Shown: in pieces, positions 1 through 64,000 of the stretch | How the letters are laid out: the number at the start of each line of letters is the position of its first letter | How positions within the stretch are numbered: the first letter of the stretch is position 1 | IMG/VR virus record: IMGVR_UViG_3300010158_000027 | Coordinates: 124,001 to 188,000 of that record | Direction: 5' to 3' (one strand) | Length of the DNA stretch: 64,000 bases | Position numbers and translations under genes: made by a program | Notes under the pieces: model-generated | The model's database searches: none | Told to the model about the DNA's origin: nothing | Seen by the model: the letters and a program-made list of their open reading frames with translations, nothing else

Positions 1-2
1 GA

Positions 3-509
3 GCGGTTCCTGTGGGAATGTTATCAAAAAGTGAAATTATTTTAAATTGTTATTTGATTGATGAAAAAGAAATAGAAAACAATCCCGACTTATTGGGGGA
101 TTATAACGTACCAAGATATTTGGCAGCATTTAATAAAAGGATCGAACCATTACTTGTAGTTTATTCTCCTGAAATAAGAAAGGACATTTTAATTGAGGAT
201 CCAAAAGACCAACCGATATTCACTAAATCACAAACTGAATTAGGTAGAGGATTCCCAATGAAAGAAAAAGATCAGGACATGATAGATGAGGTATTAACTT
301 TATCGGACATGGAGATTAATTTTTGGCAAACTGTCGGAATCGATCCTTATTATATGTATATAGATGATACCATCAACTTAGTCGATATTGGGAGGGTTAA
401 CCATAATAGAGAATTAATGAATAAGGTGACTAAAGTTGCGAAGGTAGATTCCGACGAATATTATGAGTTCGACGTAGATGGGGATTTAATTTCTTTAATA
501 CACGATTAA
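3..509 (+). CDS. C-terminal fragment of a probable family-B DNA polymerase (5' truncated by window edge)
   Basis: Frame is open from base 3 (AVPVGMLSK...), so the gene starts upstream. DYNVPRYLAAFNKRIEPLL resembles the C-terminal tail of large-phage PolB; no catalytic motifs are inside the window. Confidence 0.45.
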   Translation, partial: AVPVGMLSKSEIILNCYLIDEKEIENNPDLLGDYNVPRYLAAFNKRIEPLLVVYSPEIRKDILIEDPKDQPIFTKSQTELGRGFPMKEKDQDMIDEVLTLSDMEINFWQTVGIDPYYMYIDDTINLVDIGRVNHNRELMNKVTKVAKVDSDEYYEFDVDGDLISLIHD

Positions 510-838
510 GAGTCCTTCATACCATCAGAAGAAAGTATATACCAAAAGGATCCTATGAACATAAATTCAACACAGGATCCTTTTGTTAATTCTACCTCAT
601 TAAATTCCTCATCTATTAATTCCTTTGATTTAACTAAAACGTTTGTTAATGCTTTAATTACTATGTGATCGGTACTTGTTGAGTCCAAATAGATAGTACA
701 ATTGTCAATACCCTTAATAATTAACGCATATTCGCCGTTAGTAGTATACGACTCATTAGTTACAATTGCGGATTCAGAGGTTTCAACCTCATGCCCGTTA
801 ATGATCCTTTTAGATGGGATTGATCTAAATATTGCCAT
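506..838 (-). CDS. small beta-rich protein, possible virion appendage domain
   Basis: 110 aa, co-oriented just downstream of the neck gene. The pattern TIYLD..IVIKA..LID..VEL..W.ILSS resembles beta-sandwich domains of phage fibre proteins. Confidence 0.5.
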   Translation of the reverse strand: MAIFRSIPSKRIINGHEVETSESAIVTNESYTTNGEYALIIKGIDNCTIYLDSTSTDHIVIKALTNVLVKSKELIDEEFNEVELTKGSCVEFMFIGSFWYILSSDGMKDS

Positions 839-844
839 AAAAAG

Positions 845-1963
845 TTATATGATGTTATACGGACTTTGGAATGCCCTAAATTTCAATAGTTTATTAAGGT
901 TTTCGGCTTGTAATGCCTTTTGTTCCATTTGTTTTTCGGGTCTTAACCTTTCTAATCTGAGCCTTAGTTCTTCAGTTAGTGATACTTTTTCATCTTTCGC
1001 TTCAGTTTGTAATGTGGTATATTCTAAAGTTAATTCAGAATCGGGAGTTTTTAAGTTACCGCTATATTTACCCCTAACTCTTGCCAAGGCTTCTTTACAA
1101 TATGCAGTAAACCACCTTCTAACCCAAGTTTGTCCTGGTGAATTCAATTCGTCCCATTTCATCTCATCAATAGGGACATCGGATGGTAGTCGCACAATGT
1201 CTGGATTTTTTGCCAAACAATCAGCTCTATCGTTTGTTTCATAATACCAATACCATACTTTATATCCTTTATTTTTCATATTTCCAAAATCGAATTTACC
1301 ACCAGGGGTATTCATTAAATGGATTGCTTTTTTTCCTTCAGGTAGCGCAGTAATTCTATACGTTAACTCGCCGGTGATAATCCTTCGTTTCATGCTGATA
1401 TCCGACATCCTTAAAAGGATATCAAATGCTGGTGTCACAAAATAGTTTCCTGAAGTTCCCATTTGTGAGAACCCAGCACCACCACCAAGTCCAACACCAC
1501 CTGCTCCACCAAAACCACCCATGAATGGGTCGAAATATGCAGCATCCAATTCAGAACGACTGAACCATAACAATTCGTTAATTTCTCTACCTGCCGGCAC
1601 CTCGTATATTTGTTGATTGGGTATTAAATCGATATAATCCTTTTTTAATACGTAATCACCACCCGTTTGTAGTCCGACGATTTTAGAATATGCGTAGGTA
1701 TATTGGGTTTCCCAATCCATACTTCTGGTGGTTAAAGCCCTTGTTAATGATTGCTCATCTAAATTTAAACCATATAGAGACGACCACTGACTTTCAATTA
1801 GCCAGTCATTAACATATTGAGCATAATCTTGGATGGACATTTCTAAAAGGGAGTCCATCATTTCGTCCTCTATTTCGACAGAACGTAAAGGGGCACCCAA
1901 AAGATGTTTAATTCTTTTATATAATTTACTTCTTTCAGGTTCTTGGATTATTATAGTAGACAT
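845..1963 (-). CDS. neck / head-tail connector protein (T4 gp13-like)
   Basis: 372 aa. N-terminal RIKHLLGAPLRSVEIEDEM and C-terminal WVRRWFTAYCKEALARVRGKY..L.L....L..EA match the gp13-type pattern. TATTTAT motif upstream. Confidence 0.65.
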   Translation of the reverse strand: MSTIIIQEPERSKLYKRIKHLLGAPLRSVEIEDEMMDSLLEMSIQDYAQYVNDWLIESQWSSLYGLNLDEQSLTRALTTRSMDWETQYTYAYSKIVGLQTGGDYVLKKDYIDLIPNQQIYEVPAGREINELLWFSRSELDAAYFDPFMGGFGGAGGVGLGGGAGFSQMGTSGNYFVTPAFDILLRMSDISMKRRIITGELTYRITALPEGKKAIHLMNTPGGKFDFGNMKNKGYKVWYWYYETNDRADCLAKNPDIVRLPSDVPIDEMKWDELNSPGQTWVRRWFTAYCKEALARVRGKYSGNLKTPDSELTLEYTTLQTEAKDEKVSLTEELRLRLERLRPEKQMEQKALQAENLNKLLKFRAFQSPYNII

Positions 1964-1985
1964 AAAGATATTTTTAATATAAATA

Positions 1986-4853
1986 TCATCTACCTTTAAA
2001 AATGATATTTAACATCTCTTCAATGGATGATGCGTCATCCATGATATCGTCTCCCATGACTGTCGATATAATCTTTTTCTTTCTATTTAAGATGTCATAG
2101 ATTAACCCTTCTATTGTGTTTTCAAACAGGGGATAATAAACTGATGTTGAATTTTTTTGTCCGATTCTATGTGACCGATCTTCCGCCTGAGCATGTTCTG
2201 CGGGAACAAATGATAAGTCATTCATTATTACCGCTTCAGCCGAAGTTAAAGTTATACCAACCCCAGCAGCCTTTAAGTTCCCAACAAAAACTTTAATTTT
2301 ATCGTTTTCCTGAAAGTCGTCCACCGATTTTTGTCGATGATGTTTGGAACAACTACCATCCAAATAAACCGCTTGTTTTTCAAAATGATTGTAAATTTCA
2401 TGTAAAGTATCGGTAAAGTTTGTAAAAATTATAACTTTTTTTCCTTGTTCGAGTATGTTTTCAGCCAACTCGATGGTTGTTTTAACTTTTTCTTGTGCGA
2501 TAACTTTTCTTACCTTCATTATTTTACTGAACTGTATTGTTAGTGAATTCGATTCGTCACCGCTCTTATCATACCAATCAAAATATTCACCCATCAACTC
2601 TTCGTAATTATCTGATTTCAATCTTAAATAGACAGGGGTGATAATTTTTTCGGGTAAATCTAAAACGTCGTCCTTTAATCTTCGTAAAATATGTGTTTGG
2701 GTTCTATCTCTTAATTCATCTAAATTCGACGCCCCCGCCACGTTCCAAACTTTTCTACTACCAACATTAAATTGGAATCCATTACAGTATCTTCTAGCAT
2801 ACGACATCCAATTTGCCGCCACGGGACTTTCAACCAAACTCAAAAGATTATAATAGTTCATCGGTCGTGATGTCATTGGTGTTCCCGTTAATAACCAAAC
2901 CCTTTCAATGGATACCGCAATATCGTTTACGATTTTTGTTCGGGCAGCTTGGGGGTTTGATATCATGTGAGATTCGTCCATAATAACCAAATCGAATTTG
3001 GACTTTAAAATTGTCGATTCCTCTCTTTTTTTTACGTCGTGGAAATTTTTTAAGATATCATAATTAATAATGACAAAATCATGTTCATCTGAATATTTTT
3101 TACCCTCCGATATATACACACTTCTGTCGGTGTAGTTTTCGATTTCTCTTTGCCAATTTATTTTTAAAGATGCTGGACAAACAATTAATATTTTTTTTGC
3201 TCCCGTTTCTAACGCCGCAATAATTGTCGATGTTGTATTGTGGGTTACAATACAATGTTCGGTAACATATAGTTTATCAGGAGAATCTACCGATATGCAA
3301 ACACTTTCTTCAAATCCAACTTTTTCAATATTTTTAATATATCTTCCAGTTGGGTATTTTTTTGGTTCGATATATCTATCGGACTTTCTTTTTAATCTGA
3401 AGGGATTCATACCTGAAGGTAGTTTAATATTAACTCTATATGCTAATTTACCTTCCATTTTAATCCCTTTATATATGTATGTGGGGATACGAGTATTAAC
3501 TCTGGCAACACCCCCTAATGTTTGTACCACTTCAACAACGTCATCACAAAGTTGTTTTGAAATGGTACAATATTCAGTCCCTAAAAAAGTTTCATTTCCG
3601 TTAAACATACAGTGTCCGTCAGTATCCATTAATCCTTGTAGAATTGCCAATCTATTTTCAATTGATGAATATTTGTATATATCAGGTATGAATTTGTTAT
3701 GGGATCGAGCCTCGTTAAGTTTGAGTTCGTTTAATATATCCCTACCAATAAATTTATTTCCTTTTCTTTTATTGTCAATTTTTTTATTTTCATTTAAATT
3801 AAAACCGTAAAATAATTCATCATAATCGTCGCAGTGAACTGTAAAAACACAAGACGATTTAGTTATATGACCATCTCCCAAAATCAGACCTAAAAAATAA
3901 GGGTTAATCGGAAGGGTATCATTTCGTTCAAACTGTATCGGTTTAACTATCGGTATTTGCCATTTATTATTACCATTTGACGATTTATAGTGGGTTTCTA
4001 TCTCATAATCTTTAGTTGAGTTAACTCCATTACCTTTTATTATAATTTTACCCCCCTCAAACATTTGTTTGGTGGATAGTACTAATGATTTTTTTGTCCT
4101 ATCGTTTTTTCGATTACTACCATAATTTGGGGACGATACCGACCATAAATGTTCATCCCCTGATAAAATTGAAAATCCGTCATTGAATGTAATTTTATAT
4201 GTTTCCTTTAAACCTTGTGGAAATACACCAACAACGTTATACGATTTGCCGTCACTACCAATAACGTTATCTCCGACTTTTAAATCCCCAATTTTTTTTC
4301 TACCATTTGGAGTAAATACCTTATTATTCTTAGGCTCGCACTTGCCCAAACCCATATCGTCCGCCAAAATAAACTTTTTGTTACCAACCAATTTTTGAAT
4401 TGCCTCTTTTTGGTGTTCCATTGGGGGTCTCACATCGTATTTTGTGTAATCGACAACAACGTTTTTTACTTCGTTGTTTTTAATTATTGCCGTTTTCGGT
4501 AACCAAAAATCATGAATGGTTTCACCACTAAACACTTTTCCCCAAATATGATACGACTTATCTTTTTCAACCAAAAGTTTTTCAACGTAAATTTCTGTTG
4601 GTTCTTTGGTATACATTTTATCCTCCATCATCTTTTTACCGAAGTAGGAATCTAACTTAACCCATTTTTTTGCAACTTTTGGTAATATGTTATGGAAATT
4701 TATTATGTAATCTGATTGGGGTCTTGTGGGTGTAAACGACTTACTATTAAGTTTCTTATGTTTTAAATTTAGGATATAGTTATTTGATCCAACATATTCA
4801 TCTAAAAGTTGAAGTGCTTTAGTTTCGGGAGTCCTTGAAATTATGTCGTCCAT
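1986..4853 (-). CDS. SNF2-family helicase/ATPase containing an intein
   Basis: After splicing: Walker A LADDMGLGK|TT, DESH box, LLTGTP motif III, and C-terminal AAGVGITL and QAEDRSHRIGQ motifs. Confidence 0.92.
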   Translation of the reverse strand: MDDIISRTPETKALQLLDEYVGSNNYILNLKHKKLNSKSFTPTRPQSDYIINFHNILPKVAKKWVKLDSYFGKKMMEDKMYTKEPTEIYVEKLLVEKDKSYHIWGKVFSGETIHDFWLPKTAIIKNNEVKNVVVDYTKYDVRPPMEHQKEAIQKLVGNKKFILADDMGLGKCEPKNNKVFTPNGRKKIGDLKVGDNVIGSDGKSYNVVGVFPQGLKETYKITFNDGFSILSGDEHLWSVSSPNYGSNRKNDRTKKSLVLSTKQMFEGGKIIIKGNGVNSTKDYEIETHYKSSNGNNKWQIPIVKPIQFERNDTLPINPYFLGLILGDGHITKSSCVFTVHCDDYDELFYGFNLNENKKIDNKRKGNKFIGRDILNELKLNEARSHNKFIPDIYKYSSIENRLAILQGLMDTDGHCMFNGNETFLGTEYCTISKQLCDDVVEVVQTLGGVARVNTRIPTYIYKGIKMEGKLAYRVNIKLPSGMNPFRLKRKSDRYIEPKKYPTGRYIKNIEKVGFEESVCISVDSPDKLYVTEHCIVTHNTTSTIIAALETGAKKILIVCPASLKINWQREIENYTDRSVYISEGKKYSDEHDFVIINYDILKNFHDVKKREESTILKSKFDLVIMDESHMISNPQAARTKIVNDIAVSIERVWLLTGTPMTSRPMNYYNLLSLVESPVAANWMSYARRYCNGFQFNVGSRKVWNVAGASNLDELRDRTQTHILRRLKDDVLDLPEKIITPVYLRLKSDNYEELMGEYFDWYDKSGDESNSLTIQFSKIMKVRKVIAQEKVKTTIELAENILEQGKKVIIFTNFTDTLHEIYNHFEKQAVYLDGSCSKHHRQKSVDDFQENDKIKVFVGNLKAAGVGITLTSAEAVIMNDLSFVPAEHAQAEDRSHRIGQKNSTSVYYPLFENTIEGLIYDILNRKKKIISTVMGDDIMDDASSIEEMLNIIFKGR
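3237..4340 (-). mobile_element. intein (368 aa) with LAGLIDADG homing endonuclease, inserted in Walker A of the SNF2 helicase
   Basis: Begins with Cys (GLGK|CEPK), ends VTHN, and the +1 residue is Thr. Two LAGLIDADG-type motifs (PYFLGLILGDG, LQGLMDTDG). Removal restores GLGKTT. Confidence 0.95.
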
Positions 4854-4899
4854 AGTATTAAATTAATAGTAGTAAATAATAATAAATAATCAATCAAAG

Positions 4900-4906
4900 T
4901 ATTTAT
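4900..4906 (+). promoter_or_regulatory. TATTTAT promoter-like motif (divergent copy on minus strand at 4882-4888)
   Basis: Lies 4 nt before the ATG at 4911; the same heptamer recurs upstream of about 15 other genes. Confidence 0.6.
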
Positions 4907-4910
4907 TATT

Positions 4911-5426
4911 ATGACACAGAATAGAGTTCCAATTACAAGATTAAATAAATTCTTCTCAGAGACGGATTTTAATTTAGATATTTCTATGGGCGAGGAGTGG
5001 CTCCATGGCGACATGAACTTTACGGTAGTACTATATAGGGTCGACAAACAAAAAACAAATACTGATGATGTATATGGTGAAGCGTTGACTGACGGAATAC
5101 AATTCTTAACCCCAATAGAGTTAAAAGGGTACGTTAAAATCGAAGCACCAGTAAACTCAGATTACGCAAGTTCTAAATTATCTCAAATCGAGCCAGGAAA
5201 TATGAATTTTAACATATACCAAAGTTATTTGGATCAGTTGGCAATAGAAATTTCTTTGGGTGACTATATTGGGTATTATGAAACTGAAGATACGGTAAGA
5301 TATTATACGGTAGTAAATGACGGTAGGATAACGTCAGATAATAAGCACACATATGGAGGGTATAAAAAATTCTACAGAACAATAATCGCAACCCCATCAA
5401 CTAACAACGAATTCAAAGGAATATAA
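4911..5426 (+). CDS. head completion / neck protein (gp14-like)
   Basis: 171 aa, between the neck gene and tail terminator. The VVLYRVD..T..DDVYGE pattern is typical of head-closure proteins. Confidence 0.5.
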   Translation: MTQNRVPITRLNKFFSETDFNLDISMGEEWLHGDMNFTVVLYRVDKQKTNTDDVYGEALTDGIQFLTPIELKGYVKIEAPVNSDYASSKLSQIEPGNMNFNIYQSYLDQLAIEISLGDYIGYYETEDTVRYYTVVNDGRITSDNKHTYGGYKKFYRTIIATPSTNNEFKGI

Positions 5427-5427
5427 A

Positions 5428-6468
5428 ATGGCATTACCTAAAAAAGAAAAAAAATATCTACCTCTCGTTCCCACTAAAGTTGGTCCAGAAAGAAGGCAAG
5501 AAATGTTAGATGATATTACAGTTGACGGTACGTATTTACCAAAAGGTGTTTTACATGCTGATTTAGATAGGGGAATATTAGATTTCGTAAAGGACGATAT
5601 AACATTAACTGTTGATGGTAAAACGGTACCAACGGTCAATAAAATCATAACAACTCAGAGTTGGTCACAATTTACCGAAACGTGGGATTTCCAAGATTTA
5701 GATAAAAACGTTTCATTACCTTTCATTATAACGGTAAGACAACCTGAGGTAAAATATGGTAAATTCCAAGGCGGTGGGGCGAATATCCCTGAAAGACTTA
5801 GGTTCTCATACTATACGGTTCCGACTTGGGATGGACAAAGAAAGGGTGCGGACGTTTATAAAATACCACAACCAGTACCTGTCGATGTTATATATACTAT
5901 TAAAATATTTTGTAATAGAATGCGAGAAGTGAATGAATTCAATAAAATCATGATGCAAAAATTCACCTCAAAACAAGCATACACACAAATTAAGGGTCAC
6001 TATATGCCAATAACGTTAGAAGATCCAACAGATGAATCGGCAAAAGACATCGAAAAAAGAAAGTATTACGTACAGAGTTATAAAATTACATTAAATGGGT
6101 TGTTGATTGATGAAGATGAATTCCAAGTCTCCCCCGCAATCACACGACAAGTTTCTCTTTTTGAATTTCAAACATCTAAAAAATCTAAAAGGGCTAAAAT
6201 TGAACCTCCAAGACCGAACTCATTTGATTTGGATTTAAGTTTTGTGTCGGGTAATACTCAATTAAGTGAGGTGTTTAGGTATACCGCAGATATTAATGTT
6301 GGTATGACACAAAATGTATCATCATTCTCTGTAACCATTAACGGTAATTATGCTGGGGATGATTTAAGTATAATACAAATCAACGATGGGGATACTCTAA
6401 TTATTAATATTATAAAAAACGATATTACTAAAATTGCATCTATAAAAACTATTGCGGTGTTGGTTTAA
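5428..6468 (+). CDS. tail terminator / sheath stabiliser (gp15-like)
   Basis: 346 aa, directly upstream of the sheath; LPFI..R and PVPVDVIYTIKIF motifs. Confidence 0.55.
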   Translation: MALPKKEKKYLPLVPTKVGPERRQEMLDDITVDGTYLPKGVLHADLDRGILDFVKDDITLTVDGKTVPTVNKIITTQSWSQFTETWDFQDLDKNVSLPFIITVRQPEVKYGKFQGGGANIPERLRFSYYTVPTWDGQRKGADVYKIPQPVPVDVIYTIKIFCNRMREVNEFNKIMMQKFTSKQAYTQIKGHYMPITLEDPTDESAKDIEKRKYYVQSYKITLNGLLIDEDEFQVSPAITRQVSLFEFQTSKKSKRAKIEPPRPNSFDLDLSFVSGNTQLSEVFRYTADINVGMTQNVSSFSVTINGNYAGDDLSIIQINDGDTLIINIIKNDITKIASIKTIAVLV

Positions 6469-6618
6469 TTACTCACCATAAATATCTTTTTCTTTAATAC
6501 AACTCTTCTTAATTAAGTTTTCTAAAAACACATAAATCTTCAATCCATTATCTTGGCAATACGTTTTTAAGATGTTGTGGGTTTCTTCTGAAATCTTTAT
6601 ATTTTTTATTTTTTTCAT
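6469..6618 (-). CDS. 49-aa ribbon-helix-helix DNA-binding protein (not in ORF track)
   Basis: Translation MKKIKNIKISEETHNILKTYCQDNGLKIYVFLENLIKKSCIKEKDIYGE has an alternating beta-ribbon (KNIKIS) plus two helices. It fills the gap exactly, with TATTTAT 4 nt upstream. Confidence 0.75.
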   Translation of the reverse strand: MKKIKNIKISEETHNILKTYCQDNGLKIYVFLENLIKKSCIKEKDIYGE

Positions 6619-6630
6619 ATTTATAAATAT
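6617..6630. promoter_or_regulatory. 14-bp palindrome ATATTTATAAATAT carrying the TATTTAT motif on both strands
   Basis: Perfect palindrome overlapping the RHH start, in the divergent RHH/sheath intergenic region. Confidence 0.55.
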
Positions 6631-6753
6631 AATAAGGTAGAAAAAAGGTAGAATTTTTTCATACTTACATATATTTATTATCTTTTAATCACGTTTTTTG
6701 GAAATTTTGTAGGTATTTATTAATAAAAATAAATCTTTAATTAAATAGACAAA

Positions 6754-9700
6754 ATGGCATCTACTACAAAAGTATTCGTTTCTCCTGGAGTGTATACCTC
6801 AGAAAGAGACTTAACTTTCGTTGCACAAAGCGTTGGTGTAACAACATTAGGTTTGGCTGGGGAGACTTTACAAGGTCCAGCATTCGAACCGATTTTCATA
6901 ACAAACTACGATGAGTATCAAGTATACTTCGGAGGTACAAGTCCCGAAAAATACTACAATACTCAGATACCAAAGTATGAGACGTCTTACATTGCTAAAG
7001 CGTACTTACAACAATCAAATCAATTATTTATAACGAGAGTTTTAGGACTTTCAGGTTATGATGCTGGACCATCTTGGTCGATTGTAACTGCAGGTAACGT
7101 TGATCCGGCAACTCTTTCGGTAACGGCAACTACAGGGCCTGTTTATGTGAACTTTACTGGTACTACAGGTGCTAGTTCAAATATCACTATAACAAGTGTA
7201 CCTTCAGCATTAAGTTCAAAATTTTATGAGACTTACACTAGTTACGACGGTGGAACATCTACATTGAGTCAAGACTTTAAAAATTATATATCAGCTCAAG
7301 TTGGGTTATATAGTACATCATCAGCATTATCAGGAAGAACCGCATATTTTTGGGGTTCAGTTAGTTCAACCACATTTAACTCAGTTACTGGTTCATCAGT
7401 TGCAGGGGCGGCGACAGCATACACTGAAACATTTGGGGTTAATAACGTTAACGTTTCAATCGCAGATTTAAGTTCATCATCAAATGATGCATGGTATTAT
7501 GGATTATTTGATTACAGTCAAAGTATTACTAATGTGAATTCATATAATGGTTATGGGTTTGGTTCGGTTTTAAGTAGTATCACAGGTTTAACTAATGGTG
7601 TTTACTCAGGTACAATGAAAACATACATAACTAACTACTCAGGTTCACCTTATAGTGAATATGATAATCTTGTTGTTGCGACTTTAAGATCTAGAGGTAT
7701 CACTAATTATTCAAGTACAAGTCACGGACCGGCTTTCCAAGTCACAGGAACCACTGATGTGGCAATCAATTGTGCTGGTGGATATTCTGCGGTAACTAAA
7801 AACCCATACGAAACATTCGCAATCTCAGGGATTACTAAAGACGGAGACACATTTAGTTTTGAGACATCATTGTCAACAACAGATACACAATACATTTCTA
7901 AAGTATTTGGTAGAAGTAATTTTGGTAAAGATAGAACTGAAGTTCCTTTACTTGTTGAAGAAACGTACTCAAGTTTGTTACAATCGGGGTATAGAGAAAG
8001 TAAAGTTAGAGGAATTTATTGTGATTTAGTATCTTTACCTGGTGTGACTGACACAACAAGTAATGACTATTCTGATTCATTAGGATTCTATTTGGAACAA
8101 TACCAAACACCTGAAACACCTTATTTAGTTTCAGAACTAAGAGGTAATAAAGTTTTTAAATTATTTAAATTTAAATTAATTTCTGACGGTAACGCGGCAA
8201 ATAAATTGGTAAAAATGTCTATTGGTAATATTTCATTCGCCAATGGAACTTTCGACGTATTCATTAGAGATTTTTATGATAACGACCAAAACGTTAGAGT
8301 TATTGAAAGTTTCACTAATTGTTCTATGGATCCTAACCAAAACAATTATGTAGCAAATAAAATAGGAACATCTAACGGAGAATACCAAGTTAAGTCTAAA
8401 TACGTTATGTTAGAAATGAGTGACGAAGCTCCGACAGACGCATTACCTTGTGGTTTTGATGGTTACATCAGTAGAGAGTATGCAAATGCGACTCCACCGT
8501 TTATGGTTTATAAAACACAATATTTAAAAGCGGGTGATGTAATTTATAACCCACCTTTTGGTTCTTCATCAGGAGGGGATAATGCAGTTATCTCTAACGG
8601 AGAAAACCCAAGAAGAGCCTATTTAGGTATTTCAAACATAACTGGAATTGATTATGATTTCTTCGAATATAAAGGTAAACAAATACCTGCAAACTTAGGA
8701 ACTGACACTTCAGGGATTGGTTGGGGTTATAAAACTAAAGGATTCCACATGGATAGTGGAGCGACTATTGTTACTATGGTTGTTAATTCAGCAACAACGG
8801 AAGCATTTGTAGTTGGTGCTGGAGCATTTAGAAGTGAACCTGAAAACTCCGATAACCCATATTACAAATCAAATACACGTAAATTTACATTATATCCTTA
8901 CGGTGGATTCGATGGTTGGGATATCTATAGAGAATATAGAACTAATGGTGATTCATTCGCGTTGGGTCAATCAGGATTCAAATATGGTGCGGCACCTTCA
9001 GTGACATATCCAACAGCATCAGGATGGGGAGCATTTAAACAAATTTCAGGTCCTAATCAAGAGACATGGGCAAACACTGACTATTACGCATTTAAAATGG
9101 GACAAAGCAGTTTCGCAAATCCTGAGTCGGTTAATATTAACGTATTTGCAACTCCAGGTATTGATTACGTAAATAACTCAAACTTAGTTGAAGATGCGAT
9201 TGATATGGTTGAAACTGACAGAGCTGATTCAATTTACATCTGTACGACTCCTGATTTTAATTTATTTTTACCAACTTATTCTGATATTGAAGAAGGATTG
9301 ATTTATCCACAAGAAACGGTAGATAATTTGGAATCTACGGGTATAGACTCTAACTACTCAGCAACTTACTACCCATGGGTTTTGACAAGAGATAGTGTAA
9401 ATAATACACAACTTTATTTACCACCAACAGGTGAAGTGGTTAAAAACTTGGCATTAACTGATAACATCGCCTTCCCTTGGTTCGCATCTGCGGGTTACAC
9501 AAGAGGTTTGGTAAATTCTATCAGAGCACGTAAAAAGTTGACACAAGAAGATAGAGATACCTTATATAAAGGTAGAATAAACCCAATCGCTACTTTCTCT
9601 GATGTTGGTACGGTAATTTGGGGTAACAAAACGATGCAAGTTAAGGAATCTGCACTTGACAGAATTAACGTTAGAAGATTGTTACTACAAGCTCGTAAAT

Positions 9701-9969
9701 TAATTTCAGCGGTGGCAGTTAGATTATTGTTTGAGCAAAATGACGATAAAGTTAGACAACAATTCTTAGACTCAGTTAACCCAATCTTGGATTCAATTAG
9801 AAGAGATAGAGGTTTGATTGATTTTAGAGTAACGGTTTCAAACACACCTGAAGATTTAGACTCAAACACTTTAACGGGTAAAATTTATTTAAAACCTACA
9901 AGAGCGTTAGAATACATTGACATCGAGTTTGTTATCACACCAACAGGAGCATCGTTTGACGATTTATAA
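6754..9969 (+). CDS. contractile tail sheath protein
   Basis: 1071 aa. N-terminal FVSPGVYTSERDL; C-terminal FPWFASAGYTRG, GTVIWGNKT, LDRINVRRLL and IYLKPTRALEYI sheath motifs. Confidence 0.95.
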   Translation: MASTTKVFVSPGVYTSERDLTFVAQSVGVTTLGLAGETLQGPAFEPIFITNYDEYQVYFGGTSPEKYYNTQIPKYETSYIAKAYLQQSNQLFITRVLGLSGYDAGPSWSIVTAGNVDPATLSVTATTGPVYVNFTGTTGASSNITITSVPSALSSKFYETYTSYDGGTSTLSQDFKNYISAQVGLYSTSSALSGRTAYFWGSVSSTTFNSVTGSSVAGAATAYTETFGVNNVNVSIADLSSSSNDAWYYGLFDYSQSITNVNSYNGYGFGSVLSSITGLTNGVYSGTMKTYITNYSGSPYSEYDNLVVATLRSRGITNYSSTSHGPAFQVTGTTDVAINCAGGYSAVTKNPYETFAISGITKDGDTFSFETSLSTTDTQYISKVFGRSNFGKDRTEVPLLVEETYSSLLQSGYRESKVRGIYCDLVSLPGVTDTTSNDYSDSLGFYLEQYQTPETPYLVSELRGNKVFKLFKFKLISDGNAANKLVKMSIGNISFANGTFDVFIRDFYDNDQNVRVIESFTNCSMDPNQNNYVANKIGTSNGEYQVKSKYVMLEMSDEAPTDALPCGFDGYISREYANATPPFMVYKTQYLKAGDVIYNPPFGSSSGGDNAVISNGENPRRAYLGISNITGIDYDFFEYKGKQIPANLGTDTSGIGWGYKTKGFHMDSGATIVTMVVNSATTEAFVVGAGAFRSEPENSDNPYYKSNTRKFTLYPYGGFDGWDIYREYRTNGDSFALGQSGFKYGAAPSVTYPTASGWGAFKQISGPNQETWANTDYYAFKMGQSSFANPESVNINVFATPGIDYVNNSNLVEDAIDMVETDRADSIYICTTPDFNLFLPTYSDIEEGLIYPQETVDNLESTGIDSNYSATYYPWVLTRDSVNNTQLYLPPTGEVVKNLALTDNIAFPWFASAGYTRGLVNSIRARKKLTQEDRDTLYKGRINPIATFSDVGTVIWGNKTMQVKESALDRINVRRLLLQARKLISAVAVRLLFEQNDDKVRQQFLDSVNPILDSIRRDRGLIDFRVTVSNTPEDLDSNTLTGKIYLKPTRALEYIDIEFVITPTGASFDDL

Positions 9970-9990
9970 TAAAAACTAAAATAATAAAGG

Positions 9991-10014
9991 ATGGGGAGTA
10001 GAAATATTCCCCAT
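9991..10014 (+). terminator. hairpin after sheath gene
   Basis: ATGGGGAGTA-GAAA-TATTCCCCAT stem with GNRA loop; the U-tract is weak. Confidence 0.55.
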
Positions 10015-10040
10015 TTGTATATTTATATAAAAAAAAGATT

Positions 10041-10178
10041 ATGATAATAGAAAAAAAATTAATCAAAGAAAGTGTTGGTATCGATAAGAAAGAGTCACAA
10101 ACTTTTTCAGATAAAAAACAAAATATTGTTATTACTGAAGCTCAATTAGAAAAACTATTGGAAAAACTTAAGAAGTGA
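10041..10178 (+). CDS. 45-aa protein (not in ORF track)
   Basis: Translation MIIEKKLIKESVGIDKKESQTFSDKKQNIVITEAQLEKLLEKLKK. TATTTAT at 10020-10026; its stop overlaps the next ATG (TGATG). Confidence 0.7.
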   Translation: MIIEKKLIKESVGIDKKESQTFSDKKQNIVITEAQLEKLLEKLKK

Positions 10179-11077
10179 TGAAATACACTAAAGAGATATA
10201 TAAATACGTACGTAGACAAAAATTAAACGAGGGATTTAATTCGGAGGGAACTCCTGATTTAAAATACTACGCGTTTGATTGGGATGATAATATTGTGTTT
10301 ATGCCAACAAAAATTATGGCTATGTCTGAAAATGAGGAGGAGATTCCTTTATCTACCGAAGACTTTGCGGAACATAGACATCAGTTAGGTGTTGAACCGT
10401 TTCCATATAAAGGAACTACCATAGTTGGGTACGCACCAGATCCTTTTAGATTTTTTGGTGTTAAGGGAAATAAGAACTTTATAGTTGATTCATTAATGGC
10501 ATCACCCGGTCCTTCATGGAATGATTTTGTTGAATGTATTAATGGGGGTTCGATTTTTGCTATTATCACAGCAAGGGGACACAATCCCGAAGTTTTAAAA
10601 GAAGCGACGTTTAATTATATTGTTTCAAATCATAACGGATTAAACTCAAAGACTTTAGTCGATAACTTAAAAAGATATCGAAATTTAAATACTGAAGAAG
10701 TTTTTGAATCGGTAAGTGACGTAAATTTCCAAGATAAGGATTTAATACAGGAATATCTTGATTTGTGTGTATTTGAACCGGTAACATTCGGGGAGGGTAG
10801 TGCGTCGAACCCTGAAGAGGGTAAAATTAAAGCGATGAGAAGATTTATTTCATATTGTCGACAAATGGCTCAGGAGGTTTCAAAAACGTCCAAACATAAA
10901 GGAAACCCAATGTTTAAAGACGACGTTTCAAATAATGAGATTCTACCGGTAATTGGTTTTTCAGATGACGATTTAAGAAATGTTGAGAAAATGAATGATT
11001 TCCTAGAAAAAGAATATCCAGAAAAACCAGTAGATATATATTTAACTAAAGGAGGAGAAAAAGTTAAATATAATTAA
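10178..11077 (+). CDS. HAD-superfamily phosphatase-like protein
   Basis: Motif I YAFDWDDN, motif II IITARG, motif IV GFSDDD..N. ATG 10178 is preferred over GTG 10175 because of the TGATG coupling. Confidence 0.75.
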   Translation: MKYTKEIYKYVRRQKLNEGFNSEGTPDLKYYAFDWDDNIVFMPTKIMAMSENEEEIPLSTEDFAEHRHQLGVEPFPYKGTTIVGYAPDPFRFFGVKGNKNFIVDSLMASPGPSWNDFVECINGGSIFAIITARGHNPEVLKEATFNYIVSNHNGLNSKTLVDNLKRYRNLNTEEVFESVSDVNFQDKDLIQEYLDLCVFEPVTFGEGSASNPEEGKIKAMRRFISYCRQMAQEVSKTSKHKGNPMFKDDVSNNEILPVIGFSDDDLRNVEKMNDFLEKEYPEKPVDIYLTKGGEKVKYN

Positions 11078-11190
11078 TAATCTCTAGTCTAGTAGAATAA
11101 TAATTTTTAACCGGGACAAAGTAAATAGAAAAAAAATAAACAAGGTGATATTTATAATAAAATAAATAAAACTAATAAAAAAAATAGACA

Positions 11191-11679
11191 ATGGCTGATT
11201 TATTAATGAAAATGCCCTTTCAGTACGAACCTAAAAAAAGTAATAGGTTTATATTGAGTTTCCCTTCTTCTTTAGGGATCAATTCTTGGTATGTTGAAAA
11301 AGCATCTAGGCCAAGTATAAAAATAGATACGAAAGAGATCAAATTCTTAAATACTCAAACGTATGTTGCAGGAGCGTTCAACTGGGAATCGATTTCAGTA
11401 ACTCTAAGAGATCCTATCGGTCCTTCGGCATCTCAAGCAGTTATGGAATGGGTTCGTTTACATGCTGAGTCTGTAACAGGACGTATGGGTTATGCTGCTG
11501 GTTATAAAAAAGACGTGGATTTAGAAATGTTGGATCCTACAGGTGTTGCCGTTGAAAAGTGGATATTACAAGGTTGTAGTATTACCGACGTTAAATTTAA
11601 CAGTGTTGGGTATGATTCATCAGATATTATGAAAATCGATATGACATTACAACCTGATCGTTGTATACTAGTATACTAA
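11191..11679 (+). CDS. tail tube protein (gp19-like)
   Basis: 162 aa, EPK..NRF and W..I.VTLRDPI..ASQAVMEW..YKKD..LEMLDPTG..VEKW.LQG motifs; follows the sheath. Confidence 0.88.
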   Translation: MADLLMKMPFQYEPKKSNRFILSFPSSLGINSWYVEKASRPSIKIDTKEIKFLNTQTYVAGAFNWESISVTLRDPIGPSASQAVMEWVRLHAESVTGRMGYAAGYKKDVDLEMLDPTGVAVEKWILQGCSITDVKFNSVGYDSSDIMKIDMTLQPDRCILVY

Positions 11680-11700
11680 TAATTTTTTTAAAAATAAAAT

Positions 11701-11730
11701 AAACCCATCTATTAAGGTGGGTTTTTTATT
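11701..11730 (+). terminator. intrinsic terminator
   Basis: AAACCCATC-TATTAA-GGTGGGTTT followed by a T-tract. Confidence 0.75.
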
Positions 11731-11769
11731 TACTATAGATTTTAACAACATATTTTTAAATAAAAAACT

Positions 11770-12528
11770 ATGGATAACGCATTGGATTACGGTCAACAAC
11801 AATTTAATTTACCTCATGATGTGGTAAAACTGCCTTCTCGAGGGGTTTATTATACCCCAAAAAAAGAAGCACTTAAAGTTGGTTATTTAACCGCTTCAGA
11901 TGAAAACATTTTAATGTCCCCAAACAACACTAAAGATGGTGTGGTTAAAACATTATTAAGAAGTAAAATTTATGAACCTGGATTCGACATTAACCAAATG
12001 ATAAATGTTGATGTACAGGCAATTTTAATATTTTTAAGAAACACCGCTTTCGGTTCTGAATATGAATTCACAGTTAGAGACCCAAAAACAAATTCTACTT
12101 TCGATACAACAATATTGCTTGATGAGATTAATTATTTACAACCTAAACATAATTCAAACGAAGAAGGATTATTTGATTTTGAATTACCAAAAAGTAAAAA
12201 TAAAGTAAAATTAAAACTTTTAACTTTAGGCGATGAGAGTGATATTGATACTCTAATCGAACAATATCCTAAAGGTATGGTAAGTCCCATTATAACTAAA
12301 CGTTTAGAAAAACATATTGTGGAATTGGATGGTAACAGAGATAAGGGTGCTATCGCTACGTTTATTAATCAAATGCCAATATCCGATTCAAAAGATATTA
12401 GAAAATTCATTTCAGAGTGTGAACCTAAAATGGATTTAGATAGAAAAGTTATCGCCCCGTCTGGAGAAGAGGTCACCATTGGTGTCACTTTTGGGGTGGA
12501 ATTTTTTCGGCCTTTCTTCCAATCATAA
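11770..12528 (+). CDS. tail/baseplate hub assembly chaperone (gp26-like)
   Basis: 252 aa between tube and tape measure; VVKLPSRG.YY and LTASDENIL motifs. Confidence 0.7.
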   Translation: MDNALDYGQQQFNLPHDVVKLPSRGVYYTPKKEALKVGYLTASDENILMSPNNTKDGVVKTLLRSKIYEPGFDINQMINVDVQAILIFLRNTAFGSEYEFTVRDPKTNSTFDTTILLDEINYLQPKHNSNEEGLFDFELPKSKNKVKLKLLTLGDESDIDTLIEQYPKGMVSPIITKRLEKHIVELDGNRDKGAIATFINQMPISDSKDIRKFISECEPKMDLDRKVIAPSGEEVTIGVTFGVEFFRPFFQS

Positions 12529-12661
12529 AAAAAACATTTTAGATGAGTTTTATTATTTAGTAAAGTTTGCGAACTTCTCGTATTCTGACGTTATGAGAAT
12601 GCCAACTTTCGAAAGAAGGTATTTTTTTGATAAATTGGTTGAAGAGTACGACAAAAATTAA
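12479..12661 (+). CDS. gp51-like / GT-type chaperone extension, probably expressed by +1 frameshift
   Basis: DEFYYLVKFANFSYSDVMRMPTFERRYF resembles the gp51/GT motif. It overlaps the upstream ORF in the +1 frame and the first ATG is only at 12593. Confidence 0.65.
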   Translation: MVSLLGWNFFGLSSNHKKNILDEFYYLVKFANFSYSDVMRMPTFERRYFFDKLVEEYDKN

Positions 12662-12692
12662 AAATAACCTATTTATTAAATAAAATAAGAGT

Positions 12693-14651
12693 ATGTTTTT
12701 ATTTCAAACGACACCAACTGGTGATGAATTTACTGACGGGTTTAAGTTATATACTGAGGGTATAAAAAAAGTGTGGGAGGGGTTAGGCGCGTCACTAATA
12801 CCTGAAAACAATATTGAAATCCTAACCTCAATGGAGTCAAAGGCAAAATCCATTCAAAGAGCTATCTCCGGAGTGGCCCTTAACCCGGCTAGTGCCACGG
12901 CATTTAGAGGAAAAATTGAAGATATTTATTTTGGTGTTGTCGGATTAAATGATGGGATAGTACAAATTGGTGGTACCGTTAAGGATATTACCGATGGTAT
13001 GCAGGCTATGAGTGACACTTTAGGTCGAGTAATCTCTCCATCATCTACGGTTTTAACTAAGATGGTCGAAATGTCAAAAGCCACAGGTATTGGTACTTTG
13101 GAATTGGGGAAAATGACTGCCGAATTTATGAGACTTACTTTTTCACAAGAGAAAAGTATGAAACTAATAAATACTATAAGTGAAGCTGCGAGAAGAAGTG
13201 GGTTAAATGTGAAAGGGGTTTTAGCTGAGGTACAAGCTAATCTTTCTAAAGTAAATGCGTATAGTTTTAAAGGTGGTGTTGAGGGATTAACCAAAATGGT
13301 TTTAGAAGCGAAAAGATTAGGGGGGACAATTGAGGATATTGGAGCTGCGAGTCTTGGTAGAAGTTTCGCATTTGACCCTGAAAAGGCTATTGAAGCGGCA
13401 TCATCGATGTCAATGCTTGGTGGGTCTATGAGTGATCTTATGAATCCGTTCCAATTAATGAATATGGGAGCAAACAATGTGGGTAAACTACAAAGTAATT
13501 TACTTGAAATGTCTAAGTCGGCATTTAAAGTTAACGAAGCCACCGGTGAAATTGAATCAAATGCCATTGCTCAACAAAGATTATATGAACAATTAAAGGC
13601 TTTCGGTAAAGAGGGTGAATACGATAAGTTCATTAATATGGGTCGTGAGAGTGCAAAACAAGCCATGATAGTTAAAAAGGTTAGTGACAGTGGTTTAGGT
13701 AAACTTTTTGGTGAAGGAAAAATGTTTGACGAAAAAGAACAAGGGTTAATTTCTCAATTGGCTGAGGTCGGTAAGGATGGAAAAATATCTTTAGAACTTC
13801 CTGGAATGGAAAAGATTCAAGACTTAACCGCAACATTAGCTAGCCCCAAAGGTCCTAAAGAATTAGAAAAAGCATTAATAGAGTACCAAAGACAAGCATC
13901 AATGAGTGATAAGGACATTGCAATAAAAAATTTAACCACTGTTGAGCAACAGTTAGTTGTTCAAAAAACTATAGAACAAGCAATCTTAAGACAATACACA
14001 TCAACGGAAAGAACAAAGATATTAAAAGACGTGGAAACGTCGTTAAATGCTAATCGAGAGATCGCTGAGAAAATGAGTGGACTTATGGCTCCTTCCGCGA
14101 AAGCCGCAATTGCCGCCATACCCGCAACCTCGGCAGGTATCACCACCGCTTTTAATGATAAAATGGGAGGGGCTAATGCGTATTTACGAGAAAAATATCT
14201 TAAGAAAGAATCGGAGGAGAGCGAAACAGTTGTTAAGGATGGTTTTTTCGATGGAGAAAATAAATCACTAAGAATGGGTAAAGGTGAAATATTTAATTTT
14301 ATAAAAGAGGATCAAGCAATTTTTGCCCCCGATTTAAATGGGAAATTAGGTATTTTAAAGGAAGCGTATCTTAAAATGCAAGATTTCACATCAGGACTTA
14401 ATAGTATGGCACCAAAAGAGTTACCAACTGTAAGATTACCAAAAACCGAATCAACACAAAAAACTGAAGTTACGGAGACTAAAGTACAAAAAATAGAAGG
14501 ATCTGGGACTGTAAACATTAATGTTAATATAACAAGTAGTGGTAATTTGGCTGACACACTTATTAATGATAGACGATTTAAAAATGATTTGGAAAAAGAA
14601 ATCCTATATGTTATTAAAAACAAGGATGTATTAATGGTGAAAAAACCATAA
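12693..14651 (+). CDS. tape measure protein
   Basis: 652 aa, helical and A/G/K/E-rich, located right after the chaperone pair. Confidence 0.7.
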   Translation: MFLFQTTPTGDEFTDGFKLYTEGIKKVWEGLGASLIPENNIEILTSMESKAKSIQRAISGVALNPASATAFRGKIEDIYFGVVGLNDGIVQIGGTVKDITDGMQAMSDTLGRVISPSSTVLTKMVEMSKATGIGTLELGKMTAEFMRLTFSQEKSMKLINTISEAARRSGLNVKGVLAEVQANLSKVNAYSFKGGVEGLTKMVLEAKRLGGTIEDIGAASLGRSFAFDPEKAIEAASSMSMLGGSMSDLMNPFQLMNMGANNVGKLQSNLLEMSKSAFKVNEATGEIESNAIAQQRLYEQLKAFGKEGEYDKFINMGRESAKQAMIVKKVSDSGLGKLFGEGKMFDEKEQGLISQLAEVGKDGKISLELPGMEKIQDLTATLASPKGPKELEKALIEYQRQASMSDKDIAIKNLTTVEQQLVVQKTIEQAILRQYTSTERTKILKDVETSLNANREIAEKMSGLMAPSAKAAIAAIPATSAGITTAFNDKMGGANAYLREKYLKKESEESETVVKDGFFDGENKSLRMGKGEIFNFIKEDQAIFAPDLNGKLGILKEAYLKMQDFTSGLNSMAPKELPTVRLPKTESTQKTEVTETKVQKIEGSGTVNINVNITSSGNLADTLINDRRFKNDLEKEILYVIKNKDVLMVKKP

Positions 14652-14680
14652 TAAAATCTATTTATATATAAAATTAATAA

Positions 14681-17600
14681 ATGGAGAGCCCATTATCATT
14701 TGATTCTACTGAAAACTTTAGAAAAAAACTATTGCTTAAAAATTTAAAACCTTATAAGGTTGATGGTTTTTACGCTAGTAATGACGGTAGTGTAAATACT
14801 GAAATCGTTTTAATCGATTATTCAGTAATAGATGAACAAACTGTCGATGTGACTGCGAAACAAATAGAACCAAGACTTATTGGATTAAATAAGTATACAC
14901 CTATAGGTGGAACGTTTGGAGATTTAGTTTCTATAAATTTAAACTTAAATTCTCAAACTAATTTTGGTAATTATAGTTACATTCAGTCTGAAGGATCAAA
15001 ACTTGAAAGTTTTGGTAGACAAAAAGAGGTTGAATCAATTGTCCAAAACCAATACGGACCTGAGGGCCAACAAAGTAAAACAACGGTTACCCCCAATTTA
15101 AATTTCCAAAATAAACCAAATGAGGGTAACTACGGATATCCTGATAGTGTTGGTAGTGAAATAGAATTGGAGGGTGATAAACAAGAGAAGTTATCAAGAG
15201 TATTAAACAAGTACTCACCGAGTAACATACAGAACGGATACGGAGACTCTGTACTGTTTCCGTTATTAGTTATTGGATCAAACCAAGGAGACTACCTATA
15301 CGTCTCTAATGGACCAAATTTAACAACGTCACAATCGCAAGATAGTGCGTATGTTACAAACCTTTACGGACCAAACGGTGGATTTGATTCTCCCGTTAAC
15401 ATTGGTTTAACTTATCAAACACAATCAAATAAGGGTGAATATAGTTTTGGGGTTTCAGCACCAAATAGAACAACGGAACAATCACAAAAAGTTTCATATA
15501 TTGCAAACATATTTGGACCTGAAAACCAACCGAATGGTTTTGGTGATATGATAAATCCTAATTTAGATTACCAAACATATTCAAACCAAGGTGAGTTTAA
15601 TTATGAAACTTCGTCACCTAGTAAAACTACCGAACAGTCACAATCCTTTTTATATACAAAAAATAGGTATAATAATGGTGATGGTACGTATGAGGTTTTA
15701 AGTGTTGAAGATTTAGCTTTTGAAAATATTAATGCGCCGTATTATAGTAGTAAAACTACTTTTGTGTTTTTACCTTCTGACTATACCCCGTTTAGTATAT
15801 TAAGTAATAATGATATTAATGGTATTGTTGGTAGTGAAGGTTCTTTAAGTCAAGATTCTGATTTGGCAAAATTAGGAGCAAAACAATTGCAAAAAGAATT
15901 TAAAGCAAGATTAGCATTTGAATTATTACAACAAACCTTAGGTAGAACCATATTAACTAATTCATCAATTGATCCTAACAGTGGGGGGGTTTCGGTAAAA
16001 CCGAATTTAGATCCTTTCGATGCGTTAGGTGTGGTTATGAATAAAATACCATTATTACAAAAAGACTTTAGAATTACATCTATTGGTGGTGGTATATTGG
16101 GGGAAACCCTGTCGTTCACATCTAGGTTATCTGGTCTTTATTCTCCTTATTCGTTAATACCTGGTTCATACTTTGACTACCCTAGTAAAAATTTATTATC
16201 ACAAGTTACAAGTAACCCTATTGGTGCCGTTGCTGGTATAGTTACGAATTTAGCAACAAAAATATTAAGCGCAAATATAGACACAGGTTCTGAAAGATTA
16301 TTGGCAAACACATCAAGTGCGACTAGAAGTCTATTATTTGATTTGTTATGGTATAACCAATACCGACCTAAATACAGATTAGATTCTGGGTTTAGCCCTA
16401 ATCTAATCGCCCCTGGAGGTAATTTTTATGTTGGTAAAACTAAAAATTATTTAAGAGATTTGGTTAGTCCCGTAACGGACTTACCAAAGGATAGAAACGG
16501 TAACCCATCAATTGGTCCTGTTTATGATTATGGTAGGGTAGGTAGAGATTTTGAAGGTACTAAGGTTAATGAAAAATTATTTGGTTTAAATGCCAGGCCG
16601 TTCTATGATAAGCTGGGAGGTATACAGGGGGGATTTACTTGGTCAGCTAAAAAGAATTATTTGGATCCGGGTAGGTTTGTTGGACTTAAAAACGAAAAGG
16701 GTGAGGATGTTCCAGGTCAAATTAGTAAGGTTTTTGAAAACGGAATTAAAGACTCTTTTAACAAAACAAAATCCTCTGATATTGAATTAACTCCAGGATC
16801 GATTTTAGATGTTACTCAAAAGTTGGTGGACGCTGGAAGTTTGGCATTAAATAAATTAGAGCACGTTGGTAATGCCATCAATCAAATATCTAAAGTCTTT
16901 AATGATGGGTATATTGAAACAACGAAGGGTTCTAGGGTTAGGAGGTATCTAACTCCGACAGCCGCGGGACAAATTAAAGGAAGTGAGGTTAAAACAGTTG
17001 TTGGGTATGAATATGCGAGACTATTCACCAAAGACAGACCGTATTATTCGTTCGACGAACTACAAAAAAAAGATGGTAATATTAGAAAATATAGTAGTTC
17101 CGTTTTTGACAATACATATAATTTAAATATAGCACCTACCGTAGGTGTTGATTCTACCAACATACAGTTAAATAGTCAAGGTAAGATGGGCGCTAAAAAA
17201 TATATGTTCTCTATTGAAAATTTGGCATGGAGAACATCTAGTAGAGTTGGATATAGAGTTGAGGATTTACCTGCGAGCGAGATAGGACCTAACGGTGGTA
17301 GAGTTATGTGGTTTCCACCGTATGACTTATCTTTTGACGATAACACGCAGACAAATTGGCAGGATAATGTTTTTTTAGGTAGAACAGAACCTGTGTACAC
17401 GTTTACTAATTCAAAAAGGTCGGGAACTATTAAGTTTAAAATTGTTGTCGATCATCCATCTGTGATGAATATTTTAGTGAAAAAAGAATTAGAGAAATCT
17501 GACGAATCTGAAGCGACAAAAGTGATTGATTCGTTATTTGCTGGATGTTTAAAATACGACCTCGTGGACTTACTTAAAAAGTTTCCGATGTTTAGTTATA

Positions 17601-19753
17601 GTGACATTTACAAAGTAATTGAGAGTTTAAATAGTCCGAGTCAAATTAAAGCGGCATCAGAAGCTTTACCAAATACTAACGACCCAGTACCGAGTGAATA
17701 TGCCGAAGCCGTCGCTATTGGTCAGGCAGCAGCTTCGATAAATGACAGAATGGCGAATGGTTCCACCACCCCCAATAACTTAATGAATGGTACACCAGCA
17801 AACCTCACCGCGGCTTATAACGATAACCCCAATAACACTAATACACAAACGGACGGTAAAAGAGATGTTGTTGAAAATGGAAATATCCTTAGAACTGATT
17901 TAACAAAAAGATTACTTAGAAAATTATTAAATGAGGCTAATTACTTTGAAATGATTAAGGAAACGAACCCTATGATTTATGATGGGATAAGAAGTAAATT
18001 TAAAAATTTCCATCCGATGTTTCATTCGATAACACCTGAAGGGTTGAATTCTAGACTTACGTTTTTAAATCAATGTATGAGACCTGGAGAAACTATACCA
18101 ACTGCGGTTGATAATGGAGGTAAAACACAATTTGAATATAATGACGTATTTAATAGTGCTTTTGGAACTCCACCGGTTTGTGTTCTAAGGGTGGGGGATT
18201 TTTATCATAGTAAAATCATTATTGAGAGACTTCAAATACGTTACGAGGATGGTAGATTTGATATAAATCCTGAAGGAATTGGGTTACAACCAATGATTGC
18301 TGAGGTTGATTTAAGTTTTAATTTCATTGGTGGACATGGAATTAATAATCCCGTATCTGAATTACAAAATGCGTTATCTTTTAACTATTACGCCAATACT
18401 GAAATGTACGATGAACGAGCGACGATAACTGAAGACGTTTTAACTAAGTTTGATTCTGAGTTATTGGCGGACATTAAAAATTTAACAGGATTGGTAAACC
18501 CATTAGGGACACCTAAGGGTAGTGGTATTGGTAGTACGATAGGTACGATAAAAACAAATGTTCTTGATTTACAAACAAGCGCAATTACCGGAACTATCGA
18601 ATATAAAGACAAGATGGTTGAATTTATAAAGGCGACTGGAGGATATTTTAATGCTCAATTTAATAGTCTAAAAAAAATAAAAGATGAATTACATTTAGGT
18701 GGACTTTTACTTTACACTAAAGACAGAAATTATAAACAAGGGTATTTTGACTACTTAAGTGGTACGACAAATAGTTTAATGACTACAATATTAGGTAAAC
18801 CCGAAAACTATCAAAATAGATTAGATGATTTAATATCCAGAGGTAAGGACGACGTTGATGGGTTATTAACCCCACCACTAACCCAAGTTGAATTGCAAAA
18901 TTTCCCTAATGCTCAAATTAGAAAGGTAAAAAGACAATTAAAATCAATGATTGATGACGTTAAGACGGAGTATTTGGCGGTTTTGGAGGAGGGACAAACA
19001 AGTATAATAAAAGAAGAACTTAACTTTATTACGTTATCTGATCAGTTGAATTTTGTGATTAATAAAAAAGATGGGTATGAAACGGAGAAAAAAACCATAA
19101 TAATTTATGACTTATCTGGTAAAACCGGCACAATTGATGGGAATACGGATACGTATGACGAATTGAAAACTGACTTTTTAAAAATAGGTGGTGACTTAAA
19201 TGTCTTTATGAGTAACTTAGATTCTTTCGGTATTGTACCAACAGGAGAAACCTACACATATAAGGATGATTTTAAAACACAATTATATTTAAATGAGAAC
19301 GAAACTATAGAAAGTCCGACAGAGACTAACGTATTTTATATGTTGTTTGGAAAGGTGATTATAAAGGATCCGAAAACTTTTGTTAACGCATTAGTGGCAG
19401 CAATCGGGGAAGACGCAACAAATAAAACGGAATGGGAAACATTTATCTATGCGAATTTAGGGTTTACCTATGTTGGTGGAGTGCCGACAGAAAAACCCAT
19501 TGGGCTTGTGGCGGATTTTAACAGGTCTAAAAAAAGAATTGATGAACAATTTACGGATTTTAAAAATACGTATTTTGACCCACTACTTCCTAACAACACA
19601 TATAAACCATTCACTAATGTTAAAGAGAGATTACTTGACTATAAAAAACAAGAACCTACAAACACAGATGATGAAACTAACCTTAGAAATGTTTGGCAAA
19701 GTGTGGATGGTGGAGATGCGGATAAATATAATTTGAAGAAAAAAATGAACTAA
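14681..19753 (+). CDS. large tail-tube initiator / baseplate protein with N-terminal repeats
   Basis: 1690 aa. Two tube-fold-like segments (FPPYDLSF..W..FLGRTEPVY.F..R.G.I.F; PPVCVLRVGDFY..II..L.I.Y..V.LSFNFIG); located after the TMP. Confidence 0.5.
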   Translation: MESPLSFDSTENFRKKLLLKNLKPYKVDGFYASNDGSVNTEIVLIDYSVIDEQTVDVTAKQIEPRLIGLNKYTPIGGTFGDLVSINLNLNSQTNFGNYSYIQSEGSKLESFGRQKEVESIVQNQYGPEGQQSKTTVTPNLNFQNKPNEGNYGYPDSVGSEIELEGDKQEKLSRVLNKYSPSNIQNGYGDSVLFPLLVIGSNQGDYLYVSNGPNLTTSQSQDSAYVTNLYGPNGGFDSPVNIGLTYQTQSNKGEYSFGVSAPNRTTEQSQKVSYIANIFGPENQPNGFGDMINPNLDYQTYSNQGEFNYETSSPSKTTEQSQSFLYTKNRYNNGDGTYEVLSVEDLAFENINAPYYSSKTTFVFLPSDYTPFSILSNNDINGIVGSEGSLSQDSDLAKLGAKQLQKEFKARLAFELLQQTLGRTILTNSSIDPNSGGVSVKPNLDPFDALGVVMNKIPLLQKDFRITSIGGGILGETLSFTSRLSGLYSPYSLIPGSYFDYPSKNLLSQVTSNPIGAVAGIVTNLATKILSANIDTGSERLLANTSSATRSLLFDLLWYNQYRPKYRLDSGFSPNLIAPGGNFYVGKTKNYLRDLVSPVTDLPKDRNGNPSIGPVYDYGRVGRDFEGTKVNEKLFGLNARPFYDKLGGIQGGFTWSAKKNYLDPGRFVGLKNEKGEDVPGQISKVFENGIKDSFNKTKSSDIELTPGSILDVTQKLVDAGSLALNKLEHVGNAINQISKVFNDGYIETTKGSRVRRYLTPTAAGQIKGSEVKTVVGYEYARLFTKDRPYYSFDELQKKDGNIRKYSSSVFDNTYNLNIAPTVGVDSTNIQLNSQGKMGAKKYMFSIENLAWRTSSRVGYRVEDLPASEIGPNGGRVMWFPPYDLSFDDNTQTNWQDNVFLGRTEPVYTFTNSKRSGTIKFKIVVDHPSVMNILVKKELEKSDESEATKVIDSLFAGCLKYDLVDLLKKFPMFSYSDIYKVIESLNSPSQIKAASEALPNTNDPVPSEYAEAVAIGQAAASINDRMANGSTTPNNLMNGTPANLTAAYNDNPNNTNTQTDGKRDVVENGNILRTDLTKRLLRKLLNEANYFEMIKETNPMIYDGIRSKFKNFHPMFHSITPEGLNSRLTFLNQCMRPGETIPTAVDNGGKTQFEYNDVFNSAFGTPPVCVLRVGDFYHSKIIIERLQIRYEDGRFDINPEGIGLQPMIAEVDLSFNFIGGHGINNPVSELQNALSFNYYANTEMYDERATITEDVLTKFDSELLADIKNLTGLVNPLGTPKGSGIGSTIGTIKTNVLDLQTSAITGTIEYKDKMVEFIKATGGYFNAQFNSLKKIKDELHLGGLLLYTKDRNYKQGYFDYLSGTTNSLMTTILGKPENYQNRLDDLISRGKDDVDGLLTPPLTQVELQNFPNAQIRKVKRQLKSMIDDVKTEYLAVLEEGQTSIIKEELNFITLSDQLNFVINKKDGYETEKKTIIIYDLSGKTGTIDGNTDTYDELKTDFLKIGGDLNVFMSNLDSFGIVPTGETYTYKDDFKTQLYLNENETIESPTETNVFYMLFGKVIIKDPKTFVNALVAAIGEDATNKTEWETFIYANLGFTYVGGVPTEKPIGLVADFNRSKKRIDEQFTDFKNTYFDPLLPNNTYKPFTNVKERLLDYKKQEPTNTDDETNLRNVWQSVDGGDADKYNLKKKMN
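14960..15680 (+). repeat. five tandem 49-54-aa protein repeats (N.G.Y/F ... N.YGP)
   Basis: In-frame anchors at 14960, 15119, 15281, 15428 and 15584. Confidence 0.75.
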
Positions 19754-19754
19754 G

Positions 19755-20072
19755 ATGGAATATTACAGAAGATATGATAAGTTTTTAATTAATGGTTTAC
19801 AAACTGTTGTACCTTATGTTAGTATTGGTAATCGTCCATCGGATCAAAAATACGTATATAGAGAAAACCAAAGTAGGTTGGATAAAATCAGTTATGAAAA
19901 GTATGGTAGCCCATATTTTGGTTGGTTAATTTTAAATGCAAACCCAATTTATGGGGGACTTGAAACGAATATTCCTGATGGAACGATTTTAATTATACCA
20001 TATCCGTTATTAAGTGCTTTGCAAGACTACAAAAATGCGGTAGATACCTATATTTTTTATTATGGCAGATAA
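19755..20072 (+). CDS. LysM/tail-X-like baseplate protein (gp53-like)
   Basis: YVYRENQSRLDKISYEKYGSPYFGWLILNANP..IPDGT.LIIP motif. Confidence 0.75.
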   Translation: MEYYRRYDKFLINGLQTVVPYVSIGNRPSDQKYVYRENQSRLDKISYEKYGSPYFGWLILNANPIYGGLETNIPDGTILIIPYPLLSALQDYKNAVDTYIFYYGR

Positions 20073-23000
20073 TTTAAATCAAAAGTCAATCTACGTTGAA
20101 ACAGATTACGATAACATAATACTGGTTGACCCTAATAAGATTGTTATTGATAATGAGGTGAAAGAACGTCTTGTTAATCACGAAGACTTAGTTTTCTACG
20201 CGAATTTAGAGACTAATGTAATTCCTAGAACAAAATTAGCCGTTGGGGATTCTTTTGATAGTCCTGTGATAAATAGTAGTATTGCCAATCTAAAGGGTGG
20301 TATGGACGGATCACAAATTAATTTTCTACAACCTCATGGTAAAAAAACCGGGGCATTTGATACTAGTTGGTCTGATCAGTTATCGGGATTAGGAGCTAAA
20401 GAAGGTAAGGGAATAAACCAAACCACAGAATCCGCACAAAATAGAGACGGTAAAATTGTTTATAATCGAAATGTTAAAACAACTCAAAATACCCAACTAT
20501 TGGGGATAAAAGACATAAGTGTTAATATTTCGGGACTTGGAATACCGACAGTTAAGATTACTCTTGTTGATGTGCAGGGTAGAACATTATTCGAACAAGG
20601 AGAAAAATCTATTTATTCTGTATTTTTTAATTTACCGTATCCGTTATTTTATTTAACACTTAAAGGTTACTATGGGAAGGCAATAAGATATGCGTTGAAC
20701 CTGACAAAATTTAACGCATCGTTCGAACAAAGATCGGGTAACTATATTATTGAATTAAATTTTATTGGGAGAAATACGGGACTTTTGAGTGACACGTTAC
20801 TTAGTTATGCTAAAACTGCGCCAAAAATGACACCAACAACTATTAATGTAAAACCAACAACCACAACAAATATATCAACTAATAGTAGTAACACAACAAC
20901 AACTCAATCATCTGTGGGTGAACAAACGCTAAAAGAGGTATACACGATATATAAATCAAAAGGTTTAATTGATAATAACTTTCCGGAATTAAGTATTGAT
21001 GAATTTATTGAACGTGCGGATAGTTTTGTTACTAATATGGAGCAAGGTATAAAAAACGGAGATTTTGTCGTTTTAAGTGATGTGTCTAAATTTAGAAATG
21101 AATTATTAGAAATTAAAGATAGGGTGTATGCTGTACCTATTGCAAAATATTTAGATACGAATAACTATATAGTCTATAATAAACAAATTTATTATCCGTT
21201 TAGGGCGAATATTGATTACCAAAAAAGAGAAACAATAATTGCTGATATAGAATCTGAAATTAAGGCAACAAATAATAATTTAAAAAATAACGCATCCTTT
21301 GGTGATAATGCTGAGTATGTTATTGCGGGAAACACAACAAAAAACCCAATAACCGTATCGTTAGATAGTAATGTTATTTTTGAAAAAGTCTCATACGATC
21401 AACTCACTACCGAAGATTTTAAAAATACATTAAAAGTTAGACTAGGTAGGGATCCTGAACAGGATGAACTCGATAGGTTTAGGGTGCAAACCACACAAGA
21501 CTTCCAACTATACGGTAAAAAAATAGATACGGCTACCGGTAATTTGGTGGACGACATACCAACCCTATTTAAGTATGGTGAATCAAAAATTGGAGATACG
21601 GGTCCGTTTAAAATAAATAGTTTTTTATATGATATAGATCGTGGACTAACTAGAATTAGTGCTGCGGAACAAGAGATTGAACAACAATTCACCGACGATT
21701 TGGCAACAAAAATTATAGACGACAAAAGTGGGCTTGGATTTAAACCCACCATAAGAAATATTTTTGCAATTTTAATCGCTGGTGTGGACACATTTTATCG
21801 ACTAATGGATAAGACACATACAAACGCTTGGAATCAGAGAACTAACCCATATAGGGTTAATAGTATTATCCCACCAGATAAGAATTTTGGTATTGACTCC
21901 AAGAATGTGATTAATGGTGTAGGACAATTAAATGATGCTAATTTAGTTTATCCTTGGCCGACATACTTCACTAAACAAAAACAAAAAGACGACACAAGCG
22001 GAAGAGAACTTTATACTGTAAATTATATTGGTGATAGTAAAAACTTGGCAACGACTAACGGTGGAGACTACACCGCTTGGCCCGAAATTGCCTTTTTGGA
22101 GGATTACATATCAGCATCAACTAGTAAGTCTCCATTAAAAAATAGAAGCGCATATACTAACCCCACTGAAGCATCAAAATACGGATCTTCAAATACGTTG
22201 GAGTTTCCATTTGAAACGTTTCCTTATGAGAACTTATCAGAAATATCTTTCCTTTATGAGATGTACGAAAGGTTATATACGTTGGTTAATTATACTAACA
22301 TATACCGAGGCGATTATAAGACATTGCAGGTTGATAAATTTTTGGCAGATATGGAGGCTCGAAATGTTATGTTAGGATCATCAAACAGCATTTCTCTAAA
22401 AGAAAAATTAAAAACATCTAAATTTAATTTAACCACACTAAGGGGATATTTAAAAAATATTTCAAATAACGGAACGGGACAAAGTTGGGGTAATTATGAA
22501 AGAGATTTGTACGTTACCGAATATATTGATAATATGGTTAAAACTGATTCTGGAATATATTCATTAGACACTATTAATGGTAGATCAATATCGTTAGAAA
22601 ACAGTGTACCATTAATTACTGAATTTGAAAAATTTTTAAAAGGTTCCGAACAGAAAAAGGTTAGTTTTTTAGAAACGCTACCCTTTGCTAATAAACAGTT
22701 TTTCAAATCGGTACTGTCTTTGACACCCGAAGACTATAACGATACGTCAAAAACTGTGATATTTTTAGACGATAAAAAAACAATCGCCAGACTTAACGAA
22801 TCGACCGACGTTAAAGTGATAAAACCATTTTACGTGGGAACCAAAAGTATTTTTAATAATTTTAATGTAAAAATTTTAACAAATAAAAATGTTGGTACAA
22901 TTAATAGTTATATAACATTTAAATCTTTTTATGGTGATAGGACATTTGAATCCGGATACATAACTGAAAAGGCAGTTATTTATGATTCATCATATAACGG

Positions 23001-26000
23001 AAATGTTGGGAATAATATCCAACGAACATCTTTTTTAAATACCCCCCATTTTATCAACTCAATTTTAAAGGGGGTGGAGAAAGAAAAAAATGGTGAGACA
23101 AACCCATACGTGAGTACTGGTTATCTTTTTTTAAATTCACTACCACTTGAAAGTACTGAAGGGGCTCTTAATGATTATGATAACGAAAAGTTTGTGGGGT
23201 ATTTAGCATCATCGTTTAAAAAGTTTTCAGCAATACACCAAATGCCGTACGCATCACTATTAAAGTTTGGGTCACTGTGGCATAGATATAAAAAATATGA
23301 AGAAGAAGGTATAGATATCTTAGATGATGTTTGGACAGATTTTGATTATAAAGCATATTATGACCCAACAGGGGATACTTTAAATCGAGAATATAAAATT
23401 GTAAACTACACTGGTGGTTCTGAAAGTTTTAGGGCGTATAGAAATGAAACGATTACTACATCAAAAACGAGGGACGTTTTTAATTATGGGTTTTACCCTA
23501 AATTAATGAATGACTTTCATTACTTTTTCACTAAAAAAGATTTATTTAATACGTATGATCAAACAGAATTTAAAGATTTATATGATAGTGGTAAATTAAA
23601 AATTGGACTTAACACTAAAGCGGGAAAAATCGCAACATACGGGACAGATATTACTGATATTAATAGATCAATTATAAATAATTCTTATTATCAGTATTTA
23701 ATTTTTGATAAAGACCCGACAATTGACAAGTCAAATAAGGTATATATACCCATCCCGTCTTGTGGGGGAATTCCGATAAATCAGGCGAATTATGAATGTT
23801 TTAATAGTTTAAATAAATTAACCATCGAAATTAAAGATAACCCATCGGTGTATAATGGTAGTGTTAGAGCTTTTTGGGGATCACCACAATTTGGGTATTT
23901 TGATAATGGGTTAATCACAAAACCAACACCATACGAATACATTAACACATCTATTGGGCAAATATATGGTTCGATACAGACTTTATTTGCTTGTTTCGAT
24001 AAAAAGACTTTAGACACATTTGAAACCGCATTTTTGTCTTTCTGTAAACCGGACCCGACTTATACGGACTTAAATACTATACAAAAAGAAACAACGATAA
24101 GTAAACGTTATTCGTCCGAATTTAAACAATTAAAATTTGTACTTAAAAAAATATTCACATTAAAGGATACCGAGTTAAATATAACTAACCAACAAAATAA
24201 TGATGGTGAAGAAATATCGCAAAAACAAGTATACCATGTTACAAAATATATTCAGGAATTTTTAAATTTTGACGTTATTTTAAAATTAGGTAATGTTGGT
24301 GGGTATGATAGAAAAGTGTTTAATAGTTTTGTTAATGTCGCACCATTTACACCTATTAATCCTATAGTGTTTAGTCCTTACGTGACAGGAACTTTGCCTG
24401 GTGCAGGACAAGGTACCACGCTTTTAGCTTCACAAACTAATCATAGTGATGAATGGAAAACACTAAAAACCCATGTCGGGTTTTCAACTATACAGGGTGT
24501 TAATTATTCCGATACTGGATCCACAATAACTGATTTCTTTATTGATATGAATATTGGGTTCACTGTGGATAATATAATAAACCTAACCCAACTGATTAAA
24601 GTATTTGCGAAAGAAAAAATAAATAAATTATTAGATGGTGAACCTTTTAGTGATACTATATTTAATACGTTAGTTAAGGATTTCTTATTGGAAAGGGAGG
24701 GAATATTATCCGATATGGTTACTGAAGTTTCGTCTTATTTAGACACCAACTTACCAAATATTACTATTACTAATAATAATACTAAGTCAGTTTTAGAGGG
24801 CAATGTCGCTAAGCTTAGTATGTATAACACTTTCCAAGCGTTTAACGATAAGTGGGTTGCTGGCAGTGATTTTACGACAAGAACAATGTTCGAAGACTTT
24901 TTATTTCACGACACGGCTAATCATGATATTGGTGATCAATTACAGATAGATATTATGTCGGTAAAAGAGTTATTAAAAAATAGTGATCCGGCAACCGATA
25001 TATTATTAATAATTGGTGACATACTTAAAAAATGTGGAGATATGTTATTTTTCTCCATGCCTGCGTATATTAATTTTTATGGGTTAAATAGTCCATTAAA
25101 AAAACCGACACCTTTAAACATTGATATACCTAATTCATTGTTCGGTACTTGGACCAACGTTAACTATTTAGATTCTAGACCTAAATTTATTTGTGTTTAC
25201 GTGGGAAAACCATCTGAAAGACCGGATTCGAAGGCTAATGAATTTGTTTTATATGCTGACGATAGCTTTGATTTGAGAAACCCAACAACAAACCCTCTAA
25301 GAATTGCGACGGATAAACAAAACCCATCTGTATCAAATAAGGTTGTCGCGTTTAATGTTGATTTTGGTATTAGAAACCAAAACATGTTTAGTAGTATAAA
25401 TGTGAGTATGAACGATAAAAAACCAACCAACGCGACGTTTTTGGTGAATGACCAACTGGCAAACGGGGTAAACGGAGATAAATTAGCACAACAAACAACA
25501 TCATTATATAGTTTATATAAATCAATGAGTTACGCTTGTACCGTAACATATATGGGTAATGCTATGATACAACCTTTAATGTATTTTAATTTAAGACACG
25601 TACCTTTATTTTATGGTCCATATTACATCTTCGAAGTAAAACATACAATATCTTCTGAAAAATTTGAAACCGAATTTCATGGGTCTAGAATGCCTAAATT
25701 TGCGTTACCACAACCCGATAACTTAGCTACGTTTATTAAAGTAAACTATTTGGAAAATTACAAATCGGAAATACTAAAACAAGAAAATCCGAGTACCAAA
25801 AATGAAGAGTCACTTACTTTGTTGGATCCTGAAAACCAAGTAAATGAGAATAACTTAAGATTAAAACCTGAGGAAGATTGTCAATTAAGGGTTAATGAAA
25901 ACTATAAAACATTACCATACGATAAATTGGTTAGAGACGAAATGACACTTGTAGATTTAAAGAATTTAATTAATAGTGCGGTTACTCTTGATAGAACAAT

Positions 26001-26499
26001 GAAGGTGTTAATATTTACTATCGCAATTTCTAGACCAATGAATTTATTAAAAAGTGATGTTATCAGTGTCCCTAACAATAATTTATTTGAAGTGAGCGCA
26101 ATTAATAATTATTTTGGTAATGGTCCTGAATTTAAAAAATTACTTTGTTATGATGATGGAGTTGCGGGAGTACCTATTTTTTCATTTGATAATAAATCCC
26201 AATCCGCTAAAGTTTTGAATCGGTGGTATAATCAGATATCTAAAATGGTACCAAACCTTAATATTTTAAATACTGCCGTGGGTTTAACTCCTGAGCAAAT
26301 TGAACAAAAAACCATCACCCAATTAATAATAACTACATGGGACAATTTAAGTGGTGTTGGCGGACTAAATCCATTGGATGAGCAAGGAATAAGATCATTT
26401 GTTTTAGATAACGTTAATAGTGGTAACAAACAGGCTAAAGACGCCTACGAACTTTACCAAACGTTAGTTGAAGGGGCTCAAAGGTATTTCCCTATGTAA
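20062..26499 (+). CDS. baseplate hub protein (gp27/VgrG-like, greatly expanded)
   Basis: 2145 aa. N-terminal LLGIKDI.V..P.V.I.LVDVQGR and C-terminal Y.C.V..MGNAMIQP..YF.L..GPY.I.EV.H hub-like motifs; follows the gp53-like gene. Confidence 0.55.
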   Translation: MADNLNQKSIYVETDYDNIILVDPNKIVIDNEVKERLVNHEDLVFYANLETNVIPRTKLAVGDSFDSPVINSSIANLKGGMDGSQINFLQPHGKKTGAFDTSWSDQLSGLGAKEGKGINQTTESAQNRDGKIVYNRNVKTTQNTQLLGIKDISVNISGLGIPTVKITLVDVQGRTLFEQGEKSIYSVFFNLPYPLFYLTLKGYYGKAIRYALNLTKFNASFEQRSGNYIIELNFIGRNTGLLSDTLLSYAKTAPKMTPTTINVKPTTTTNISTNSSNTTTTQSSVGEQTLKEVYTIYKSKGLIDNNFPELSIDEFIERADSFVTNMEQGIKNGDFVVLSDVSKFRNELLEIKDRVYAVPIAKYLDTNNYIVYNKQIYYPFRANIDYQKRETIIADIESEIKATNNNLKNNASFGDNAEYVIAGNTTKNPITVSLDSNVIFEKVSYDQLTTEDFKNTLKVRLGRDPEQDELDRFRVQTTQDFQLYGKKIDTATGNLVDDIPTLFKYGESKIGDTGPFKINSFLYDIDRGLTRISAAEQEIEQQFTDDLATKIIDDKSGLGFKPTIRNIFAILIAGVDTFYRLMDKTHTNAWNQRTNPYRVNSIIPPDKNFGIDSKNVINGVGQLNDANLVYPWPTYFTKQKQKDDTSGRELYTVNYIGDSKNLATTNGGDYTAWPEIAFLEDYISASTSKSPLKNRSAYTNPTEASKYGSSNTLEFPFETFPYENLSEISFLYEMYERLYTLVNYTNIYRGDYKTLQVDKFLADMEARNVMLGSSNSISLKEKLKTSKFNLTTLRGYLKNISNNGTGQSWGNYERDLYVTEYIDNMVKTDSGIYSLDTINGRSISLENSVPLITEFEKFLKGSEQKKVSFLETLPFANKQFFKSVLSLTPEDYNDTSKTVIFLDDKKTIARLNESTDVKVIKPFYVGTKSIFNNFNVKILTNKNVGTINSYITFKSFYGDRTFESGYITEKAVIYDSSYNGNVGNNIQRTSFLNTPHFINSILKGVEKEKNGETNPYVSTGYLFLNSLPLESTEGALNDYDNEKFVGYLASSFKKFSAIHQMPYASLLKFGSLWHRYKKYEEEGIDILDDVWTDFDYKAYYDPTGDTLNREYKIVNYTGGSESFRAYRNETITTSKTRDVFNYGFYPKLMNDFHYFFTKKDLFNTYDQTEFKDLYDSGKLKIGLNTKAGKIATYGTDITDINRSIINNSYYQYLIFDKDPTIDKSNKVYIPIPSCGGIPINQANYECFNSLNKLTIEIKDNPSVYNGSVRAFWGSPQFGYFDNGLITKPTPYEYINTSIGQIYGSIQTLFACFDKKTLDTFETAFLSFCKPDPTYTDLNTIQKETTISKRYSSEFKQLKFVLKKIFTLKDTELNITNQQNNDGEEISQKQVYHVTKYIQEFLNFDVILKLGNVGGYDRKVFNSFVNVAPFTPINPIVFSPYVTGTLPGAGQGTTLLASQTNHSDEWKTLKTHVGFSTIQGVNYSDTGSTITDFFIDMNIGFTVDNIINLTQLIKVFAKEKINKLLDGEPFSDTIFNTLVKDFLLEREGILSDMVTEVSSYLDTNLPNITITNNNTKSVLEGNVAKLSMYNTFQAFNDKWVAGSDFTTRTMFEDFLFHDTANHDIGDQLQIDIMSVKELLKNSDPATDILLIIGDILKKCGDMLFFSMPAYINFYGLNSPLKKPTPLNIDIPNSLFGTWTNVNYLDSRPKFICVYVGKPSERPDSKANEFVLYADDSFDLRNPTTNPLRIATDKQNPSVSNKVVAFNVDFGIRNQNMFSSINVSMNDKKPTNATFLVNDQLANGVNGDKLAQQTTSLYSLYKSMSYACTVTYMGNAMIQPLMYFNLRHVPLFYGPYYIFEVKHTISSEKFETEFHGSRMPKFALPQPDNLATFIKVNYLENYKSEILKQENPSTKNEESLTLLDPENQVNENNLRLKPEEDCQLRVNENYKTLPYDKLVRDEMTLVDLKNLINSAVTLDRTMKVLIFTIAISRPMNLLKSDVISVPNNNLFEVSAINNYFGNGPEFKKLLCYDDGVAGVPIFSFDNKSQSAKVLNRWYNQISKMVPNLNILNTAVGLTPEQIEQKTITQLIITTWDNLSGVGGLNPLDEQGIRSFVLDNVNSGNKQAKDAYELYQTLVEGAQRYFPM

Positions 26500-26548
26500 T
26501 AATTTAAATTTTTCACACTATCGGTATATTTATATATAAAATAAAGTT

Positions 26549-26773
26549 ATGAATGTAAAAAATTTATTAGACGACTACCTTAACAAGGATACTAGAGTAA
26601 CTGAAAAACAAACACAAAACGGATTTAAAGAAGTTTGTGATTTAGATACTGGTGATTGTTATACGGTTAGAATGAAGGATGGGTTGATTGAAAGAGTCGA
26701 CAACACAATTAAAACAAATAGAACGTTAAGAGTTGAAACGCCTACTGGTGTTAAAACATTATTGAATGGTTAA
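26549..26773 (+). CDS. hypothetical protein with CX5C motif
   Basis: 74 aa, TATTTAT upstream, overlaps or abuts the next gene. Confidence 0.7.
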   Translation: MNVKNLLDDYLNKDTRVTEKQTQNGFKEVCDLDTGDCYTVRMKDGLIERVDNTIKTNRTLRVETPTGVKTLLNG

Positions 26774-26783
26774 AAATATAAAA

Positions 26784-27488
26784 ATGAATTTAGAAAGAAA
26801 GATATTAGAGGAATTAAAACGTTTTAACGATATTAACACGTATATCATTAAAGAACAGGGTGAAGTTCCACCACCACCACCTGAAGAAGGTGGAGGAGAC
26901 TTAGGACTTCCACCCGCACCTCCGGCAGATGCGGCAGCAGGAGCTCCCCCAGCAGATGCTCCGGCACCACCAGCGGCAGATTCAGGAGCTGATGAAATAC
27001 CGGAACCTGTTGATGTTGACACAGATCCAGATGTTGAAGAAGTGGATTCGGATGGAGAAACAAAAGGTGATGATGGTGAATCTGAGGAGTTAGATATCAC
27101 TGATTTAGTTACCGCTCAGCAAGAAATCAAAACCAAGCAAGACGAATTTATGGATGGTATATTTACTAAGTTAGATGATTTGGAGTCAAAACTAGTACAT
27201 ATGGACGATATCATGGCTAAGATTAATTCACTAGAAACTAAATTTGATAAGTATAGAGAAAAAACTCCTGAAGAAAAATTAATGTTAAGATCGTTAGATT
27301 CGTACCCATACAGTCAAAAGTTAACCGATTTCTTTGATGATAAAAAACCGGAAATGGAGGAAACGGGCAAAAACGAATATATATTAACGTCGGACGATGT
27401 TGAGGACTTCTCCCCTAATGAGATGAAAAAAACGTTTAACCAATATAACGAAAGAAATGAAAGGTTAAAAAGAAAAAATAGAATATAA
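26784..27488 (+). CDS. acidic Pro/Ala-rich coiled-coil protein, possible head-internal/scaffold protein
   Basis: Start at the second ATG (MNLERKILEE) is preferred. Low-complexity linker followed by heptad-like helices. Confidence 0.55.
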   Translation: MNLERKILEELKRFNDINTYIIKEQGEVPPPPPEEGGGDLGLPPAPPADAAAGAPPADAPAPPAADSGADEIPEPVDVDTDPDVEEVDSDGETKGDDGESEELDITDLVTAQQEIKTKQDEFMDGIFTKLDDLESKLVHMDDIMAKINSLETKFDKYREKTPEEKLMLRSLDSYPYSQKLTDFFDDKKPEMEETGKNEYILTSDDVEDFSPNEMKKTFNQYNERNERLKRKNRI

Positions 27489-27517
27489 AAAGAAGGTGTC
27501 GTAAGACACCTTTTTTA
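27487..27517. terminator. intrinsic (probably bidirectional) terminator
   Basis: AAAAGAAGGTGTC-GTAA-GACACCTTTTTT. Confidence 0.85.
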
Positions 27518-27518
27518 T

Positions 27519-27546
27519 TTGACATTGGACAAAAATCACTTATAAT
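27519..27546 (+). promoter_or_regulatory. host-sigma-type promoter TTGACA-N16-TATAAT upstream of ssb
   Basis: Exact consensus hexamers, 39 nt before the ssb ATG and directly after a terminator. Confidence 0.7.
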
Positions 27547-27585
27547 TGTTATAGATAAAAGAGTTAAAATTTAAAAAACAAATCT

Positions 27586-28440
27586 ATGGCAAATTCAATT
27601 GATGCGGTACTCGCACAGTACGAGAAGAACTCAACACCGAGTTCACAAAAACAAACAATTTCACAAGAAGACAGAATGAAAAGATACTTTTCAGCTATCC
27701 TTCAAAAGAATGAAAAATCAGCACAACGAAGAGTTCGTATTTTACCAACAAAGGATGGTTCATCACCATTTGTTGAAGTATGGTACCACGAAATCCAAGT
27801 AAACGGACAATGGCTTAAGTTGTATGACCCTGAAAAAAATGGTAACGAAAGATCACCACTTACTGAGGTTTATAATGAACTAATCGCTACGGGTAAAAAA
27901 GAAGATAAAGATTTGGCGGGTCAGTATCGTTCACGTTTATTTTACATCGTTAAAGTTGTGGATAGAGATAATGAGCAAGACGGAGTTAAGTTTTGGAGAT
28001 TCAAACACAATTACAAACAAGAGGGTGTCTTGGATAAGATTCTACCTATTTGGAAAGCGAAAGGTGATTTGACTGATTCTGAAAAAGGGCGTGATTTGAT
28101 TATCGAATTAATCAAAGCAAAAACACCACAAGGAAAAGAGTACACGGTTGTTCAAACTATTATGTATGATGATCCAGCACCGATACATGAGGATAAAGAA
28201 ATCATGAGTGGATGGGTAGAAGATGAACTAACATGGAATGACGTTTATGCTAAAAAACCTGTTGAATATTTAGAGGCTGTAGCTGTGGGTGAAACGCCAA
28301 TGTGGAGTTCCGAACTTAAAAAATATGTTTATGGTGAAGCTGCCGAAATCTCATTAGGTGGTGGTAAACCACAAGAAGAAGTGGTTGCGGTTGTTGACCC
28401 ACAAGCGGGTGACACCCCTGACGAGGAATTACCATTCTAA
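27586..28440 (+). CDS. ssb: single-stranded DNA-binding protein (T4 gp32-like)
   Basis: RVRILP, WYHEI, GVKFWRF and GRDLII motifs, with an acidic tail ending DEELPF. Confidence 0.85.
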   Translation: MANSIDAVLAQYEKNSTPSSQKQTISQEDRMKRYFSAILQKNEKSAQRRVRILPTKDGSSPFVEVWYHEIQVNGQWLKLYDPEKNGNERSPLTEVYNELIATGKKEDKDLAGQYRSRLFYIVKVVDRDNEQDGVKFWRFKHNYKQEGVLDKILPIWKAKGDLTDSEKGRDLIIELIKAKTPQGKEYTVVQTIMYDDPAPIHEDKEIMSGWVEDELTWNDVYAKKPVEYLEAVAVGETPMWSSELKKYVYGEAAEISLGGGKPQEEVVAVVDPQAGDTPDEELPF

Positions 28441-28446
28441 TTTATT

Positions 28447-28484
28447 GATCGTGGACACATACATTGATGTCCACGATCTTTTTT
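28447..28484 (+). terminator. intrinsic terminator
   Basis: Perfect 11-bp stem GATCGTGGACA/TGTCCACGATC followed by T6. Confidence 0.8.
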
Positions 28485-28515
28485 AACAAAACATTTAACA
28501 AAACACATAGATAAT

Positions 28516-29499
28516 ATGGCAATTAAAAAGAAAGAAATATCTTTGGAATCAATCAAGGGTAAATTCTCAACTAAAACAAAATATAAACCAGAAAGTTTTT
28601 ATAATTGTGGTGAAGCATTTATGGGAGCATGTGGATTACCGGGACCCGTAATGGGGGGAATCAATATGTTTTTAGGTCACTCTAACACATCTAAAACTAC
28701 GGCAATGATACTTGCGGCTGCTGACGCACAAAGAAGGGGACATTTACCGGTGTTTATTATAACGGAAAAAAAGTGGAGTTTTGAGCACTCAGTTGAGTTA
28801 GGGTTACAAGCTGAAAAAAATGAAATTGGTGAGTGGGATGGTCAATTCATCTTTAATGATAGTTTTGATGTTATTGAACAGGCGACTGATTTTATTAACG
28901 ATATTCTTGACGCTCAAGAAAAAGGTGACATTCCTTATAGTTTATTGTTTCTGTTTGATAGTATTGGGTCAGTTCCGTGTCAGATGACTTTTGATGGTAA
29001 AGGTGGGTCAATGCACAACTCAAGAGTGCTTGCGGATAAAATAGGAATGGGGATACATTCTAGAATTTCTAAATCTAAAAAAGAAGATTATCCTTATTAT
29101 AATACTTTAGTTGTGGTAAATCAACCATGGGTGGAATTACCGGATAACCCATTTGGGCAACCCGAAATTCGCGCCAAAGGCGGTATTGCGATATGGTTAG
29201 CTAGTAGTTTAATATTCTTATTTGGTAATCAGAAAAAGGCGGGTATTAATCATATTGATGCCACTAAAAATGGTAGAAAGGTGTCGTTCGCAATTAGAAC
29301 AAAGATATCTATTTTGAAAAATCACGTAAATGGTTTAGGATATAAGGATGTCAAAATAATCGCAGTACCACAAGGATATATTGCTGACACAAAAGAAGCT
29401 TTGGATAACTACAAAAAAGAGTACTCGGATTATTGGGCAACAAAATTGGGGTATACGGATTATTCTTTGGACGAATCTACTGACGACATTGACGAATAA
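28516..29499 (+). CDS. recA: RecA/UvsX-like recombinase
   Basis: P-loop GHSNTSKTT, Walker B FLFDSIGS, VVVNQ.W, GG..I...SSLI..F motifs. Confidence 0.88.
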   Translation: MAIKKKEISLESIKGKFSTKTKYKPESFYNCGEAFMGACGLPGPVMGGINMFLGHSNTSKTTAMILAAADAQRRGHLPVFIITEKKWSFEHSVELGLQAEKNEIGEWDGQFIFNDSFDVIEQATDFINDILDAQEKGDIPYSLLFLFDSIGSVPCQMTFDGKGGSMHNSRVLADKIGMGIHSRISKSKKEDYPYYNTLVVVNQPWVELPDNPFGQPEIRAKGGIAIWLASSLIFLFGNQKKAGINHIDATKNGRKVSFAIRTKISILKNHVNGLGYKDVKIIAVPQGYIADTKEALDNYKKEYSDYWATKLGYTDYSLDESTDDIDE

Positions 29500-29548
29500 T
29501 AAAATATAAATAATTATACTTTTTAGTTATTTGGTGATATTTATTAAT

Positions 29549-29713
29549 ATGGGGAGAAGAAAGGTTGAAGAAGAAAAAAAGAAAGTAAAATTGGCGGTGT
29601 CTATTGATCCCGACTTACCACAATACTTTAAGGATAAATCTATAAACTTATCTTCTCTTGTTAATAAACTATTAAAAGAGTATATTAGAAATGGAGACAA
29701 AAGTTTGTACTAA
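29549..29713 (+). CDS. ribbon-helix-helix (CcdA/CopG-like) small regulator
   Basis: KVKLAVSIDPDL..SINLSSLVNKLLKEY. The ATG at 29549 lies 4 nt after TATTTAT. Confidence 0.7.
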   Translation: MGRRKVEEEKKKVKLAVSIDPDLPQYFKDKSINLSSLVNKLLKEYIRNGDKSLY

Positions 29714-30464
29714 ATGCGATGTTGAAAAAAATATTTGTGATTTTTATTTAGATAGACAAAAGAAAAATGGTTTATCTTCTGATTGTAAAGTTTGTAGAAA
29801 AAAAAGTGTTAAAAACTACGGAGAAAAAAACCCCAATAAAATTAAACAAAGTAAACAAAAGGAATATTTAAAAAATATTGAAAAGTATCGTACTCTTAAT
29901 AAAAAATGGAAAAGTGAAAATCCAAATTATATGTTAAATTATTTGAAAATTTATTATGATAAAAATAAAGTACAATTACTTGAAAAACAAAAAAAATATT
30001 ATGAATCCAATAAAGGGAGTATTTTAAAAAAATACCAAGAGTACGTTAAAAATAATAGCAAAAAAACATCAAAAAATCAGAAAGAATATCGTACTAAAAA
30101 TAAAGAAGGGTTGAGAGAGTATATTAATCAATATAAAAGAAAACGTAGACAAACCGATATTATTTTTAAATTAAGAGATAATATTAGTCATAGAACTAGA
30201 CAAATATTTAAATATTTTAACACAGAAAAAAAAAACAAAACCTTTGATATTGTTGGTTGTTCGCCAGAATTTTTAAAGGAACATTTAGAAAACCAATTTG
30301 TTGTCGGTATGGGTTGGGATAACCGGAATGAGTGGCATATTGACCACATAATTCCATTATCATCGGCAAAAACAGAAGAAGAATTATACTGTTTATGTCA
30401 TTATACAAATCTCCAACCATTATGGGCTGAAGACAATTTAAAAAAGAGTAACAAAATATTGTAG
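29691..30464 (+). CDS. free-standing HNH endonuclease with N-terminal Zn finger
   Basis: CTKC...CKVC, Lys-rich helical spacer, and WHIDHIIP...HYTNLQPLWAEDNLKKSN. Confidence 0.9.
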   Translation: METKVCTKCDVEKNICDFYLDRQKKNGLSSDCKVCRKKSVKNYGEKNPNKIKQSKQKEYLKNIEKYRTLNKKWKSENPNYMLNYLKIYYDKNKVQLLEKQKKYYESNKGSILKKYQEYVKNNSKKTSKNQKEYRTKNKEGLREYINQYKRKRRQTDIIFKLRDNISHRTRQIFKYFNTEKKNKTFDIVGCSPEFLKEHLENQFVVGMGWDNRNEWHIDHIIPLSSAKTEEELYCLCHYTNLQPLWAEDNLKKSNKIL

Positions 30465-30485
30465 TAACAATTATAAAAAATACAA

Positions 30486-31493
30486 ATGATTAAAACATTA
30501 GTTATTGATGCGAACAATCTATTAAAGATAGGATTCCACGGAGTTAAAGGGTATTTTAATGGTGTTGAACATGTGGGTGGTATTTGGCATTTTTTAAATA
30601 CCACTCGTAGGTTCATTGATGAGGGTAATTTTGACAAGGTGATCGTTGCTTGGGACGGAGTTACCAGTTCATCAGAACGAAGGTTATTTTACCCCAACTA
30701 CAAACTAAATAGACGGGCACCATCTGATGAAAACTTGGAACTATCATTTAACAAACAAAAAGTAAGAGTAAAACAATACTTAGAGGAAATGTTTGTTAGA
30801 CAAATTGAGTTTGAAAACTCGGAAGCCGACGATTTAATCTCATATTACTGTCAAATATCGATAGGTGAACACAAAACCATTTTTAGTGGAGATAGGGACC
30901 TCACACAACTTATATCAGAAGATGTATGTATCTATTCGCCTAACACTAAAAAGTACTATAAGAATGGAGATAACATTAAACTACACGAGATAGAGATACC
31001 CCACTATAATGTTAAAACATTTAAAATCGTTTCTGGAGATAGATCAGATAACATTGATGGGATTTATTATTTAGGTGAAAAAACATTTGTAAAGTTATTT
31101 CCCGAAATCCTTGATACTAAAGTATCTTTTACCGATATTTTAACAAGGGGTGAAGAACTTTTAAAAGAACAGAAAGATAATACCGTACTTAAAAATTTAC
31201 TGACGGGTAGAACAAAGAGTGGTATATTTGGTGACGAATTCTTCCAAGTCAATGAAAAACTTGTTGATTTATCGGAACCGTTGATAAGTGAAGAAGGAAA
31301 AGAGATGGTTAGATTGTATTACTCCGAGTCGTTGGATCCTGACGGAAGAGGTTATAAGAATCTAATTAGAATGATGATGGAAGATGGGCTTTTTAAATAT
31401 TTACCAAAAAATGATGATGCTTGGGTTTATTTTTTAAAACCATTTTTAAAACTAACAAGAAAAGAAAAAACAAAATTTAAAACAAAAAAGTAA
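30486..31493 (+). CDS. 5'-3' exonuclease / RNase H (PolA 5'-exo, T4 Rnh-like)
   Basis: LVIDANNL, YPNYK.NR, EADDLI, SGDRDL.QL and GDRSDNIDGI..LGEKT motifs. Confidence 0.92.
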   Translation: MIKTLVIDANNLLKIGFHGVKGYFNGVEHVGGIWHFLNTTRRFIDEGNFDKVIVAWDGVTSSSERRLFYPNYKLNRRAPSDENLELSFNKQKVRVKQYLEEMFVRQIEFENSEADDLISYYCQISIGEHKTIFSGDRDLTQLISEDVCIYSPNTKKYYKNGDNIKLHEIEIPHYNVKTFKIVSGDRSDNIDGIYYLGEKTFVKLFPEILDTKVSFTDILTRGEELLKEQKDNTVLKNLLTGRTKSGIFGDEFFQVNEKLVDLSEPLISEEGKEMVRLYYSESLDPDGRGYKNLIRMMMEDGLFKYLPKNDDAWVYFLKPFLKLTRKEKTKFKTKK

Positions 31494-31497
31494 AAGT

Positions 31498-31953
31498 ATG
31501 AAAGATCAGAACGATGTAACGAAGGTTGAATTCTTAATGACACTTAACAATAATTTTGTGGTACAAAGATTTTTTAATGTTAAAGGGTATAATGAAAACG
31601 CTAAAAATAGTGTTGAATTTTACGAATACATTAAAAGTTTATCTGAGGAATTACAAACAAAGTTAAGAAACAAGAGCGTTGTCTATATGTTGGAAAATAG
31701 ATTCCAAATTGAGGAGGACAAAAACGTTTTAGAGACATCAAATACCGATGGACCTGAAACATTTAATATTATTTTAAAGGTAGGAAATCTGACAATTTGT
31801 CATAGAGTCATTGATGCGAAAGTGTACCCTCCGAAGGTAAGATACACCCTGGATATACGCCCATCCATAAAAAACATTTTAAGAGAATTGACTGACATTT
31901 TATCAGATGAAAATTTATCTTTTGAGATGATGACTTATTCATTGGCTCAATAG
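31498..31953 (+). CDS. hypothetical protein
   Basis: 151-aa ORF tightly packed in the replication operon. Confidence 0.75.
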   Translation: MKDQNDVTKVEFLMTLNNNFVVQRFFNVKGYNENAKNSVEFYEYIKSLSEELQTKLRNKSVVYMLENRFQIEEDKNVLETSNTDGPETFNIILKVGNLTICHRVIDAKVYPPKVRYTLDIRPSIKNILRELTDILSDENLSFEMMTYSLAQ

Positions 31954-31988
31954 TATTTATTAAAACACAATAAAAAAATCTATAAAAT

Positions 31989-33362
31989 ATGTCAGACAAA
32001 AAAAACTTCGGGTACTTAGGAAATACGTTTCAAATTCAACTTTTAAACAACATCGTAACGTATAAAACATTCGCTAATTCCATTATTGAAGTTATTGATC
32101 CTCACTATTTTGATAACCAATATTTTAAAATCATTTGTCAAATGATTAGAGAATATTATACAAAATATGATCACACACCCACGTTTGATACCCTCGAACA
32201 ACTAACTAAATCTGAAATTAGTTCACCAATGGCTCAAAAAAGTGTATTAGATACTATTGAGCAGGTTAGAAATGTTTCAGATGAGGGATCAACATTTGTT
32301 CAAGAAAAATCCCTAAAATTCTGTAAACAACAGGAACTCCAAAAAGTGATGATAAAAACTCAATCAATTATCGATAAAGGTGATTTTGAGAGTTACGACA
32401 AGTTAGAGGAAATGGTACGTGGAGCACTACAAGTTGGTGAGGTAGATAAAGGTACCACCGACGTGTTTTTTAACCTTGACGAGGTATTAAATGAGGACTA
32501 CAGACACCCAATTCCTATTGGTGTTCCCGGTATTGATAACCTGTTAAAGGGTGGTTTAGCGAAAGGTGAAATCGGAGTTATTTTGGCACCTACCGGTGTT
32601 GGGAAATCAACATTCACAACTAAGATTGCGAACCACGCATTTAACTTAGGATACAACGTACTTCAAATATTTTTTGAGGACAACCCTAAGATTATTCAAA
32701 GAAAACACATTACACTTTGGACTGGAATTCACCCCGACGATTTAACTGAAAACAAGGATGAGGTAATGGCAAAGGTTAAACATATCGAATCAACAAGAAA
32801 AAATAAGTTGATAATGAAAAAGTTACCATCCGATACCGTAACGATGAATCAGATTAAAAATCAAGTTAGAAAGATGATTGCCGATGGAATTAAAGTTGAT
32901 ATGATTATATTGGATTATATCGATTGTGTTGTACCCGATAAAAATTTGGGGGACGAATGGAAAAGTGAAGGTTCGGTGATGAGAGGGTTTGAAGCTATGT
33001 GTCATGAATTGGACATCGCAGGATGGACAGCAACACAAGGGAATAGAAGTTCGATATCGTCTGAGGTGGTAACAACTGACCAAATGGGGGGTTCCATTAA
33101 GAAAGCACAAGTTGGTCACGTAATCATTACGGTGGCTAAAAGTCTACAACAAAAAGAGATGAATTTGGCAACAATAGCGATTACTAAATCGAGAATCGGT
33201 AAAGATGGAATCATATTTGAAAACTGTAAGTTCGACAATGGTATGTTAGAAATCGACACCGAACAAAGTGTGACATTTTTAGGGCACGAAGAACAAAAAG
33301 AAGTGAAAAATCGTAATAGAATTAAAGAACTATTGGCGAAAAAAAAGGAACAACAATCTTAA
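31989..33362 (+). CDS. dnaB: replicative DnaB-like helicase (gp41-like)
   Basis: Walker A APTGVGKST, IILDYID, WTATQGNR, and KSRIG arginine finger. Confidence 0.93.
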   Translation: MSDKKNFGYLGNTFQIQLLNNIVTYKTFANSIIEVIDPHYFDNQYFKIICQMIREYYTKYDHTPTFDTLEQLTKSEISSPMAQKSVLDTIEQVRNVSDEGSTFVQEKSLKFCKQQELQKVMIKTQSIIDKGDFESYDKLEEMVRGALQVGEVDKGTTDVFFNLDEVLNEDYRHPIPIGVPGIDNLLKGGLAKGEIGVILAPTGVGKSTFTTKIANHAFNLGYNVLQIFFEDNPKIIQRKHITLWTGIHPDDLTENKDEVMAKVKHIESTRKNKLIMKKLPSDTVTMNQIKNQVRKMIADGIKVDMIILDYIDCVVPDKNLGDEWKSEGSVMRGFEAMCHELDIAGWTATQGNRSSISSEVVTTDQMGGSIKKAQVGHVIITVAKSLQQKEMNLATIAITKSRIGKDGIIFENCKFDNGMLEIDTEQSVTFLGHEEQKEVKNRNRIKELLAKKKEQQS

Positions 33363-33385
33363 AATAAATAATTAAAATTAAAAAA

Positions 33386-35245
33386 ATGGATATTTCGCAA
33401 AAAATATTAAGTGACATTACTGTCTTTATGAAATACGCTAAGTTTCAACCGGAAAAGAACCGTAGAGAGACTTGGGAAGAGTTAGTAACTCGTAACAAAG
33501 AGATGCACCAAAAGAAGTTTCCTCATATTAAAGATGAGATAGAATCAACATATAAAATGGTGTACGATAAAAAAGTTTTACCATCAATGAGATCATTACA
33601 ATTCGGTGGTAAACCAATTGAGATTTCTCCAAATAGAATTTACAATTGCGCATATATGCCAATTGATCATGTGGATTCATTTGCTGAAACAATGTTTTTA
33701 CTTTTAGGTGGAACGGGTGTTGGGTATTCAGTTCAAAAACACCATGTTGAAAAATTGCCTGACATTAAAAAACCAAACCCAGAAAGAACAAGACGTTACC
33801 TTATTGGTGATTCTATCGAGGGATGGGCGGACGCAATTAAGGTGTTAATGGAATCATATTTGGGTTATAAATCATCAACACCAGTATTTGATTTTTCAGA
33901 TATCAGACATAAAGGTGCGATGCTTGTGACATCAGGTGGGAAGGCTCCAGGCCCACAACCATTAAAAGATTGTGTTCACAACATCACAAAAGTAATGAAC
34001 AGTAAAAAAGATGGTGAAAAATTAACACCAATCGAAACTCACGATATTGTATGTCATATTGCGGACGCAGTACTTGCCGGAGGGATCAGAAGAGCGGCAC
34101 TGATTTCATTATTCTCGGCTGACGATGAAGAAATGATTTCTTGTAAGTCAGGTAACTGGTGGGAATCAAACCCACAAAGAGGTAGAGCAAATAATTCGGC
34201 AGTATTACTTCGTCACAAAATAACTAAAGATTTCTTTATGGAACTTTGGAAACGTATTGAATTGTCAGGAGCAGGTGAACCTGGAATTTACTTATCTAAC
34301 GATAAAGATTGGGGAACAAATCCATGTTGTGAAATCGCACTTAGACCCTTCCAATTTTGTAACTTGTGTGAGGTTAACGCTTCAGACATTGAATCACAAG
34401 AAGACTTTGAAAAACGAGTTAAAGCTGCAGCATTTATTGGAACATTACAAGCGGGATACACTGACTTTCATTATTTGAGAGACATTTGGAAAAGAACGAC
34501 CGAAAAAGATGCACTTATTGGTGTGGGTATGACGGGTATTGGTTCAGGAACGGTTTTAGGGTATGATATGAAAAAAGCGGCTAAAGCAGTTAAAGAAGAA
34601 AACGAAAGAGTTGCGGAACTTATCGGGATTAATAAATCGGCAAGAACAACGACAGTTAAACCGTCAGGAACATCATCATTGGTTTTGGGGACGTCATCTG
34701 GTATCCACGCATGGCATAACGATTATTATGTGAGAAGAATCAGAGTGGGTAAAAACGAATCAATCTACTCTTACTTGGCAATCAATCATCCAGAATTAAT
34801 TGAGGATGAGTTTTTCCGACCACATGATACTGCGGTGATAGGTATACCACAAAAGGCACCAGAAGGGTCAATTTTGAGACACGAATCAGTATTCCAAATG
34901 TTGGAAAGAGTAAAAAAAGTGGCTCAGGAATGGATTAAATTTGGACACAGAAATGGACAAAATACTCACAACGTATCTGCGACAGTTTCAATTAAAGAGG
35001 ACGAGTGGGACTTGGTTGGTGAATGGATGTGGGAAAACAGAAACGCATATAACGGATTGTCCGTATTACCCTATAACGGTGGTTCGTACACCCAGGCTCC
35101 TTTTACCGATTGTACGAAGGAGGAGTATGAAGATTTAATAAAAACATTAACTAATATTGACTTAACTCGTGTAGTTGAATTACAGGATAATACCGACCTA
35201 AGAGGTGAAGTTGCATGTGGTGCGAACGGATGCGAAATTGCTTAA
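33386..35245 (+). CDS. nrdJ: class II (adenosylcobalamin-dependent) ribonucleotide reductase
   Basis: LPSMRSLQ, YNCAY, GTNPCCEI, TVKPSGTSSL and C-terminal CGANGC redox pair; no small subunit gene nearby. Confidence 0.92.
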   Translation: MDISQKILSDITVFMKYAKFQPEKNRRETWEELVTRNKEMHQKKFPHIKDEIESTYKMVYDKKVLPSMRSLQFGGKPIEISPNRIYNCAYMPIDHVDSFAETMFLLLGGTGVGYSVQKHHVEKLPDIKKPNPERTRRYLIGDSIEGWADAIKVLMESYLGYKSSTPVFDFSDIRHKGAMLVTSGGKAPGPQPLKDCVHNITKVMNSKKDGEKLTPIETHDIVCHIADAVLAGGIRRAALISLFSADDEEMISCKSGNWWESNPQRGRANNSAVLLRHKITKDFFMELWKRIELSGAGEPGIYLSNDKDWGTNPCCEIALRPFQFCNLCEVNASDIESQEDFEKRVKAAAFIGTLQAGYTDFHYLRDIWKRTTEKDALIGVGMTGIGSGTVLGYDMKKAAKAVKEENERVAELIGINKSARTTTVKPSGTSSLVLGTSSGIHAWHNDYYVRRIRVGKNESIYSYLAINHPELIEDEFFRPHDTAVIGIPQKAPEGSILRHESVFQMLERVKKVAQEWIKFGHRNGQNTHNVSATVSIKEDEWDLVGEWMWENRNAYNGLSVLPYNGGSYTQAPFTDCTKEEYEDLIKTLTNIDLTRVVELQDNTDLRGEVACGANGCEIA

Positions 35246-35273
35246 TATGAAAGTAACATGGGGAAATGACACG

Positions 35274-35304
35274 ACGCTAACATACCAAGTTTTGTTAGCG
35301 TTTT
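35274..35304 (+). terminator. hairpin after nrdJ (inside a 26-codon ORF 35247-35327)
   Basis: ACGCTAACA-N10-TGTTAGCGT followed by TTT. Confidence 0.5.
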
Positions 35305-35328
35305 ATAATCAAAGGAAAAATAATTAAA

Positions 35329-35556
35329 ATGAATGTAAGTGCATCTAAAGATTGGATACAACAATTATATGTGAAGGAGTTTATTACTCCCAAACTTTTA
35401 CCATCTGACTTTTATTATAATAAAGATGGAAGGATGGTTATGACTGAAGAGTATCATAAACGTCGAGGTAAATGTTGCGGAAGTGGGTGTTCACATTGCC
35501 CCTACACACCACCCCACCAAAAAGATAATATAGATTTACAAGGATCCCGACATTAG
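35329..35556 (+). CDS. DUF5522-like Cys/His-rich small protein
   Basis: YYNKDGRMVMTEEYHKRRGKCCGSGCSHCPY signature. Confidence 0.8.
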   Translation: MNVSASKDWIQQLYVKEFITPKLLPSDFYYNKDGRMVMTEEYHKRRGKCCGSGCSHCPYTPPHQKDNIDLQGSRH

Positions 35557-35570
35557 GTTGGGATTTTTTA
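35544..35570 (+). terminator. intrinsic terminator closing the replication block
   Basis: ATCCCGAC-ATTAG-GTTGGGAT followed by a T-tract. Confidence 0.75.
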
Positions 35571-35617
35571 TTTTACCGCTATTTATAACAAAAGTTACAA
35601 CATTATATTTATATAAT

Positions 35618-36079
35618 ATGGCAGACGGAATTACTTATGGTTTAGGGTTCCCCTTTAGACAAAGTCAAAAGGGAACTTATGTGTATTTAACGGAAACTAC
35701 TGGTGATGAAATTAGAAGTAACTTAATACATTTATTATTAACCCGACGTGGTTATAGATATTACTTACCCGATTTTGGGACTAGACTGTATGAGTTTATT
35801 TTTGAACCATTAGACGGACAAACCTTTGATACGATTAAAAGTGAAATCGAAGAGACGGTTAGGAAGTATATACCAAACCTAACAATAGAGAACATCACAA
35901 TTGAGGGGTATGTTGATTCTGAACCATCTATCGGTGATATGCCTACAGAACAATTCGATATACCTATTTATAGGGTACCTGGAGCAAATACGGAGGAATA
36001 CACCGCGAAGGTTAAAATAGAATACACCGATGACAATAACCCATTTGGGTCTAAGGAGTTTGTAATTATAAATTTATAA
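35618..36079 (+). CDS. baseplate wedge protein (gp25-like)
   Basis: FPF..EIRSNLIHLLLTRRG.RY..PDFGT.LY..IFEP. The true start is ATG 35618, 5 nt after TATTTAT. Confidence 0.9.
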   Translation: MADGITYGLGFPFRQSQKGTYVYLTETTGDEIRSNLIHLLLTRRGYRYYLPDFGTRLYEFIFEPLDGQTFDTIKSEIEETVRKYIPNLTIENITIEGYVDSEPSIGDMPTEQFDIPIYRVPGANTEEYTAKVKIEYTDDNNPFGSKEFVIINL

Positions 36080-36083
36080 TATT

Positions 36084-37922
36084 ATGGCGAATAAAAAAAT
36101 ATCATATACTGAAAGAGATTTTGAAGGGATAAGAAGGGACCTTATGAATTTCACGCAGGAGTACTACCCGGAATTAATACAAAATTTTAACGACGCTTCA
36201 GTTTTTTCCGTACTTATGGATTTAAATGCTGCGGTTGCTGATAATTTACACTTTCATATAGATAGAAGTATACAGGAAACTGTACTACAATATGCCCAAC
36301 AACGATCGTCGGTATTTAATATTGCAAGAACTTACGGTTTAAAGGTTCCGGGGTATCGACCCTCAGTGGCGATTGTTGACATTTCAATTACGGTAAAACC
36401 ATTTGGAGATGCCGAAGATGTTAGATATTTAGGAATTCTAAGATCGGGAGCTCAATTTAACGGTGGAGGAACAACCTTTGAAACCTTATACGATGTTGAC
36501 TTCTCAAGTCAGTTTAACAGAGAAGGGTTCGTTAATAGAACTAAAAAACCAATATTTGACCAAAATAACAATATTGTTAATTATGTAATGACAAAACGAG
36601 AAGTTGTTGTTAATGGAACAACAAAGACGTTTAAAAAAGTAATTAATAGTTCCGATGTTGTACCTTTTTATAGTTTTTTTCTACCCGAAAAAAATGTTTT
36701 AGGGGTGACTTCGGTGATACAAAAAGACGGAACCACCTATTTGAATGTACCAACATATTCTGAATTTGCTGGAGACAACAACAGATGGTATGAGGTTGAC
36801 GCTTTAGTTGAGAATACCGTCTTTATCGAGGACCCAACAAAACCTATAGATAGTGCTGGGGTTAAGGTGGGGAAATACCTTAAAACTGAAAACAGATTTA
36901 TTACTGAGTACACACCTGAAGGGTTTTTAAAGGTACAATTTGGTGCTGGAACAACAACTCCAGATGATCAGTTAAAAAGTTTTACAGCAACTGGGGTACC
37001 ATTGAACTTAGCGAACTATCAAAATAATATTGGTTTGGGATTAACAATTAAACCCAATACCACATTATTCGTTCAATATAGGGTTGGGGGTGGACTGGCA
37101 TCAAATATAGGTGTCGGAGCAATCACACAAGTAGGTACTGTTGATTTCGCAGTTAATGGACCATCAGATCAGTTTAATCGAGATGTTATACAATCATTAC
37201 AGGTAAATAACGTAACTGCGGCTATTGGGGGAGCTAACCAACCAACCATCGAGGAGGTTAGAAATATGGTAACCTATAATTTCGCAGCACAAAAACGAGC
37301 AGTAACCATAAACGACTATAAATCGCTTATTGACACAATGCCTGGAAATTTTGGAGCACCAGCAAAGGTATCTATAAGTGAAGTGGATAATAAAATATCG
37401 GTAAAAATTTTATCATACGATCAAACGGGAGTATTAACTCAGACGGTTTCTAATAATCTAAAAACAAATTTAGCAACATACCTTTCTAAATATAGAATGA
37501 TAAATGACTACGTATCTATTGAAGTGGCTAAAGTAATCGACTTAGAATTTGAAGTATTTGTTGTTCTCGAAAGTGCTGGATCACAATCGGAAGTTATTAC
37601 TCAAGTGATAAATAATATTAGTAATTACATGGCTCCACAATCAAGAGAATTGGGACAAAATGTTAACGTTTCAGACATAAAAGGTAATATCCAAGACATT
37701 TCAGGGGTACACACCCTTTCAGAAATCAGAGTCTATAATAAAGTAGGTGGGCAGTACTCATCTTCTGAAACCTCTCAAAGATATGTTGATAAAGTAACCA
37801 AACAGATAGATTTAATAGACGAGACGATATTCGCCGAACCAGACCAAATTTATCAAGTTAGATTCTCAAACAAAGACATTAAAGTTAGGGTTAAAAACTT
37901 AACTACGGTAGACTTTTCTTAA
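36084..37922 (+). CDS. baseplate wedge subunit (gp6 / baseplate J-like)
   Basis: YTERDFEGI..L, A.TYGLK, FGAG, YRVGGG..SN and QKRAVT..DY motifs. Confidence 0.9.
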   Translation: MANKKISYTERDFEGIRRDLMNFTQEYYPELIQNFNDASVFSVLMDLNAAVADNLHFHIDRSIQETVLQYAQQRSSVFNIARTYGLKVPGYRPSVAIVDISITVKPFGDAEDVRYLGILRSGAQFNGGGTTFETLYDVDFSSQFNREGFVNRTKKPIFDQNNNIVNYVMTKREVVVNGTTKTFKKVINSSDVVPFYSFFLPEKNVLGVTSVIQKDGTTYLNVPTYSEFAGDNNRWYEVDALVENTVFIEDPTKPIDSAGVKVGKYLKTENRFITEYTPEGFLKVQFGAGTTTPDDQLKSFTATGVPLNLANYQNNIGLGLTIKPNTTLFVQYRVGGGLASNIGVGAITQVGTVDFAVNGPSDQFNRDVIQSLQVNNVTAAIGGANQPTIEEVRNMVTYNFAAQKRAVTINDYKSLIDTMPGNFGAPAKVSISEVDNKISVKILSYDQTGVLTQTVSNNLKTNLATYLSKYRMINDYVSIEVAKVIDLEFEVFVVLESAGSQSEVITQVINNISNYMAPQSRELGQNVNVSDIKGNIQDISGVHTLSEIRVYNKVGGQYSSSETSQRYVDKVTKQIDLIDETIFAEPDQIYQVRFSNKDIKVRVKNLTTVDFS

Positions 37923-37994
37923 AATTATTTATTTTGGTGTAAAGATGATTATTATTAAAAATACCAAAATAACTATTTATCAACAAAGGGAAGT

Positions 37995-40900
37995 ATGAGT
38001 AAAAACTATAGGTTTAGAACTAAGGTAGGACAAGATAGGGAAGTAAGGTTACAAATCGATCAAGATTTTGATATGATTGAAATCTTATCTTTAAAACTTA
38101 AACAAGAAGATGTCTATACTAGATTTTGCGCTGACTATGGTGTTGTTGCTGGTAGAGTAATAGCTAATGGTGGTTATGGTGTACCAAACGTAACTATATC
38201 AATATTTGTTCCCTTATCTGCTCAAGATGAGAATGACCCGATAATCTCGACATTATACCCATATAAAGATAGTGATCAAAAAAATGAAGATGGGTACAGA
38301 TACAACCTATTACCTTACAAACAAGAGTATGGTGGGCATACACCAACAGGAACCTTTCCTGACATACAAGACATATTAGAAAGAAAGGAGGTACTTGAAA
38401 TATATGAAAAATATTACAAATATACCGTAAGAACCAACGATAGTGGTGATTTTATGATTGTGGGGGTACCTTTAGGTATGCAAAAAATAGTAATGGATAT
38501 GGATTTATCCAATATCGGTTGTTTTTCGCTTAGACCCTCAGACTTAATAAGGATGGGTATGGGTGTTGAAACACAATTTGCGGGTTCACTATTTAGATCA
38601 TCCACAGATTTAGCGACACTTCCACAAATTGTAAATTCTAAAAAAGATATAGAAGTAACATCGTTTTGGGGTGAGAATGAAATTTGTAATGTTGGTATTA
38701 CGAGGGTTGATTTTGATCTTAGAGAGTTAGGTATTAAAATAGAGCCACAAACGATTTTTATGGGGTCTATGGTATCCACCACCGAAGAAGGTGCCTTGGG
38801 TGCCAATTGCAAACCAAAATTCGATAGTGGTAATCTTTGTGACTTAATAAGTGCTCCAGGTAATATATTAGCCATTAGACAAACAATTTATACCGATTCA
38901 ATCGGATATCCAATACTTGAGGAGTTTAAACTACCTGAGGGGGGTATAATTAACGAAGATGGTACTTGGCTTACCGAATTACCGATGAATCTTGATTTCG
39001 TCACAACAAATGAATTTGGAGAGCAAGTCTTTTCTAACGACCCTAAAAATGGGATACCAACAAAAGCAAAATACCGATTTAGAATTCAATATCAGAATGA
39101 GGATGGGGATAATTCGTCAATAATAAGAGCAGATTATTTGGTGCCCAACATCAAGGAATATGGGTGGAAGTCGGGATCATCATTTGAAAATGAACCAACA
39201 TATCCTGATTTACAAAAAAAATCATATGCGTTTAGTTTAGATTGGCAAGACTATGGGGATACAGGAACAACATTAGGACAACAAATAATACAAGAGGCGA
39301 TTAATTGTGATGATAAATTTTTTGAATTTAATTTTAATCGGGTATACACTATAAGTAATTTTATTGATAGATGGAAATGGGGATACAATAGGTCTAGACA
39401 TTTAGGTATAAAAGAAATTACTGATAGAACTTGTAATAGTACCACCAATAAGATGCCAGTTAATGATGGGGTTAGGAACTTCGATTTTATCTTCTTTTTG
39501 TTTAACATACTAATAACAATCGTTAGTCCAATATTTATGACGATTATTGTGATTTATCATTTCATGGCTTTTATCTACCCATATATCAGAAACTTTATAA
39601 ATTTTTTTGTAAAAATAATTAATCCAATAATCGAATTTCTTTGTGAATCGGTTAATTTCTTTAGAAGATTATTTAATAAACCTGAAAAGAACTGCTCATC
39701 CAAACAACTTAACGAATTACCCGAAAAGGTATTCGCAAGACTATCATTACCGATGATGGCGTATCCCGATTGTGAAGCCTGTAGTTGTGAATCCGTACAA
39801 ATGGGTAAGGACCCAAATATTCCTTATAATGATTACACAAACGAAGCGATAAACCAAAGTCAATTAATCGATGTTAATAGTGTTAGTGAGTGGACATGGG
39901 TGGAGACTGAAGAGTATAATAAAATTCAAAATTACTGCGAAACGTTTCCAAAGGGTTGTGGGATTACGTTAGATACATTAACATACGGAATTAATCAAGG
40001 GTTTGCAGGATATTCTGGACCGTTAACCAACGGGAAGTATAAATTACAAAAAACACCAATAACCACTTGGATATCTCAGGATTCTCCAGTTGGTGCACAA
40101 TCATACACCATTCATTGGGCTCAAGTTTTAAACCAAATGAATGCTAGGGAAAGGTATTTTGAAGGTAGTTCAGTTATTACTACCATAGTTAAAAACAAAA
40201 ATTTTTTAAACGTTGAACAACCATCCAACCCAATGAAGGATCAACCTTTAATTTTAATTTGTGATCCAGGAACTTTAGAGAGTATTGGTGGTGCCGGTAC
40301 TTTAATTACGTTTACTAATGTTTTGGACATCAACGACCCAAACATCACAGGATCAACGTTAAACCAATTTAGTACTCAGTCAGTGACGGGAACGTCATCA
40401 TATAGTACGACAGATTTAGTAAATCGAACAGTACAAAATGTGTTACCGGTTTATACTGAAGAAATAGTTGTTGATCGTACGTTAAAATTAAAACTAACAA
40501 AAGAATCACAAGCATATAAATTTAAAGGTGGGGTAGAGTACTTTCAAGTCATTACGGGAAATACATTAGATCATTTTAATCAGTATCTTACAACCCCATT
40601 ATGGACGTCGTTTATTGGTCAATACATATATAGTCCCGGTATGAAATTTAGATGGGGGAAGGGGTTTGGTGAGTACGGTACTTTTGGTAATGCACCAGAT
40701 AATGCCGTCACCTCAATATCGTTTACACCGTCAGAAGATGGGATATTTTTAGGGGGTAAGTTTTTAAAATATGGAACAAATTTTAACCAACATTTAGTTA
40801 AAATTGATACAGCCACTGGGAATGGTTTGGTTTACACACAAAAGACAGTGGGAGATGGAGGATTTACCAAATACGGTGAGGGTGATGGTTTTTTGGGTCC

Positions 40901-43900
40901 TGATTTAGTGAGCGTGGTGGAGTCAACAACATCTGGGGGGTTATTTGTTGGTGGATCATTTGATAGTTACGATGGGGGTAATGGGTCGGGAATGGTTAAA
41001 TTAGCCGCTGATGGAACTTTAGACCCGTTATTCCCCAATTTTGCTGGTTTTACTTCATTCCTTGGTAGTGATTTAATTAAAGTAAGCGATTTAAAAATAC
41101 AGCCATGGGATAATAAAATAATTGTTACGGGATTTTTTGATATGTTTAATTATGTTCCGTTAACTGTACCTCAAGATATTGTTAGATTAAATTCGAACGG
41201 TACTATTGACGGTACATTCGTACCGCCAGCCTCGTTTTCTGATGGGGGTAAAATTGCGATAGACACCGACGTGTTAAGTCCTTATTACCAAAAAATTTAT
41301 ATAACAAGAAACATTACGGGAGGTGCGAATAAATTAAAAAGATATAACACGGACGGAACTGTAGATGCAACATTTAACTGTTCGTTTAACACGACTGTGA
41401 TTACCTCCACAAAAATACAAACAATTAAAATTGATAAAAATGGTAAGTTACTTGTTGGTTTAGATGGTGATTTCTGGTATATCGGAGGAGAACTTGTATC
41501 TGGAATTGTTAGATTAAACCATGACGGGTCATTAGATACTACGTTTAATATGGGGTCAATGGGTGTCCCATCCGGTAAAAAGGTTACCGCAATAGAAGTA
41601 CAATCCGATGGTAAAATTTTGGTTGGGGGGGATTTCACCCAATACAATGGGGTGGATAGATTAAATATTTTAAGATTAATGGATGACGGAACGTTAGATG
41701 GTACGTTTTATTATGGGGCGGATTTTTCTACCAACTTTGGTTCATATGTTTCAGCAATAAAGACACTCACTAACGGTAACATCGTGGTTGGTGGTTTATT
41801 CTCTAATTCAGATAGTACAGCACAAAAAAATGTTAGAGTTTTAAATCCCGACGGAACAAATCGCGCGGGGTTCTCATTTGCATCTCCAACAGCCCCAATG
41901 GATATTTGGAGAAATGTTGCGAGAGGTTATACCGAAACACCACCAGAGGTATTTAGTGGTTTTAAGGGTAAAGAGCTCATATTTTTAACTAGAGGGGTTG
42001 ATCCATACACGGAAAAACAAACAATAGAATATGATATATCTAAATTATTTAATCGACCACCTAATACCCTTAAAGTTAAAGGTGAATATTATTTAAATAT
42101 CCCTATACAAAGTTGTTCACCCGAATCATTAAGTTCCGGAGATTGGGCAATACCTGGAGTTACCCCAGCAACGTGGAGAAGCTCATACCGTACACCCGAG
42201 TCTTTAGATGTTGTGAATAATAAAAACTATAAAATATATCACAAACCTTTTAATGATTTTACAATACAAACGCCATGGACAGCATTTACAAACAACTCTG
42301 TTAAATATTATACATCGACAGATAAATCAAGGGTGACACATAGAGCGTATGACGACGATATATTTACGATATCTGATTTTACGACTAACGGAACTTACTG
42401 CCCTGTTTCATATATAGGAACGAACGGATATAGTACTTTAGGGCAGGGTTGGGGTATTGGTGATCCTCCCGAAACCATAAATCCTACTAGTCCTGTTTAT
42501 CGAAATGGGGTCACATTTGATCAGGGGGCTATCGAAGGGGTATCATTTATTGGTTCTAATATTACCCCTGGAAATATAATAAATTTAGAAGATAGTTCGA
42601 ACTTTATAAGGGTATATGCCCCATCGTATCTGATAGATAACCCAACATATGATGTCACGATGACGGAGAAAGACAGGTTAGTTTTACGAACGGATAGACT
42701 ACCAACATCAACAAATACAGAAATTAACGGTAACACATCATTACCATTGTTTTTAAATGATAATTTTTTCATATATAAAATTTCGGAAGAAGGTGACGTT
42801 TTTGCTGTGGACTTAACCATAAACCAACAAACGGATACCACAAATAATATGCAAGACTTTAGTGGTGATTCGCAAAGTGCGGTTTCAGACGCTATTTTGA
42901 ACAGTTTAACCTGTGAAGGGTTAACTAGTTTACAGTGTTATACAGGTGTTGGTGGAGAATTTAGTGTGGTAACACCATGTGCCGCTAACCATGATGGGGA
43001 TTTAACGAAACAAAGAGTTATTGGAGGATGTTATTATTTTGTTCAGGACCCATATCTGAATATTAATTCAATAAAAGAGGATTTTAAATTCTTCGCCGAA
43101 TGGAAGGCTAGATTTAGGTTGACATTCGCAGCGTGTAGAGGCGTTATCGGCCACGTGTTCCAAAACAATTGGGTTAATGGTATGTTATATGCCTTCTCTT
43201 TCAGAAAGAAAACGTTGTATGACTCTCAGGGCGACGTGAAAAAATACGTCTTTTGTGGTTCGAACGATCCATCATTTAATCCGATAAGACCAAATCAAGG
43301 TCCGATATTTTTTGATAAGGATAGAACATCATTTTTTTATCGATCAACACCATATTCGTATGAAACGGGGAAATTTGTAGGACAAAAACCAAAATATAAA
43401 CAATTATTAGGTTTTGGTTCTTGGATTGATGCTAATTATAAAGGACAAAACGAGAGAAATATATTTTTCCCAACAACTATTATGGATTTAGGACCAAGAG
43501 ACGAATTCACAAAAGAGATTTGCTTTAATCCGCAATTAGATGGTTATTTGGTTGATACAATGAAAACAACGTCGTACAACGACACTAGCGATATTTTATT
43601 GTTTTTTATCTTATCGAGACTATTAGATAGTAATTTTTTGGAGCAATTATTAGGGCTTGGAGATTCTTCGGTTAAAGGGTTATTTAGTCGAAGTGAGGAT
43701 AGGTTAGATGGTGATGCGACACAAATGTTTAGTATAAATTCAGAATATGGTATAGTACCGTTTAATGATGATAACTATAATGATGATGATATATTTTTAT
43801 ATAACACCACAACTTCGACTAATAAATCGGGGTCGGTAATTGGTTTATATTTCTCTTCAGACACAAAAAATAGAATTTTATTAACACCTGGAATATCAAC

Positions 43901-44309
43901 ATACGGGACAGTATTACAACAAAATGGGTATCCAAAAACACAAGAAGTACCTATGTATAAATGGGAAAGTGATTTGACATCCCCATCACCAAGTTTATTT
44001 GGTAGTGAATTAAACGATTGGTATACCGGCATTGAAGGTGGAGGATTCTATTCCGTACCTTACCAAAGTATGCAATTTGATACTGCTGATTATTTTAAAC
44101 CACAAAACGGTACTGGACCATTTAACGGAGCAACGGGGTATATTTATAATTACGATACGGACGGGAACCCAAACCAAAACGTAAAATCGTACCCGGCAGA
44201 TCAATCTAAGAGATTCGTAGTTGGTGCCCCATACCATTTTTATTTTGGATTAGGGAAGGGAAAAAGCGCAATTAACAGGTATATAACTAAATATATTTTA
44301 GGGAAATAA
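37995..44309 (+). CDS. giant baseplate/fibre-associated protein with hydrophobic helices and delta-60 (DUF5122-like) beta-propeller
   Basis: 2104 aa; N-terminal GVVAGRV..TN.SGDFMI.GVP beta-sandwich; repeats RLN.DG.LD.TF at about 40700-41880. Confidence 0.6.
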   Translation: MSKNYRFRTKVGQDREVRLQIDQDFDMIEILSLKLKQEDVYTRFCADYGVVAGRVIANGGYGVPNVTISIFVPLSAQDENDPIISTLYPYKDSDQKNEDGYRYNLLPYKQEYGGHTPTGTFPDIQDILERKEVLEIYEKYYKYTVRTNDSGDFMIVGVPLGMQKIVMDMDLSNIGCFSLRPSDLIRMGMGVETQFAGSLFRSSTDLATLPQIVNSKKDIEVTSFWGENEICNVGITRVDFDLRELGIKIEPQTIFMGSMVSTTEEGALGANCKPKFDSGNLCDLISAPGNILAIRQTIYTDSIGYPILEEFKLPEGGIINEDGTWLTELPMNLDFVTTNEFGEQVFSNDPKNGIPTKAKYRFRIQYQNEDGDNSSIIRADYLVPNIKEYGWKSGSSFENEPTYPDLQKKSYAFSLDWQDYGDTGTTLGQQIIQEAINCDDKFFEFNFNRVYTISNFIDRWKWGYNRSRHLGIKEITDRTCNSTTNKMPVNDGVRNFDFIFFLFNILITIVSPIFMTIIVIYHFMAFIYPYIRNFINFFVKIINPIIEFLCESVNFFRRLFNKPEKNCSSKQLNELPEKVFARLSLPMMAYPDCEACSCESVQMGKDPNIPYNDYTNEAINQSQLIDVNSVSEWTWVETEEYNKIQNYCETFPKGCGITLDTLTYGINQGFAGYSGPLTNGKYKLQKTPITTWISQDSPVGAQSYTIHWAQVLNQMNARERYFEGSSVITTIVKNKNFLNVEQPSNPMKDQPLILICDPGTLESIGGAGTLITFTNVLDINDPNITGSTLNQFSTQSVTGTSSYSTTDLVNRTVQNVLPVYTEEIVVDRTLKLKLTKESQAYKFKGGVEYFQVITGNTLDHFNQYLTTPLWTSFIGQYIYSPGMKFRWGKGFGEYGTFGNAPDNAVTSISFTPSEDGIFLGGKFLKYGTNFNQHLVKIDTATGNGLVYTQKTVGDGGFTKYGEGDGFLGPDLVSVVESTTSGGLFVGGSFDSYDGGNGSGMVKLAADGTLDPLFPNFAGFTSFLGSDLIKVSDLKIQPWDNKIIVTGFFDMFNYVPLTVPQDIVRLNSNGTIDGTFVPPASFSDGGKIAIDTDVLSPYYQKIYITRNITGGANKLKRYNTDGTVDATFNCSFNTTVITSTKIQTIKIDKNGKLLVGLDGDFWYIGGELVSGIVRLNHDGSLDTTFNMGSMGVPSGKKVTAIEVQSDGKILVGGDFTQYNGVDRLNILRLMDDGTLDGTFYYGADFSTNFGSYVSAIKTLTNGNIVVGGLFSNSDSTAQKNVRVLNPDGTNRAGFSFASPTAPMDIWRNVARGYTETPPEVFSGFKGKELIFLTRGVDPYTEKQTIEYDISKLFNRPPNTLKVKGEYYLNIPIQSCSPESLSSGDWAIPGVTPATWRSSYRTPESLDVVNNKNYKIYHKPFNDFTIQTPWTAFTNNSVKYYTSTDKSRVTHRAYDDDIFTISDFTTNGTYCPVSYIGTNGYSTLGQGWGIGDPPETINPTSPVYRNGVTFDQGAIEGVSFIGSNITPGNIINLEDSSNFIRVYAPSYLIDNPTYDVTMTEKDRLVLRTDRLPTSTNTEINGNTSLPLFLNDNFFIYKISEEGDVFAVDLTINQQTDTTNNMQDFSGDSQSAVSDAILNSLTCEGLTSLQCYTGVGGEFSVVTPCAANHDGDLTKQRVIGGCYYFVQDPYLNINSIKEDFKFFAEWKARFRLTFAACRGVIGHVFQNNWVNGMLYAFSFRKKTLYDSQGDVKKYVFCGSNDPSFNPIRPNQGPIFFDKDRTSFFYRSTPYSYETGKFVGQKPKYKQLLGFGSWIDANYKGQNERNIFFPTTIMDLGPRDEFTKEICFNPQLDGYLVDTMKTTSYNDTSDILLFFILSRLLDSNFLEQLLGLGDSSVKGLFSRSEDRLDGDATQMFSINSEYGIVPFNDDNYNDDDIFLYNTTTSTNKSGSVIGLYFSSDTKNRILLTPGISTYGTVLQQNGYPKTQEVPMYKWESDLTSPSPSLFGSELNDWYTGIEGGGFYSVPYQSMQFDTADYFKPQNGTGPFNGATGYIYNYDTDGNPNQNVKSYPADQSKRFVVGAPYHFYFGLGKGKSAINRYITKYILGK

Positions 44310-46054
44310 TGAGAAAACAAGATGAAATAAGGATTGTTTTAGGTAATAAACGTTTTATTGGGTCGTCTAACCAACCGGTGCAGGTACAATTACCACTTAT
44401 CGGGGATAGAAGAAATTTTGTACAAGGTGATAGATCAAACGTCGTAAACTTACAAGATGTATTTGAAACGGAAAGACAATCGTCCAACATTTTTAGACTT
44501 TCGGGTAAAATTGTTAATATATTTAACAATACCCTTTCAGGAAGAACGGAGTACACACCATTTAAAAATAGTCTATTTTATGTCAACCCAACCACATCCG
44601 TAACAACAAACGTTTGGGAGGGTTACCCACCATATCAAGAATTTGGGTTTATCAGGGAGGATATGGTTAGCGGACATCTAAATTTTGTACCAAAAAGCTC
44701 AACAACCTACAATTGGAGTATATATACGTCGTACGCATTTAGTAGTACAACTAATCAAGTAATGTCGTACACTGACGAAACGTATAACGTTACAAATACT
44801 AATTTTTCCGTATCTGAGGGTGTTCCCTTTGTTATCGATAATGGTGTTTATAATGGGAAGGATTTAGTATATTTTTACTGCGGAACTAACCATAATTTAA
44901 CCCCCGGTCAGTTTGTGAAATTAAATATTACCATTAACGGTAAAAATGTTTTTCAAGTTTATGATGTGGGCGATGGGACATATAATTCCGAGACGCGAGT
45001 TTTTAGTGTGTATAATTTAAAATTTGAACCCACCGATATCCAAACGGGTAAATATGGTAACTTTAAAAGGATATTAACATTAACTAATAGTGCTGAAACA
45101 GAATCAAGATATTACGTTAGGTTACATAAAATCTTAACCACACAAGACGAAACCTTTCTAACTAAAATGGCTTTTGAAAACAACCCATTTCCGATTAAAC
45201 GAAAGTTAGAGTATTCTGGGTTAACACCCAACAACACCCAAAGGGTTTCGGTTAAAGACGGTAGACAAACCTACGGATATACCATAAATAAGGATATAGA
45301 TATAACTAATCTAATCGATAATACTGGTAAACCGATACGTGAGTTATTTGTTTCTATCATAAATAAAGGTTATGGGGGATGGTTTAATAAACCGGACACC
45401 CAAACCAGCGCGATTGATATCGGTTGGGATTTTAATTTTACAAAAACAAATATTAATTACTGGTGGACACACAATTCAAGTAATAATAAAGATAATATTC
45501 CTGTTGACTCTTACATTAAAAATGGAAAAACCTTTTACTATAATAAAACATTAAACGTTGGTGATATAATAAAAGGTGATTTTTGTGAATATAACGATAT
45601 TGAACAAACAGAATACGTGTTATCCGATTTATATCACAAATATAGTTTTAATTCAGAACTTTTTACCCCAAACCATTCCGATAGTGGGGTCGCTTCGTTA
45701 ACTGGGTTTTATAGTGTAATCGATACGATGTTACCTCCAGGGTACTCGTACAAACCACATTATTCAATACCGATTAGGGTTTTTAGTAATTATATTGAGG
45801 CAACAGACATCAATCAAATATCCCAAGTACCATTTCATGCGTATTATTCTAATAATAATGAGGAGTTAATTTGGCGAGACGTTTATACTTATGGTTATAC
45901 GGATAGTGATGGTAGAGGTGTGAATTCCCCATTTATTAACGGGGCACATTACCCATTTGGGGATATAATATTTTTACAACACCCGATGAGTAGAGACACT
46001 AGTGGTTTCTTCACTAACGAAATAAATCAACCAACAACGGATGACTGTGAATAA
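44309..46054 (+). CDS. virion structural protein (baseplate region)
   Basis: 581 aa, TAATG-coupled, aromatic and beta-rich. Confidence 0.6.
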   Translation: MRKQDEIRIVLGNKRFIGSSNQPVQVQLPLIGDRRNFVQGDRSNVVNLQDVFETERQSSNIFRLSGKIVNIFNNTLSGRTEYTPFKNSLFYVNPTTSVTTNVWEGYPPYQEFGFIREDMVSGHLNFVPKSSTTYNWSIYTSYAFSSTTNQVMSYTDETYNVTNTNFSVSEGVPFVIDNGVYNGKDLVYFYCGTNHNLTPGQFVKLNITINGKNVFQVYDVGDGTYNSETRVFSVYNLKFEPTDIQTGKYGNFKRILTLTNSAETESRYYVRLHKILTTQDETFLTKMAFENNPFPIKRKLEYSGLTPNNTQRVSVKDGRQTYGYTINKDIDITNLIDNTGKPIRELFVSIINKGYGGWFNKPDTQTSAIDIGWDFNFTKTNINYWWTHNSSNNKDNIPVDSYIKNGKTFYYNKTLNVGDIIKGDFCEYNDIEQTEYVLSDLYHKYSFNSELFTPNHSDSGVASLTGFYSVIDTMLPPGYSYKPHYSIPIRVFSNYIEATDINQISQVPFHAYYSNNNEELIWRDVYTYGYTDSDGRGVNSPFINGAHYPFGDIIFLQHPMSRDTSGFFTNEINQPTTDDCE

Positions 46055-46883
46055 TAATTATTTTAGAAAAATAGTAACAGGTACTGAGGAGTATATTAAT
46101 ATCCCTTTAGAAATTACTTTCGATATGGAAGGTAGGGGTGATATGATTCGGGAATGGGAGAATGAGGTAATAAAAGACATAATAAATCCAATAAACGATT
46201 TTGAAGTCACTAAATTCGCACACAAAGATTACTACGTACTTGGGGAATTAAAAACGGACATTAATTACGAATTTAACTTTTTTAATTATTTAAACACACC
46301 AATGTCAGCAACTACTAGTGATTGGGGTAGTGATTATCAAAACGCATCGTTTACAGATTCTGAAATCTATTATTTTGCTAATTCATTTAAAAATAGCTTT
46401 TTTAAGTTGGATTTTTATGACACCAACCAAACCGAAAACCAAACAAACCTATTAAGTATAATAATACCAACACAGCAAGGATTAAAGGAACCAGGAACCA
46501 TTGGTCCACCATTAAATCAGACATCAGTTGAGGTGAAAAAACCAAAATTTGTGTTGGACTATGCTGGCGCAGATAAAGAAGGGTTTTATGTGTATGGGTT
46601 AAAAGATAAAAATTATTTAAATAGGACGGAATTTTATGTTAGTGCAAAATTCTTTAACGGAAAAAAGGGACAATTTATTCGAATGATTAATCAACCACAA
46701 TCAACAATGACGGGGTTGAGTAAATTTAACGTAGATAAGACTGAATTGTTTTATTATAAATATGAAATAAATTATGATACTTATGATTATCAGGTATACA
46801 CTTTTAGTAATGGTATAGGTAACATAAAAAGAGTGGGATCGTCTAGTGATCCAATAATGTGGTATGAATATGTTAATCCATAA
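46041..46883 (+). CDS. virion structural protein (baseplate region)
   Basis: 280 aa, overlaps the upstream stop. Confidence 0.6.
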   Translation: MTVNNNYFRKIVTGTEEYINIPLEITFDMEGRGDMIREWENEVIKDIINPINDFEVTKFAHKDYYVLGELKTDINYEFNFFNYLNTPMSATTSDWGSDYQNASFTDSEIYYFANSFKNSFFKLDFYDTNQTENQTNLLSIIIPTQQGLKEPGTIGPPLNQTSVEVKKPKFVLDYAGADKEGFYVYGLKDKNYLNRTEFYVSAKFFNGKKGQFIRMINQPQSTMTGLSKFNVDKTELFYYKYEINYDTYDYQVYTFSNGIGNIKRVGSSSDPIMWYEYVNP

Positions 46884-47968
46884 TGGCATCAGAGAGAATT
46901 AATATAGTAATATCCCCCGAAATATTAAATAGAGATTTATTTAATATAAATTACGACGGAAATACTTTTGGGATTTATTCTGGAATGACACAAATCTTAA
47001 GTGGAGGGGAAACCGGGGGATCACTCTTAACGGGGTTAACCATACCCATTTTATTTACTGAAACTTTTAATGATTTAGGTTTTTATGATGAATTTGATGG
47101 GTTTATTGATCAGGCGGACACCGTGAACAATTTCATCCTTTCAGGTGACGCCACTAATCCTTATTTGGTTACTCTTTATAATAGTGCAGGATTTAAAACG
47201 AATAATTATTTGGAGGTTTCAAACTACATTGTTGATTGGGGGGATGGAAGTAGCTCAGCAACCTTAAATGTTACATATAATACCCAACCACATTATTACC
47301 CACCAACACCACAAACGTACACAATAAAAATGACCCAAAATAATTTATGGGGAACAACAAATGTGTTTAAAAATGTGACTGTACCATTTACTGGAGTTAC
47401 AGTTAATAACGTTTTAGATAACGTGACATTCACTCAAAACGGAGGAAATTGGTCGGGGATTCCGATAAGTTACGATTTTATATTTACAGGTGATAGCAAT
47501 AACAATATACAAAATCAAATATCAAGTTATTATACTGCAGTGCCTTTTATAGTGTCTGGATTCACTAACTCTAAATTAAATCTTTTAAGAAGGTGGGGAC
47601 CAAACCCATTTACGGTTGGACACATCATGTCTTTAGGGCATAATAAAATTGGGTATGTTGATGAAATTACTGAAACATACACAGCATATACAATAAACAG
47701 TATTAATTACTTTGATTTTAAAGAAAATAAAAAAACCATATTTTTTGTCGAGTCCTCAGGTTTAACCGCTAATGATATGGTGGTTTCGGGATTAACAAAG
47801 GATGAATTATTGCTTGATTTTGTAATGGATCCCGAAGTTCAGTCTGACGTTTTCATACAAAGAGGGAATTATAGCGGTACTGAACAATTACAAAGATTAG
47901 GTGAAGTGGATAATTTAGGTGATTTAATAAGGTACGGTTATGGTTATTTTATATTAAATGAGACATAA
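46883..47968 (+). CDS. virion structural protein with PKD-like motif
   Basis: 361 aa, IVDWGDGS motif, TAATG-coupled. Confidence 0.6.
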   Translation: MASERINIVISPEILNRDLFNINYDGNTFGIYSGMTQILSGGETGGSLLTGLTIPILFTETFNDLGFYDEFDGFIDQADTVNNFILSGDATNPYLVTLYNSAGFKTNNYLEVSNYIVDWGDGSSSATLNVTYNTQPHYYPPTPQTYTIKMTQNNLWGTTNVFKNVTVPFTGVTVNNVLDNVTFTQNGGNWSGIPISYDFIFTGDSNNNIQNQISSYYTAVPFIVSGFTNSKLNLLRRWGPNPFTVGHIMSLGHNKIGYVDEITETYTAYTINSINYFDFKENKKTIFFVESSGLTANDMVVSGLTKDELLLDFVMDPEVQSDVFIQRGNYSGTEQLQRLGEVDNLGDLIRYGYGYFILNET

Positions 47969-48002
47969 AAGCTCAATAAACTCTATTTATAAATAAAAAA
48001 GA

Positions 48003-48911
48003 ATGGCATTAGGTGCATATGGTATAGTTAGACCCGCAGACGTTTCACCACAAGATGTTGAAATAATATTAAATTACACACCATCAAGGGATGTTACGAA
48101 TAATTTTGTACTTAAAAAATTAGACGCGGCGAGTATTTTAACCCCGTATTTCCACAATAGTGATACGGGGGGAAACGCTAACATCGAAATACTCGGTGGA
48201 TTATATAATCTTAAATTACCCGCAAGTGAATTTAATAAAGTTGGTATATATACTTTGTATGTAAGACCCGCTGAGATAAGAACAAAAATTGAGGATTGTG
48301 GGATTTTATCAGCATTACCGAATGTTAAGGGTATCGTTTTAAATCTTAATAACGTACCACAACAATATAGAAACAAATTCACAAACCAGGGATTGGTTGG
48401 GTTTAGAATTGAATATTTAAATTCTGACGGAACAAAAATTCCCAACTTTTATAGAATAGTAACCTCATCTTTTTTCTGTGAACCGATTATTACTGATCAA
48501 GTAAATACGTCACAAAAAGTGATAAGATATAGATATTTAGAGAATGCTGGTGATTTATTATTTTGTACACTTTCACCATCGGCATCACCAACAAATAAAC
48601 CAAGCGCTACTCCATTTATTGGGCAACCAAACCAAAATATAATAATAACTAATACATTTTTTAATCCAATAACTATGGACATCCAAATCGCGGAGCACGA
48701 TATCGATACTTTGGCTATTGCATTATATGGTAATCAAACTAAGAGTATTGATGATGGTATTTACACACTTTATGATAGTGCAAATAACATATATAAACAG
48801 TACAATCTATTTGAGGTTAGAGACAACTTTAATGAATTATTATATGAGGTTAGACAAGATAGAGGGGTAAACATAGATTTTAGTAAAAACTTTACAAATA
48901 TTATTAGTTAA
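48003..48911 (+). CDS. virion structural protein
   Basis: 302 aa, TATTTAT upstream, coupled to the next gene. Confidence 0.6.
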   Translation: MALGAYGIVRPADVSPQDVEIILNYTPSRDVTNNFVLKKLDAASILTPYFHNSDTGGNANIEILGGLYNLKLPASEFNKVGIYTLYVRPAEIRTKIEDCGILSALPNVKGIVLNLNNVPQQYRNKFTNQGLVGFRIEYLNSDGTKIPNFYRIVTSSFFCEPIITDQVNTSQKVIRYRYLENAGDLLFCTLSPSASPTNKPSATPFIGQPNQNIIITNTFFNPITMDIQIAEHDIDTLAIALYGNQTKSIDDGIYTLYDSANNIYKQYNLFEVRDNFNELLYEVRQDRGVNIDFSKNFTNIIS

Positions 48912-51898
48912 TGGCAAAAACTAAATATACCTTCCCACCACAACCAGCAATTGGTTCTGCGACGTTTTCTGATGATTTAGTTGGGTTACAATTAGTCGGA
49001 GGGGGAGGATTGACGCTTGGAAATTTTGAATTCACATCAGCAATTACTGAAAAAAACAATCGTTCATTTACCACTGGAGTTTTTTCGGAACCATTTAATT
49101 TAGAGAATTTACAAATCCCTACAATTGAACAAGCAAAGATTTTAATACAAAAAAATTTCCAAGTATATCCTAATTATGACTTATCACAAATTACAAGTTT
49201 TTCTTTGTATGGTTCTTTACAAAAAAGGATGTCAGCATCCATCACTAAGATAATTAACTTTTTCCCGGCAGCGATACAGGTCGACACGGTAAATTATGCG
49301 CTACAAACGGGGAATACCGCCAGTAATATAGTATATGATGAGATAGCTCATGAAACGTCATTTGATATTGATGTCACCTACCTTAAAAACCCATTTGATA
49401 TTGATTATTCGTTAAATGCTAATAAAAACATTTCGGCAAGACCGATGAAGGTTTCTAAATATAGAAATTTATCTAGTTATTATACTGACTTTTCGTTATA
49501 TATCGAAAACTTTGATGTCGAATATAAAGTCGTTGATTTTGACGCATCACCAACCCTTACTGGGGGTACGGTGACGGTTTACGTCGAAGGGAAACCATTT
49601 ACGTCGACAACAACAACGGACACGTTAATACTTAAACCTAACGATTTAGTCACCGAAAAAGTTTTTAGTGATGATTTTGATGTGGTTGAGGATTATATGT
49701 TAAATAGGGTTTCAAACCCATTATATACTACGGTTTTTAAATATCCCGACTACGACAGTAACGGTAATTTCGTTATGTATACTAAAAAAGTTGTGTGGAA
49801 TTTAGATGGTTTATGGAATTTAGATATTAGAACTGAATTGTTTGATACGTATCTTGCAAACATAAATTACATTGCCGAAGCTTTAGATGTCTATAAAACG
49901 AATTTAATTAGTAGGTTTTTAACTTCAGGGTCATTAAAAGAATTTGATACCCAAGATCAAAAGGTTGAAAAAGTATTACAATTATATGGTAGAAGTTTTG
50001 ATGAAGTTAAAACGTTCGTCGATTCACTTACACATATGACTTCAGTTAATTATGTTGTTGGGGATGACATACCGTCACAATTATTAAAAAATTTAGCACA
50101 AACATTAGGTATAAATACTAATATGTCACCCATAACTAACGACTCTTTGTTGGGTACGATATTCTCAACGGCAACTGAAGTTATATATCCTGGACAATTA
50201 AACCAACAAACCCCTGCGGAATTAAACTACCAGTTTTATAGAAATATAATATTAAATTCTGGATTTTTATTTAGATCTAAAGGTACTAGGAAATCGATAG
50301 AATATATTTTAAGAATGGTAGGTGCGCCTGAGGCGTTAATAGAATTTAATGAATATATCTACATCGCCGATCAAAAAATATCGTTAGATGAGTTTAATGA
50401 GCAATACATTCAAATATCGGGAGGTACTCAATACGTTGAATCACCAGCGTATTTAACGAGTAACACCTTTAAGATTTTAGGAACACAATATACAGGATTC
50501 ACATCTAGTGGGTTTTTAAGACAATCTAATTTAGATTTAATATATTATCCGTTTAATCTTGATACTGGGTATCCTCAGCGTCCTGAGTATACCGACGATT
50601 ACTTCTTTCAAAAAGGAGCGGGATGGTTTGAAGTCACTCCCGATCATCGATCAAGTGAGCAGATTAATACCTCATTATCTAATTTCAATGTCAGTCCCGC
50701 AGTTATTAAAACTAGTTTAAAACCATTCACATATGGGGAGGATTATTTGGACAGGTTTAGAAAGTTCCCATTTTTAGAAATTGGGTATAATTTAACAAAA
50801 ACAATAGATAATAAGAAGTCGTGGAAAGCTGACGAAGTGGGGTTAAGGAAATATAACGAATCCCTATCCCAAACAAATTATTATGTTGAGGACGAAAGGT
50901 TAGTGTTGAATGTTAAAAACATGGAGGTTTATTTGAACATGGGTCAAGGTATCACTTATGATATTTGGGAAATGTCATCTAAATATGGTTATCCAATCCC
51001 AAATTCGGGATTAACGGCACCATACCCAACGCCAGGGCTTAATGACTGGACGGTTATTAACCCTAAACCTGATAAGAAAACATTTGCGGAGTTTGCCCAA
51101 ACATTCTATAATAATTTAATAAATGTTAGAAATAGACAAACCATATTTGATGGTAAAACGGGCGGGTATCCGGCTCTACAGTCTATTTTTTGGAAATATT
51201 TACAAACCGATCAAACTATAAACATACCGAATAATAAATTCACCTACCAAAAAATGATTGATTTCACTTTAGGTTTAGGTGACTATTGGGTGAGGTTCTT
51301 AGAGCAATTTGTACCAGCAACCACTATTTGGAATACGGGGCAAAAAATGGACAACTCAATATTTCACAGACAAAAAGTTGTTTGGAGAAGACAAAGGAGT
51401 TGTGAATACATTGCGTTGTCTTGTATACCATGTGAGTATAATGGACAACCTTATACGTATGATTGTATCGATCAAACAACACAATGTACTTTACCAACAT
51501 TTGACCCAGCATCGGTTTTAAACCAAAAAGTACAACAGTTGTACGCATCTTCAGGGTTTACGAGTACCGATTGTGACGTCACTACAATAATTGCTAATTG
51601 GTCGGTAGTTTTAAAATTGAAAGATATTGTAACGAATGTTGAAACCACATTAATTGATGAACCTATTTTTACGTCCTACGGACAAAGCGCAATCGACACG
51701 TCGACGAACCTACCGGTTTCATATTATAACATTATAAACTATATTGACAATGCCCTCGAGTATTTATATCAAAACGGATTAAACTACTCTTTTGTTGGGG
51801 GAACCCTAATTATTAGTAACTCATCTTGTTACGATAATTTTACAAATAAACAATTAAACCTAAATATTGGTTTAAACATACAAATTAATTGTGGATAA
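48911..51898 (+). CDS. baseplate wedge protein (gp7 / P2 gpI-like domain)
   Basis: LLKNLAQTLG...FYRNI..FLFRSKGTRKSIEYIL motif. Confidence 0.65.
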   Translation: MAKTKYTFPPQPAIGSATFSDDLVGLQLVGGGGLTLGNFEFTSAITEKNNRSFTTGVFSEPFNLENLQIPTIEQAKILIQKNFQVYPNYDLSQITSFSLYGSLQKRMSASITKIINFFPAAIQVDTVNYALQTGNTASNIVYDEIAHETSFDIDVTYLKNPFDIDYSLNANKNISARPMKVSKYRNLSSYYTDFSLYIENFDVEYKVVDFDASPTLTGGTVTVYVEGKPFTSTTTTDTLILKPNDLVTEKVFSDDFDVVEDYMLNRVSNPLYTTVFKYPDYDSNGNFVMYTKKVVWNLDGLWNLDIRTELFDTYLANINYIAEALDVYKTNLISRFLTSGSLKEFDTQDQKVEKVLQLYGRSFDEVKTFVDSLTHMTSVNYVVGDDIPSQLLKNLAQTLGINTNMSPITNDSLLGTIFSTATEVIYPGQLNQQTPAELNYQFYRNIILNSGFLFRSKGTRKSIEYILRMVGAPEALIEFNEYIYIADQKISLDEFNEQYIQISGGTQYVESPAYLTSNTFKILGTQYTGFTSSGFLRQSNLDLIYYPFNLDTGYPQRPEYTDDYFFQKGAGWFEVTPDHRSSEQINTSLSNFNVSPAVIKTSLKPFTYGEDYLDRFRKFPFLEIGYNLTKTIDNKKSWKADEVGLRKYNESLSQTNYYVEDERLVLNVKNMEVYLNMGQGITYDIWEMSSKYGYPIPNSGLTAPYPTPGLNDWTVINPKPDKKTFAEFAQTFYNNLINVRNRQTIFDGKTGGYPALQSIFWKYLQTDQTINIPNNKFTYQKMIDFTLGLGDYWVRFLEQFVPATTIWNTGQKMDNSIFHRQKVVWRRQRSCEYIALSCIPCEYNGQPYTYDCIDQTTQCTLPTFDPASVLNQKVQQLYASSGFTSTDCDVTTIIANWSVVLKLKDIVTNVETTLIDEPIFTSYGQSAIDTSTNLPVSYYNIINYIDNALEYLYQNGLNYSFVGGTLIISNSSCYDNFTNKQLNLNIGLNIQINCG

Positions 51899-54816
51899 TG
51901 GCTTGTATTTCAGGTTATACTAACGACGTATATTATAGTTATTTTGATTGTTGCGGTAACTTACAAACAGGTATTGGACCATTGTACCAATCTGTCTGCG
52001 TTGACCAATCATTATCGGGTAGTGCCGTTGGGGTTTATTTGGACCCACTTTCGGCTTGTACCCAAAATTGTAATACTGGACCCTTAAGTTATAATTTTAT
52101 AACGAGTGGTAATTGTGGTACAATTTCTGCGGGAACAATAACCGTTAATGTCTATGGGGGATCACAACCATATACGATTGATAATGTAAGTCCGGGTAGT
52201 ATATCTGCTCAGACAAACACATCACAATTTGTCTTTACTGGGTTAACGGGAGGGACATACGTTTTTAGAATAAATGACAGTTTAGGGTTACAAAATAGTG
52301 AAGTTTACTTTAATGCTGTGATATCCGAATGTTATACCGCCACAGTGACGTCCGTAACGGGAACAACTTGTGGATTGAGTAACGGAGCTATGGTTGTTAA
52401 TTCGACATCGACATCGGCACCTTATAAATTAGTTATTAATAAAGACGGGAATTTTAATTCAATACTTGACGCCACATCTTTACCTTATACTGTGACTGGT
52501 TTGGATGATGGTATATATGATGTTTTAATATACGATTATGGGTTTACCACGGCAAGAACTGAAAACGTAATTATTAGTGGGAGTACGGGGATTGACTACG
52601 GTTTTTGGGTGGTTAACGCGGCGAACTGTGTTACCAACGGAGGAAAGGCGGCAGTTACTGGTACAACAGGTACGGGTCCGTTTACTTATCTTTGGTCTAA
52701 TGGGCAAACGGGGCAGTTGGCAACGGGACTAACTCAGGGAGTTTTGTCTGTGTTAGTTACCGATTATTATGGGTGTACAACCGAAAAACAAGTTTTAATA
52801 GGACAGGCACTTCCTTTAGGTGTCGGACTAACAACGTCAATAAACCCATCTTGTAGTGGTAGTGACGGATCATTAACATTTAATTTAACTGGAGGTACCG
52901 CACCTTTTTATTATTCGGCAAACACTGGAACTGTTGGTTACACGTTATCTAATAGTTTTACATTGGATAATTTAGCGAGTGGTTCATATGTTGTGAATAT
53001 TAGAGATGCTAACTTTTGTGAGCTAGTTGTTGGTGGGTTTCTAATATCTCAAAACGGATTTTATAATGTAAGTAATACTATCACTAATTCTGTTTGTAAT
53101 CAAAACTCCGGTAAAATTAGTACAACATTAAACGGAACTTTTGGGAATTATATATACGCATTAACGGGACTAACAACCAATGAAGTTAGAAATACCGTAT
53201 CGACAAATCAAACGAACTTATTTGATAATTTACCTAACGATACATACCTACTATTCATATCGGGACAAAACACGACATGTATATATAGTGAAACTATTGT
53301 TGTTTCGTCACAAGAGAAGTTTTCAGTTAATGTTTCATTAACCGGATCAACGTGTGGAACACCAAATGGGGTTGCGATGATTAACGTGGGTACTGGCTAC
53401 ACTAATTGGGATACGGGTAACGGATTATTAGATTATTCGTTAAGTAATGGACAGCAAGTGTATGACATTAATTTATCCGCATTTACATATACTAATTTAG
53501 TGGCTGGAACTTATACTTTAAATGTTACCGATGAGAGTAATTGTACTGTCAGTAAAACATTTACAATCGCTTTGGGTGGGACTTTAAATAGTTCCATTTT
53601 AACTAACGATTGCCAAGGTGGTGGAGCGGGTTCTGCAAATGTTATAATTTTTGGTGGTGAGCCACCATTCACATATATATGGTCAAATAACGTACCTATA
53701 GGTGAAACCGGTAATACCGTAAATAACCTTACTGGTGGATCATATAGTGTCGAAGTGGTTGATGGTAGTGGATGTACAAAATACCACAATTTTACAATAG
53801 ATTGTACATCGACACTGGTTACTGGTGATACCACTTATAGTATCTGTAGTTCTCAGTTCACAACAACAACGGGAACAAAAAGAGGTATATCAGAAATGTT
53901 AAGTGAAGGGTTTTTAGATTTAACCACCGGTTATACTAATTGTATATTAAATTCGGTAACTTTAAATTGTAATATAACTCTAAACGGTAGTGGTTATAGT
54001 CAGAGTTTTGTTATTGCTAATGACGAGATTTGGAGAGAATCTATTGAAACGATTTTAGCGTCAATACCCGAAGTTGGTAGTTATGATGTTAATTTATTAA
54101 ATAATACGTTAACCATAAAATCTAATTGCACCAACGGGGGGATTGACCCAATTGGTAATGGTGAGTTTGTTTTAGAACTTGAAATAAATTACGATATAAG
54201 TTGTGAAGGTGTTTTACCGGCACCGACACCTACACCAACAGCAGTACCATACCCACTTTTCTTTGTGAAGGCTTGTTGTGTATTGGATAGTGATGGTATT
54301 ATGGGGTTACCTGCAGTTTTTGCTACGGGTACTAGAATTGTGGGTACTAATGGTAAATGTTATCAAAAATCATCAGCTAGTGTTGGACCAGCAACTCTGA
54401 CTTGGGATGGTGGTACTACATATGTGGATTGTCCTAGTTGTTTAAGTGTACATCCATGTCCAACACCAATACCTACGGCAACACCAACGCCAACACCTAC
54501 ACCTACAGGTATGCCGAGCTACACAACATGGTACGGTACTGGTAATATGGTTTCACAACCATACGCTGGTCTGGCTTGTAGTGAAGTAAATTGCTCAACA
54601 CAATTCTACACTACGGGATTAACTTTAAATGTTGGTGACGTTATTTATTTGGACGCAGCATTGACGACAAATATAGGTGGTTTAGCGGTTAATTATGGAC
54701 CATCCAGCGGTGGGTGGGGAGTTATGTTCTTATCTAATGATTGTCCAATTGTTGGGTCGAGAACGATAACTAAAGTAAACAATCTAGGTAAAATCATATT
54801 AAAATACACTTGTTAA
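51898..54816 (+). CDS. fibre/appendage protein with about 7 SprB-like repeats, Cys module and Pro-Thr linkers
   Basis: For example C..NGG..GTGPFTYLWSNGQT..TGL..G..V.VTD..GC; PTPTPT tracts at 54217 and 54460. ATG 51898 overlaps the upstream TAA. Confidence 0.8.
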   Translation: MACISGYTNDVYYSYFDCCGNLQTGIGPLYQSVCVDQSLSGSAVGVYLDPLSACTQNCNTGPLSYNFITSGNCGTISAGTITVNVYGGSQPYTIDNVSPGSISAQTNTSQFVFTGLTGGTYVFRINDSLGLQNSEVYFNAVISECYTATVTSVTGTTCGLSNGAMVVNSTSTSAPYKLVINKDGNFNSILDATSLPYTVTGLDDGIYDVLIYDYGFTTARTENVIISGSTGIDYGFWVVNAANCVTNGGKAAVTGTTGTGPFTYLWSNGQTGQLATGLTQGVLSVLVTDYYGCTTEKQVLIGQALPLGVGLTTSINPSCSGSDGSLTFNLTGGTAPFYYSANTGTVGYTLSNSFTLDNLASGSYVVNIRDANFCELVVGGFLISQNGFYNVSNTITNSVCNQNSGKISTTLNGTFGNYIYALTGLTTNEVRNTVSTNQTNLFDNLPNDTYLLFISGQNTTCIYSETIVVSSQEKFSVNVSLTGSTCGTPNGVAMINVGTGYTNWDTGNGLLDYSLSNGQQVYDINLSAFTYTNLVAGTYTLNVTDESNCTVSKTFTIALGGTLNSSILTNDCQGGGAGSANVIIFGGEPPFTYIWSNNVPIGETGNTVNNLTGGSYSVEVVDGSGCTKYHNFTIDCTSTLVTGDTTYSICSSQFTTTTGTKRGISEMLSEGFLDLTTGYTNCILNSVTLNCNITLNGSGYSQSFVIANDEIWRESIETILASIPEVGSYDVNLLNNTLTIKSNCTNGGIDPIGNGEFVLELEINYDISCEGVLPAPTPTPTAVPYPLFFVKACCVLDSDGIMGLPAVFATGTRIVGTNGKCYQKSSASVGPATLTWDGGTTYVDCPSCLSVHPCPTPIPTATPTPTPTPTGMPSYTTWYGTGNMVSQPYAGLACSEVNCSTQFYTTGLTLNVGDVIYLDAALTTNIGGLAVNYGPSSGGWGVMFLSNDCPIVGSRTITKVNNLGKIILKYTC

Positions 54817-54819
54817 AAG

Positions 54820-55107
54820 ATGCCATACTCCATAGATATATCTAATATTGTTGGTGGGACACCACCATATAGTCTTTATGTGTGTGATGAAAACATGAAT
54901 AACTGTTTTTTGTTAGGACCAACAGGGGGGACGTATTATTTTAATTCTTTTTTTTCTGGAGCACAAACTCTAATAATTAAAATTGTTGACAGTACGGGGT
55001 GTCTCACATTTAAGTACATTTATTGTGATATTGATACTTTCTTTATTTTAACTGAGACTGAACTCATAATAACCACAGAAAGTGGGGATGAATTAGTATG
55101 GATATAA
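54820..55107 (+). CDS. small Cys-containing beta protein (paralogue 1)
   Basis: [22 protein letters not shown]. Confidence 0.7.
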
Positions 55108-55108
55108 A

Positions 55109-55714
55109 ATGATTATTGAAATAACGGGGGTTACAAATGGTAATGGACCATATGACATTTATTTATGTGATTCGGGGTTAACGGGTTGCTTTTATGTGTC
55201 TGGAGTTACCACTATACCACCAACAATAACCATTGATAGTAATAATTTTTTTCCAGGTGTTGACCCTCTAAAGGTGAAGATTATTAATAGTATTGGGTGT
55301 ACGGATGTTATGGACGTTACTTGTATACCAACACCAACACCAACCCCTACGGCGACACCAACCCCGACAGCCACGCCAACTGCGACACCAACACCTACGG
55401 CAACAGCAACACCAACGCCAACACCTACCCCAACACTGGCTCCCCTCGATTTCCAAACCTTAGTTATTTGTTCATTACCTTCAGGTATCCTTGTCCAACT
55501 TAACACTATAACAGGAGGGGTTCCGCCTTATGATGGTGGATCTACCGTATTCTCAACCCAAGCTGCCGCGTTATTAAACACGTCATGGATATTAAACGTT
55601 GGTAATATTAGTTATGGGGTTTCTAGTTTGGCTGACGACACCTATTGGTTAGTTGTAAAAGACTCTGTAGGTACTATATTAGCAAAATCTGTAACAACGA
55701 CTTGTTATCCGTAA
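55109..55714 (+). CDS. two-domain protein with 36-aa Pro-Thr/Ala linker (paralogue 2)
   Basis: [19 protein letters not shown] followed by (PT/AT)n. Confidence 0.75.
55328..55435 (+). repeat. mucin-like (Pro-Thr/Ala-Thr)n coding tract
   Basis: [36 protein letters not shown]. Confidence 0.9.
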
Positions 55715-55798
55715 CGACGTAAACTAAAATATTCGTAAATTTTAATTATTACTACCCTTTTTGTTGGATTTACGTTATTTTTTGAATAAAAATTAAAC

Positions 55799-57049
55799 AT
55801 GAATACAATTTTTATTCAAATTGCTGCCTATCGAGATCCCCAACTTAATATAACAATTAAAGACTGTATTAAAAACGCTAAACACCCTAAAAATTTAGTG
55901 TTTGGTGTTTGTAATCAATTTCACCCAGACGATGAATTTAATATTGATGAATACCAAAATGACGAAGGATTTAGAATTGAGAATGTCCTTTATTCCAACT
56001 CTAAAGGGACTTGTTGGGCTAGAAACTTATTACAACAAAGATATAGTGGAGAAACATATACTCTACAAGTGGATTCCCATATGAGATTCGCACCCAATTG
56101 GGATGTTGAACTAATTAAAATGATTAAACAACTACAAAAGAAAGGATTTAAGAAACCCCTTTTAACTGGATACGTTTCCTCTTTTGATCCTGAGAATGAC
56201 CCGGCAGGTAGAGTCCAAGATCCTTGGAGGATGTCATTTGATAGATTTATACCTGAAGGTGCCGTATTTTTCTTACCCGAAACGATTCCGAATTGGCAAA
56301 CATTAACGGAACCAGTTCCTGCTAGATTCTACTCAGCACATTTTTGTTTTACATTAGGAATCTTTAGTCAGGAGGTACAACATGATAATGAATTTTATTT
56401 CCACGGCGAAGAAATTGCTGTGGGTGTTAGAGCATACACTCACGGGTATGATTTATTTCATCCACACAAAACTTTAATTTGGCACGAATATACTCGTAAA
56501 AACCGAGTTAAAAGTTGGGACGACGATAAAGAGTGGGGTAAAAAAAATGAATCAGCACATTTAAAAAACAGAAAACTATTCTCAATGGATGGTGAGGTTT
56601 ATAACCCAGATGAGTTCGGAAAATACGGTTTCGGAACTGAAAGGACACTTAGGGATTATGAAATTTATTCTGGATTACTTTTTTCAAAAAGAGCGACACA
56701 ACAATATACCATAGATAAACACTACCCACCAAATCCCTATGATTATAAAACCGAAGAAGAGTGGGTTAATAGTTTTTCATCTATTTTTAAACATTGTATT
56801 GATGTGTATCGTGGTAGTTTAACGGACACGGATTACGATTTTTGGGCGGTAATATTTTTAGATAAAAATGGAGATGAAATCTTTAGAAAGGATGCCGATA
56901 AGAACGAAATTAGTGGTATTTTAACTAAACAAGGTGATTTTGTTAATATTTGGAGAGAATTTAATACAACAATTAAACCATCAGAATGGGTTGTTTGGTT
57001 ACATACAGAATCAAAAGGTTGGGGTGAAAAAATAACGGGGAAATTATGA
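55799..57049 (+). CDS. GT60-like polypeptide alpha-N-acetylglucosaminyltransferase (Pfam GlcNAc family)
   Basis: TIFIQIAAYRD, SKGTCWAR, QVDSHMRF..WD (DxH), FYSAHF.F, FHGEE and WHEY motifs. No signal peptide or TM anchor. Confidence 0.85.
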   Translation: MNTIFIQIAAYRDPQLNITIKDCIKNAKHPKNLVFGVCNQFHPDDEFNIDEYQNDEGFRIENVLYSNSKGTCWARNLLQQRYSGETYTLQVDSHMRFAPNWDVELIKMIKQLQKKGFKKPLLTGYVSSFDPENDPAGRVQDPWRMSFDRFIPEGAVFFLPETIPNWQTLTEPVPARFYSAHFCFTLGIFSQEVQHDNEFYFHGEEIAVGVRAYTHGYDLFHPHKTLIWHEYTRKNRVKSWDDDKEWGKKNESAHLKNRKLFSMDGEVYNPDEFGKYGFGTERTLRDYEIYSGLLFSKRATQQYTIDKHYPPNPYDYKTEEEWVNSFSSIFKHCIDVYRGSLTDTDYDFWAVIFLDKNGDEIFRKDADKNEISGILTKQGDFVNIWREFNTTIKPSEWVVWLHTESKGWGEKITGKL

Positions 57050-57843
57050 GAATTGAAAAACCGACAATAGTTACCGCATTATTTGATATTGGTAGAGATG
57101 CTTGGGATGGATACGAGTTATCCTACGGTACTTATCTATATTGGATGAAATCGATATTGATGTACGACACCCCAATGGTTATATATACCGATGAAAAGTT
57201 ATATGATGAGATAAAAAAAAATAGAATGGTTTGTGACCCAAACTTAGAAAAAACCATTTTTGAAATTAAAAAATTGGAGGATTTAGTTGCCCACCAGACG
57301 TATTATAAACCGGTAAGTGAACTTATGGTTTCAGATGAGTTTAAATCTAAAATACATTTTAATGTCCCAGAAATGACAAAACCATTATATAATATTGTCA
57401 TTTTTAATAAGCTGTTTTATATACAGGAATCAATAATGAAAAAACATTTTGATTCTGATTTTTATATTTGGGCGGACGCGGCAATCCTTAGAAGTGATGA
57501 TCCGACAATTAAAAAAGATTTCCCAAACGTGGATAAAATAAATGATGGATTTAATGATAAAATCACTTTTTTTAGTCATGAATTGGAATTTACAACACCA
57601 AATAAAGACTACCATTTAGTATCACAATTTAGATACATACATGGAGGATGTTTTTTTGTACCAAATAATAATTCGATTGATTTACTATTGGAGAGTTTTA
57701 AAAAAGAAATAAACGAGTCGTTAAATCGAGGGTTTGTTGGTAGTGAAGAAAAATACTTAGATTTTTGTTATCTGGAGAATAAGTCTGAATATAACCTAGT
57801 TAAATCCGATTGGAGGCAATATTTTGACATATTTGGAACTTAA
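57046..57843 (+). CDS. HtrL/YibB-family glycosyltransferase-like protein
   Basis: TIVTALFDIGR..W, PMVIYT, PLYN.V.FNK, YIWADA, GGCFF and GSEE motifs; ATGA overlap with the GT60 gene. Confidence 0.75.
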   Translation: MRIEKPTIVTALFDIGRDAWDGYELSYGTYLYWMKSILMYDTPMVIYTDEKLYDEIKKNRMVCDPNLEKTIFEIKKLEDLVAHQTYYKPVSELMVSDEFKSKIHFNVPEMTKPLYNIVIFNKLFYIQESIMKKHFDSDFYIWADAAILRSDDPTIKKDFPNVDKINDGFNDKITFFSHELEFTTPNKDYHLVSQFRYIHGGCFFVPNNNSIDLLLESFKKEINESLNRGFVGSEEKYLDFCYLENKSEYNLVKSDWRQYFDIFGT

Positions 57844-57895
57844 ATACTTCAATAAAATAAAGTTTTGATTATTTATATATAAAGTTTAAACTTTA

Positions 57896-59521
57896 ATGGC
57901 AAATTTATTATTCCAGGGTTGTTGTTACGATGGTTATCAGTATGTTACTAATGATGGTGATTGGGTTGCGACGGGAGGTACCGCGACGGTAGGTTTAACC
58001 TATCATTTTTCTGGTGATCCTGTTGTACCTAATGGTTGTTATACTATTGTCTCATCATTCGTTGCTGGGTTTAGTTCAGAAACATTTACACAATTAACGG
58101 GAACATACACTCTACAAACCGATTGTTCTGACACTCTATGTATGACGGCAAATTGTTGTTCAAACATTGTGTGTGTTAGCATACCATTAGATGCGTATTC
58201 GGGACTTAATGGTAATTATACGGTATCGGGTGGATTTAATGGATATCCCTATTGGACGGGAGGAACTAGTGGAGGAACCATCTATTTTAATTCAACGAGA
58301 TGGTGTCTTTCAACAGGACTAAATCAAAGTTGTTTATTTTATGGGTCTAACCCAACGTTATATGAATGTCCTGATTTAGATACTAGTATTGTTTATAGTG
58401 GTGTTTGTGTACCAACACCAACACCATATGACCCATGTTCTATTTTAGATTTTGATATATTGACCGAATGTTTGATACCGACACCTACGCCGACACCCAC
58501 GGCAACGGCAACACCCACTCCGACACCAACACCTACCCCAACACCTGATCCGTGTTTAGGGTACTCAGTTGATATTAGTTTTAGTGCAACAACACCGACA
58601 CCAACGGCAACACCATCACCAACGGCAACACCAACACCTACGTTCGCTTACTCAATTAATTCGGGGGTAACCTTTGTGATTGATAGTGGTAATTTTAATT
58701 GTGTGGATGTTAAAGTGTTAACTGATTGTAATAGTAGTGAGATTTATTACGTTTCTGGTCCTCTAGTTTATTCTGGTGGAGTCATTAGTTCAGGAACAAC
58801 ATTTTTTGGTATTATAAATGGTGATTATAAGTGTTTAACATATACTGAGGATAATGCGGGAAGTCCTGGAGACTTATTAACCTCGATTATATCGACGGGA
58901 AGTAGTTGTTCTACTTGTGTGGTAATAACGCCAACACCAGCACCTACGTTGACCCCTACCGCCACTCCAACACCGACGCCAACATCCACTCCAACACCAA
59001 CATACGCACCTAATACTCAATTTGTGTTTACGTCTTGTACTAATAATTCGATGATAATACAAAATATGACACCACCTTCGAATGTTAATATAGGGTTGGT
59101 AGTTAAAGACTTGTCGGGTAATTGTTATAGTTATGTTGGGAATTATGTTGCTTATGTTCCACCTGCAGGATATATATGGTCAAATATTAACGCCTTTACT
59201 GCCGCTACTGCAACGACATATAGTACTTGTATTTCTTGTTTAACTCCTTCACCAACACCAGGACCCGCTTACCGTACTTGGAACGCGAAAGGTGAGTTTA
59301 CGGTTTCATGTCCGACATGTGAATTAGTAAATGGGGGAGCCGACATGACTTTCTATAGTTCATCTGCAGATACGATATTACAAACGGGGGTATATATTTA
59401 TGAAGACACTACTTTAGTTACTCCTGTAATAACGAGTTATGTTAAATATTCAAATAAAATTTATTCAGTAGATTTAAATGGTAAAATTACTGAATTTTGC
59501 ACATTAAACGGTAATTGTTAA
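57896..59521 (+). CDS. Cys-rich modular appendage protein with multiple Pro-Thr tracts
   Basis: 541 aa; PT tracts at about 58411, 58478-58546, 58585-58642, 58927-59010 and 59243. Confidence 0.8.
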   Translation: MANLLFQGCCYDGYQYVTNDGDWVATGGTATVGLTYHFSGDPVVPNGCYTIVSSFVAGFSSETFTQLTGTYTLQTDCSDTLCMTANCCSNIVCVSIPLDAYSGLNGNYTVSGGFNGYPYWTGGTSGGTIYFNSTRWCLSTGLNQSCLFYGSNPTLYECPDLDTSIVYSGVCVPTPTPYDPCSILDFDILTECLIPTPTPTPTATATPTPTPTPTPTPDPCLGYSVDISFSATTPTPTATPSPTATPTPTFAYSINSGVTFVIDSGNFNCVDVKVLTDCNSSEIYYVSGPLVYSGGVISSGTTFFGIINGDYKCLTYTEDNAGSPGDLLTSIISTGSSCSTCVVITPTPAPTLTPTATPTPTPTSTPTPTYAPNTQFVFTSCTNNSMIIQNMTPPSNVNIGLVVKDLSGNCYSYVGNYVAYVPPAGYIWSNINAFTAATATTYSTCISCLTPSPTPGPAYRTWNAKGEFTVSCPTCELVNGGADMTFYSSSADTILQTGVYIYEDTTLVTPVITSYVKYSNKIYSVDLNGKITEFCTLNGNC

Positions 59522-59526
59522 ATAAT

Positions 59527-59814
59527 ATGGGGACAATAGTTTCATTAACATCAACAACAGGTATACTACCACTGGACATATGGATATGTGATTCCTGCGA
59601 TAGTACCGCCACCTGTGTTTATTATGACACAACATCATCTTTACCGTACAGTTTTACTTTACCTTCTGAATATGAGAATAATATCATTTACGCCATCAGA
59701 GTTATCGATGATACTGGTTGTATTTATTGTAACTCGGTAAGTGCATTAACTTTACAATATCAAGACGGAGGATATGCTGAATTTCAAGATGGGGATGAAT
59801 TTGATTTCCAATAA
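59527..59814 (+). CDS. small Cys-containing beta protein (paralogue 3)
   Basis: PLDIWICDSCD..C..IRVIDDTGC; ATG 59527 is preferred over TTG 59515. Confidence 0.7.
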   Translation: MGTIVSLTSTTGILPLDIWICDSCDSTATCVYYDTTSSLPYSFTLPSEYENNIIYAIRVIDDTGCIYCNSVSALTLQYQDGGYAEFQDGDEFDFQ

Positions 59815-59834
59815 AAGACTATATAAAAAATAAA

Positions 59835-61139
59835 ATGGCAAGATTAACAGATAAAACATTAGCATCAACAACGGCAATAACACCAACAACGTTGATATAT
59901 ATCGTAACAACCGGAGACACTTCACAAAATTCTGCCGGTTCGGGGTATAAAGCGGAATTACAACAATTAGTGTCTATTTTTGGTGGAACATCTGGAGGTT
60001 CAGGAACTAGCGGTATTAATGGAACTAGCGGTATTAATGGAACTAGTGGAATTAATGGTACTAGTGGTATTGACGGAACAAGTGGCACATCTGGTATCGA
60101 CGGAACTAGCGGTATCAACGGAACTAGTGGAACATCAGGTATTGATGGTACTAGTGGAATTAACGGAACTAGTGGGTCGTCGGGTATTAGTGCTGACTAT
60201 ATTGGTACATGTCTCGATAATATTAATATATCATCATTATATTCAGGGTTAACTATCAATATAACGACATCCCCTAATTTATCTTATACCGTTGCTCAGC
60301 ATGTTATCGTAGCTTTTTCAAATACGGAACATTTTCATGGTGACGTTTTGACATATACCGGTTCTACGGGTCAGATACAATTAGAAGTAACAGAAACTCA
60401 AGGGTCTGGAACACACTCCACTTGGACAACCAATTTAGATGGGGCGTCTGGGGGTAATGGCTCTTCAGGCACTAGCGGTATTGATGGTACTAGTGGATTG
60501 TCGGGATCAAGCGGTACTAGTGGTTCTTCAGGAACTAGTGGATTGTCGGGATCAAGCGGTACTAGTGGTTCTTCAGGAACTAGTGGATTGTCGGGATCAA
60601 GCGGTAGTTCTGGGGTAAATGGTACATATACGGGAGGAACTATTAGTGGAGGAACAAACTTCACTGGTGGGTTGAGCGCTAACACGGTTAGTATTAGTGG
60701 TGTGACGGTAAACCCAAAACAAACAATTGCGTTATTTTTTGGTCATGATTCAACGAGTCCTGCAGATACTCAAACTTACTTTATTGGTAATGCGATAAAT
60801 CTAGCGGCAACAACTTCAGGGTCAGACAGTAGAAGAGTCATATTACCAAAAACGGGTAACATTGTTAGAGTTGATATTTGTCAAAACGTAGGAGGTACAG
60901 TCCAAACTGGGGCTACCGAATATAGTACATTCACGATAAATAATACAACACAATCCACACAATCAACAATAACGACTACATACATTTATACGGCATCGAC
61001 AGGAAATATTGCATATGACTTAGTGTCTCCATTACCGGTAACTGTTGGGGATAAAGTGGAAATAAGATGGACAACACCCGCTTGGGTTATTAACCCAACA
61101 AGTGTTAGACAACAAATGAACGTTTATTTAGAATATTAA
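59835..61139 (+). CDS. collagen-like fibre protein (Pro-free Gly-Thr-Ser repeats)
   Basis: Two uninterrupted G-X-Y runs (23 and 21 triplets), plus a C-terminal beta-sandwich knob. Confidence 0.85.
   Translation: MARLTDKTLASTTAITPTTLIYIVTTGDTSQNSAGSGYKAELQQLVSIFGGTSGGSGTSGINGTSGINGTSGINGTSGIDGTSGTSGIDGTSGINGTSGTSGIDGTSGINGTSGSSGISADYIGTCLDNINISSLYSGLTINITTSPNLSYTVAQHVIVAFSNTEHFHGDVLTYTGSTGQIQLEVTETQGSGTHSTWTTNLDGASGGNGSSGTSGIDGTSGLSGSSGTSGSSGTSGLSGSSGTSGSSGTSGLSGSSGSSGVNGTYTGGTISGGTNFTGGLSANTVSISGVTVNPKQTIALFFGHDSTSPADTQTYFIGNAINLAATTSGSDSRRVILPKTGNIVRVDICQNVGGTVQTGATEYSTFTINNTTQSTQSTITTTYIYTASTGNIAYDLVSPLPVTVGDKVEIRWTTPAWVINPTSVRQQMNVYLEY
59985..60191 (+). repeat. collagen G-X-Y block 1 (9/18-nt units)
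   Basis: ggaactagcggtattaat-type units. Confidence 0.9.
60441..60629 (+). repeat. collagen G-X-Y block 2 with near-perfect 45-nt tandem repeat
   Basis: 60486-60530 and 60531-60575 differ at one base; partial third copy to 60602. Confidence 0.9.
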
Positions 61140-61141
61140 TC

Positions 61142-61300
61142 ATGGAACTAGGAACATACGTAATTGAAACATATACCGTAAATCACCCAACAGCGGGTAT
61201 ATTAACGAAGCAAAAAATAACATACTACAATAGAAGAAATGAAATCGAAACTATTGAATATTATTATGGGGATATAAGACAAGGGTACACAATAAGATAA
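61142..61300 (+). CDS. 52-aa protein (not in ORF track)
   Basis: Translation MELGTYVIETYTVNHPTAGILTKQKITYYNRRNEIETIEYYYGDIRQGYTIR; it fills the gap exactly. Confidence 0.65.
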   Translation: MELGTYVIETYTVNHPTAGILTKQKITYYNRRNEIETIEYYYGDIRQGYTIR

Positions 61301-61301
61301 A

Positions 61302-62915
61302 ATGGGACAATTTAGTGGAAATACATGTAATATTATAACACTCTTCCCAATGGGGGTTGAATGTTCGGCAGTGAATTCATCTTCGCCGTATAATAATGAT
61401 GGTGCAATTTATTTGACAATTACTGGAGGAACACCACCTTATAAGATTTCATGGAATAATGGTTCTCAGACACAATACTTAACGGGTTTACAATTTGGAA
61501 CGTATACTGCTAATATAACGGATTATTATGGTGATTTTAGTGCAACAACAACTTGTATCGTGAGTACTAATTATGCTGCAATTTTAGAGGAGTTTTTTAA
61601 TTGTACCAACCCAACAGAAAAGATATATTACGTAGCAAACATTAACTCTTTATACCCAAGTAATGGTGTGTTCACTTTAACATCACAATCAGGATGTTGG
61701 GTTAGTGCAGGTATTATTACAAATACGGGACAAACGTTTTACAATTATAGTGCAATAACCACTTCAGGACCATTTGTGGACTGTGATGACTGTTTACCTA
61801 CAACGCCAGAAATAGAAAGTATATCAGGTATGTGTTTAACTACCGTTAAGTCAGTTTTTGGTGTACCATCGTCAACACAATACCAATTTTATTCTGCTGA
61901 TACAATGAACGGATACCCTACGTGGGTTTCAACATCACCTGACCAAAAAATTTATTTTAATACTATGACAAGTCAATGGAAAGTTTCTGGTTGGACATTA
62001 AGCGGTATACCGTCGTTAGGATTAAATGTTTCTCCACCTTTGGGGGTATGGACAGTGGATGGTAGTCCTCGAACTGTTAACGTAAGTGCTGGTAATTGTG
62101 ATGATAAAATTGTTGTGAGACTACGAACGACTGACCCATCATGTAACGTAGCGTCTGACGGACTTATTCAGGTTGGTGGGGTTATTGGTGGAACGGCACC
62201 ATATACGTATTCATTGGATAACATTGTGTACCAAACATCGATTATGTTTAATAATTTACCAGTTGGGAGTTATACTGTTTATGTGAAGGATATTATTGGC
62301 AATATCGGAACGGCGATAGCGGTATTGACGGGAATAAGTACAATAACAACATATCAGATAAATTTATCTCTTATTAGTACTCAAACGTTAAACACAACAA
62401 ACTACGCTCAAAAAATATATAATTGGGGTATTAACGTGACACCACCATTACCAGCAAACCGATCGGTGTCGTTTACGTTATATGATACTACATCAATGTC
62501 TGCGGGTACCGCATCTAACGGATCACCCGTTTTGACATATTCTAACACAACTGGTACGACAGGGACAAGTCAGTTTGTTACGTCAACATTGACAACAACA
62601 ACAAATAGTTATACGAACATACTTTGTCACCCTAATTATTATACAACAGGCATCACTCGAACGTATAATGTTAGTATATCGGGTACAGGTGTTGTTGGTG
62701 GTCAGATATTACAAAAAGTACAAGTCGTTAATAATGGGGTAAAGTGTACGACTACTGGATCAATAAAGGATACGTTATCTATTGGTAATGTCGTTTTAAA
62801 TAATCAACAAGTGTGTGAACAAATAAGTCCTTCAGTAACGCCAATTACCGTTGTTGTTGGAATGTCCGGAACCATAGCTTCCATAACCATAGGCACAGGT
62901 AGTGCATCGATGTAA
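61302..62915 (+). CDS. fibre/appendage protein with SprB-like repeats and Cys module
   Basis: ITGGTPPYKISWNNG..TGLQFGTY and GGTAPYTYSLD..FNNLPVGSYTVYVKD. Confidence 0.78.
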   Translation: MGQFSGNTCNIITLFPMGVECSAVNSSSPYNNDGAIYLTITGGTPPYKISWNNGSQTQYLTGLQFGTYTANITDYYGDFSATTTCIVSTNYAAILEEFFNCTNPTEKIYYVANINSLYPSNGVFTLTSQSGCWVSAGIITNTGQTFYNYSAITTSGPFVDCDDCLPTTPEIESISGMCLTTVKSVFGVPSSTQYQFYSADTMNGYPTWVSTSPDQKIYFNTMTSQWKVSGWTLSGIPSLGLNVSPPLGVWTVDGSPRTVNVSAGNCDDKIVVRLRTTDPSCNVASDGLIQVGGVIGGTAPYTYSLDNIVYQTSIMFNNLPVGSYTVYVKDIIGNIGTAIAVLTGISTITTYQINLSLISTQTLNTTNYAQKIYNWGINVTPPLPANRSVSFTLYDTTSMSAGTASNGSPVLTYSNTTGTTGTSQFVTSTLTTTTNSYTNILCHPNYYTTGITRTYNVSISGTGVVGGQILQKVQVVNNGVKCTTTGSIKDTLSIGNVVLNNQQVCEQISPSVTPITVVVGMSGTIASITIGTGSASM

Positions 62916-62927
62916 TATTTATAAAAT

Positions 62928-64000
62928 ATGTCATATATAATAAAAAACACAAGCGGATTAATAAATACAATTTTAACCGACGCCGCTAGGAAAAAGATAT
63001 CACAAGGTAAGTTCGATATCGCATATTTCCAAGTCGGAGATAGTGAGGTTAGCTATAATTCAATTACTAATCAGAATTATAACGATCTTAATGTTTTGAT
63101 GCCGCAATATAACGCGGATAATAACACACCCATACCCGAATTTAACCGATTAAACGTTAAGTACCCACTATTTGTTGACTCAACATCTGGAAGCACTTTT
63201 GGTATACCATATGATTCATCTTTTGTTGATAATATTTATAATTCCGCAGCACCTAGAGGGTTTTTCACGGGTAATACGACATATACCACATCGGCATATA
63301 CGATAAACCCTAATTTTATTGTGGGTAATGGTAATCTAAATTCGGGTAATACTTTAGTTATTTCGGCTAATACAATTGACGCGTCAGTATCAGGAACCGT
63401 AACTCCAGGTATGTTTGTGAATATATTAACAAATAATCCGACAAGTCCTTTAACAGGAAACACACCTATGTTTACCTATTTGGTGACGGGAATAACGGGG
63501 GATACGTCATCCGCAAATACGGTAACGATATCTGTCGATAGACAATTACCCAATTTACAATCTATGGGGTACACCGGAAATTCGTTTGTTGTGTTTTACC
63601 CATCAGGAATGACTGGACTATATGATACGGTAACACCACAACCATATTGGGCAACAAACGTTTTCAACTTTGAAACAAACTGTGACGTTTCACAAACGGA
63701 TGTTAAAGTTTGGAATATGAACATTCCTTGGACGGAATCACCAGCAGGAACATTTAACTCCGTAAATCAAGATTATAATTATTTTTCAGCATCAACATAT
63801 GTTGGAACAAAAGAGTATTTAGGATACGGTAGTAACGCAGGACAAATAGACACGGGTAGTGTGTATTTCAATAACTCATTTAATGAGAGTATTATTCTAA
63901 GTCCATCGGATCAAAAATCAATCGCAATTGTACACTATACGAATCAATCTATTGATAACTTTTATGGTGAAAAATTCGCACAACAAGAGTATGATCCTGC
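62928..64000 (+). CDS. virion structural protein, 3' truncated (not in ORF track)
   Basis: MSYIIKNTSGLINTILTDAARKKISQGKFDIAYFQVGDSE...; the frame is open to the window end, with TATTTAT 5 nt upstream. Confidence 0.75.
   Translation, partial: MSYIIKNTSGLINTILTDAARKKISQGKFDIAYFQVGDSEVSYNSITNQNYNDLNVLMPQYNADNNTPIPEFNRLNVKYPLFVDSTSGSTFGIPYDSSFVDNIYNSAAPRGFFTGNTTYTTSAYTINPNFIVGNGNLNSGNTLVISANTIDASVSGTVTPGMFVNILTNNPTSPLTGNTPMFTYLVTGITGDTSSANTVTISVDRQLPNLQSMGYTGNSFVVFYPSGMTGLYDTVTPQPYWATNVFNFETNCDVSQTDVKVWNMNIPWTESPAGTFNSVNQDYNYFSASTYVGTKEYLGYGSNAGQIDTGSVYFNNSFNESIILSPSDQKSIAIVHYTNQSIDNFYGEKFAQQEYDP

What the first reader, a model, noticed from the sequence alone, without database searches (positions are those of the whole stretch)
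1979..62922. Genome-wide TATTTAT motif upstream of genes: the reverse complement of the T4 late promoter, often almost leaderless
Seen: TATTTAT lies in sense orientation in nearly every intergenic gap. Plus strand: 4900, 6672, 6714, 10020, 11149, 12670, 14659, 26527, 29538, 31954, 35580, 35606, 37926, 37974, 47984, 57870, 62916. Minus strand: 1979-1985, 4882-4888, 6623-6629. In five cases it is only 4-5 nt from the ATG (4911, 6618, 29549, 35618, 62928). Known: the T4 gp55 late promoter is TATAAATA, whose reverse complement is TATTTATA. Inference: this is the promoter for a phage-specific sigma/RNAP. The 4-5-nt spacing implies initiation within or just after the motif and leaderless or very short-leader mRNAs.
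Basis: partly seen in the sequence, partly recalled or inferred. Interest (0 to 1): 0.65.

Follow-up and report, generated by a model that had tools for sequence, protein, structure and literature searches.

The report
Phage late promoter TATTTAT, partly leaderless
A strictly conserved seven-letter signal, TATTTAT, in front of about a third of the genes of a 281-kb freshwater T4-like phage is most likely the promoter read by the phage's own gp55-like sigma factor, and it often sits so close to the start codon that the messenger RNA would have no leader.

Summary
All 20 listed sites exist. TATTTAT is 38 times denser in the window's intergenic DNA than in coding DNA. Genome-wide it is the top upstream heptamer: 93 sense copies against 16.7±3.9 in dinucleotide shuffles. 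Orientation is 104 sense against 20. One-mismatch variants are not enriched.

The distance to the ATG peaks at 4-6 nt, 12-17 nt and about 28-38 nt. The sites are conserved in relatives down to 33% protein identity, and in the cultured T4-like Flavobacterium phage immuto.

The window lies in a 281-kb T4-like jumbo phage (gp23 capsid, gp18 sheath) from lakes, with Bacteroidota-style signals: no Shine-Dalgarno sequences, and host-type TAnnTTTG boxes before other genes. No RNA polymerase gene was detected. It has two sigma genes: an RpoD-like one, and a 248-aa remote gp55 relative with a sigma-2 fold. Immuto has only the second, which makes it the likelier reader.

A leaderless start is inferred from geometry only. 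The host box at -12 to -5 shows the same 4-nt spacing, and one 27-bp divergent spacer holds two promoters. No transcription start data could be obtained.

The "reverse complement of T4" relation is true as a string but probably not mechanistic: in the sense orientation the motif differs from TATAAATA at two positions. This is a new variant of a known kind.

The parts
4900..4906 (+). TATTTAT, 4 nt before the ATG at 4911 (171-aa ORF); short, 'leaderless' class
   Evidence: Conserved with the same spacing in L006, L007 and L011.
4882..4888 (-). TATTTAT on the minus strand, 28 nt before the SNF2 helicase gene (1986-4853). It shares a 57-bp divergent spacer with site 4900.
1979..1985 (-). TATTTAT on the minus strand, 15 nt before the 372-aa ORF 845-1963 (weak head-tail adaptor match)
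6618..6629 (.). Palindrome made of two overlapping copies. The minus-strand copy (6623-6629) lies 4 nt before the ATG of the 49-aa ORF 6469-6618. The plus-strand copy (6618-6624) lies 129 nt before the sheath gene.
6672..6678 (+). Second upstream copy, 75 nt before the sheath gene; kept only in the close relatives
6714..6720 (+). TATTTAT 33 nt before the tail sheath gene (6754-9969); A-rich leader
   Evidence: Same site and spacing (32-34 nt) in L006, L007, L009 and L011. Same motif before the sheath gene of phage immuto.
10020..10026 (+). TATTTAT 14 nt before the 45-aa ORF 10041-10178, just after a terminator-like hairpin
11149..11155 (+). TATTTAT 35 nt before the 162-aa ORF 11191-11679. This ORF has the place and size of a tail tube gene; that was not tested.
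   Evidence: kept in 8 of 8 relatives, 31-36 nt.
12670..12676 (+). TATTTAT 16 nt before the 652-aa ORF 12693-14651
   Evidence: An alignment of the upstream regions shows the heptamer in the window and all seven relatives, L006-L012. The ORF-based count, which needs a called ATG-started ORF of 50 aa or more, recovered it at 14-16 nt in L005 (a 100%-identical contig of the window's own sequence), L006, L009, L011 and L012.
14659..14665 (+). TATTTAT 15 nt before the 1690-aa ORF 14681-19753
26527..26533 (+). TATTTAT 15 nt before the 74-aa ORF 26549-26773
29538..29544 (+). TATTTAT 4 nt before the ATG at 29549 (54-aa ORF); short class
31954..31960 (+). TATTTAT 28 nt before the 457-aa ORF 31989-33362
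35580..35586 (+). TATTTAT 31 nt before the ATG at 35618; first of a tandem pair
35606..35612 (+). TATTTAT 5 nt before the ATG at 35618 (153-aa ORF that heads the baseplate-J operon); short class
37926..37932 (+). TATTTAT 62 nt before the 2104-aa ORF
37974..37980 (+). TATTTAT 14 nt before the 2104-aa ORF 37995-44309
47984..47995 (.). Palindromic pair. The plus-strand copy lies 12 nt before the 302-aa ORF 48003-48911.
57870..57876 (+). TATTTAT 19 nt before the 541-aa ORF 57896-59521
62916..62922 (+). TATTTAT 5 nt before the ATG at 62928 (729-aa ORF that runs out of the window); short class

Best explanation
TATTTAT(A/T) is the -10-type core of a phage-specific promoter class in a T4-like jumbo phage of a Bacteroidota (flavobacterium-like) host. 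It appears to be the late class, though not only that.

Host RNA polymerase would be redirected to it by a phage-encoded sigma. The likeliest reader is the 248-aa remote relative of T4 gp55, encoded outside the window at genome 89843-90589 on the minus strand.

Transcription would start at an A about 4-5 nt after the heptamer (T then A, positions +10 and +11 or +12 from the motif start). Where that A belongs to the ATG, which is about 30% of sites, the mRNA is leaderless. Elsewhere it carries a short A-rich leader of about 8-13 or 24-34 nt without a Shine-Dalgarno sequence.

Shown here: enrichment, orientation, strictness, spacing classes, conservation, absence of a detectable phage RNA polymerase gene, and presence and fold of the sigma. 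Inferred: which sigma reads the motif, the exact start site, leaderless translation and timing.
For: Statistics.

No -35 element; only a weak A/T tract at -17 to -14.

Spacing peaks at 4-6, 12-17 and 28-38 nt. The 4-6, 13-15 and 33-35 nt peaks are reproduced in 80 related loci, with density 4.64 per kb intergenic against 0.35 per kb coding.

AAA sits at +11 to +13 in 26-30 of 31 long-class sites, the same place as the A of the ATG in the short class. T precedes the ATG in 24 of 26.

Orthologous sites are perfectly kept while the flanks change, in relatives down to 33% identity.

The cultured T4-like Flavobacterium phage immuto has the same motif before its sheath, tube, hub, tape-measure and tail-fibre genes (12 of 32 genes).

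27 of 52 directions in divergent spacers carry the motif. These include a 27-bp spacer filled by one TATTTAT and one host box, each 4 nt from its ATG.

No RNA polymerase gene was detected. The capsid is gp23-like and the sheath gp18-like.

Sigma evidence:
- phrog_234 (late sigma), E 0.03.
- PF04542, E 0.002.
- The family profile hits SigA region 2 at E 0.0026 and T4 gp55 at E 0.14 in the PDB.
- 18 of 81 family members hit phrog_234.
- The AlphaFold model has pLDDT 91. Its structural neighbours are almost all sigma factors at Z 9-11; residues 22-124 superpose on sigma domain 2 at rmsd 2.6-3.0.
- hhalign to T4 gp55 gives E 1.6e-4.

Immuto carries this sigma (E 1.6e-35, annotated hypothetical) but no canonical sigma-70 gene.

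Motif-led genes include the sheath, the baseplate-J operon, a tail fibre and the endolysin.
Against: No transcription start data. The only RNA libraries holding the phage are assembled contigs, which cannot show 5' ends.

Homology of the sigma to gp55 is remote (hhalign probability 50%). The protein has an extra C-terminal domain that gp55 lacks.

Neither a gp45-type clamp (PF02916) nor a gp33 relative was detected.

The jumbo clade also keeps an RpoD-like sigma.

With T4's own geometry (box at -13 to -6; PMC1524935), a start would fall inside the ATG of the short class. The geometry must therefore differ from T4 by 1-2 nt.

The motif also precedes non-structural genes (SNF2 helicase, a transposase, small ORFs), so 'late' is not established.
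Confidence: 0.72

Rival explanations
1. The heptamer is read by a canonical sigma-70-family protein. This would be either the host primary sigma-A, treating it as a variant of its -7 box TAnnTTTG, or the phage's own RpoD-like sigma (genome 201764-202582). The gp55-like protein would do something else.
For: TATTTATW matches TAnnTTTG at 4 of its 6 specified positions when the first letters are aligned, and it sits at the same distance from leaderless ATGs (box position from PMC9723704). The RpoD-like sigma is a full region 1.2/2/4 protein. It is kept in the three most complete relatives and lies just behind a TATTTAT-led gene, as an autoregulated sigma would.
Against: The two motifs are kept sharply apart. 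One-mismatch variants of TATTTAT are not enriched. The G of the host box is absent, and no -33 or -35 partner is seen. Phage immuto uses the same motif but has no PF04542 match at E up to 1. Host-type boxes were seen before small unknown genes in regions that lack TATTTAT; this was judged by eye, not counted.
Confidence: 0.18
2. The element acts at the RNA level, as UAUUUAU. It would be an AU-rich endonuclease processing site or a translation-initiation enhancer in a host without Shine-Dalgarno pairing, and not a promoter.
For: It is sense-oriented and tied in distance to the start codon. The leaders are A/U-rich and lack a Shine-Dalgarno sequence, as in Bacteroidota (PMC9723704).
Against: It fills divergent spacers where transcripts must begin: 27 of 52 directions, including spacers of 26-57 bp with no room for another promoter. 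It occurs at three separate distance classes up to 38 nt, conserved per gene. The AAA or ATG at a fixed +11 to +13 fits a start site. A sigma gene co-occurs with it.
Confidence: 0.06
3. Compositional artefact: an A/T-rich word that is common simply because the spacers are 18-26% GC.
For: The spacers are very A/T-rich. The complementary word is also mildly enriched: 49 copies against 26±5.
Against: Dinucleotide-preserving shuffles of the same spacers give 5.6 times fewer copies, about 19 standard deviations below the observed count. A/T-only one-mismatch variants are enriched at most 3.4-fold, against 10.3-fold for the motif. Orientation is 104 to 20, the spacing peaks are sharp, and the sites are conserved across diverged relatives.
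Confidence: 0.01

Closest known systems
T4 late promoter TATAAATA with gp55, gp33 and gp45 (Straboviridae; variants such as CTAAATA in Aeromonas phage Aeh1)
   Same: A single, short, very strict A/T-rich -10-type box without a -35 element (PMC1524935). The phage is T4-like (gp23 capsid, gp18 sheath) and encodes a remote gp55 relative. The box precedes structural genes. There is precedent for a diverged box going with a diverged gp55 (Aeh1; PMC1524935).
   Different: The sense-strand word is TATTTATW, not TATAAATA; positions 4 and 5 are T, not A. The inferred start lies 4-5 nt after the heptamer, 1-2 nt closer than in T4. The sigma is 248 aa with an extra C-terminal helical domain. No gp33 or gp45 relative was detected. 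About 30% of sites are placed for leaderless mRNAs.
Bacteroidota primary sigma-A promoters: -7 box TAnnTTTG at -12 to -5, plus -33 TTTG
   Same: Same position relative to the presumed start, and the same 4-nt spacing to leaderless ATGs in this very genome (PMC9723704). TA and two of the three T's are shared. No Shine-Dalgarno sequence follows.
   Different: A replaces T at box position 6, and A/T replaces the conserved G at position 8. No -33 element is seen. The two words are used before different genes.
Leaderless mRNAs (common in Actinobacteria, Deinococcus and archaea; 5.5% of mRNAs in Flavobacterium psychrophilum)
   Same: The -10-type box ends 4-6 nt before the ATG, and there is no ribosome-binding sequence.
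   Different: The predicted share is much higher: about 30% of TATTTAT sites, plus 9 host-type boxes, against 5.5% in a flavobacterial host (PMC9723704). The start sites are not mapped.
Promoters of jumbo phages with their own RNA polymerases (phiKZ and AR9 types)
   Same: A jumbo genome with short A/T-rich phage-specific promoter words.
   Different: No multisubunit or T7-like RNA polymerase gene was detected here. The phage brings sigma factors instead.

Membership tests
T4-type (gp55-dependent) late promoter | 8-bp box TATAAATA on the non-template strand at -13 to -6 | tested here: not met
   The sense-strand word is TATTTAT(A/T): 104 of 104 by selection, with an eighth base A in 65 and T in 35. 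TATAAATA in the sense orientation is only weakly enriched: 19 copies against 8.2±2.7. The box definition is from PMC1524935.
T4-type (gp55-dependent) late promoter | No -35 element | tested here: met
   The position table of 104 sites shows no conserved upstream word, only an A/T tract at -17 to -14.
T4-type (gp55-dependent) late promoter | The phage encodes a gp55-family sigma | tested here: met
   At the remote-homology level only: phrog_234 E 0.03; 18 of 81 family members hit phrog_234, best E 7.5e-6; PDB profile hit to gp55 chain 7d7c_F at E 0.14 and to SigA at E 0.0026; hhalign to T4 gp55 at E 1.6e-4, probability 50%; sigma domain-2 fold at Z 9-11.
T4-type (gp55-dependent) late promoter | Co-activator gp33 and sliding clamp gp45 are present and required | tested here: inconclusive
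   PF02916 found nothing in the genome. The 121-aa ORF next to the sigma gene has no gp33 match. Divergent versions could be missed, and the requirement itself cannot be tested in silico.
T4-type (gp55-dependent) late promoter | Drives the late (virion, lysis) genes | tested here: inconclusive
   The motif precedes the sheath, the baseplate-J operon, a tail fibre and the endolysin. It also precedes an SNF2 helicase, a transposase and many unknown genes. There are no expression data.
Bacteroidota sigma-A promoter | -7 box TAnnTTTG with conserved TTTG | tested here: not met
   The heptamer has A at box position 6 and A/T at position 8, never G. The word TATTTGT, which is part of the host box TATATTTG, is counted apart and is enriched only 3.2-fold.
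Bacteroidota sigma-A promoter | -33 TTTG partner about 19-21 bp upstream | tested here: not met
   No such word appears in the position table.
Leaderless mRNA | The primary 5' end coincides with the A of the start codon | not testable with these tools
   Only assembled contigs of metatranscriptomes were available. One contig ends 15 nt after the sheath promoter heptamer, which proves nothing.
Leaderless mRNA | The -10-type box ends 4-7 nt before the ATG, with no ribosome-binding sequence | tested here: met
   31 of 104 sites lie at 4-6 nt, and 103 of 272 in related loci. Host-type boxes of known position (-12 to -5) show the same 4-nt spacing (PMC9723704).
Promoters of phage-encoded RNA polymerases | The phage encodes its own RNA polymerase | tested here: not met
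   PF00562, PF00623 and PF00940 gave no match in a record estimated 96% complete. The control genomes matched the first two families. PF00940 matched no control genome, so its blank is weaker.

The most novel reading that the evidence does not exclude
A large, abundant clade of T4-like phages of Bacteroidota has rebuilt gp55-type late transcription. A two-domain gp55 relative (a sigma-2 domain plus an extra C-terminal domain) would read TATTTATW without gp33 or a clamp. About a third of these promoters would fire exactly at the start codon, making leaderless translation a major route for phage expression in a phylum that lacks Shine-Dalgarno pairing.
Probability: 0.3. Interest if true: 0.65.

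Novelty: new variant of a known kind. Interest (0 to 1): 0.5.

Why it matters
It gives a concrete, testable promoter word and a candidate sigma for a very abundant but mostly uncultured group of freshwater and marine T4-like phages. The sigma family has about 1,300 clusters at 50% identity. It is annotated 'hypothetical' in the cultured phage immuto.

It would help annotate transcription units and true start codons in these genomes, including small ORFs. It offers orthogonal promoter and sigma parts for Bacteroidota genetics, where standard tools fail. It also points to a natural system in which leaderless translation can be studied in flavobacteria.

It is a variation on the T4 late-transcription theme, not a new principle.

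Tried and rejected
- Megablast of 20 kb of the window against the phage collection found no match.
- T4 gp55 as a single query against the genome found nothing. phrog_12791 also found nothing.
- The first structure model, from 16 near-identical sequences, was poor (pLDDT 59.5), and its fold search was uninformative. It was replaced by a model from 81 diverse sequences.
- Foldseek E-values stayed weak (0.06 or worse) because the two domains are arranged differently. Domain-level superposition by VIA-align was needed.
- RNA evidence: only three metatranscriptome runs hold parts of the stretch, and all are assembled contigs. They show no starts, strand or level.
- A full-text search for the heptamer with 'phage' and 'promoter' gave only unrelated papers. 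A search on phage immuto listed no paper whose title or abstract concerns its promoters; none of them was opened.
- PHROG scans of 20 motif-led proteins left 13 blank, so temporal class could not be assigned from function.
- The gp45 N-terminal family and a gp33-like neighbour were not detected.
- Contigs of more distant sigma relatives were mostly too short to test for a changed motif. One 13.7-kb contig, whose sigma is 38% identical, still shows TATTTAT before three genes.
- Considered and rejected: a phage RNA polymerase promoter, because no polymerase gene was detected; a compositional artefact, because of the shuffles and variants; and reading the motif as a T4 box on the opposite strand, because that would point away from the genes it is spaced to.

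Full report
**What the window is**

The 64-kb window is positions 124001-188000 of a single 281,269-bp viral contig with 33% GC. CheckV estimates it 96% complete.
- It encodes a tail sheath related to T4 gp18, a baseplate-J protein and an SNF2 helicase with an intein.
- Outside the window it encodes a major capsid protein of the T4 gp23 family (PF07068, E 1e-61).
- Public runs that hold it are lake-water and freshwater-sediment metagenomes.
- There are no Shine-Dalgarno sequences before the genes, and the leaders are A-rich.
- A second class of upstream words, TAnnTTTG, matches the -7 box of the Bacteroidota primary sigma factor (PMC9723704).

The host is therefore most likely a member of Bacteroidota, probably a flavobacterium. 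This is an inference from the signals and from the cultured relative described below.

**Check of the observation**

The five short spacings are right, including the minus-strand case at 6618. That one belongs to a 49-aa ORF (6469-6618) which a 60-aa cut-off hides. Site 10020, which seemed to have no gene, lies 14 nt before a 45-aa ORF.

In the window:
- 25 copies lie in 1,476 intergenic bases and 28 in 62.5 kb of coding sequence.
- Dinucleotide shuffles of those spacers give 6.8±2.5, with a maximum of 15 in 500.

Genome-wide:
- The heptamer is the most enriched of all 7-mers in the 60 nt before 320 ORFs: 93 copies against 16.7±3.9.
- 104 intergenic copies point at the next gene and 20 do not.
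- Inside genes there is no strand bias, 83 against 86.
- The word is strict. Its density is 10.3 times the genome's, and no one-mismatch variant exceeds 3.4 times.
- The eighth base is A or T in 100 of 104 sites, and the base before the motif is mostly A or G.
- No -35-like word exists, only an A/T tract at -17 to -14.

The claim 'nearly every gap' holds roughly for the window but not for the genome. About 30% of genes carry the motif, and long stretches of small genes lack it.

**Anatomy**

The distance from the heptamer to the ATG has three peaks: 4-6 nt (31 sites), 12-17 nt (about 30) and 28-38 nt (about 15).
- In the middle class, positions +11 to +13 from the motif start are A in 26, 30 and 30 of 31 sites.
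- In the short class, the A of the ATG falls at +11 or +12 and is preceded by T in 24 of 26 sites.
- One register, heptamer, then 3-4 nt, then T, then A, therefore fits all classes. The pyrimidine-purine step is what a transcription start usually looks like (general knowledge of bacterial start-site preference).

**Conservation**

Eight viral contigs were found with the 652-aa protein. One of them, L005, is 100% identical and so is the window's own sequence. The seven relatives range from 77% down to 33% identity. They keep the heptamer at the orthologous places with nearly the same spacing: 4 nt before the 171-aa gene, 32-34 nt before the sheath gene, 31-36 nt before the 162-aa gene and 14-16 nt before the 652-aa gene. 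The bases just upstream change.

Eighty loci around the sigma gene (1.49 Mb) show 4.64 copies per kb in spacers against 0.35 in genes. They show the same peaks at 4-6, 13-15 and 33-35 nt. These loci are orthologous, so this counts as conservation and not as independent replication.

The cultured T4-like Flavobacterium phage vB_FspM_immuto_2-6A (NC_055915) carries the same word, in the same TATTTAT-A/T-A-rich context, before 12 of 32 genes of its structural region. These include the sheath, tube, baseplate hub, tape-measure and tail-fibre genes, and one case lies 5 nt from the ATG.

**Promoter rather than RNA signal**

In 26 divergent spacers, where each direction needs its own start, 27 of 52 directions carry TATTTAT and 35 carry it or a host-type box.

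The spacer at genome 253781-253807 is only 27 bp long. It consists of 4 nt, the heptamer on the minus strand, 4 nt, a host-type box TACATTTG, and 4 nt, between the two start codons. There is no room for leaders or for other promoters. This argues against a processing or translation signal, and for starts at or next to the ATG.

**Who reads it**

Searches of the genome found no beta-subunit, beta'-subunit or T7-like polymerase domain. The first two families matched all 14 control genomes. The T7-like family matched no control genome, so its blank is weaker.

Two sigma genes were found, both outside the window.

1. Genome 201764-202582 encodes a 272-aa protein with sigma-70 regions 1.2, 2 and 4. 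It resembles SigA, RpoD and RpoS at E 1e-42.

2. Genome 89843-90589 (minus strand) encodes a 248-aa protein with only weak single-sequence hits: phrog_234 'late sigma transcription factor' at E 0.03, PF04542 at E 0.002 and TIGR02937 at E 0.0025.
   - Its family is very large: about 8,000 close sequences and 1,286 clusters at 50% identity with E up to 0.001.
   - A profile of 81 diverse members hits SigA region 2 (E 0.0026) and T4 gp55 (E 0.14) among solved structures.
   - 18 of the 81 members hit phrog_234 on their own, best E 7.5e-6.
   - hhalign against T4 gp55 aligns the N-terminal 112 columns co-linearly at E 1.6e-4, probability 50%.
   - A model with pLDDT 91 has almost only sigma factors as structural neighbours (Z 8.6-11). 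Residues 22-124 superpose on sigma domain 2 at rmsd 2.6-3.0 over 93-99 residues.

The 248-aa protein is therefore a sigma factor and a remote gp55 relative. It has an extra C-terminal helical domain that was not resolved separately.

Phage immuto has this family (E 1.6e-35; KNV73_gp118, annotated 'hypothetical protein') but no PF04542 match at E up to 1. The three most complete jumbo relatives keep both sigmas.

Because the motif is shared by phages that share only the gp55-like sigma, I assign the motif to that sigma with moderate confidence. A 13.7-kb contig whose sigma is 38% identical also has TATTTAT before three genes, and it shows the same glycosyltransferase-sigma gene order.

**Leaderless question**

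In Flavobacterium psychrophilum the sigma-A box lies at -12 to -5, and leaderless mRNAs make up 5.5% of mRNAs (PMC9723704). In this phage, 9 of the 37 host-type boxes lie exactly 4-5 nt before an ATG. That places the A of the ATG at +1.

TATTTAT shows the same 4-5-nt spacing in 26 cases, plus 5 at 6 nt. With T4's geometry (box at -13 to -6; PMC1524935) the start would fall inside the ATG. The register here must therefore be 1-2 nt tighter than in T4.

The sharp spacing to ORF-opening ATGs cannot be chance, so those ATGs must be on the RNA. The simplest reading is a start at the A. This remains inference. The only RNA data are assembled contigs from three metatranscriptomes, which show presence but no ends.

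**Relation to the T4 box**

TATTTATA is indeed the reverse complement of TATAAATA. However, the motif is oriented with the genes and spaced to their start codons, so it is the sense word that matters. Read in the same direction, it differs from the T4 box at positions 4 and 5 (TT for AA). It differs from the host box TAnnTTTG at positions 6 and 8.

A diverged late box paired with a diverged gp55 has a precedent in Aeromonas phage Aeh1, which uses CTAAATA (PMC1524935).

**Timing and open points**

Genes led by the motif include virion and lysis genes. They also include a helicase, a transposase and many unknown genes. Thirteen of the 20 proteins scanned have no PHROG match.

By eye, host-type boxes precede small unknown genes in regions that lack TATTTAT, mainly at 214-281 kb but also at 4, 17 and 54 kb. 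This has not been counted. It would fit a scheme of early genes on host sigma and later genes on the phage sigma, but there are no expression data.

The role of the RpoD-like sigma is open. Its gene lies behind a TATTTAT-led gene. No gp33 or gp45 relative was found.

**Verdict**

The feature is real, strong and conserved. It is best explained as a phage-specific -10-type promoter read by a gp55-like sigma, with a large leaderless subclass. It is a new variant of the T4 late-promoter theme.

I found no report of it in the searched literature, and the sigma is unannotated in the cultured relative. It can be tested directly in the immuto-Flavobacterium system.

Noticed in passing
genome 214-281 kb and scattered sites, e.g. 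G000 248836, 250299, 252221, 253808, 259364, 4215(-), 17458(-): Host-type Bacteroidota -7 boxes (TAnnTTTG) precede small unknown genes in regions that lack TATTTAT. Nine of the 37 lie exactly 4-5 nt before the ATG, which is the leaderless geometry for a box at -12 to -5.
   Followed up: partly
G000:C1:253781-253807: A 27-bp divergent spacer made only of 4 nt, a minus-strand TATTTAT, 4 nt, the host-type box TACATTTG and 4 nt, between two start codons. These are two back-to-back promoters with no room for leaders.
   Followed up: partly
G000:C1:201764-202582 (+), outside the window: A 272-aa RpoD/SigA-like sigma factor (regions 1.2, 2 and 4) sits directly behind a DUF6576 gene whose ATG lies 5 nt after a TATTTAT. 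It is kept in the three most complete relatives and absent from phage immuto. Its promoter class is unknown.
   Followed up: partly
G000:C1:89456-89821 (-), next to the gp55-like sigma gene: A 121-aa ORF lies immediately downstream of the sigma gene and is led by overlapping TATTTAT copies. An ORF of similar size (132-140 aa) follows the sigma gene in distant relatives (L039-L043). No gp33 or other match was found, so a co-factor role is only a guess.
   Followed up: partly
window 1986-4853 (-): The SNF2-family helicase is interrupted by Hint and LAGLIDADG domain matches, which suggests an intein with a homing endonuclease.
   Followed up: no
window 6618-6629 and 47984-47995: Twelve-base palindromes made of two overlapping heptamers, one on each strand. 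At 6618-6629 both directions have an ORF downstream, so this is a possible bidirectional promoter.
   Followed up: partly
G000 583, 6994, 190228, 235514 (+): Four copies of a 15-base word, each followed by a T-run and placed after a gene. It looks like a repeated terminator hairpin.
   Followed up: no
G000:C1:232076-233284 (+): A 402-aa transposase (phrog_506, E 6e-128) inside the phage genome has its ATG 5 nt after a TATTTAT. A mobile-element gene appears to be wired to the phage promoter.
   Followed up: no
window 14681-19753, 20062-26499, 37995-44309: Three very large ORFs (1690, 2145 and 2104 aa) lie in the tail and baseplate region. The 1690-aa one has no Pfam match; the other two were not scanned.
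   Followed up: no
G000 1-7 kb: A set of small genes has near-identical upstream regions and similar first codons, each led by TATTTAT at 14-17 nt or 5 nt. This looks like a paralogous family near one genome end.
   Followed up: no

What the first reader, a model, noticed from the sequence alone, without database searches (positions are those of the whole stretch)
51898..62915. Candidate phage-encoded mucin-type O-glycosylation system: two soluble glycosyltransferases embedded among their putative virion acceptors
Seen: a GT60-like gene (55799-57049) and an HtrL-like gene (57046-57843) are coupled by an ATGA overlap. They are flanked on both sides by fibre/appendage genes with (Pro-Thr)n tracts (975-, 201- and 541-aa ORFs) and a Gly-Thr-Ser collagen. 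Neither enzyme has a signal peptide or TM anchor. Known: GT60 is related to GT27 ppGalNAc-Ts (DxH motif). It includes cytoplasmic Dictyostelium Gnt1, which adds GlcNAc to Skp1 hydroxyproline, and Trypanosoma enzymes that start mucin O-glycans on Thr. PT linkers in secreted glycosidases are O-glycosylated. Virion glycosylation is known in some mycobacteriophages and in giant-virus fibrils. Inference: GT60 primes Thr (or Hyp) on the fibres in the host cytoplasm and the HtrL-like enzyme extends the glycan, giving a stiff, protease-resistant, glycan-coated appendage array. I am not aware of this initiator+elongator+mucin-acceptor arrangement being described for a bacteriophage.
Basis: partly seen in the sequence, partly recalled or inferred. 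Interest (0 to 1): 0.92.

Follow-up and report, generated by a model that had tools for sequence, protein, structure and literature searches.

The report
Phage sugar-adding enzymes beside Pro-Thr fibres
A giant bacterial virus carries two soluble sugar-transferring enzymes among tail-fibre genes whose proteins contain Pro-Thr linkers, and comparison with about 230 related loci suggests, without proving, that the enzymes coat those linkers with sugars.

Summary
The window is part of a ~281-kb jumbo myovirus. Downstream of its baseplate-wedge genes lie a PF11397 (GT60-type) gene at 55799-57049 and a PF09612 (HtrL) gene at 57046-57843, joined by an ATGA overlap. They sit among fibre-like genes, and the only three Pro-Thr-tract ORFs in the 64 kb lie within about 4 kb of them.

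In 80 related viral loci, GT60 heads a hypervariable island of soluble enzymes that usually ends with an HtrL-like protein. The gene just upstream of GT60 has a PT tract in 55 of 79 loci, against about 7% at other positions. The link survives relocation of the island by about 60 kb. It also recurs in bacterial genomes, some beside small Tat-signal Pro-Thr/Ser-repeat proteins. The GT60 model most resembles mucin-type polypeptide GalNAc-transferases, and the HtrL model is GT-A. Phage XacN1 has a 48%-identical orthologue, and its virions were reported to contain stained glycoproteins.

Not shown: any glycan, the donor sugar, the acceptor residue, a hydroxyproline route, or a role for the Gly-Thr-Ser collagen. 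DNA or host-envelope targets are less likely but not excluded.

The parts
35558..37922 (+). Baseplate wedge genes (gp25-like, then Baseplate_J/gp6-like) that open the distal structural block holding the GT pair
   Evidence: PF04965 GPW_gp25 at 8.3e-10; PF04865 Baseplate_J at 3.1e-06; phrog_219 baseplate wedge subunit
48911..51898 (+). 995-aa conserved fibre-module protein, used as the synteny anchor
   Evidence: 76 related viral loci. The order p995-p975-p95-p201-[variable]-GT60-[HtrL or none]-p541-p99 recurs
51889..54816 (+). 975-aa SprB-repeat fibre-like protein with PT tracts (nt 54217-54243 and 54472-54507); candidate acceptor
   Evidence: PF13573 SprB at 9.2e-09; tracts located. The ATG at 51898 is the more likely start
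54820..55107 (+). 95-aa single-domain protein, paralogous to the N-domain of the 201-aa protein
   Evidence: Sequence resemblance seen; clusters with the p201 family (cluster 1)
55109..55714 (+). 201-aa protein: N-domain of about 73 aa, then a 36-residue (Pro-Thr/Ala) tract (nt 55328-55435), then a C-domain. Lies immediately upstream of GT60; the best acceptor candidate
   Evidence: The same N-domain occurs in 36 of 79 genes immediately upstream of GT60, and in 32 of those a PT tract follows within 25 aa. The pairing also holds where the island has moved
55799..57049 (+). 416-aa GT60-type (PF11397) soluble GT-A glycosyltransferase with DxH (D92-S93-H94) and an extra C-terminal beta-rich domain (about residues 325-416); proposed initiating polypeptide HexNAc-transferase
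57046..57843 (+). 265-aa HtrL_YibB-family (PF09612) soluble GT-A-fold protein, translationally coupled to GT60 (ATGA); proposed second-step transferase
57896..59521 (+). 541-aa fibre-like protein with four PT tracts (nt 58478-58546, 58583-58642, 58928-58948, 58952-59002); candidate acceptor
   Evidence: Its orthologues follow GT60 (with or without HtrL) and carry 32-73 PT-tract residues, mostly 40 or more
59515..59814 (+). 99-aa single-domain paralogue of the p201 N-domain family
59835..61139 (+). 434-aa collagen-like (Gly-Thr-Ser) fibre protein; belongs to the fibre array, but its role as acceptor is unsupported
   Evidence: PF01391 at 7.4e-16 and tail-fibre PHROGs; GXY runs at nt 59985-60191 and 60441-60629
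61302..62915 (+). 537-aa SprB-repeat virion-structural-like protein; no PT tract
   Evidence: PF13573 at 3.7e-11; phrog_26672 virion structural protein at 5.6e-11

Best explanation
The GT60/HtrL pair is the minimal form of a cytoplasmic protein O-glycosylation island that is widespread in aquatic jumbo myoviruses and has counterparts in bacteria. Proposed mechanism: late in infection, the soluble GT60-type enzyme transfers a first sugar from a host UDP-sugar onto Thr (or Ser) hydroxyls of the (Pro-Thr)n linkers. This enzyme has a GT-A fold, a DxH metal site and an extra C-terminal domain, and the sugar is probably a HexNAc. The linkers join the small globular domains of the fibre-like proteins encoded around it: the 201-aa, 541-aa and 975-aa ORFs. 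The translationally coupled HtrL-like GT-A enzyme then adds a second sugar. In relatives, 0-8 further soluble enzymes extend and decorate the glycan. These include GT2, GT10, GT34-like and PLOD-type GTs, HtrL paralogues, FkbM and other methyltransferases, carbamoyltransferase, DegT aminotransferase, epimerase and a sugar-1-P nucleotidyltransferase. Virion appendages would therefore carry lineage-specific glycans on their linkers. Likely effects, by analogy with O-glycosylated PT linkers of secreted glycoside hydrolases and with mycobacteriophage glycan shields, are an extended, protease-resistant linker and a variable surface. Shown here: gene content, enzyme families, predicted folds, absence of membrane segments, and the statistical and syntenic link between GT60 and PT-tract proteins. 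Inferred: the acceptor, the donor, the order of action, virion location and benefit.
For: (1) Family and fold. PF11397 at 218 bits; phrog_24687 'glycosyltransferase' at 3e-160. The AF2 model has pLDDT 86.8. Its best PDB matches are the mucin-type polypeptide GalNAc-transferases T2, T4, T7, T10 and T12 and the Toxoplasma T3 enzyme (E 1e-11 to 1e-9), ahead of the wall-teichoic-acid GTs TarS and RmlT. DxH is invariant. (2) HtrL-like. The model has pLDDT 93.6 and a GT-A fold. Its matches are glycan-elongating GTs: LARGE1, BoGT6a, GfsA, GTA/GTB and XXYLT1. W142, D144 and E235 are invariant. (3) Island architecture. In 80 viral loci GT60 is followed by 0-8 variable genes (46 sequence clusters) and an HtrL-like protein (71 of 81 loci including XacN1). 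Pfam finds GTs and sugar-tailoring enzymes among them. Only 1 of 326 island proteins has even a borderline hydrophobic segment, and no flippase or polymerase was identified in the 30 cluster representatives scanned, so the pathway is soluble. (4) Acceptor link. The gene immediately upstream of GT60 has a PT tract in 55 of 79 loci, against 70 of 981 at other positions (Fisher p 5e-38). This holds in 28 of 43 sequence families. 70 of 80 loci hold a PT-tract ORF. (5) The link survives rearrangement. On a 144-kb contig the island lies about 60 kb from the p995 fibre module. It is still preceded by a protein with the p201 N-domain, a PT tract, a further domain, a second PT tract and a DUF285 head. 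(6) Independent recurrence in cellular genomes. ORFs with at least 15 PT-tract residues make up 15 of 247 ORFs within two genes of GT60, against 1 of 406 farther away (p 3.7e-6). Five PT-repeat proteins near GT60 (four of them among those 15) are small, with Tat-type signals followed by Pro-Thr/Ser repeats. In the isolate Jiulongibacter sediminis the island also holds a carbamoyltransferase and an FkbM::HtrL fusion. (7) Cultured relatives. XacN1, Xoo-sp13 and RAS14 each have a 3138-3313-aa protein next to the baseplate wedge with a Pro-Thr/Ser tract near residue 3100, 4-9 kb from the island. XacN1 virions gave at least two Schiff-stained glycoprotein bands (PMC5852040). (8) In two relatives a GT29-like GT occupies the GT60 slot, so the position between the PT-tract genes is kept for a glycosyltransferase. 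(9) Both enzymes are acidic (pI 5.8 and 5.1), which does not suggest DNA binding.
Against: There is no biochemical or mass-spectrometric evidence for these proteins. Part of the upstream-gene association is inherited synteny of one gene family (the p201 N-domain in 36 of 79 loci), so the loci are not independent. Ten of 80 GT60 loci show no PT-tract ORF in the DNA fetched. L137 and L153 keep a 62-residue PT content in p541 without GT60 at that site. The island also borders the DNA polymerase gene in most clades. PT linkers are common spacers that need no modification. To my knowledge no member of PF09612 has a demonstrated activity. The donor sugar is only guessed from the family name. The best-studied cytoplasmic GT60 enzyme (Dictyostelium Gnt1) acts on hydroxyproline, and no hydroxylase was seen in the window. 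Virion location of the 201-, 541- and 975-aa proteins is inferred from position and repeats, not from proteomics.
Confidence: 0.55

Rival explanations
1. The island glycosylates other virion proteins, such as capsid or tail tube as in mycobacteriophages. The PT-tract genes are merely its syntenic neighbours at the edge of the fibre module.
For: Virion glycoproteins exist in XacN1, but their identity is unknown. The known phage precedent modifies capsid and tail-tube C-termini (as summarised in PMC12619734). Some GT60 loci lack PT tracts nearby.
Against: The association with PT tracts recurs after relocation of the island. It also recurs in bacterial genomes with non-homologous PT/PS-repeat proteins. 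To my knowledge, the GT60 and GT27 families characteristically act on Pro/Thr-rich peptides.
Confidence: 0.15
2. The enzymes remodel a host envelope glycan (LPS, capsule, or S-layer or gliding-motility glycoproteins) during infection, for example to block superinfection.
For: HtrL/YibB takes its name from an E. coli gene that lies, from my own knowledge, in the LPS core (waa) region. GT10/GT11-type, DegT and epimerase genes are typical of O-antigen clusters. Iyer et al. read cyanophage GT clusters this way (PMC7824862).
Against: The island contains no membrane protein, polyprenyl-phosphate transferase, flippase or polymerase: 1 borderline hydrophobic segment among 326 proteins, and none of these families in the 30 cluster representatives scanned. 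The conserved head enzyme belongs to a protein-glycosylating family. The genes sit inside a late structural block.
Confidence: 0.12
3. The island hypermodifies phage DNA with sugars (as on 5-hydroxymethylpyrimidines) to evade restriction.
For: Phage GT-A and GT-B enzymes attach diverse glycans to 5hmC (preprint 10.1101/2023.12.21.572611). The island lies next to the DNA polymerase gene in most clades. Variable GT sets also occur in DNA-modifying phages.
Against: No thymidylate-synthase-like hydroxymethylase, 5mC/T dioxygenase or C5-methyltransferase was found in the 64-kb window. The DNA GT-A enzymes of that study carry R...DDD...EDY/F motifs and resemble JGT and TarP, whereas this protein has DxH and resembles ppGalNAc-Ts. 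Both proteins are acidic. Bacterial homologues sit next to exported repeat proteins.
Confidence: 0.08
4. GT60 acts on hydroxyproline rather than threonine in the PT tracts (the Skp1/Gnt1 route), using a prolyl hydroxylase encoded elsewhere in the 281-kb genome or by the host.
For: Gnt1, the cytoplasmic founding member of GT60, transfers GlcNAc to Hyp (established knowledge). The tracts are half proline.
Against: No 2OG-dependent hydroxylase was found in the window or among the annotated island genes. The bacterial neighbours include PS-repeat proteins, which fits a hydroxy-amino-acid acceptor as well.
Confidence: 0.07

Closest known systems
Virion glycosylation in mycobacteriophages (Freeman et al. 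2023, Cell Host Microbe; cited via PMC12619734)
   Same: Phage-encoded, cytoplasmic glycosyltransferases near structural genes; glycans end up on virion proteins; proposed shielding role.
   Different: There the acceptors are the C-termini of the capsid and tail-tube subunits, and glycosylation was demonstrated. Here the enzyme families are GT60-type and HtrL-type, the candidate acceptors are internal Pro-Thr linkers of fibre-like proteins, the phages are jumbo myoviruses of Gram-negative hosts, and nothing has been demonstrated. I could not read that paper in the library.
CAZy GT60 / PF11397: Dictyostelium and Toxoplasma Gnt1 (Skp1 Hyp GlcNAc-transferase), Dictyostelium GntB, and Trypanosoma cruzi polypeptide alpha-GlcNAc-transferases
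   Same: Same Pfam family (218 bits), DxH motif, soluble cytoplasmic form as in Gnt1, and Thr/Pro-rich acceptors as for the T. cruzi and Dictyostelium Golgi enzymes (the enzyme properties are from my own knowledge).
   Different: Prokaryotic-virus context; an extra C-terminal domain of about 90 aa; donor and acceptor untested; no Skp1 or prolyl-hydroxylase partner.
GT27 polypeptide GalNAc-transferases (mucin-type O-glycan initiation)
   Same: Best structural matches to the model; two-domain layout (catalytic GT-A plus a C-terminal domain); DxH; the acceptor preference for Thr flanked by Pro (my own knowledge) fits (PT)n.
   Different: No detectable sequence match to any PDB chain. Alignments have about 10% identity and about 10 A rmsd over both domains, so equivalence of the C-terminal domain to the ricin-type lectin domain is not established. 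There is no Golgi anchor.
Xanthomonas jumbo phage XacN1 (PMC5852040) and its relatives Xoo-sp13, RAS14 and CM1
   Same: Orthologous GT60 (45-48% identity), the same island (GT60, carbamoyltransferase, two ORFs, HtrL-like) beside the baseplate and giant-fibre genes, a PT tract in the giant protein, and stained virion glycoproteins in XacN1.
   Different: The authors did not identify the family, the island or an acceptor. The hosts are Gammaproteobacteria. In those phages the island converges on the fibre genes rather than being embedded in them.
Virus-encoded glycan machinery of chloroviruses and Mimivirus-like giant viruses
   Same: Autonomous, soluble, cytoplasmic GT sets with methyltransferases and amino-sugar enzymes that decorate capsid or fibril proteins. 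GT60-like folds occur in Megaviridae and Pandoravirus.
   Different: Eukaryotic viruses; different acceptors (atypical N-linked sites in the chlorovirus capsid protein; fibril proteins in Mimivirus).
O-glycosylated Pro-Thr linkers of secreted bacterial and fungal glycoside hydrolases; cytoplasmic glycosylation of serine-rich-repeat adhesins (GtfA/B); the collagen-like exosporium glycoprotein BclA
   Same: Low-complexity Thr/Ser/Pro (or GXT) tracts serve as dense O-glycan carriers that stiffen and protect an extended segment. In the SRRP case, modification precedes export.
   Different: Different enzyme families and compartments. These serve only as functional analogies, recalled from my own knowledge and not tested here.

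Membership tests
PF11397 / CAZy GT60 polypeptide (Hyp/Thr) HexNAc-transferases | Significant sequence match to the family model | tested here: met
   PF11397 at E 2.9e-64, 218.2 bits against a cut-off of 21, in two stretches reaching profile position 348 of 352
PF11397 / CAZy GT60 polypeptide (Hyp/Thr) HexNAc-transferases | GT-A fold with a DxH metal-binding motif after the fourth strand | tested here: met
   D92-S93-H94 invariant in 23 sequences. The AF2 model is GT-A, the motif follows strand E87-91, and GT27 enzymes are the top matches
PF11397 / CAZy GT60 polypeptide (Hyp/Thr) HexNAc-transferases | Transfers GlcNAc from UDP-GlcNAc to a protein hydroxyl with retention | not testable with these tools
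   Needs an enzyme assay
PF09612 HtrL_YibB | Significant match to the family model over its full length | tested here: met
   E 7e-21, 75.5 bits against a cut-off of 24.1; residues 7-263 on profile positions 4-265 of 267
PF09612 HtrL_YibB | Is a glycosyltransferase (GT-A fold with a catalytic acidic motif) | tested here: inconclusive
   The model (pLDDT 93.6) matches GT-A GTs and also sugar-nucleotidyltransferases, at TM of only about 0.45. W142, D144 and E235 are invariant. I know of no characterised member
Mucin-type O-glycosylation system (initiator, elongators, dense Thr/Pro acceptor) | Initiating polypeptide HexNAc-transferase homologue | tested here: met
Mucin-type O-glycosylation system (initiator, elongators, dense Thr/Pro acceptor) | Acceptor proteins with Thr/Pro-rich tandem tracts, genetically linked to the enzyme | tested here: met
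   Tracts of 7-36 residues in three neighbouring ORFs. Enrichment next to GT60 in viral and bacterial loci. The tracts are far shorter than true mucin domains
Mucin-type O-glycosylation system (initiator, elongators, dense Thr/Pro acceptor) | O-glycans actually present on the tracts | not testable with these tools
   The only indirect evidence is Schiff-stained bands in XacN1 virions, whose protein identity is unknown
Phage DNA sugar hypermodification systems | A GT encoded together with the means to make a hydroxymethyl- or hydroxy-pyrimidine (ThyA-like hydroxymethylase, or C5-methyltransferase plus 5mYOX dioxygenase) | tested here: not met
   No such family appears among the window's ORFs in Pfam or PHROGs. 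The other roughly 217 kb of the genome was not available
Phage DNA sugar hypermodification systems | GT-A enzymes of that class carry R...DDD...EDY/F motifs and resemble JGT and TarP | tested here: not met
   Motifs as described in preprint 10.1101/2023.12.21.572611. This protein has DxH and is closest to ppGalNAc-Ts
Envelope polysaccharide (O-antigen or capsule) pathways | Membrane-embedded initiating transferase, flippase, polymerase or ABC exporter in the cluster | tested here: not met
   Only 1 of 326 island proteins has a borderline hydrophobic segment. No such Pfam family appears in the 30 cluster representatives scanned

The most novel reading that the evidence does not exclude
Bacteria and their jumbo phages have a general, cytoplasmic, mucin-type O-glycosylation pathway. 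A GT60-type polypeptide HexNAc-transferase recognises (Pro-Thr/Ser)n linkers. An HtrL-family enzyme and a fast-evolving cassette of tailoring enzymes then build lineage-specific glycans. Phages use the pathway to coat their fibres, and bacteria use it on Tat-exported repeat proteins. It would represent the prokaryotic stock from which the eukaryotic GT60/GT27 initiation enzymes arose.
Probability: 0.35. Interest if true: 0.85.

Novelty: new variant of a known kind. Interest (0 to 1): 0.72.

Why it matters
Phage virion glycosylation has been demonstrated only in mycobacteriophages, as far as the searched library shows. If this reading is right, it is also common in large aquatic and plant-pathogen-infecting myoviruses: the database holds more than 6000 GT60 homologues, many on contigs of 100-500 kb. 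It would use an enzyme family until now studied in protists. It would also have a predictable acceptor (Pro-Thr linkers) and a hypervariable glycan cassette comparable in diversity to O-antigen loci.

That would:
- give a function to the orphan family HtrL/YibB;
- explain the stained glycoproteins of XacN1;
- bear on virion stability, host recognition and immune recognition of jumbo phages considered for biocontrol;
- provide a simple bacterial model for mucin-type initiation.

The hypothesis can be tested directly with cultured phages and with two-plasmid co-expression.

Tried and rejected
- Megablast of the GT pair against 50,697 phage records found nothing. Only tblastn found four jumbo phages.
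- A profile search of PDB sequences with the GT60 alignment found nothing, so fold comparison was used instead.
- The sigma-70 promoter and terminator scan of 48-64 kb was no better than shuffles and is not used. A Bacteroidota host would have other promoters anyway.
- Presence/absence test. Loci anchored on p995 seemed to offer GT60-less relatives. In the one case I could trace (L125), GT60 lies 60 kb away on the same contig, so no clean GT60-negative set exists. L137 and L153 carry a GT29-like gene in the slot.
- Literature searches for GT60 with phage, Gnt1/Skp1 with bacteriophage, HtrL with virus, and O-glycosylated phage fibres found no description of this arrangement. Freeman et al. 2023 is not held.
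- 'Moraphages' (PMC12619734) have four core GT families. I could not tell whether this is the same lineage.
- I considered and rejected equating the C-terminal domain of GT60 with the ricin-type lectin domain of ppGalNAc-Ts. It has too few strands and the rmsd is about 10 A.
- I did not test the rest of the 281-kb genome for hydroxylases, hydroxymethylases or sugar-nucleotide genes, because only 20-kb stretches can be fetched.

Full report
WHAT IS THERE. The window is a stretch of a jumbo myovirus. Identical copies of the GT gene lie on IMG/VR contigs of 281 kb and 57 kb (L007, L002). The window encodes:
- tail sheath (6754-9969), a gp19-like tube and a T4-type baseplate protein;
- a replication block (SSB, UvsX-like, endonuclease VII, exonuclease, DnaB-like helicase, ribonucleotide reductase);
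- gp25-like (35558-36079) and Baseplate_J/gp6-like (36084-37922) wedge genes;
- an uninterrupted plus-strand run of large, mostly unannotatable ORFs up to the window's end.

G+C is about 34% throughout. The finding lies in the distal part of that run.

OBSERVATION.
- The 416-aa ORF matches PF11397 'GlcNAc' (E 2.9e-64) and phrog_24687 (E 3e-160).
- The 265-aa ORF matches PF09612 HtrL_YibB (E 7e-21).
- The two genes overlap in ATGA.
- PT tracts occur in the 975-, 201- and 541-aa ORFs, and in no other ORF of at least 80 aa in the window.
- The 434-aa ORF is collagen-like with Gly-Thr-Ser triplets.
- The 975- and 537-aa ORFs contain SprB repeats.
- Neither enzyme has a hydrophobic segment.

THE ENZYMES. 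Twenty-three GT60 homologues share 62-81% identity with the window's protein. D92-S93-H94 is invariant among them. The AlphaFold model (pLDDT 86.8) is a GT-A domain followed by a beta-rich C-terminal domain of about 90 residues. No PDB sequence matches a profile of the family. By fold, the top 21 hits are mucin-type polypeptide GalNAc-transferases (E 1e-11 to 1e-9), followed by the teichoic-acid GTs TarS and RmlT and by chondroitin polymerase. Among predicted viral structures, the nearest are 'Glycosyltransferase, GlcNAc' proteins of uncultured tailed phages, Megaviridae GTs and a Pandoravirus GlcNAc transferase.

The HtrL-like model (pLDDT 93.6) is also GT-A. Its modest matches (TM about 0.45) are to glycan-elongating GTs (LARGE1, BoGT6a, GfsA, the blood-group A/B transferases, XXYLT1) and to sugar-nucleotidyltransferases. 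W142, D144 and E235 are invariant.

THE ISLAND. The GT60 protein has more than 6000 homologues in the metagenome protein collection, many on contigs of 100-500 kb. In 80 IMG/VR loci the GT60 gene stays 62-100% identical, while what follows it varies. There are 0 to 8 genes drawn from 46 sequence clusters, then an HtrL-like protein. That protein is about 265-283 aa in the window's clade, about 555-560 aa in most others, and about 780 aa where a methyltransferase domain is fused.

Pfam finds the following in the cassettes:
- GT34/DUF273-like, GT2, GT10 and PLOD-type GT domains, with weak GT11 and GT25 hits;
- carbamoyltransferase;
- FkbM and other SAM methyltransferases;
- a DegT aminotransferase and an NAD-dependent epimerase;
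- a HAD::sugar-1-phosphate nucleotidyltransferase fusion.

The commonest cassette family has no Pfam hit, but it carries the HtrL 'WIDAGL' motif. Only one of 326 island proteins has even a borderline hydrophobic stretch. This is therefore a soluble, cytoplasmic glycan-building pathway with a conserved first gene and a diversifying remainder. The window carries its minimal two-gene form. About a dozen close relatives have GT60 alone.

THE LINK TO PRO-THR TRACTS.
- Across the 80 loci, the gene immediately upstream of GT60 carries a PT tract in 55 of 79 cases, against 70 of 981 at all other positions (odds ratio 30, p 5e-38). Collapsing to sequence families still gives 28 of 43.
- In 36 of these upstream genes the protein begins with the same domain of about 73 residues as the window's 201-aa ORF. 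In 32 of those a PT tract follows within 25 residues. The C-terminal parts differ (ConA-like/laminin-G, DUF285 repeats, SprB-like modules). This suggests a conserved anchor, a PT linker and a variable head.
- Inside the window's own clade, the order p995-p975-p95-p201-[variable]-GT60-[HtrL]-p541-p99 is conserved. p541 orthologues carry 32-73 PT-tract residues, mostly 40 or more.
- In a subclade whose fibre module lacks GT60, the enzyme was found 60 kb away on the same 144-kb contig. There it is again directly preceded by a protein with the p201 N-domain and a PT tract.
- In two relatives, a minus-strand GT29-like gene occupies the GT60 slot.

INDEPENDENT RECURRENCE. A scan of one genome per prokaryotic species found full-length homologues (35-64% identity) in many phyla, often followed by an HtrL-like gene. 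ORFs with at least 15 PT-tract residues make up 15 of 247 ORFs within two genes of GT60, against 1 of 406 farther away in the same loci (p 3.7e-6). Some of these loci look like phage DNA. Five others, from Cytophagaceae, Verrucomicrobiota, Ectothiorhodospiraceae and an unclassified MAG, encode small proteins with twin-arginine signals followed by Pro-Thr or Pro-Ser repeats. In the isolate Jiulongibacter sediminis JN14-9, that gene sits between two GT60 genes and beside an epimerase/dehydratase, a carbamoyltransferase and an FkbM::HtrL fusion. These are the same parts as in the phage islands.

The three cultured jumbo phages examined (XacN1, Xoo-sp13, RAS14) have the island next to a 3138-3313-aa protein that follows the baseplate wedge genes and has a Pro-Thr/Ser tract near residue 3100. 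The XacN1 paper reports at least two Schiff-stained virion glycoproteins and attributes them to its two GTs, one of which is the GT60 orthologue (PMC5852040).

MOST LIKELY MECHANISM. GT60 places the first sugar on Thr/Ser of the PT linkers of fibre-like proteins in the host cytoplasm, and HtrL adds the next. In relatives the cassette elaborates the glycan. Gene content, families, folds, solubility and linkage are shown. The acceptor, donor, order of action, virion location and benefit are inferred. I put this at 0.55.

RIVALS.
- DNA glycosylation (0.08) is suggested by the neighbouring DNA polymerase and by known phage GT-A enzymes acting on 5hmC. Against it, the window has no base-hydroxymethylating or oxidising gene, the motifs differ, the proteins are acidic, and the bacterial context points to exported proteins.
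- Host-envelope remodelling (0.12) lacks any membrane component.
- Glycosylation of other virion proteins, with PT genes as bystanders (0.15), does not explain the recurrence after relocation or in bacteria.
- A hydroxyproline acceptor (0.07) is a sub-variant with no hydroxylase yet seen.
- The Gly-Thr-Ser collagen as acceptor has no support, because collagen-like neighbours are sporadic.

COMPARISON AND NOVELTY. The system probably works like mycobacteriophage virion glycosylation and like mucin-type initiation by GT27/GT60 enzymes. It is a member of PF11397 and PF09612 by sequence. It is not a member of the known phage DNA-glycosylating GT-A class or of envelope polysaccharide pathways by the features tested. 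The general idea that phage GTs make virion glycoproteins was already proposed for XacN1. As far as the searched literature shows, four things have not been described:
- the family assignment;
- the conserved GT60...HtrL island with its hypervariable cassette;
- its tight linkage to Pro-Thr-linker proteins;
- the bacterial counterpart with Tat-signal repeat proteins.

I rate it a new variant of a known kind, with interest 0.72.

Noticed in passing
L176:6950-7735(-), L204:6654-7631(-), L195:11414-12115(-), L226:9286-9834(-), L233:10042-10518(+): In bacterial genomes of several phyla, GT60 homologues sit next to small proteins with a twin-arginine (Tat) signal followed by long Pro-Thr or Pro-Ser repeats. 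This may be a cytoplasmic-glycosylation-then-Tat-export system. In Jiulongibacter sediminis the island also has an epimerase, a second GT60, a carbamoyltransferase and an FkbM::HtrL fusion.
   Followed up: partly
L137:16021-16608(-), and the same position in L153: A 196-aa GT29-like (sialyltransferase-family, PF00777 at 1.3e-17) gene on the opposite strand occupies the slot where GT60 normally sits, between the p201 and p541 orthologues. GT29 is rare outside eukaryotes and their viruses.
   Followed up: partly
L158:1-502: An APS-kinase-like gene and a cytidylyltransferase-like gene lie about 9 kb upstream of the GT island on a 144-kb phage contig. This hints at sulfation or other activation chemistry.
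   Followed up: no
L053:15799-16869 (also in L049-L055): A 357-aa LCIB/LCIC-type beta-carbonic-anhydrase-like gene (PF18599 at 4.6e-27) lies downstream of the HtrL gene in one jumbo-phage clade.
   Followed up: no
window 55192-55506(-), 59819-60118(-), 60398-60685(-): Antisense ORFs encoding Gly-Val or Pro-Leu-Val repeats are mirror images of the PT and collagen-like repeats on the plus strand, and are almost certainly not genes.
   Followed up: yes
window 54820-55107, 55109-55330, 59515-59814: The 95-aa ORF, the N-terminal 73 residues of the 201-aa ORF and the 99-aa ORF look like paralogous copies of one small Cys-containing domain ('GGTPPY...V.D..GC', SprB-repeat-like). The same domain heads many PT-linker proteins next to GT60 in other phages.
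   Followed up: partly
window 37995-44309: A 2104-aa protein directly after the gp6-like wedge gene carries five DUF5122 beta-propeller repeats (E 2.4e-39). It probably corresponds in position to the 3100-3300-aa proteins of XacN1-like phages, but it has no PT tract.
   Followed up: no
window 27586-35245: A replication and nucleotide block (SSB, UvsX-like, endonuclease VII, exonuclease, DnaB-like helicase, ribonucleotide reductase) is inserted between the tail sheath/tube genes and the baseplate wedge genes.
   Followed up: no
L161, L162, L164, L168 (genome contigs) and window 51889-54816, 61302-62915: Host hint: the closest GT60 copies in the species-genome collection (63-64% identity, G+C 33-34%) are on contigs binned into Saprospiraceae MAGs, one of them 230 kb long. 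The fibre proteins use SprB repeats typical of Bacteroidota.
   Followed up: no
window 1986-4853(-): A 955-aa protein combines a region matching terminase-large-subunit or DnaC-type ATPase PHROGs (residues about 140-540) with a helicase region (residues 537-936, phrog_62 at 3e-105). This is an unusual fusion that I did not examine.
   Followed up: no

What the first reader, a model, noticed from the sequence alone, without database searches (positions are those of the whole stretch)
52075..53810. SprB gliding-adhesin repeats in phage fibres
Seen: about seven SprB-like units in the 975-aa ORF, two more in 61302-62915 and a partial one in 55109-55714. Known: SprB repeats form the filamentous surface adhesin of gliding Flavobacterium. 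Inference: the phage captured the host adhesin stalk to build long fibres, or as a mimic that binds the gliding machinery or the same surfaces and polysaccharides as its host.
Basis: partly seen in the sequence, partly recalled or inferred. Interest (0 to 1): 0.6.

Follow-up and report, generated by a model that had tools for sequence, protein, structure and literature searches.

The report
SprB-type Ig repeats in phage tail proteins
Two tail-module proteins of an uncultured 281-kb freshwater phage carry strings of SprB-family immunoglobulin-like domains, an old conserved feature of this phage lineage and one more case of phages using Ig-like domains as surface stalks, not a recent theft of a host gliding adhesin.

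Summary
The gene at 51898-54816 (972 aa from its ATG) has seven diverged ~78-aa units at residues 66-638, and it scores above the Pfam SprB cut-off. ORF537 (61302-62915) has two units. ORF201 has one diverged unit plus a variant unit.

AlphaFold2 models every unit as a beta-sandwich. The best structural matches are strings of Ig/FN3 domains.

The window comes from a 281-kb IMG/VR myophage. Both genes lie downstream of gp25-like and gp6-like baseplate genes, in a block that also holds a collagen-like fibre gene.

The proteins have orthologues in the same gene order across a large clade of uncultured freshwater jumbo phages. Each unit position forms its own clade in a tree, so the array is older than the clade. 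True bacterial relatives (giant Flavobacteriaceae repeat proteins) are only 25-29% identical.

Neither protein has a T9SS C-terminal domain, and ORF975 has no signal peptide. That removes the parts of SprB that engage the gliding machinery.

The unit profile also matches T5 pb10, Hoc and a neck-whisker protein. It matches Cellulophaga phage phi19:1 gp98, which mass spectrometry found in virions.

Best reading: tail or baseplate accessory stalks and adhesins of a phage that probably infects Bacteroidota. Verdict: a new member of a known kind, of modest interest.

The parts
48911..51898 (+). ORF995, the conserved upstream neighbour. Its stop codon overlaps the start of the SprB-repeat gene (TAATG).
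   Evidence: Sequence. It is always directly upstream of the SprB-repeat gene in relatives. It is 48-57% identical in 4 orthologues. There are only weak leads to baseplate wedge proteins: Pfam Tail_P2_I E 0.28 and Atlas feature score 0.83.
51898..54816 (+). SprB-repeat protein ('ORF975'; 972 aa from the ATG). Residue numbers in this report count from TTG 51889.
   Evidence: Pfam SprB 35.2 bits. The orthologue consensus starts MACxSG. The Atlas holds the sequence from residue 4 read as M.
51898..52083 (+). N-terminal Cys-rich small beta domain (aa 4-65), conserved. Inferred to be the attachment domain.
   Evidence: AF2 strands 6-56. Invariant C22, C37, C57 and C61 in 33 orthologues. The attachment role is inference only.
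52084..52326 (+). SprB-type Ig-like unit 1 (aa 66-146)
52330..52578 (+). unit 2 (aa 148-230)
52597..52806 (+). unit 3 (aa 237-306); Pfam SprB stretch
52822..53052 (+). unit 4 (aa 312-388); Pfam SprB stretch
53059..53310 (+). unit 5 (aa 391-474)
53317..53571 (+). unit 6 (aa 477-561), with a 9-aa insertion
53581..53802 (+). unit 7 (aa 565-638); best Pfam SprB stretch (aa 574-601)
53887..54204 (+). conserved alpha/beta domain (aa 667-772). This is the end of the part shared by all orthologues.
   Evidence: AF2 pLDDT 70-83. Orthologues of about 770 aa stop here, and 79% of the query is covered.
54211..54813 (+). variable C-terminal add-on (aa 775-975): small Cys-containing modules joined by Pro/Thr linkers
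   Evidence: It is present only in the closest relatives. AF2 confidence is low. It is similar to modules of ORF541 and ORF201. There is a PT-coding DNA repeat at 54460-54507.
54820..55107 (+). ORF95: a single variant unit (GGTPPY ... IKIVDSTGC)
   Evidence: Profile E 2e-3. 33% identical to the ORF201 N-terminus. A conserved 94-95-aa gene occupies this position in relatives.
55109..55714 (+). ORF201: N-terminal variant unit, PT linker (about 55325-55438), and a C-terminal diverged SprB-type unit (about 55469-55696)
55799..57843 (+). two glycosyltransferase-like genes inside the block (PF11397 GlcNAc-transferase family; HtrL_YibB)
   Evidence: The PF11397 gene is at the same place in three relatives and the HtrL_YibB gene in one.
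57896..59521 (+). ORF541: several small Cys-containing modules joined by long PT linkers. It shares modules with the C-terminus of the SprB-repeat protein.
59835..61139 (+). ORF434: collagen-like tail-fibre protein
   Evidence: Pfam Collagen 58 bits. PHROG tail-fibre families.
61302..62915 (+). ORF537: conserved five-domain beta protein with two SprB-type units (aa 16-87 = 61347-61562; aa 270-343 = 62109-62330)
   Evidence: Pfam SprB 42.9 bits. AF2 pLDDT 85.8. Full-length orthologues at 36-91% identity. At least 316 matching stretches in IMG/VR.
35558..37922 (+). baseplate wedge genes (gp25-like and gp6-like) that open the block
   Evidence: PHROG 261/43 and 219. The tail sheath gene is at 6754-9969.

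Best explanation
The window is part of an uncultured freshwater jumbo myophage that probably infects Bacteroidota. ORF975 and ORF537 are conserved proteins of its baseplate/tail-fibre module. ORF975 is built like a beads-on-a-string accessory adhesin. It has a small conserved N-terminal domain that I infer fixes it to the baseplate periphery. Seven SprB-family Ig-like beta-sandwiches follow, forming a stalk of roughly 25-30 nm (inferred from about 4 nm per Ig domain). After them comes a conserved alpha/beta domain. The protein ends in a lineage-variable tail of small modules on Pro/Thr linkers, which I infer makes weak, reversible contacts with host-surface or environmental polysaccharide. ORF537 uses two of the same units as spacers between three other beta domains, and is a more strongly conserved structural part. 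The units act as inert, stable extracellular spacers, as in T4 Hoc, T5 pb10 and bacterial surface adhesins. They are not mimics of SprB. Shown here: family membership, fold, gene context, conservation and the age of the array. Inferred: virion location, attachment, binding function and host.
For: - Pfam SprB scores above cut-off on both proteins, and on 33 of 33 orthologues.
- There are seven plus two units, each modelled as a beta-sandwich.
- Structural matches are Ig/FN3 domains: Z about 7, 2-3 A over about 70 residues, including RB49 Hoc and a Moo19 decoration protein. Multi-Ig filaments such as the Aureispira grappling hook GhpA match at E 4e-19.
- Phage context: tail sheath, gp25-like and gp6-like wedge genes upstream, a collagen-like fibre gene in the block, and a 281-kb virus record.
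- The syntenic block is conserved on 100-310-kb contigs, and IMG/VR holds at least 316 relatives of ORF537.
- Each unit position is a separate clade across phages.
- The C-terminus beyond residue 772 is variable.
- The unit profile hits solved phage proteins: neck whisker gp24 at 1.5e-6, T5 pb10 at 2e-6 and Hoc at 3.5e-4. hhalign to pb10 gives 94% probability.
- The same unit occurs twice in Cellulophaga phage phi19:1 gp98. That protein is a structural protein by MS/MS and is the second gene after the tape measure.
- The only cultured-phage matches are phages of Flavobacteriaceae.
- Only 3 of 32 genes have a Shine-Dalgarno-like motif.
- The stretch is held in freshwater, lake and sediment metagenomes from 22 studies.
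Against: - There is no direct evidence that either protein is in the virion.
- ORF995 and the other neighbours have no recognisable family, so 'baseplate periphery' rests on gene order alone.
- The complex prediction of the ORF995 C-terminus with the ORF975 N-terminus gave no answer.
- Classical tail fibres are trimeric beta-helical or coiled structures, not Ig strings, and the oligomeric state here is unknown.
- The closest solved relatives of the unit sit on capsids and necks, so a head or neck location is not excluded.
- The C-terminal modules have no known fold or ligand.
- The host assignment is indirect.
Confidence: 0.6

Rival explanations
1. Hoc-like decoration. ORF975 (and perhaps ORF537) is a capsid or neck decoration or whisker protein rather than a tail or baseplate part. 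Its Ig string would project from the head for adherence to particles or mucus-like matrices.
For: The best sequence-level matches of the unit among solved structures are a neck whisker protein, the T5 capsid decoration protein pb10 and Hoc. RB49 Hoc and Moo19 decoration proteins are among the fold matches. The layout of an attachment domain plus an Ig string resembles Hoc (abstract of PMC10385173).
Against: The gene sits in the run of genes that follows the gp25-like and gp6-like baseplate genes, next to a collagen-like fibre gene. In cultured Flavobacteriaceae phages the unit lies in the second gene after the tape measure. The stop/start overlap with ORF995 is conserved.
Confidence: 0.15
2. 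The phage took the stalk of its host's SprB/RemA gliding adhesin and uses it to mimic the adhesin. It would then bind the gliding or T9SS machinery, or the same substrata as the host.
For: Family membership is real. Giant Flavobacteriaceae proteins with 20-33 such units are the nearest cellular relatives. SprB and RemA are thought to act as phage receptors in F. johnsoniae (PMC9804748, citing Nelson 2008). Binding the same polysaccharides as the host is not excluded.
Against: ORF975 has no signal peptide and neither protein has a T9SS C-terminal domain; Por_Secre_tail hits in orthologues are sub-threshold and fall inside repeat units. Identity to bacterial proteins is 25-29%. The array is orthologous position by position across a deep phage clade. 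The unit is equally related to phage Ig-like decoration domains from coliphages that have nothing to do with gliding.
Confidence: 0.1
3. Primary receptor-binding fibre. ORF975 is the main host-range determinant. It would be an oligomeric fibre whose variable C-terminal modules bind the essential receptor, rather than an accessory adhesin.
For: The C-terminus varies between orthologues while the rest is conserved. The gene lies in the fibre block. The small modules are shared among ORF975, ORF201 and ORF541.
Against: Many orthologues (about 770 aa) lack any C-terminal add-on and end at the conserved alpha/beta domain. Other candidates lie in the block: the collagen-like ORF434, the 2104-aa propeller protein and ORF729. 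There is no evidence of oligomerisation.
Confidence: 0.15

Closest known systems
SprB / RemA / RemZ-type T9SS surface adhesins of Flavobacteriia (Pfam PF13573 SprB repeat)
   Same: The same Pfam repeat family, above cut-off. The ~78-aa unit profile built from the phage finds 20-33 units in giant Tamlana, Flavivirga and Mariniflexile proteins. It weakly matches F. johnsoniae RemZ (E 0.01). Both have a beads-on-a-string layout.
   Different: The phage proteins are 972 and 537 aa with 7 and 2 units, against thousands of residues and dozens of units. ORF975 has no signal peptide and neither protein has a T9SS C-terminal domain. They are encoded in a phage tail module. Identity is only 25-29%.
Phage Ig-like decoration and accessory domains: T4/RB49 Hoc, T5 pb10, neck whisker gp24 (PDB 9occ)
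   Same: Profile-level sequence similarity of the unit, including the GGxxPYxY...GxYxVxVxD motif. The fold is Ig-like. T5 pb10 itself scores 25.5 bits on Pfam SprB. Both combine an attachment domain with an Ig string.
   Different: Those proteins carry 1-4 Ig domains and sit on the capsid or neck. They score best with the I-set, Ig_2 and Ig_3 models, whereas the units here score best with SprB. Here there are seven units, in a baseplate-module gene.
Cellulophaga phage phi19:1 gp98 (also Nekkels_1 gp50 and Polaribacter phage P12002S gp28)
   Same: Two copies of the same unit: 37 and 20 bits with the window-derived profile, and 49% identity over 49 aa to unit 2 of ORF537. It is a tail-tip-region gene, and gp98 was detected in virions by MS/MS. 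The hosts are Flavobacteriaceae.
   Different: These are siphophages of 50-57 kb and the rest of the protein is unrelated. Pfam SprB does not reach significance on them.
GhpA grappling-hook filament of Aureispira (PDB 9flp, 9fly, 9flw)
   Same: It is the best Foldseek match of the ORF975 model (E 4e-19 to 4e-16, 13-18% identity). It is a long extracellular filament of tandem beta-sandwich domains from a Bacteroidota bacterium.
   Different: It is a giant bacterial protein whose solved fragments span residues 1403-5009. TM-scores are low (0.16), so the match reflects tandem-domain architecture only.
Modular phage adhesins with Ig-like strings and binding modules (tentaclins, PMC10743442; gut-phage Ig-like adhesins, PMC13370021)
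   Same: The concept is the same: Ig-like spacers carrying a terminal binding module, proposed to bind bacterial receptors or environmental surfaces.
   Different: The binding modules differ (C-type lectin there, unknown Cys-rich PT-linked modules here), as do the domain order and the phage lineages.

Membership tests
Pfam PF13573 SprB repeat family | HMM score at or above the curated gathering cut-off (28 bits) | tested here: met
   35.2 bits for ORF975 and 42.9 bits for ORF537. 33 of 33 orthologues match, best E 1.8e-22. ORF201 is not hit.
Pfam PF13573 SprB repeat family | Occurs as tandem repeated units forming beta-sandwich domains | tested here: met
   Seven contiguous units at aa 66-638. 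AF2 gives seven beta-sandwiches. The phage-derived unit profile recognises 20-33 units in Flavobacteriaceae giant proteins.
SprB/RemA-type gliding-motility adhesin | N-terminal signal peptide for export | tested here: not met
   The N-terminus MACISGYTNDVYYSYFDCCGN has no hydrophobic signal segment (read directly; no predictor was run). By contrast, the unrelated phage ORF at G000:C1:79885-81168 does start with MKKLIIVLSFILNSILTLAQ.
SprB/RemA-type gliding-motility adhesin | T9SS C-terminal sorting domain (type A PF18962/TIGR04183, or type B TIGR04131) | tested here: not met
   No hit in Pfam or NCBIfam for ORF975, ORF537 or ORF201. Por_Secre_tail hits in orthologues score 18-25 bits, below the cut-off of 27, and lie inside repeat units rather than at the C-terminus.
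SprB/RemA-type gliding-motility adhesin | Giant cell-surface protein (thousands of residues, dozens of units) encoded in a bacterial chromosome | tested here: not met
   972 and 537 aa, with 7 and 2 units, on a 281-kb virus record between baseplate and fibre genes.
Phage Ig-like accessory/decoration domain class (Hoc, pb10 and related) | Ig-like beta-sandwich fold of about 70-90 aa on a phage structural-module protein | tested here: met
   Fold matches at Z 6.6-7.8 and 2-3 A over about 70 residues to Ig/FN3 domains, including Hoc. Profile hits to pb10, Hoc and neck whisker gp24.
Phage Ig-like accessory/decoration domain class (Hoc, pb10 and related) | Displayed on the outside of the virion; dispensable; weak adherence to carbohydrate | not testable with these tools
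   The phage is uncultured. The only precedent is that phi19:1 gp98, which bears the same unit, is MS/MS-verified in virions.
Phage tail fibre / receptor-binding protein | Gene within the tail/baseplate morphogenesis block | tested here: met
   It lies in the run of + strand genes that follows the gp25-like and gp6-like genes, with a collagen-like fibre gene nearby. The synteny is conserved.
Phage tail fibre / receptor-binding protein | Homo-oligomeric (usually trimeric) fibre attached to the baseplate | tested here: inconclusive
   Only one pair was tried, ORF995 C-terminus with ORF975 N-terminus, and it gave no answer. Homo-oligomers were not tested.

The most novel reading that the evidence does not exclude
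Like-binds-like docking. The SprB-type Ig units of the phage stalk would pair homophilically with the same units on the host's own SprB/RemA-type filaments, which are thought to be phage receptors in F. johnsoniae. The virion would latch onto the moving adhesins and be carried along the gliding track to the cell surface. The neighbouring glycosyltransferases might glycosylate the Pro/Thr linkers of the fibre proteins.
Probability: 0.05. Interest if true: 0.75.

Novelty: new member of a known kind. Interest (0 to 1): 0.3.

Why it matters
It gives a concrete domain-level annotation for two otherwise 'hypothetical' conserved tail-module proteins of a widespread, uncultured clade of freshwater jumbo phages. 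It adds the SprB-type unit to the Ig-like domain types seen on phage structural proteins. It also links that unit to phages of Bacteroidota, since every cultured phage that matched infects Flavobacteriaceae. This makes the unit a possible host-phylum marker for viral contigs, and it points to candidate adhesion modules for experiments. It does not reveal a new mechanism: Ig-like stalks on virions are well known, and UniProt already labels some uncultured-phage proteins 'SprB repeat'.

Tried and rejected
- **T9SS domain at the fibre tip.** The precomputed Pfam lists showed PF18962 on several orthologues. Direct scans put those hits below the cut-off and inside repeat units. Rejected.
- **Recent capture from bacteria.** The genome-collection scan found only 25-29% identical Flavobacteriaceae proteins. 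The two closer hits (51% and 36%) are short contigs in Woesearchaeota and Aquiluna MAGs that look like misbinned phage DNA.
- **Near-identical or similar cultured phages.** Megablast of 48-64 kb found none. tblastn with full ORF975 matched only a 642-kb metagenomic phage. ORF537 and ORF995 matched nothing.
- **Full-length PDB sequence searches.** Nothing for ORF975, nothing significant for the ORF537 profile, and nothing for the ORF995 profile.
- **Complex prediction.** ORF995 residues 800-995 with ORF975 residues 4-150 gave 'no answer'. This is not evidence either way.
- **Link to the 'moraphage' lineage (PMC12619734).** No HSP70 gene in this genome, so the link is left open.
- **Atlas feature searches.** For ORF995 and for the ORF975 C-terminus they returned only viral hypothetical clusters.
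- **Pfam on the cultured-phage proteins.** No SprB hit. Only my own unit profile links them.
- **Not used.** Read laying and the large representative-protein search, because the word search had already settled the question of relatives.
Full report
**1. What the sequence is**

The window is bases 124001-188000 of a 281,269-bp IMG/VR virus record that CheckV estimates to be 96% complete.
- G+C is about 34%.
- Almost all long ORFs are on the + strand.
- PHROG and Pfam scans identify these genes:
  - a tail sheath (6754-9969);
  - replication genes: a UvsX-like recombinase, an exonuclease, a DnaB-like helicase and a ribonucleotide reductase;
  - a gp25-like baseplate wedge protein (35558-36079);
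  - a gp6-like wedge protein (36084-37922);
  - a 2104-aa protein with DUF5122 beta-propeller repeats;
  - a collagen-like tail-fibre protein (59835-61139).
- The element is therefore a jumbo myophage. The finding lies in the run of genes that follows the baseplate wedge genes.

**2. The observation**

Pfam gives direct support.
- PF13573 (SprB repeat, cut-off 28 bits) scores 35.2 bits on the 975-aa frame and 42.9 bits on ORF537. It does not hit ORF201.
- A six-frame search of the whole phage record found the same stretches, plus one more ORF outside the window.

A unit profile gives the count.
- I cut seven units by eye, aligned them with the two ORF537 units, and searched every open frame of the genome with the resulting profile.
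- It returns seven full-length units at residues 66-638 of the 975-aa frame (nt 52084-53802) and two in ORF537.
- It also returns one diverged unit at the C-terminus of ORF201 (E 6e-6), a weak one in ORF95 (E 2e-3), and one in the outside ORF.
- The scores on the training units are circular. Three non-circular results support them:
  - the profile finds 20-33 units per protein in giant Flavobacteriaceae proteins;
  - all 33 orthologues pass Pfam SprB;
  - AlphaFold2 places one beta-sandwich on each unit (pLDDT about 80 over 67-637, pLDDT 85.8 for ORF537).

Other properties of the units:
- They are 23-31% identical to one another.
- There is no DNA tandem repeat in 52075-53810. Only the Pro/Thr linkers and the collagen repeats show DNA repeats.
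- The Pfam model (37 positions) covers only the first half of each ~78-aa unit. The second half (L..G.Y.V.V.D..GC) produces the sub-threshold Y_Y_Y, CarboxypepD_reg, BiPBP_C and Por_Secre_tail hits.

One correction: the gene most probably starts at ATG 51898, which overlaps the TAA of ORF995 as TAATG. The orthologue consensus (MACxSG) and the Atlas record agree.

**3. Anatomy of the two proteins**

ORF975 (numbering from TTG 51889) has five parts.
- A small Cys-rich beta domain (aa 4-65) with invariant cysteines.
- Seven Ig-like units (aa 66-638). Most keep two conserved cysteines, for example C247/C296, C322/C377, C403/C464 and C575/C629.
- A conserved alpha/beta domain (aa 667-772).
- A tail of about 200 aa made of small modules on Pro/Thr linkers, modelled with low confidence.
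- Orthologues align over residues 1 to about 772 (79% coverage). After that they either end or carry different C-terminal additions.
- The C-terminal modules resemble modules in ORF541 and ORF201.

ORF537 has five beta domains: unit 1 (aa 16-87), two other beta domains (94-165 and 176-263), unit 2 (270-343), and a large beta-sandwich (349-522).

Fold searches gave generic answers.
- Each unit matches Ig/FN3 domains at Z about 7 and 2-3 A over about 70 residues. The matches include RB49 Hoc and a Moo19 decoration protein.
- The whole models match multi-Ig filaments: integrin legs, titin, and best of all the Aureispira grappling-hook protein GhpA at E 4e-19.
- The C-terminal sandwich of ORF537 matches only generic beta-sandwiches (PIG-T, pilins, CBMs) at Z of 8.3 or less. 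That is within the range the tool itself calls common.

**4. Relatives**

- The word search found 378 relatives of ORF975 and 405 of ORF537.
- I looked up four ORF975 relatives at 51%, 51%, 36% and 35% identity. All lie in the same gene order on contigs of up to 310 kb. The order is roughly 575 / 280 / 360 / 302 / 985-995 aa, then the SprB-repeat protein, then small ORFs.
- In the closer relatives the block continues with the glycosyltransferase, a SprB protein of about 535 aa, and a protein of about 735 aa.
- IMG/VR holds at least 316 stretches that encode ORF537 relatives.
- The stretch itself is held in freshwater, lake and sediment metagenomes from 22 studies.
- A tree of 102 units makes each unit position (u1-u7 of ORF975, u1-u2 of ORF537) a single clade across phages, with one change each and SH-aLRT support of 74-99. 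The deep branches between phage and bacterial units are unresolved.
- The seven-unit array therefore predates the divergence of this clade.
- Cellular relatives are giant repeat proteins of Tamlana, Flavivirga, Mariniflexile and other Flavobacteriaceae/Bacteroidota, at 25-29% identity.
- The two closer 'genome' hits are short contigs in MAGs of unrelated taxa. They are probably misbinned phage DNA.

**5. What the SprB label means here**

- A profile of the nine units matches solved phage proteins by sequence:
  - a neck whisker protein (9occ, E 1.5e-6);
  - the T5 capsid decoration protein pb10 (E 2e-6; hhalign 94% probability);
  - RB49 Hoc (E 3.5e-4);
  - more weakly, F. johnsoniae RemZ (E 0.01).
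- T5 pb10 itself scores 25.5 bits on Pfam SprB, next to its above-threshold Ig_3, Ig_2 and I-set hits.
- The SprB repeat is therefore one branch of the Ig-like continuum that phages commonly display on virions. From my own knowledge: Fraser et al. 2006 described such domains on about a quarter of tailed phages. Hoc function is reviewed in PMC10385173.
- BFVD already lists uncultured-phage proteins that UniProt names 'SprB repeat'. One of them is the best viral structural match of ORF537 (E 1e-23).
- No paper in the held library discusses SprB repeats in phage structural proteins.

**6. Cultured precedents and host**

- A tblastn search with unit 2 of ORF537 hits one 642-kb metagenomic phage. 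Otherwise it hits only phages of Flavobacteriaceae: Cellulophaga phi19:1, Nekkels_1 and Nekkels_2, and Polaribacter P12002S and P12002L.
- My unit profile finds two units in phi19:1 gp98 (37 and 20 bits).
- gp98 is the second gene after the tape measure. Its record says it is a structural protein 'based on experimental MS/MS proteomics analysis'.
- Pfam SprB does not reach significance on these proteins, so the link rests on my profile and on BLAST.
- Only 3 of 32 genes in the window have a Shine-Dalgarno-like motif, against 17% at random positions, and the leaders are A-rich. From my own knowledge this is typical of Bacteroidota.
- A Bacteroidota host is thus likely but not shown.

**7. The capture and mimicry ideas**

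- The parts of SprB that engage export and the gliding track are missing. ORF975 has no signal peptide (read directly). Pfam and NCBIfam find no T9SS C-terminal domain.
- The precomputed PF18962 flags on orthologues are sub-threshold hits inside repeat units.
- The array is ancient and identity to bacteria is low. A recent capture of a host adhesin stalk is therefore not supported, and the direction of any old transfer cannot be read from these data.
- SprB and RemA are thought to be phage receptors in F. johnsoniae (PMC9804748). This keeps a small probability for a like-binds-like docking model, but nothing here tests it.

**8. Mechanism proposed**

- ORF975 is a tail or baseplate accessory adhesin made of four functional parts:
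  - an N-terminal anchor;
  - a seven-domain Ig stalk of roughly 25-30 nm (inference from about 4 nm per domain);
  - a conserved alpha/beta domain;
  - interchangeable PT-linked binding modules.
- ORF537 is a conserved structural part that uses two units as spacers.
- Shown: family, fold, context, conservation and age.
- Inferred: virion location, anchoring, binding and host.
- The one complex prediction gave no answer.
- Rivals:
  - a Hoc-like head or neck decoration;
  - a primary receptor-binding fibre;

**9. Verdict**

This is a new member of a known kind (Ig-like domains on phage structural proteins) and is of modest interest.

Noticed in passing
window 55799-57843: Two glycosyltransferase-like genes sit inside the fibre block, between proteins with long Pro/Thr linkers (ORF975 C-terminus, ORF201, ORF541). 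The first is PF11397 'GlcNAc', at 218 bits. From my own knowledge, this family includes cytoplasmic polypeptide GlcNAc-transferases. It is 48% identical to a glycosyltransferase of the Xanthomonas jumbo phages XacN1 and Xoo-sp13. The second is HtrL_YibB. The PF11397 gene is conserved at the same place in three relatives and the HtrL_YibB gene in one. Glycosylation of the fibre linkers is a possible function. In XacN1 the homologue lies among replication genes.
   Followed up: partly
outside the window: G000:C1:79885-81168 (L002:463-1746): A 428-aa ORF with a typical signal peptide (MKKLIIVLSFILNSILTLAQ) and one C-terminal SprB unit (32.9 bits). That unit groups with units of a Lake Erken Bacteroidetes MAG protein at 46% identity. 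It looks like a bacterial-type secreted protein carried by the phage, and it is the only unit with a hint of more recent exchange with bacteria. hmmscan on the trimmed protein did not list SprB. I did not find out why.
   Followed up: partly
window 37995-44309: A 2104-aa protein directly after the gp6-like wedge gene carries five DUF5122 beta-propeller repeats (133.7 bits). It has no PHROG match. It may be a very large baseplate or fibre component.
   Followed up: no
window, 32 gene starts: Only 3 of 32 genes have a Shine-Dalgarno-like motif, against 17% at random positions. The leaders are A/T-rich. This fits SD-independent initiation as in Bacteroidota.
   Followed up: partly
window 54820-55107, 55109-55330, 59515-59814: ORF95 and the N-terminus of ORF201 are single copies of a shortened variant unit (GGxxPY ... 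C ... IxIxDxxGC). The ORF95/ORF201 pair is significant. ORF99 looks similar by eye only. Genes of 93-95 aa occupy the same positions in relatives. They may be small stand-alone Ig-like fibre accessory proteins or chaperones.
   Followed up: partly
window 60489-60606: A perfect 45-bp DNA tandem repeat (2.6 copies, 100% matches) lies inside the collagen-like fibre gene ORF434, next to older diverged Gly-X-Y repeats at 60003-60175. This suggests recent repeat expansion and fibre-length variation.
   Followed up: no
L011 (CAYGYN010000032.1) and L012 (CAZGNP010000132.1): Short contigs that encode close orthologues of ORF975 (51% and 36% identity) are filed in MAGs named Woesearchaeota archaeon and Aquiluna sp.. 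They are probably phage contigs binned by mistake. They should not be read as host evidence.
   Followed up: no
window 1986-4853 (- strand): A 955-aa ORF combines matches to the terminase-large-subunit/P-loop region (aa 144-543) with matches to a DNA helicase (aa 537-936, PHROG 62, E 3e-105). This is an unusual fusion, or a helicase with an N-terminal P-loop domain.
   Followed up: no
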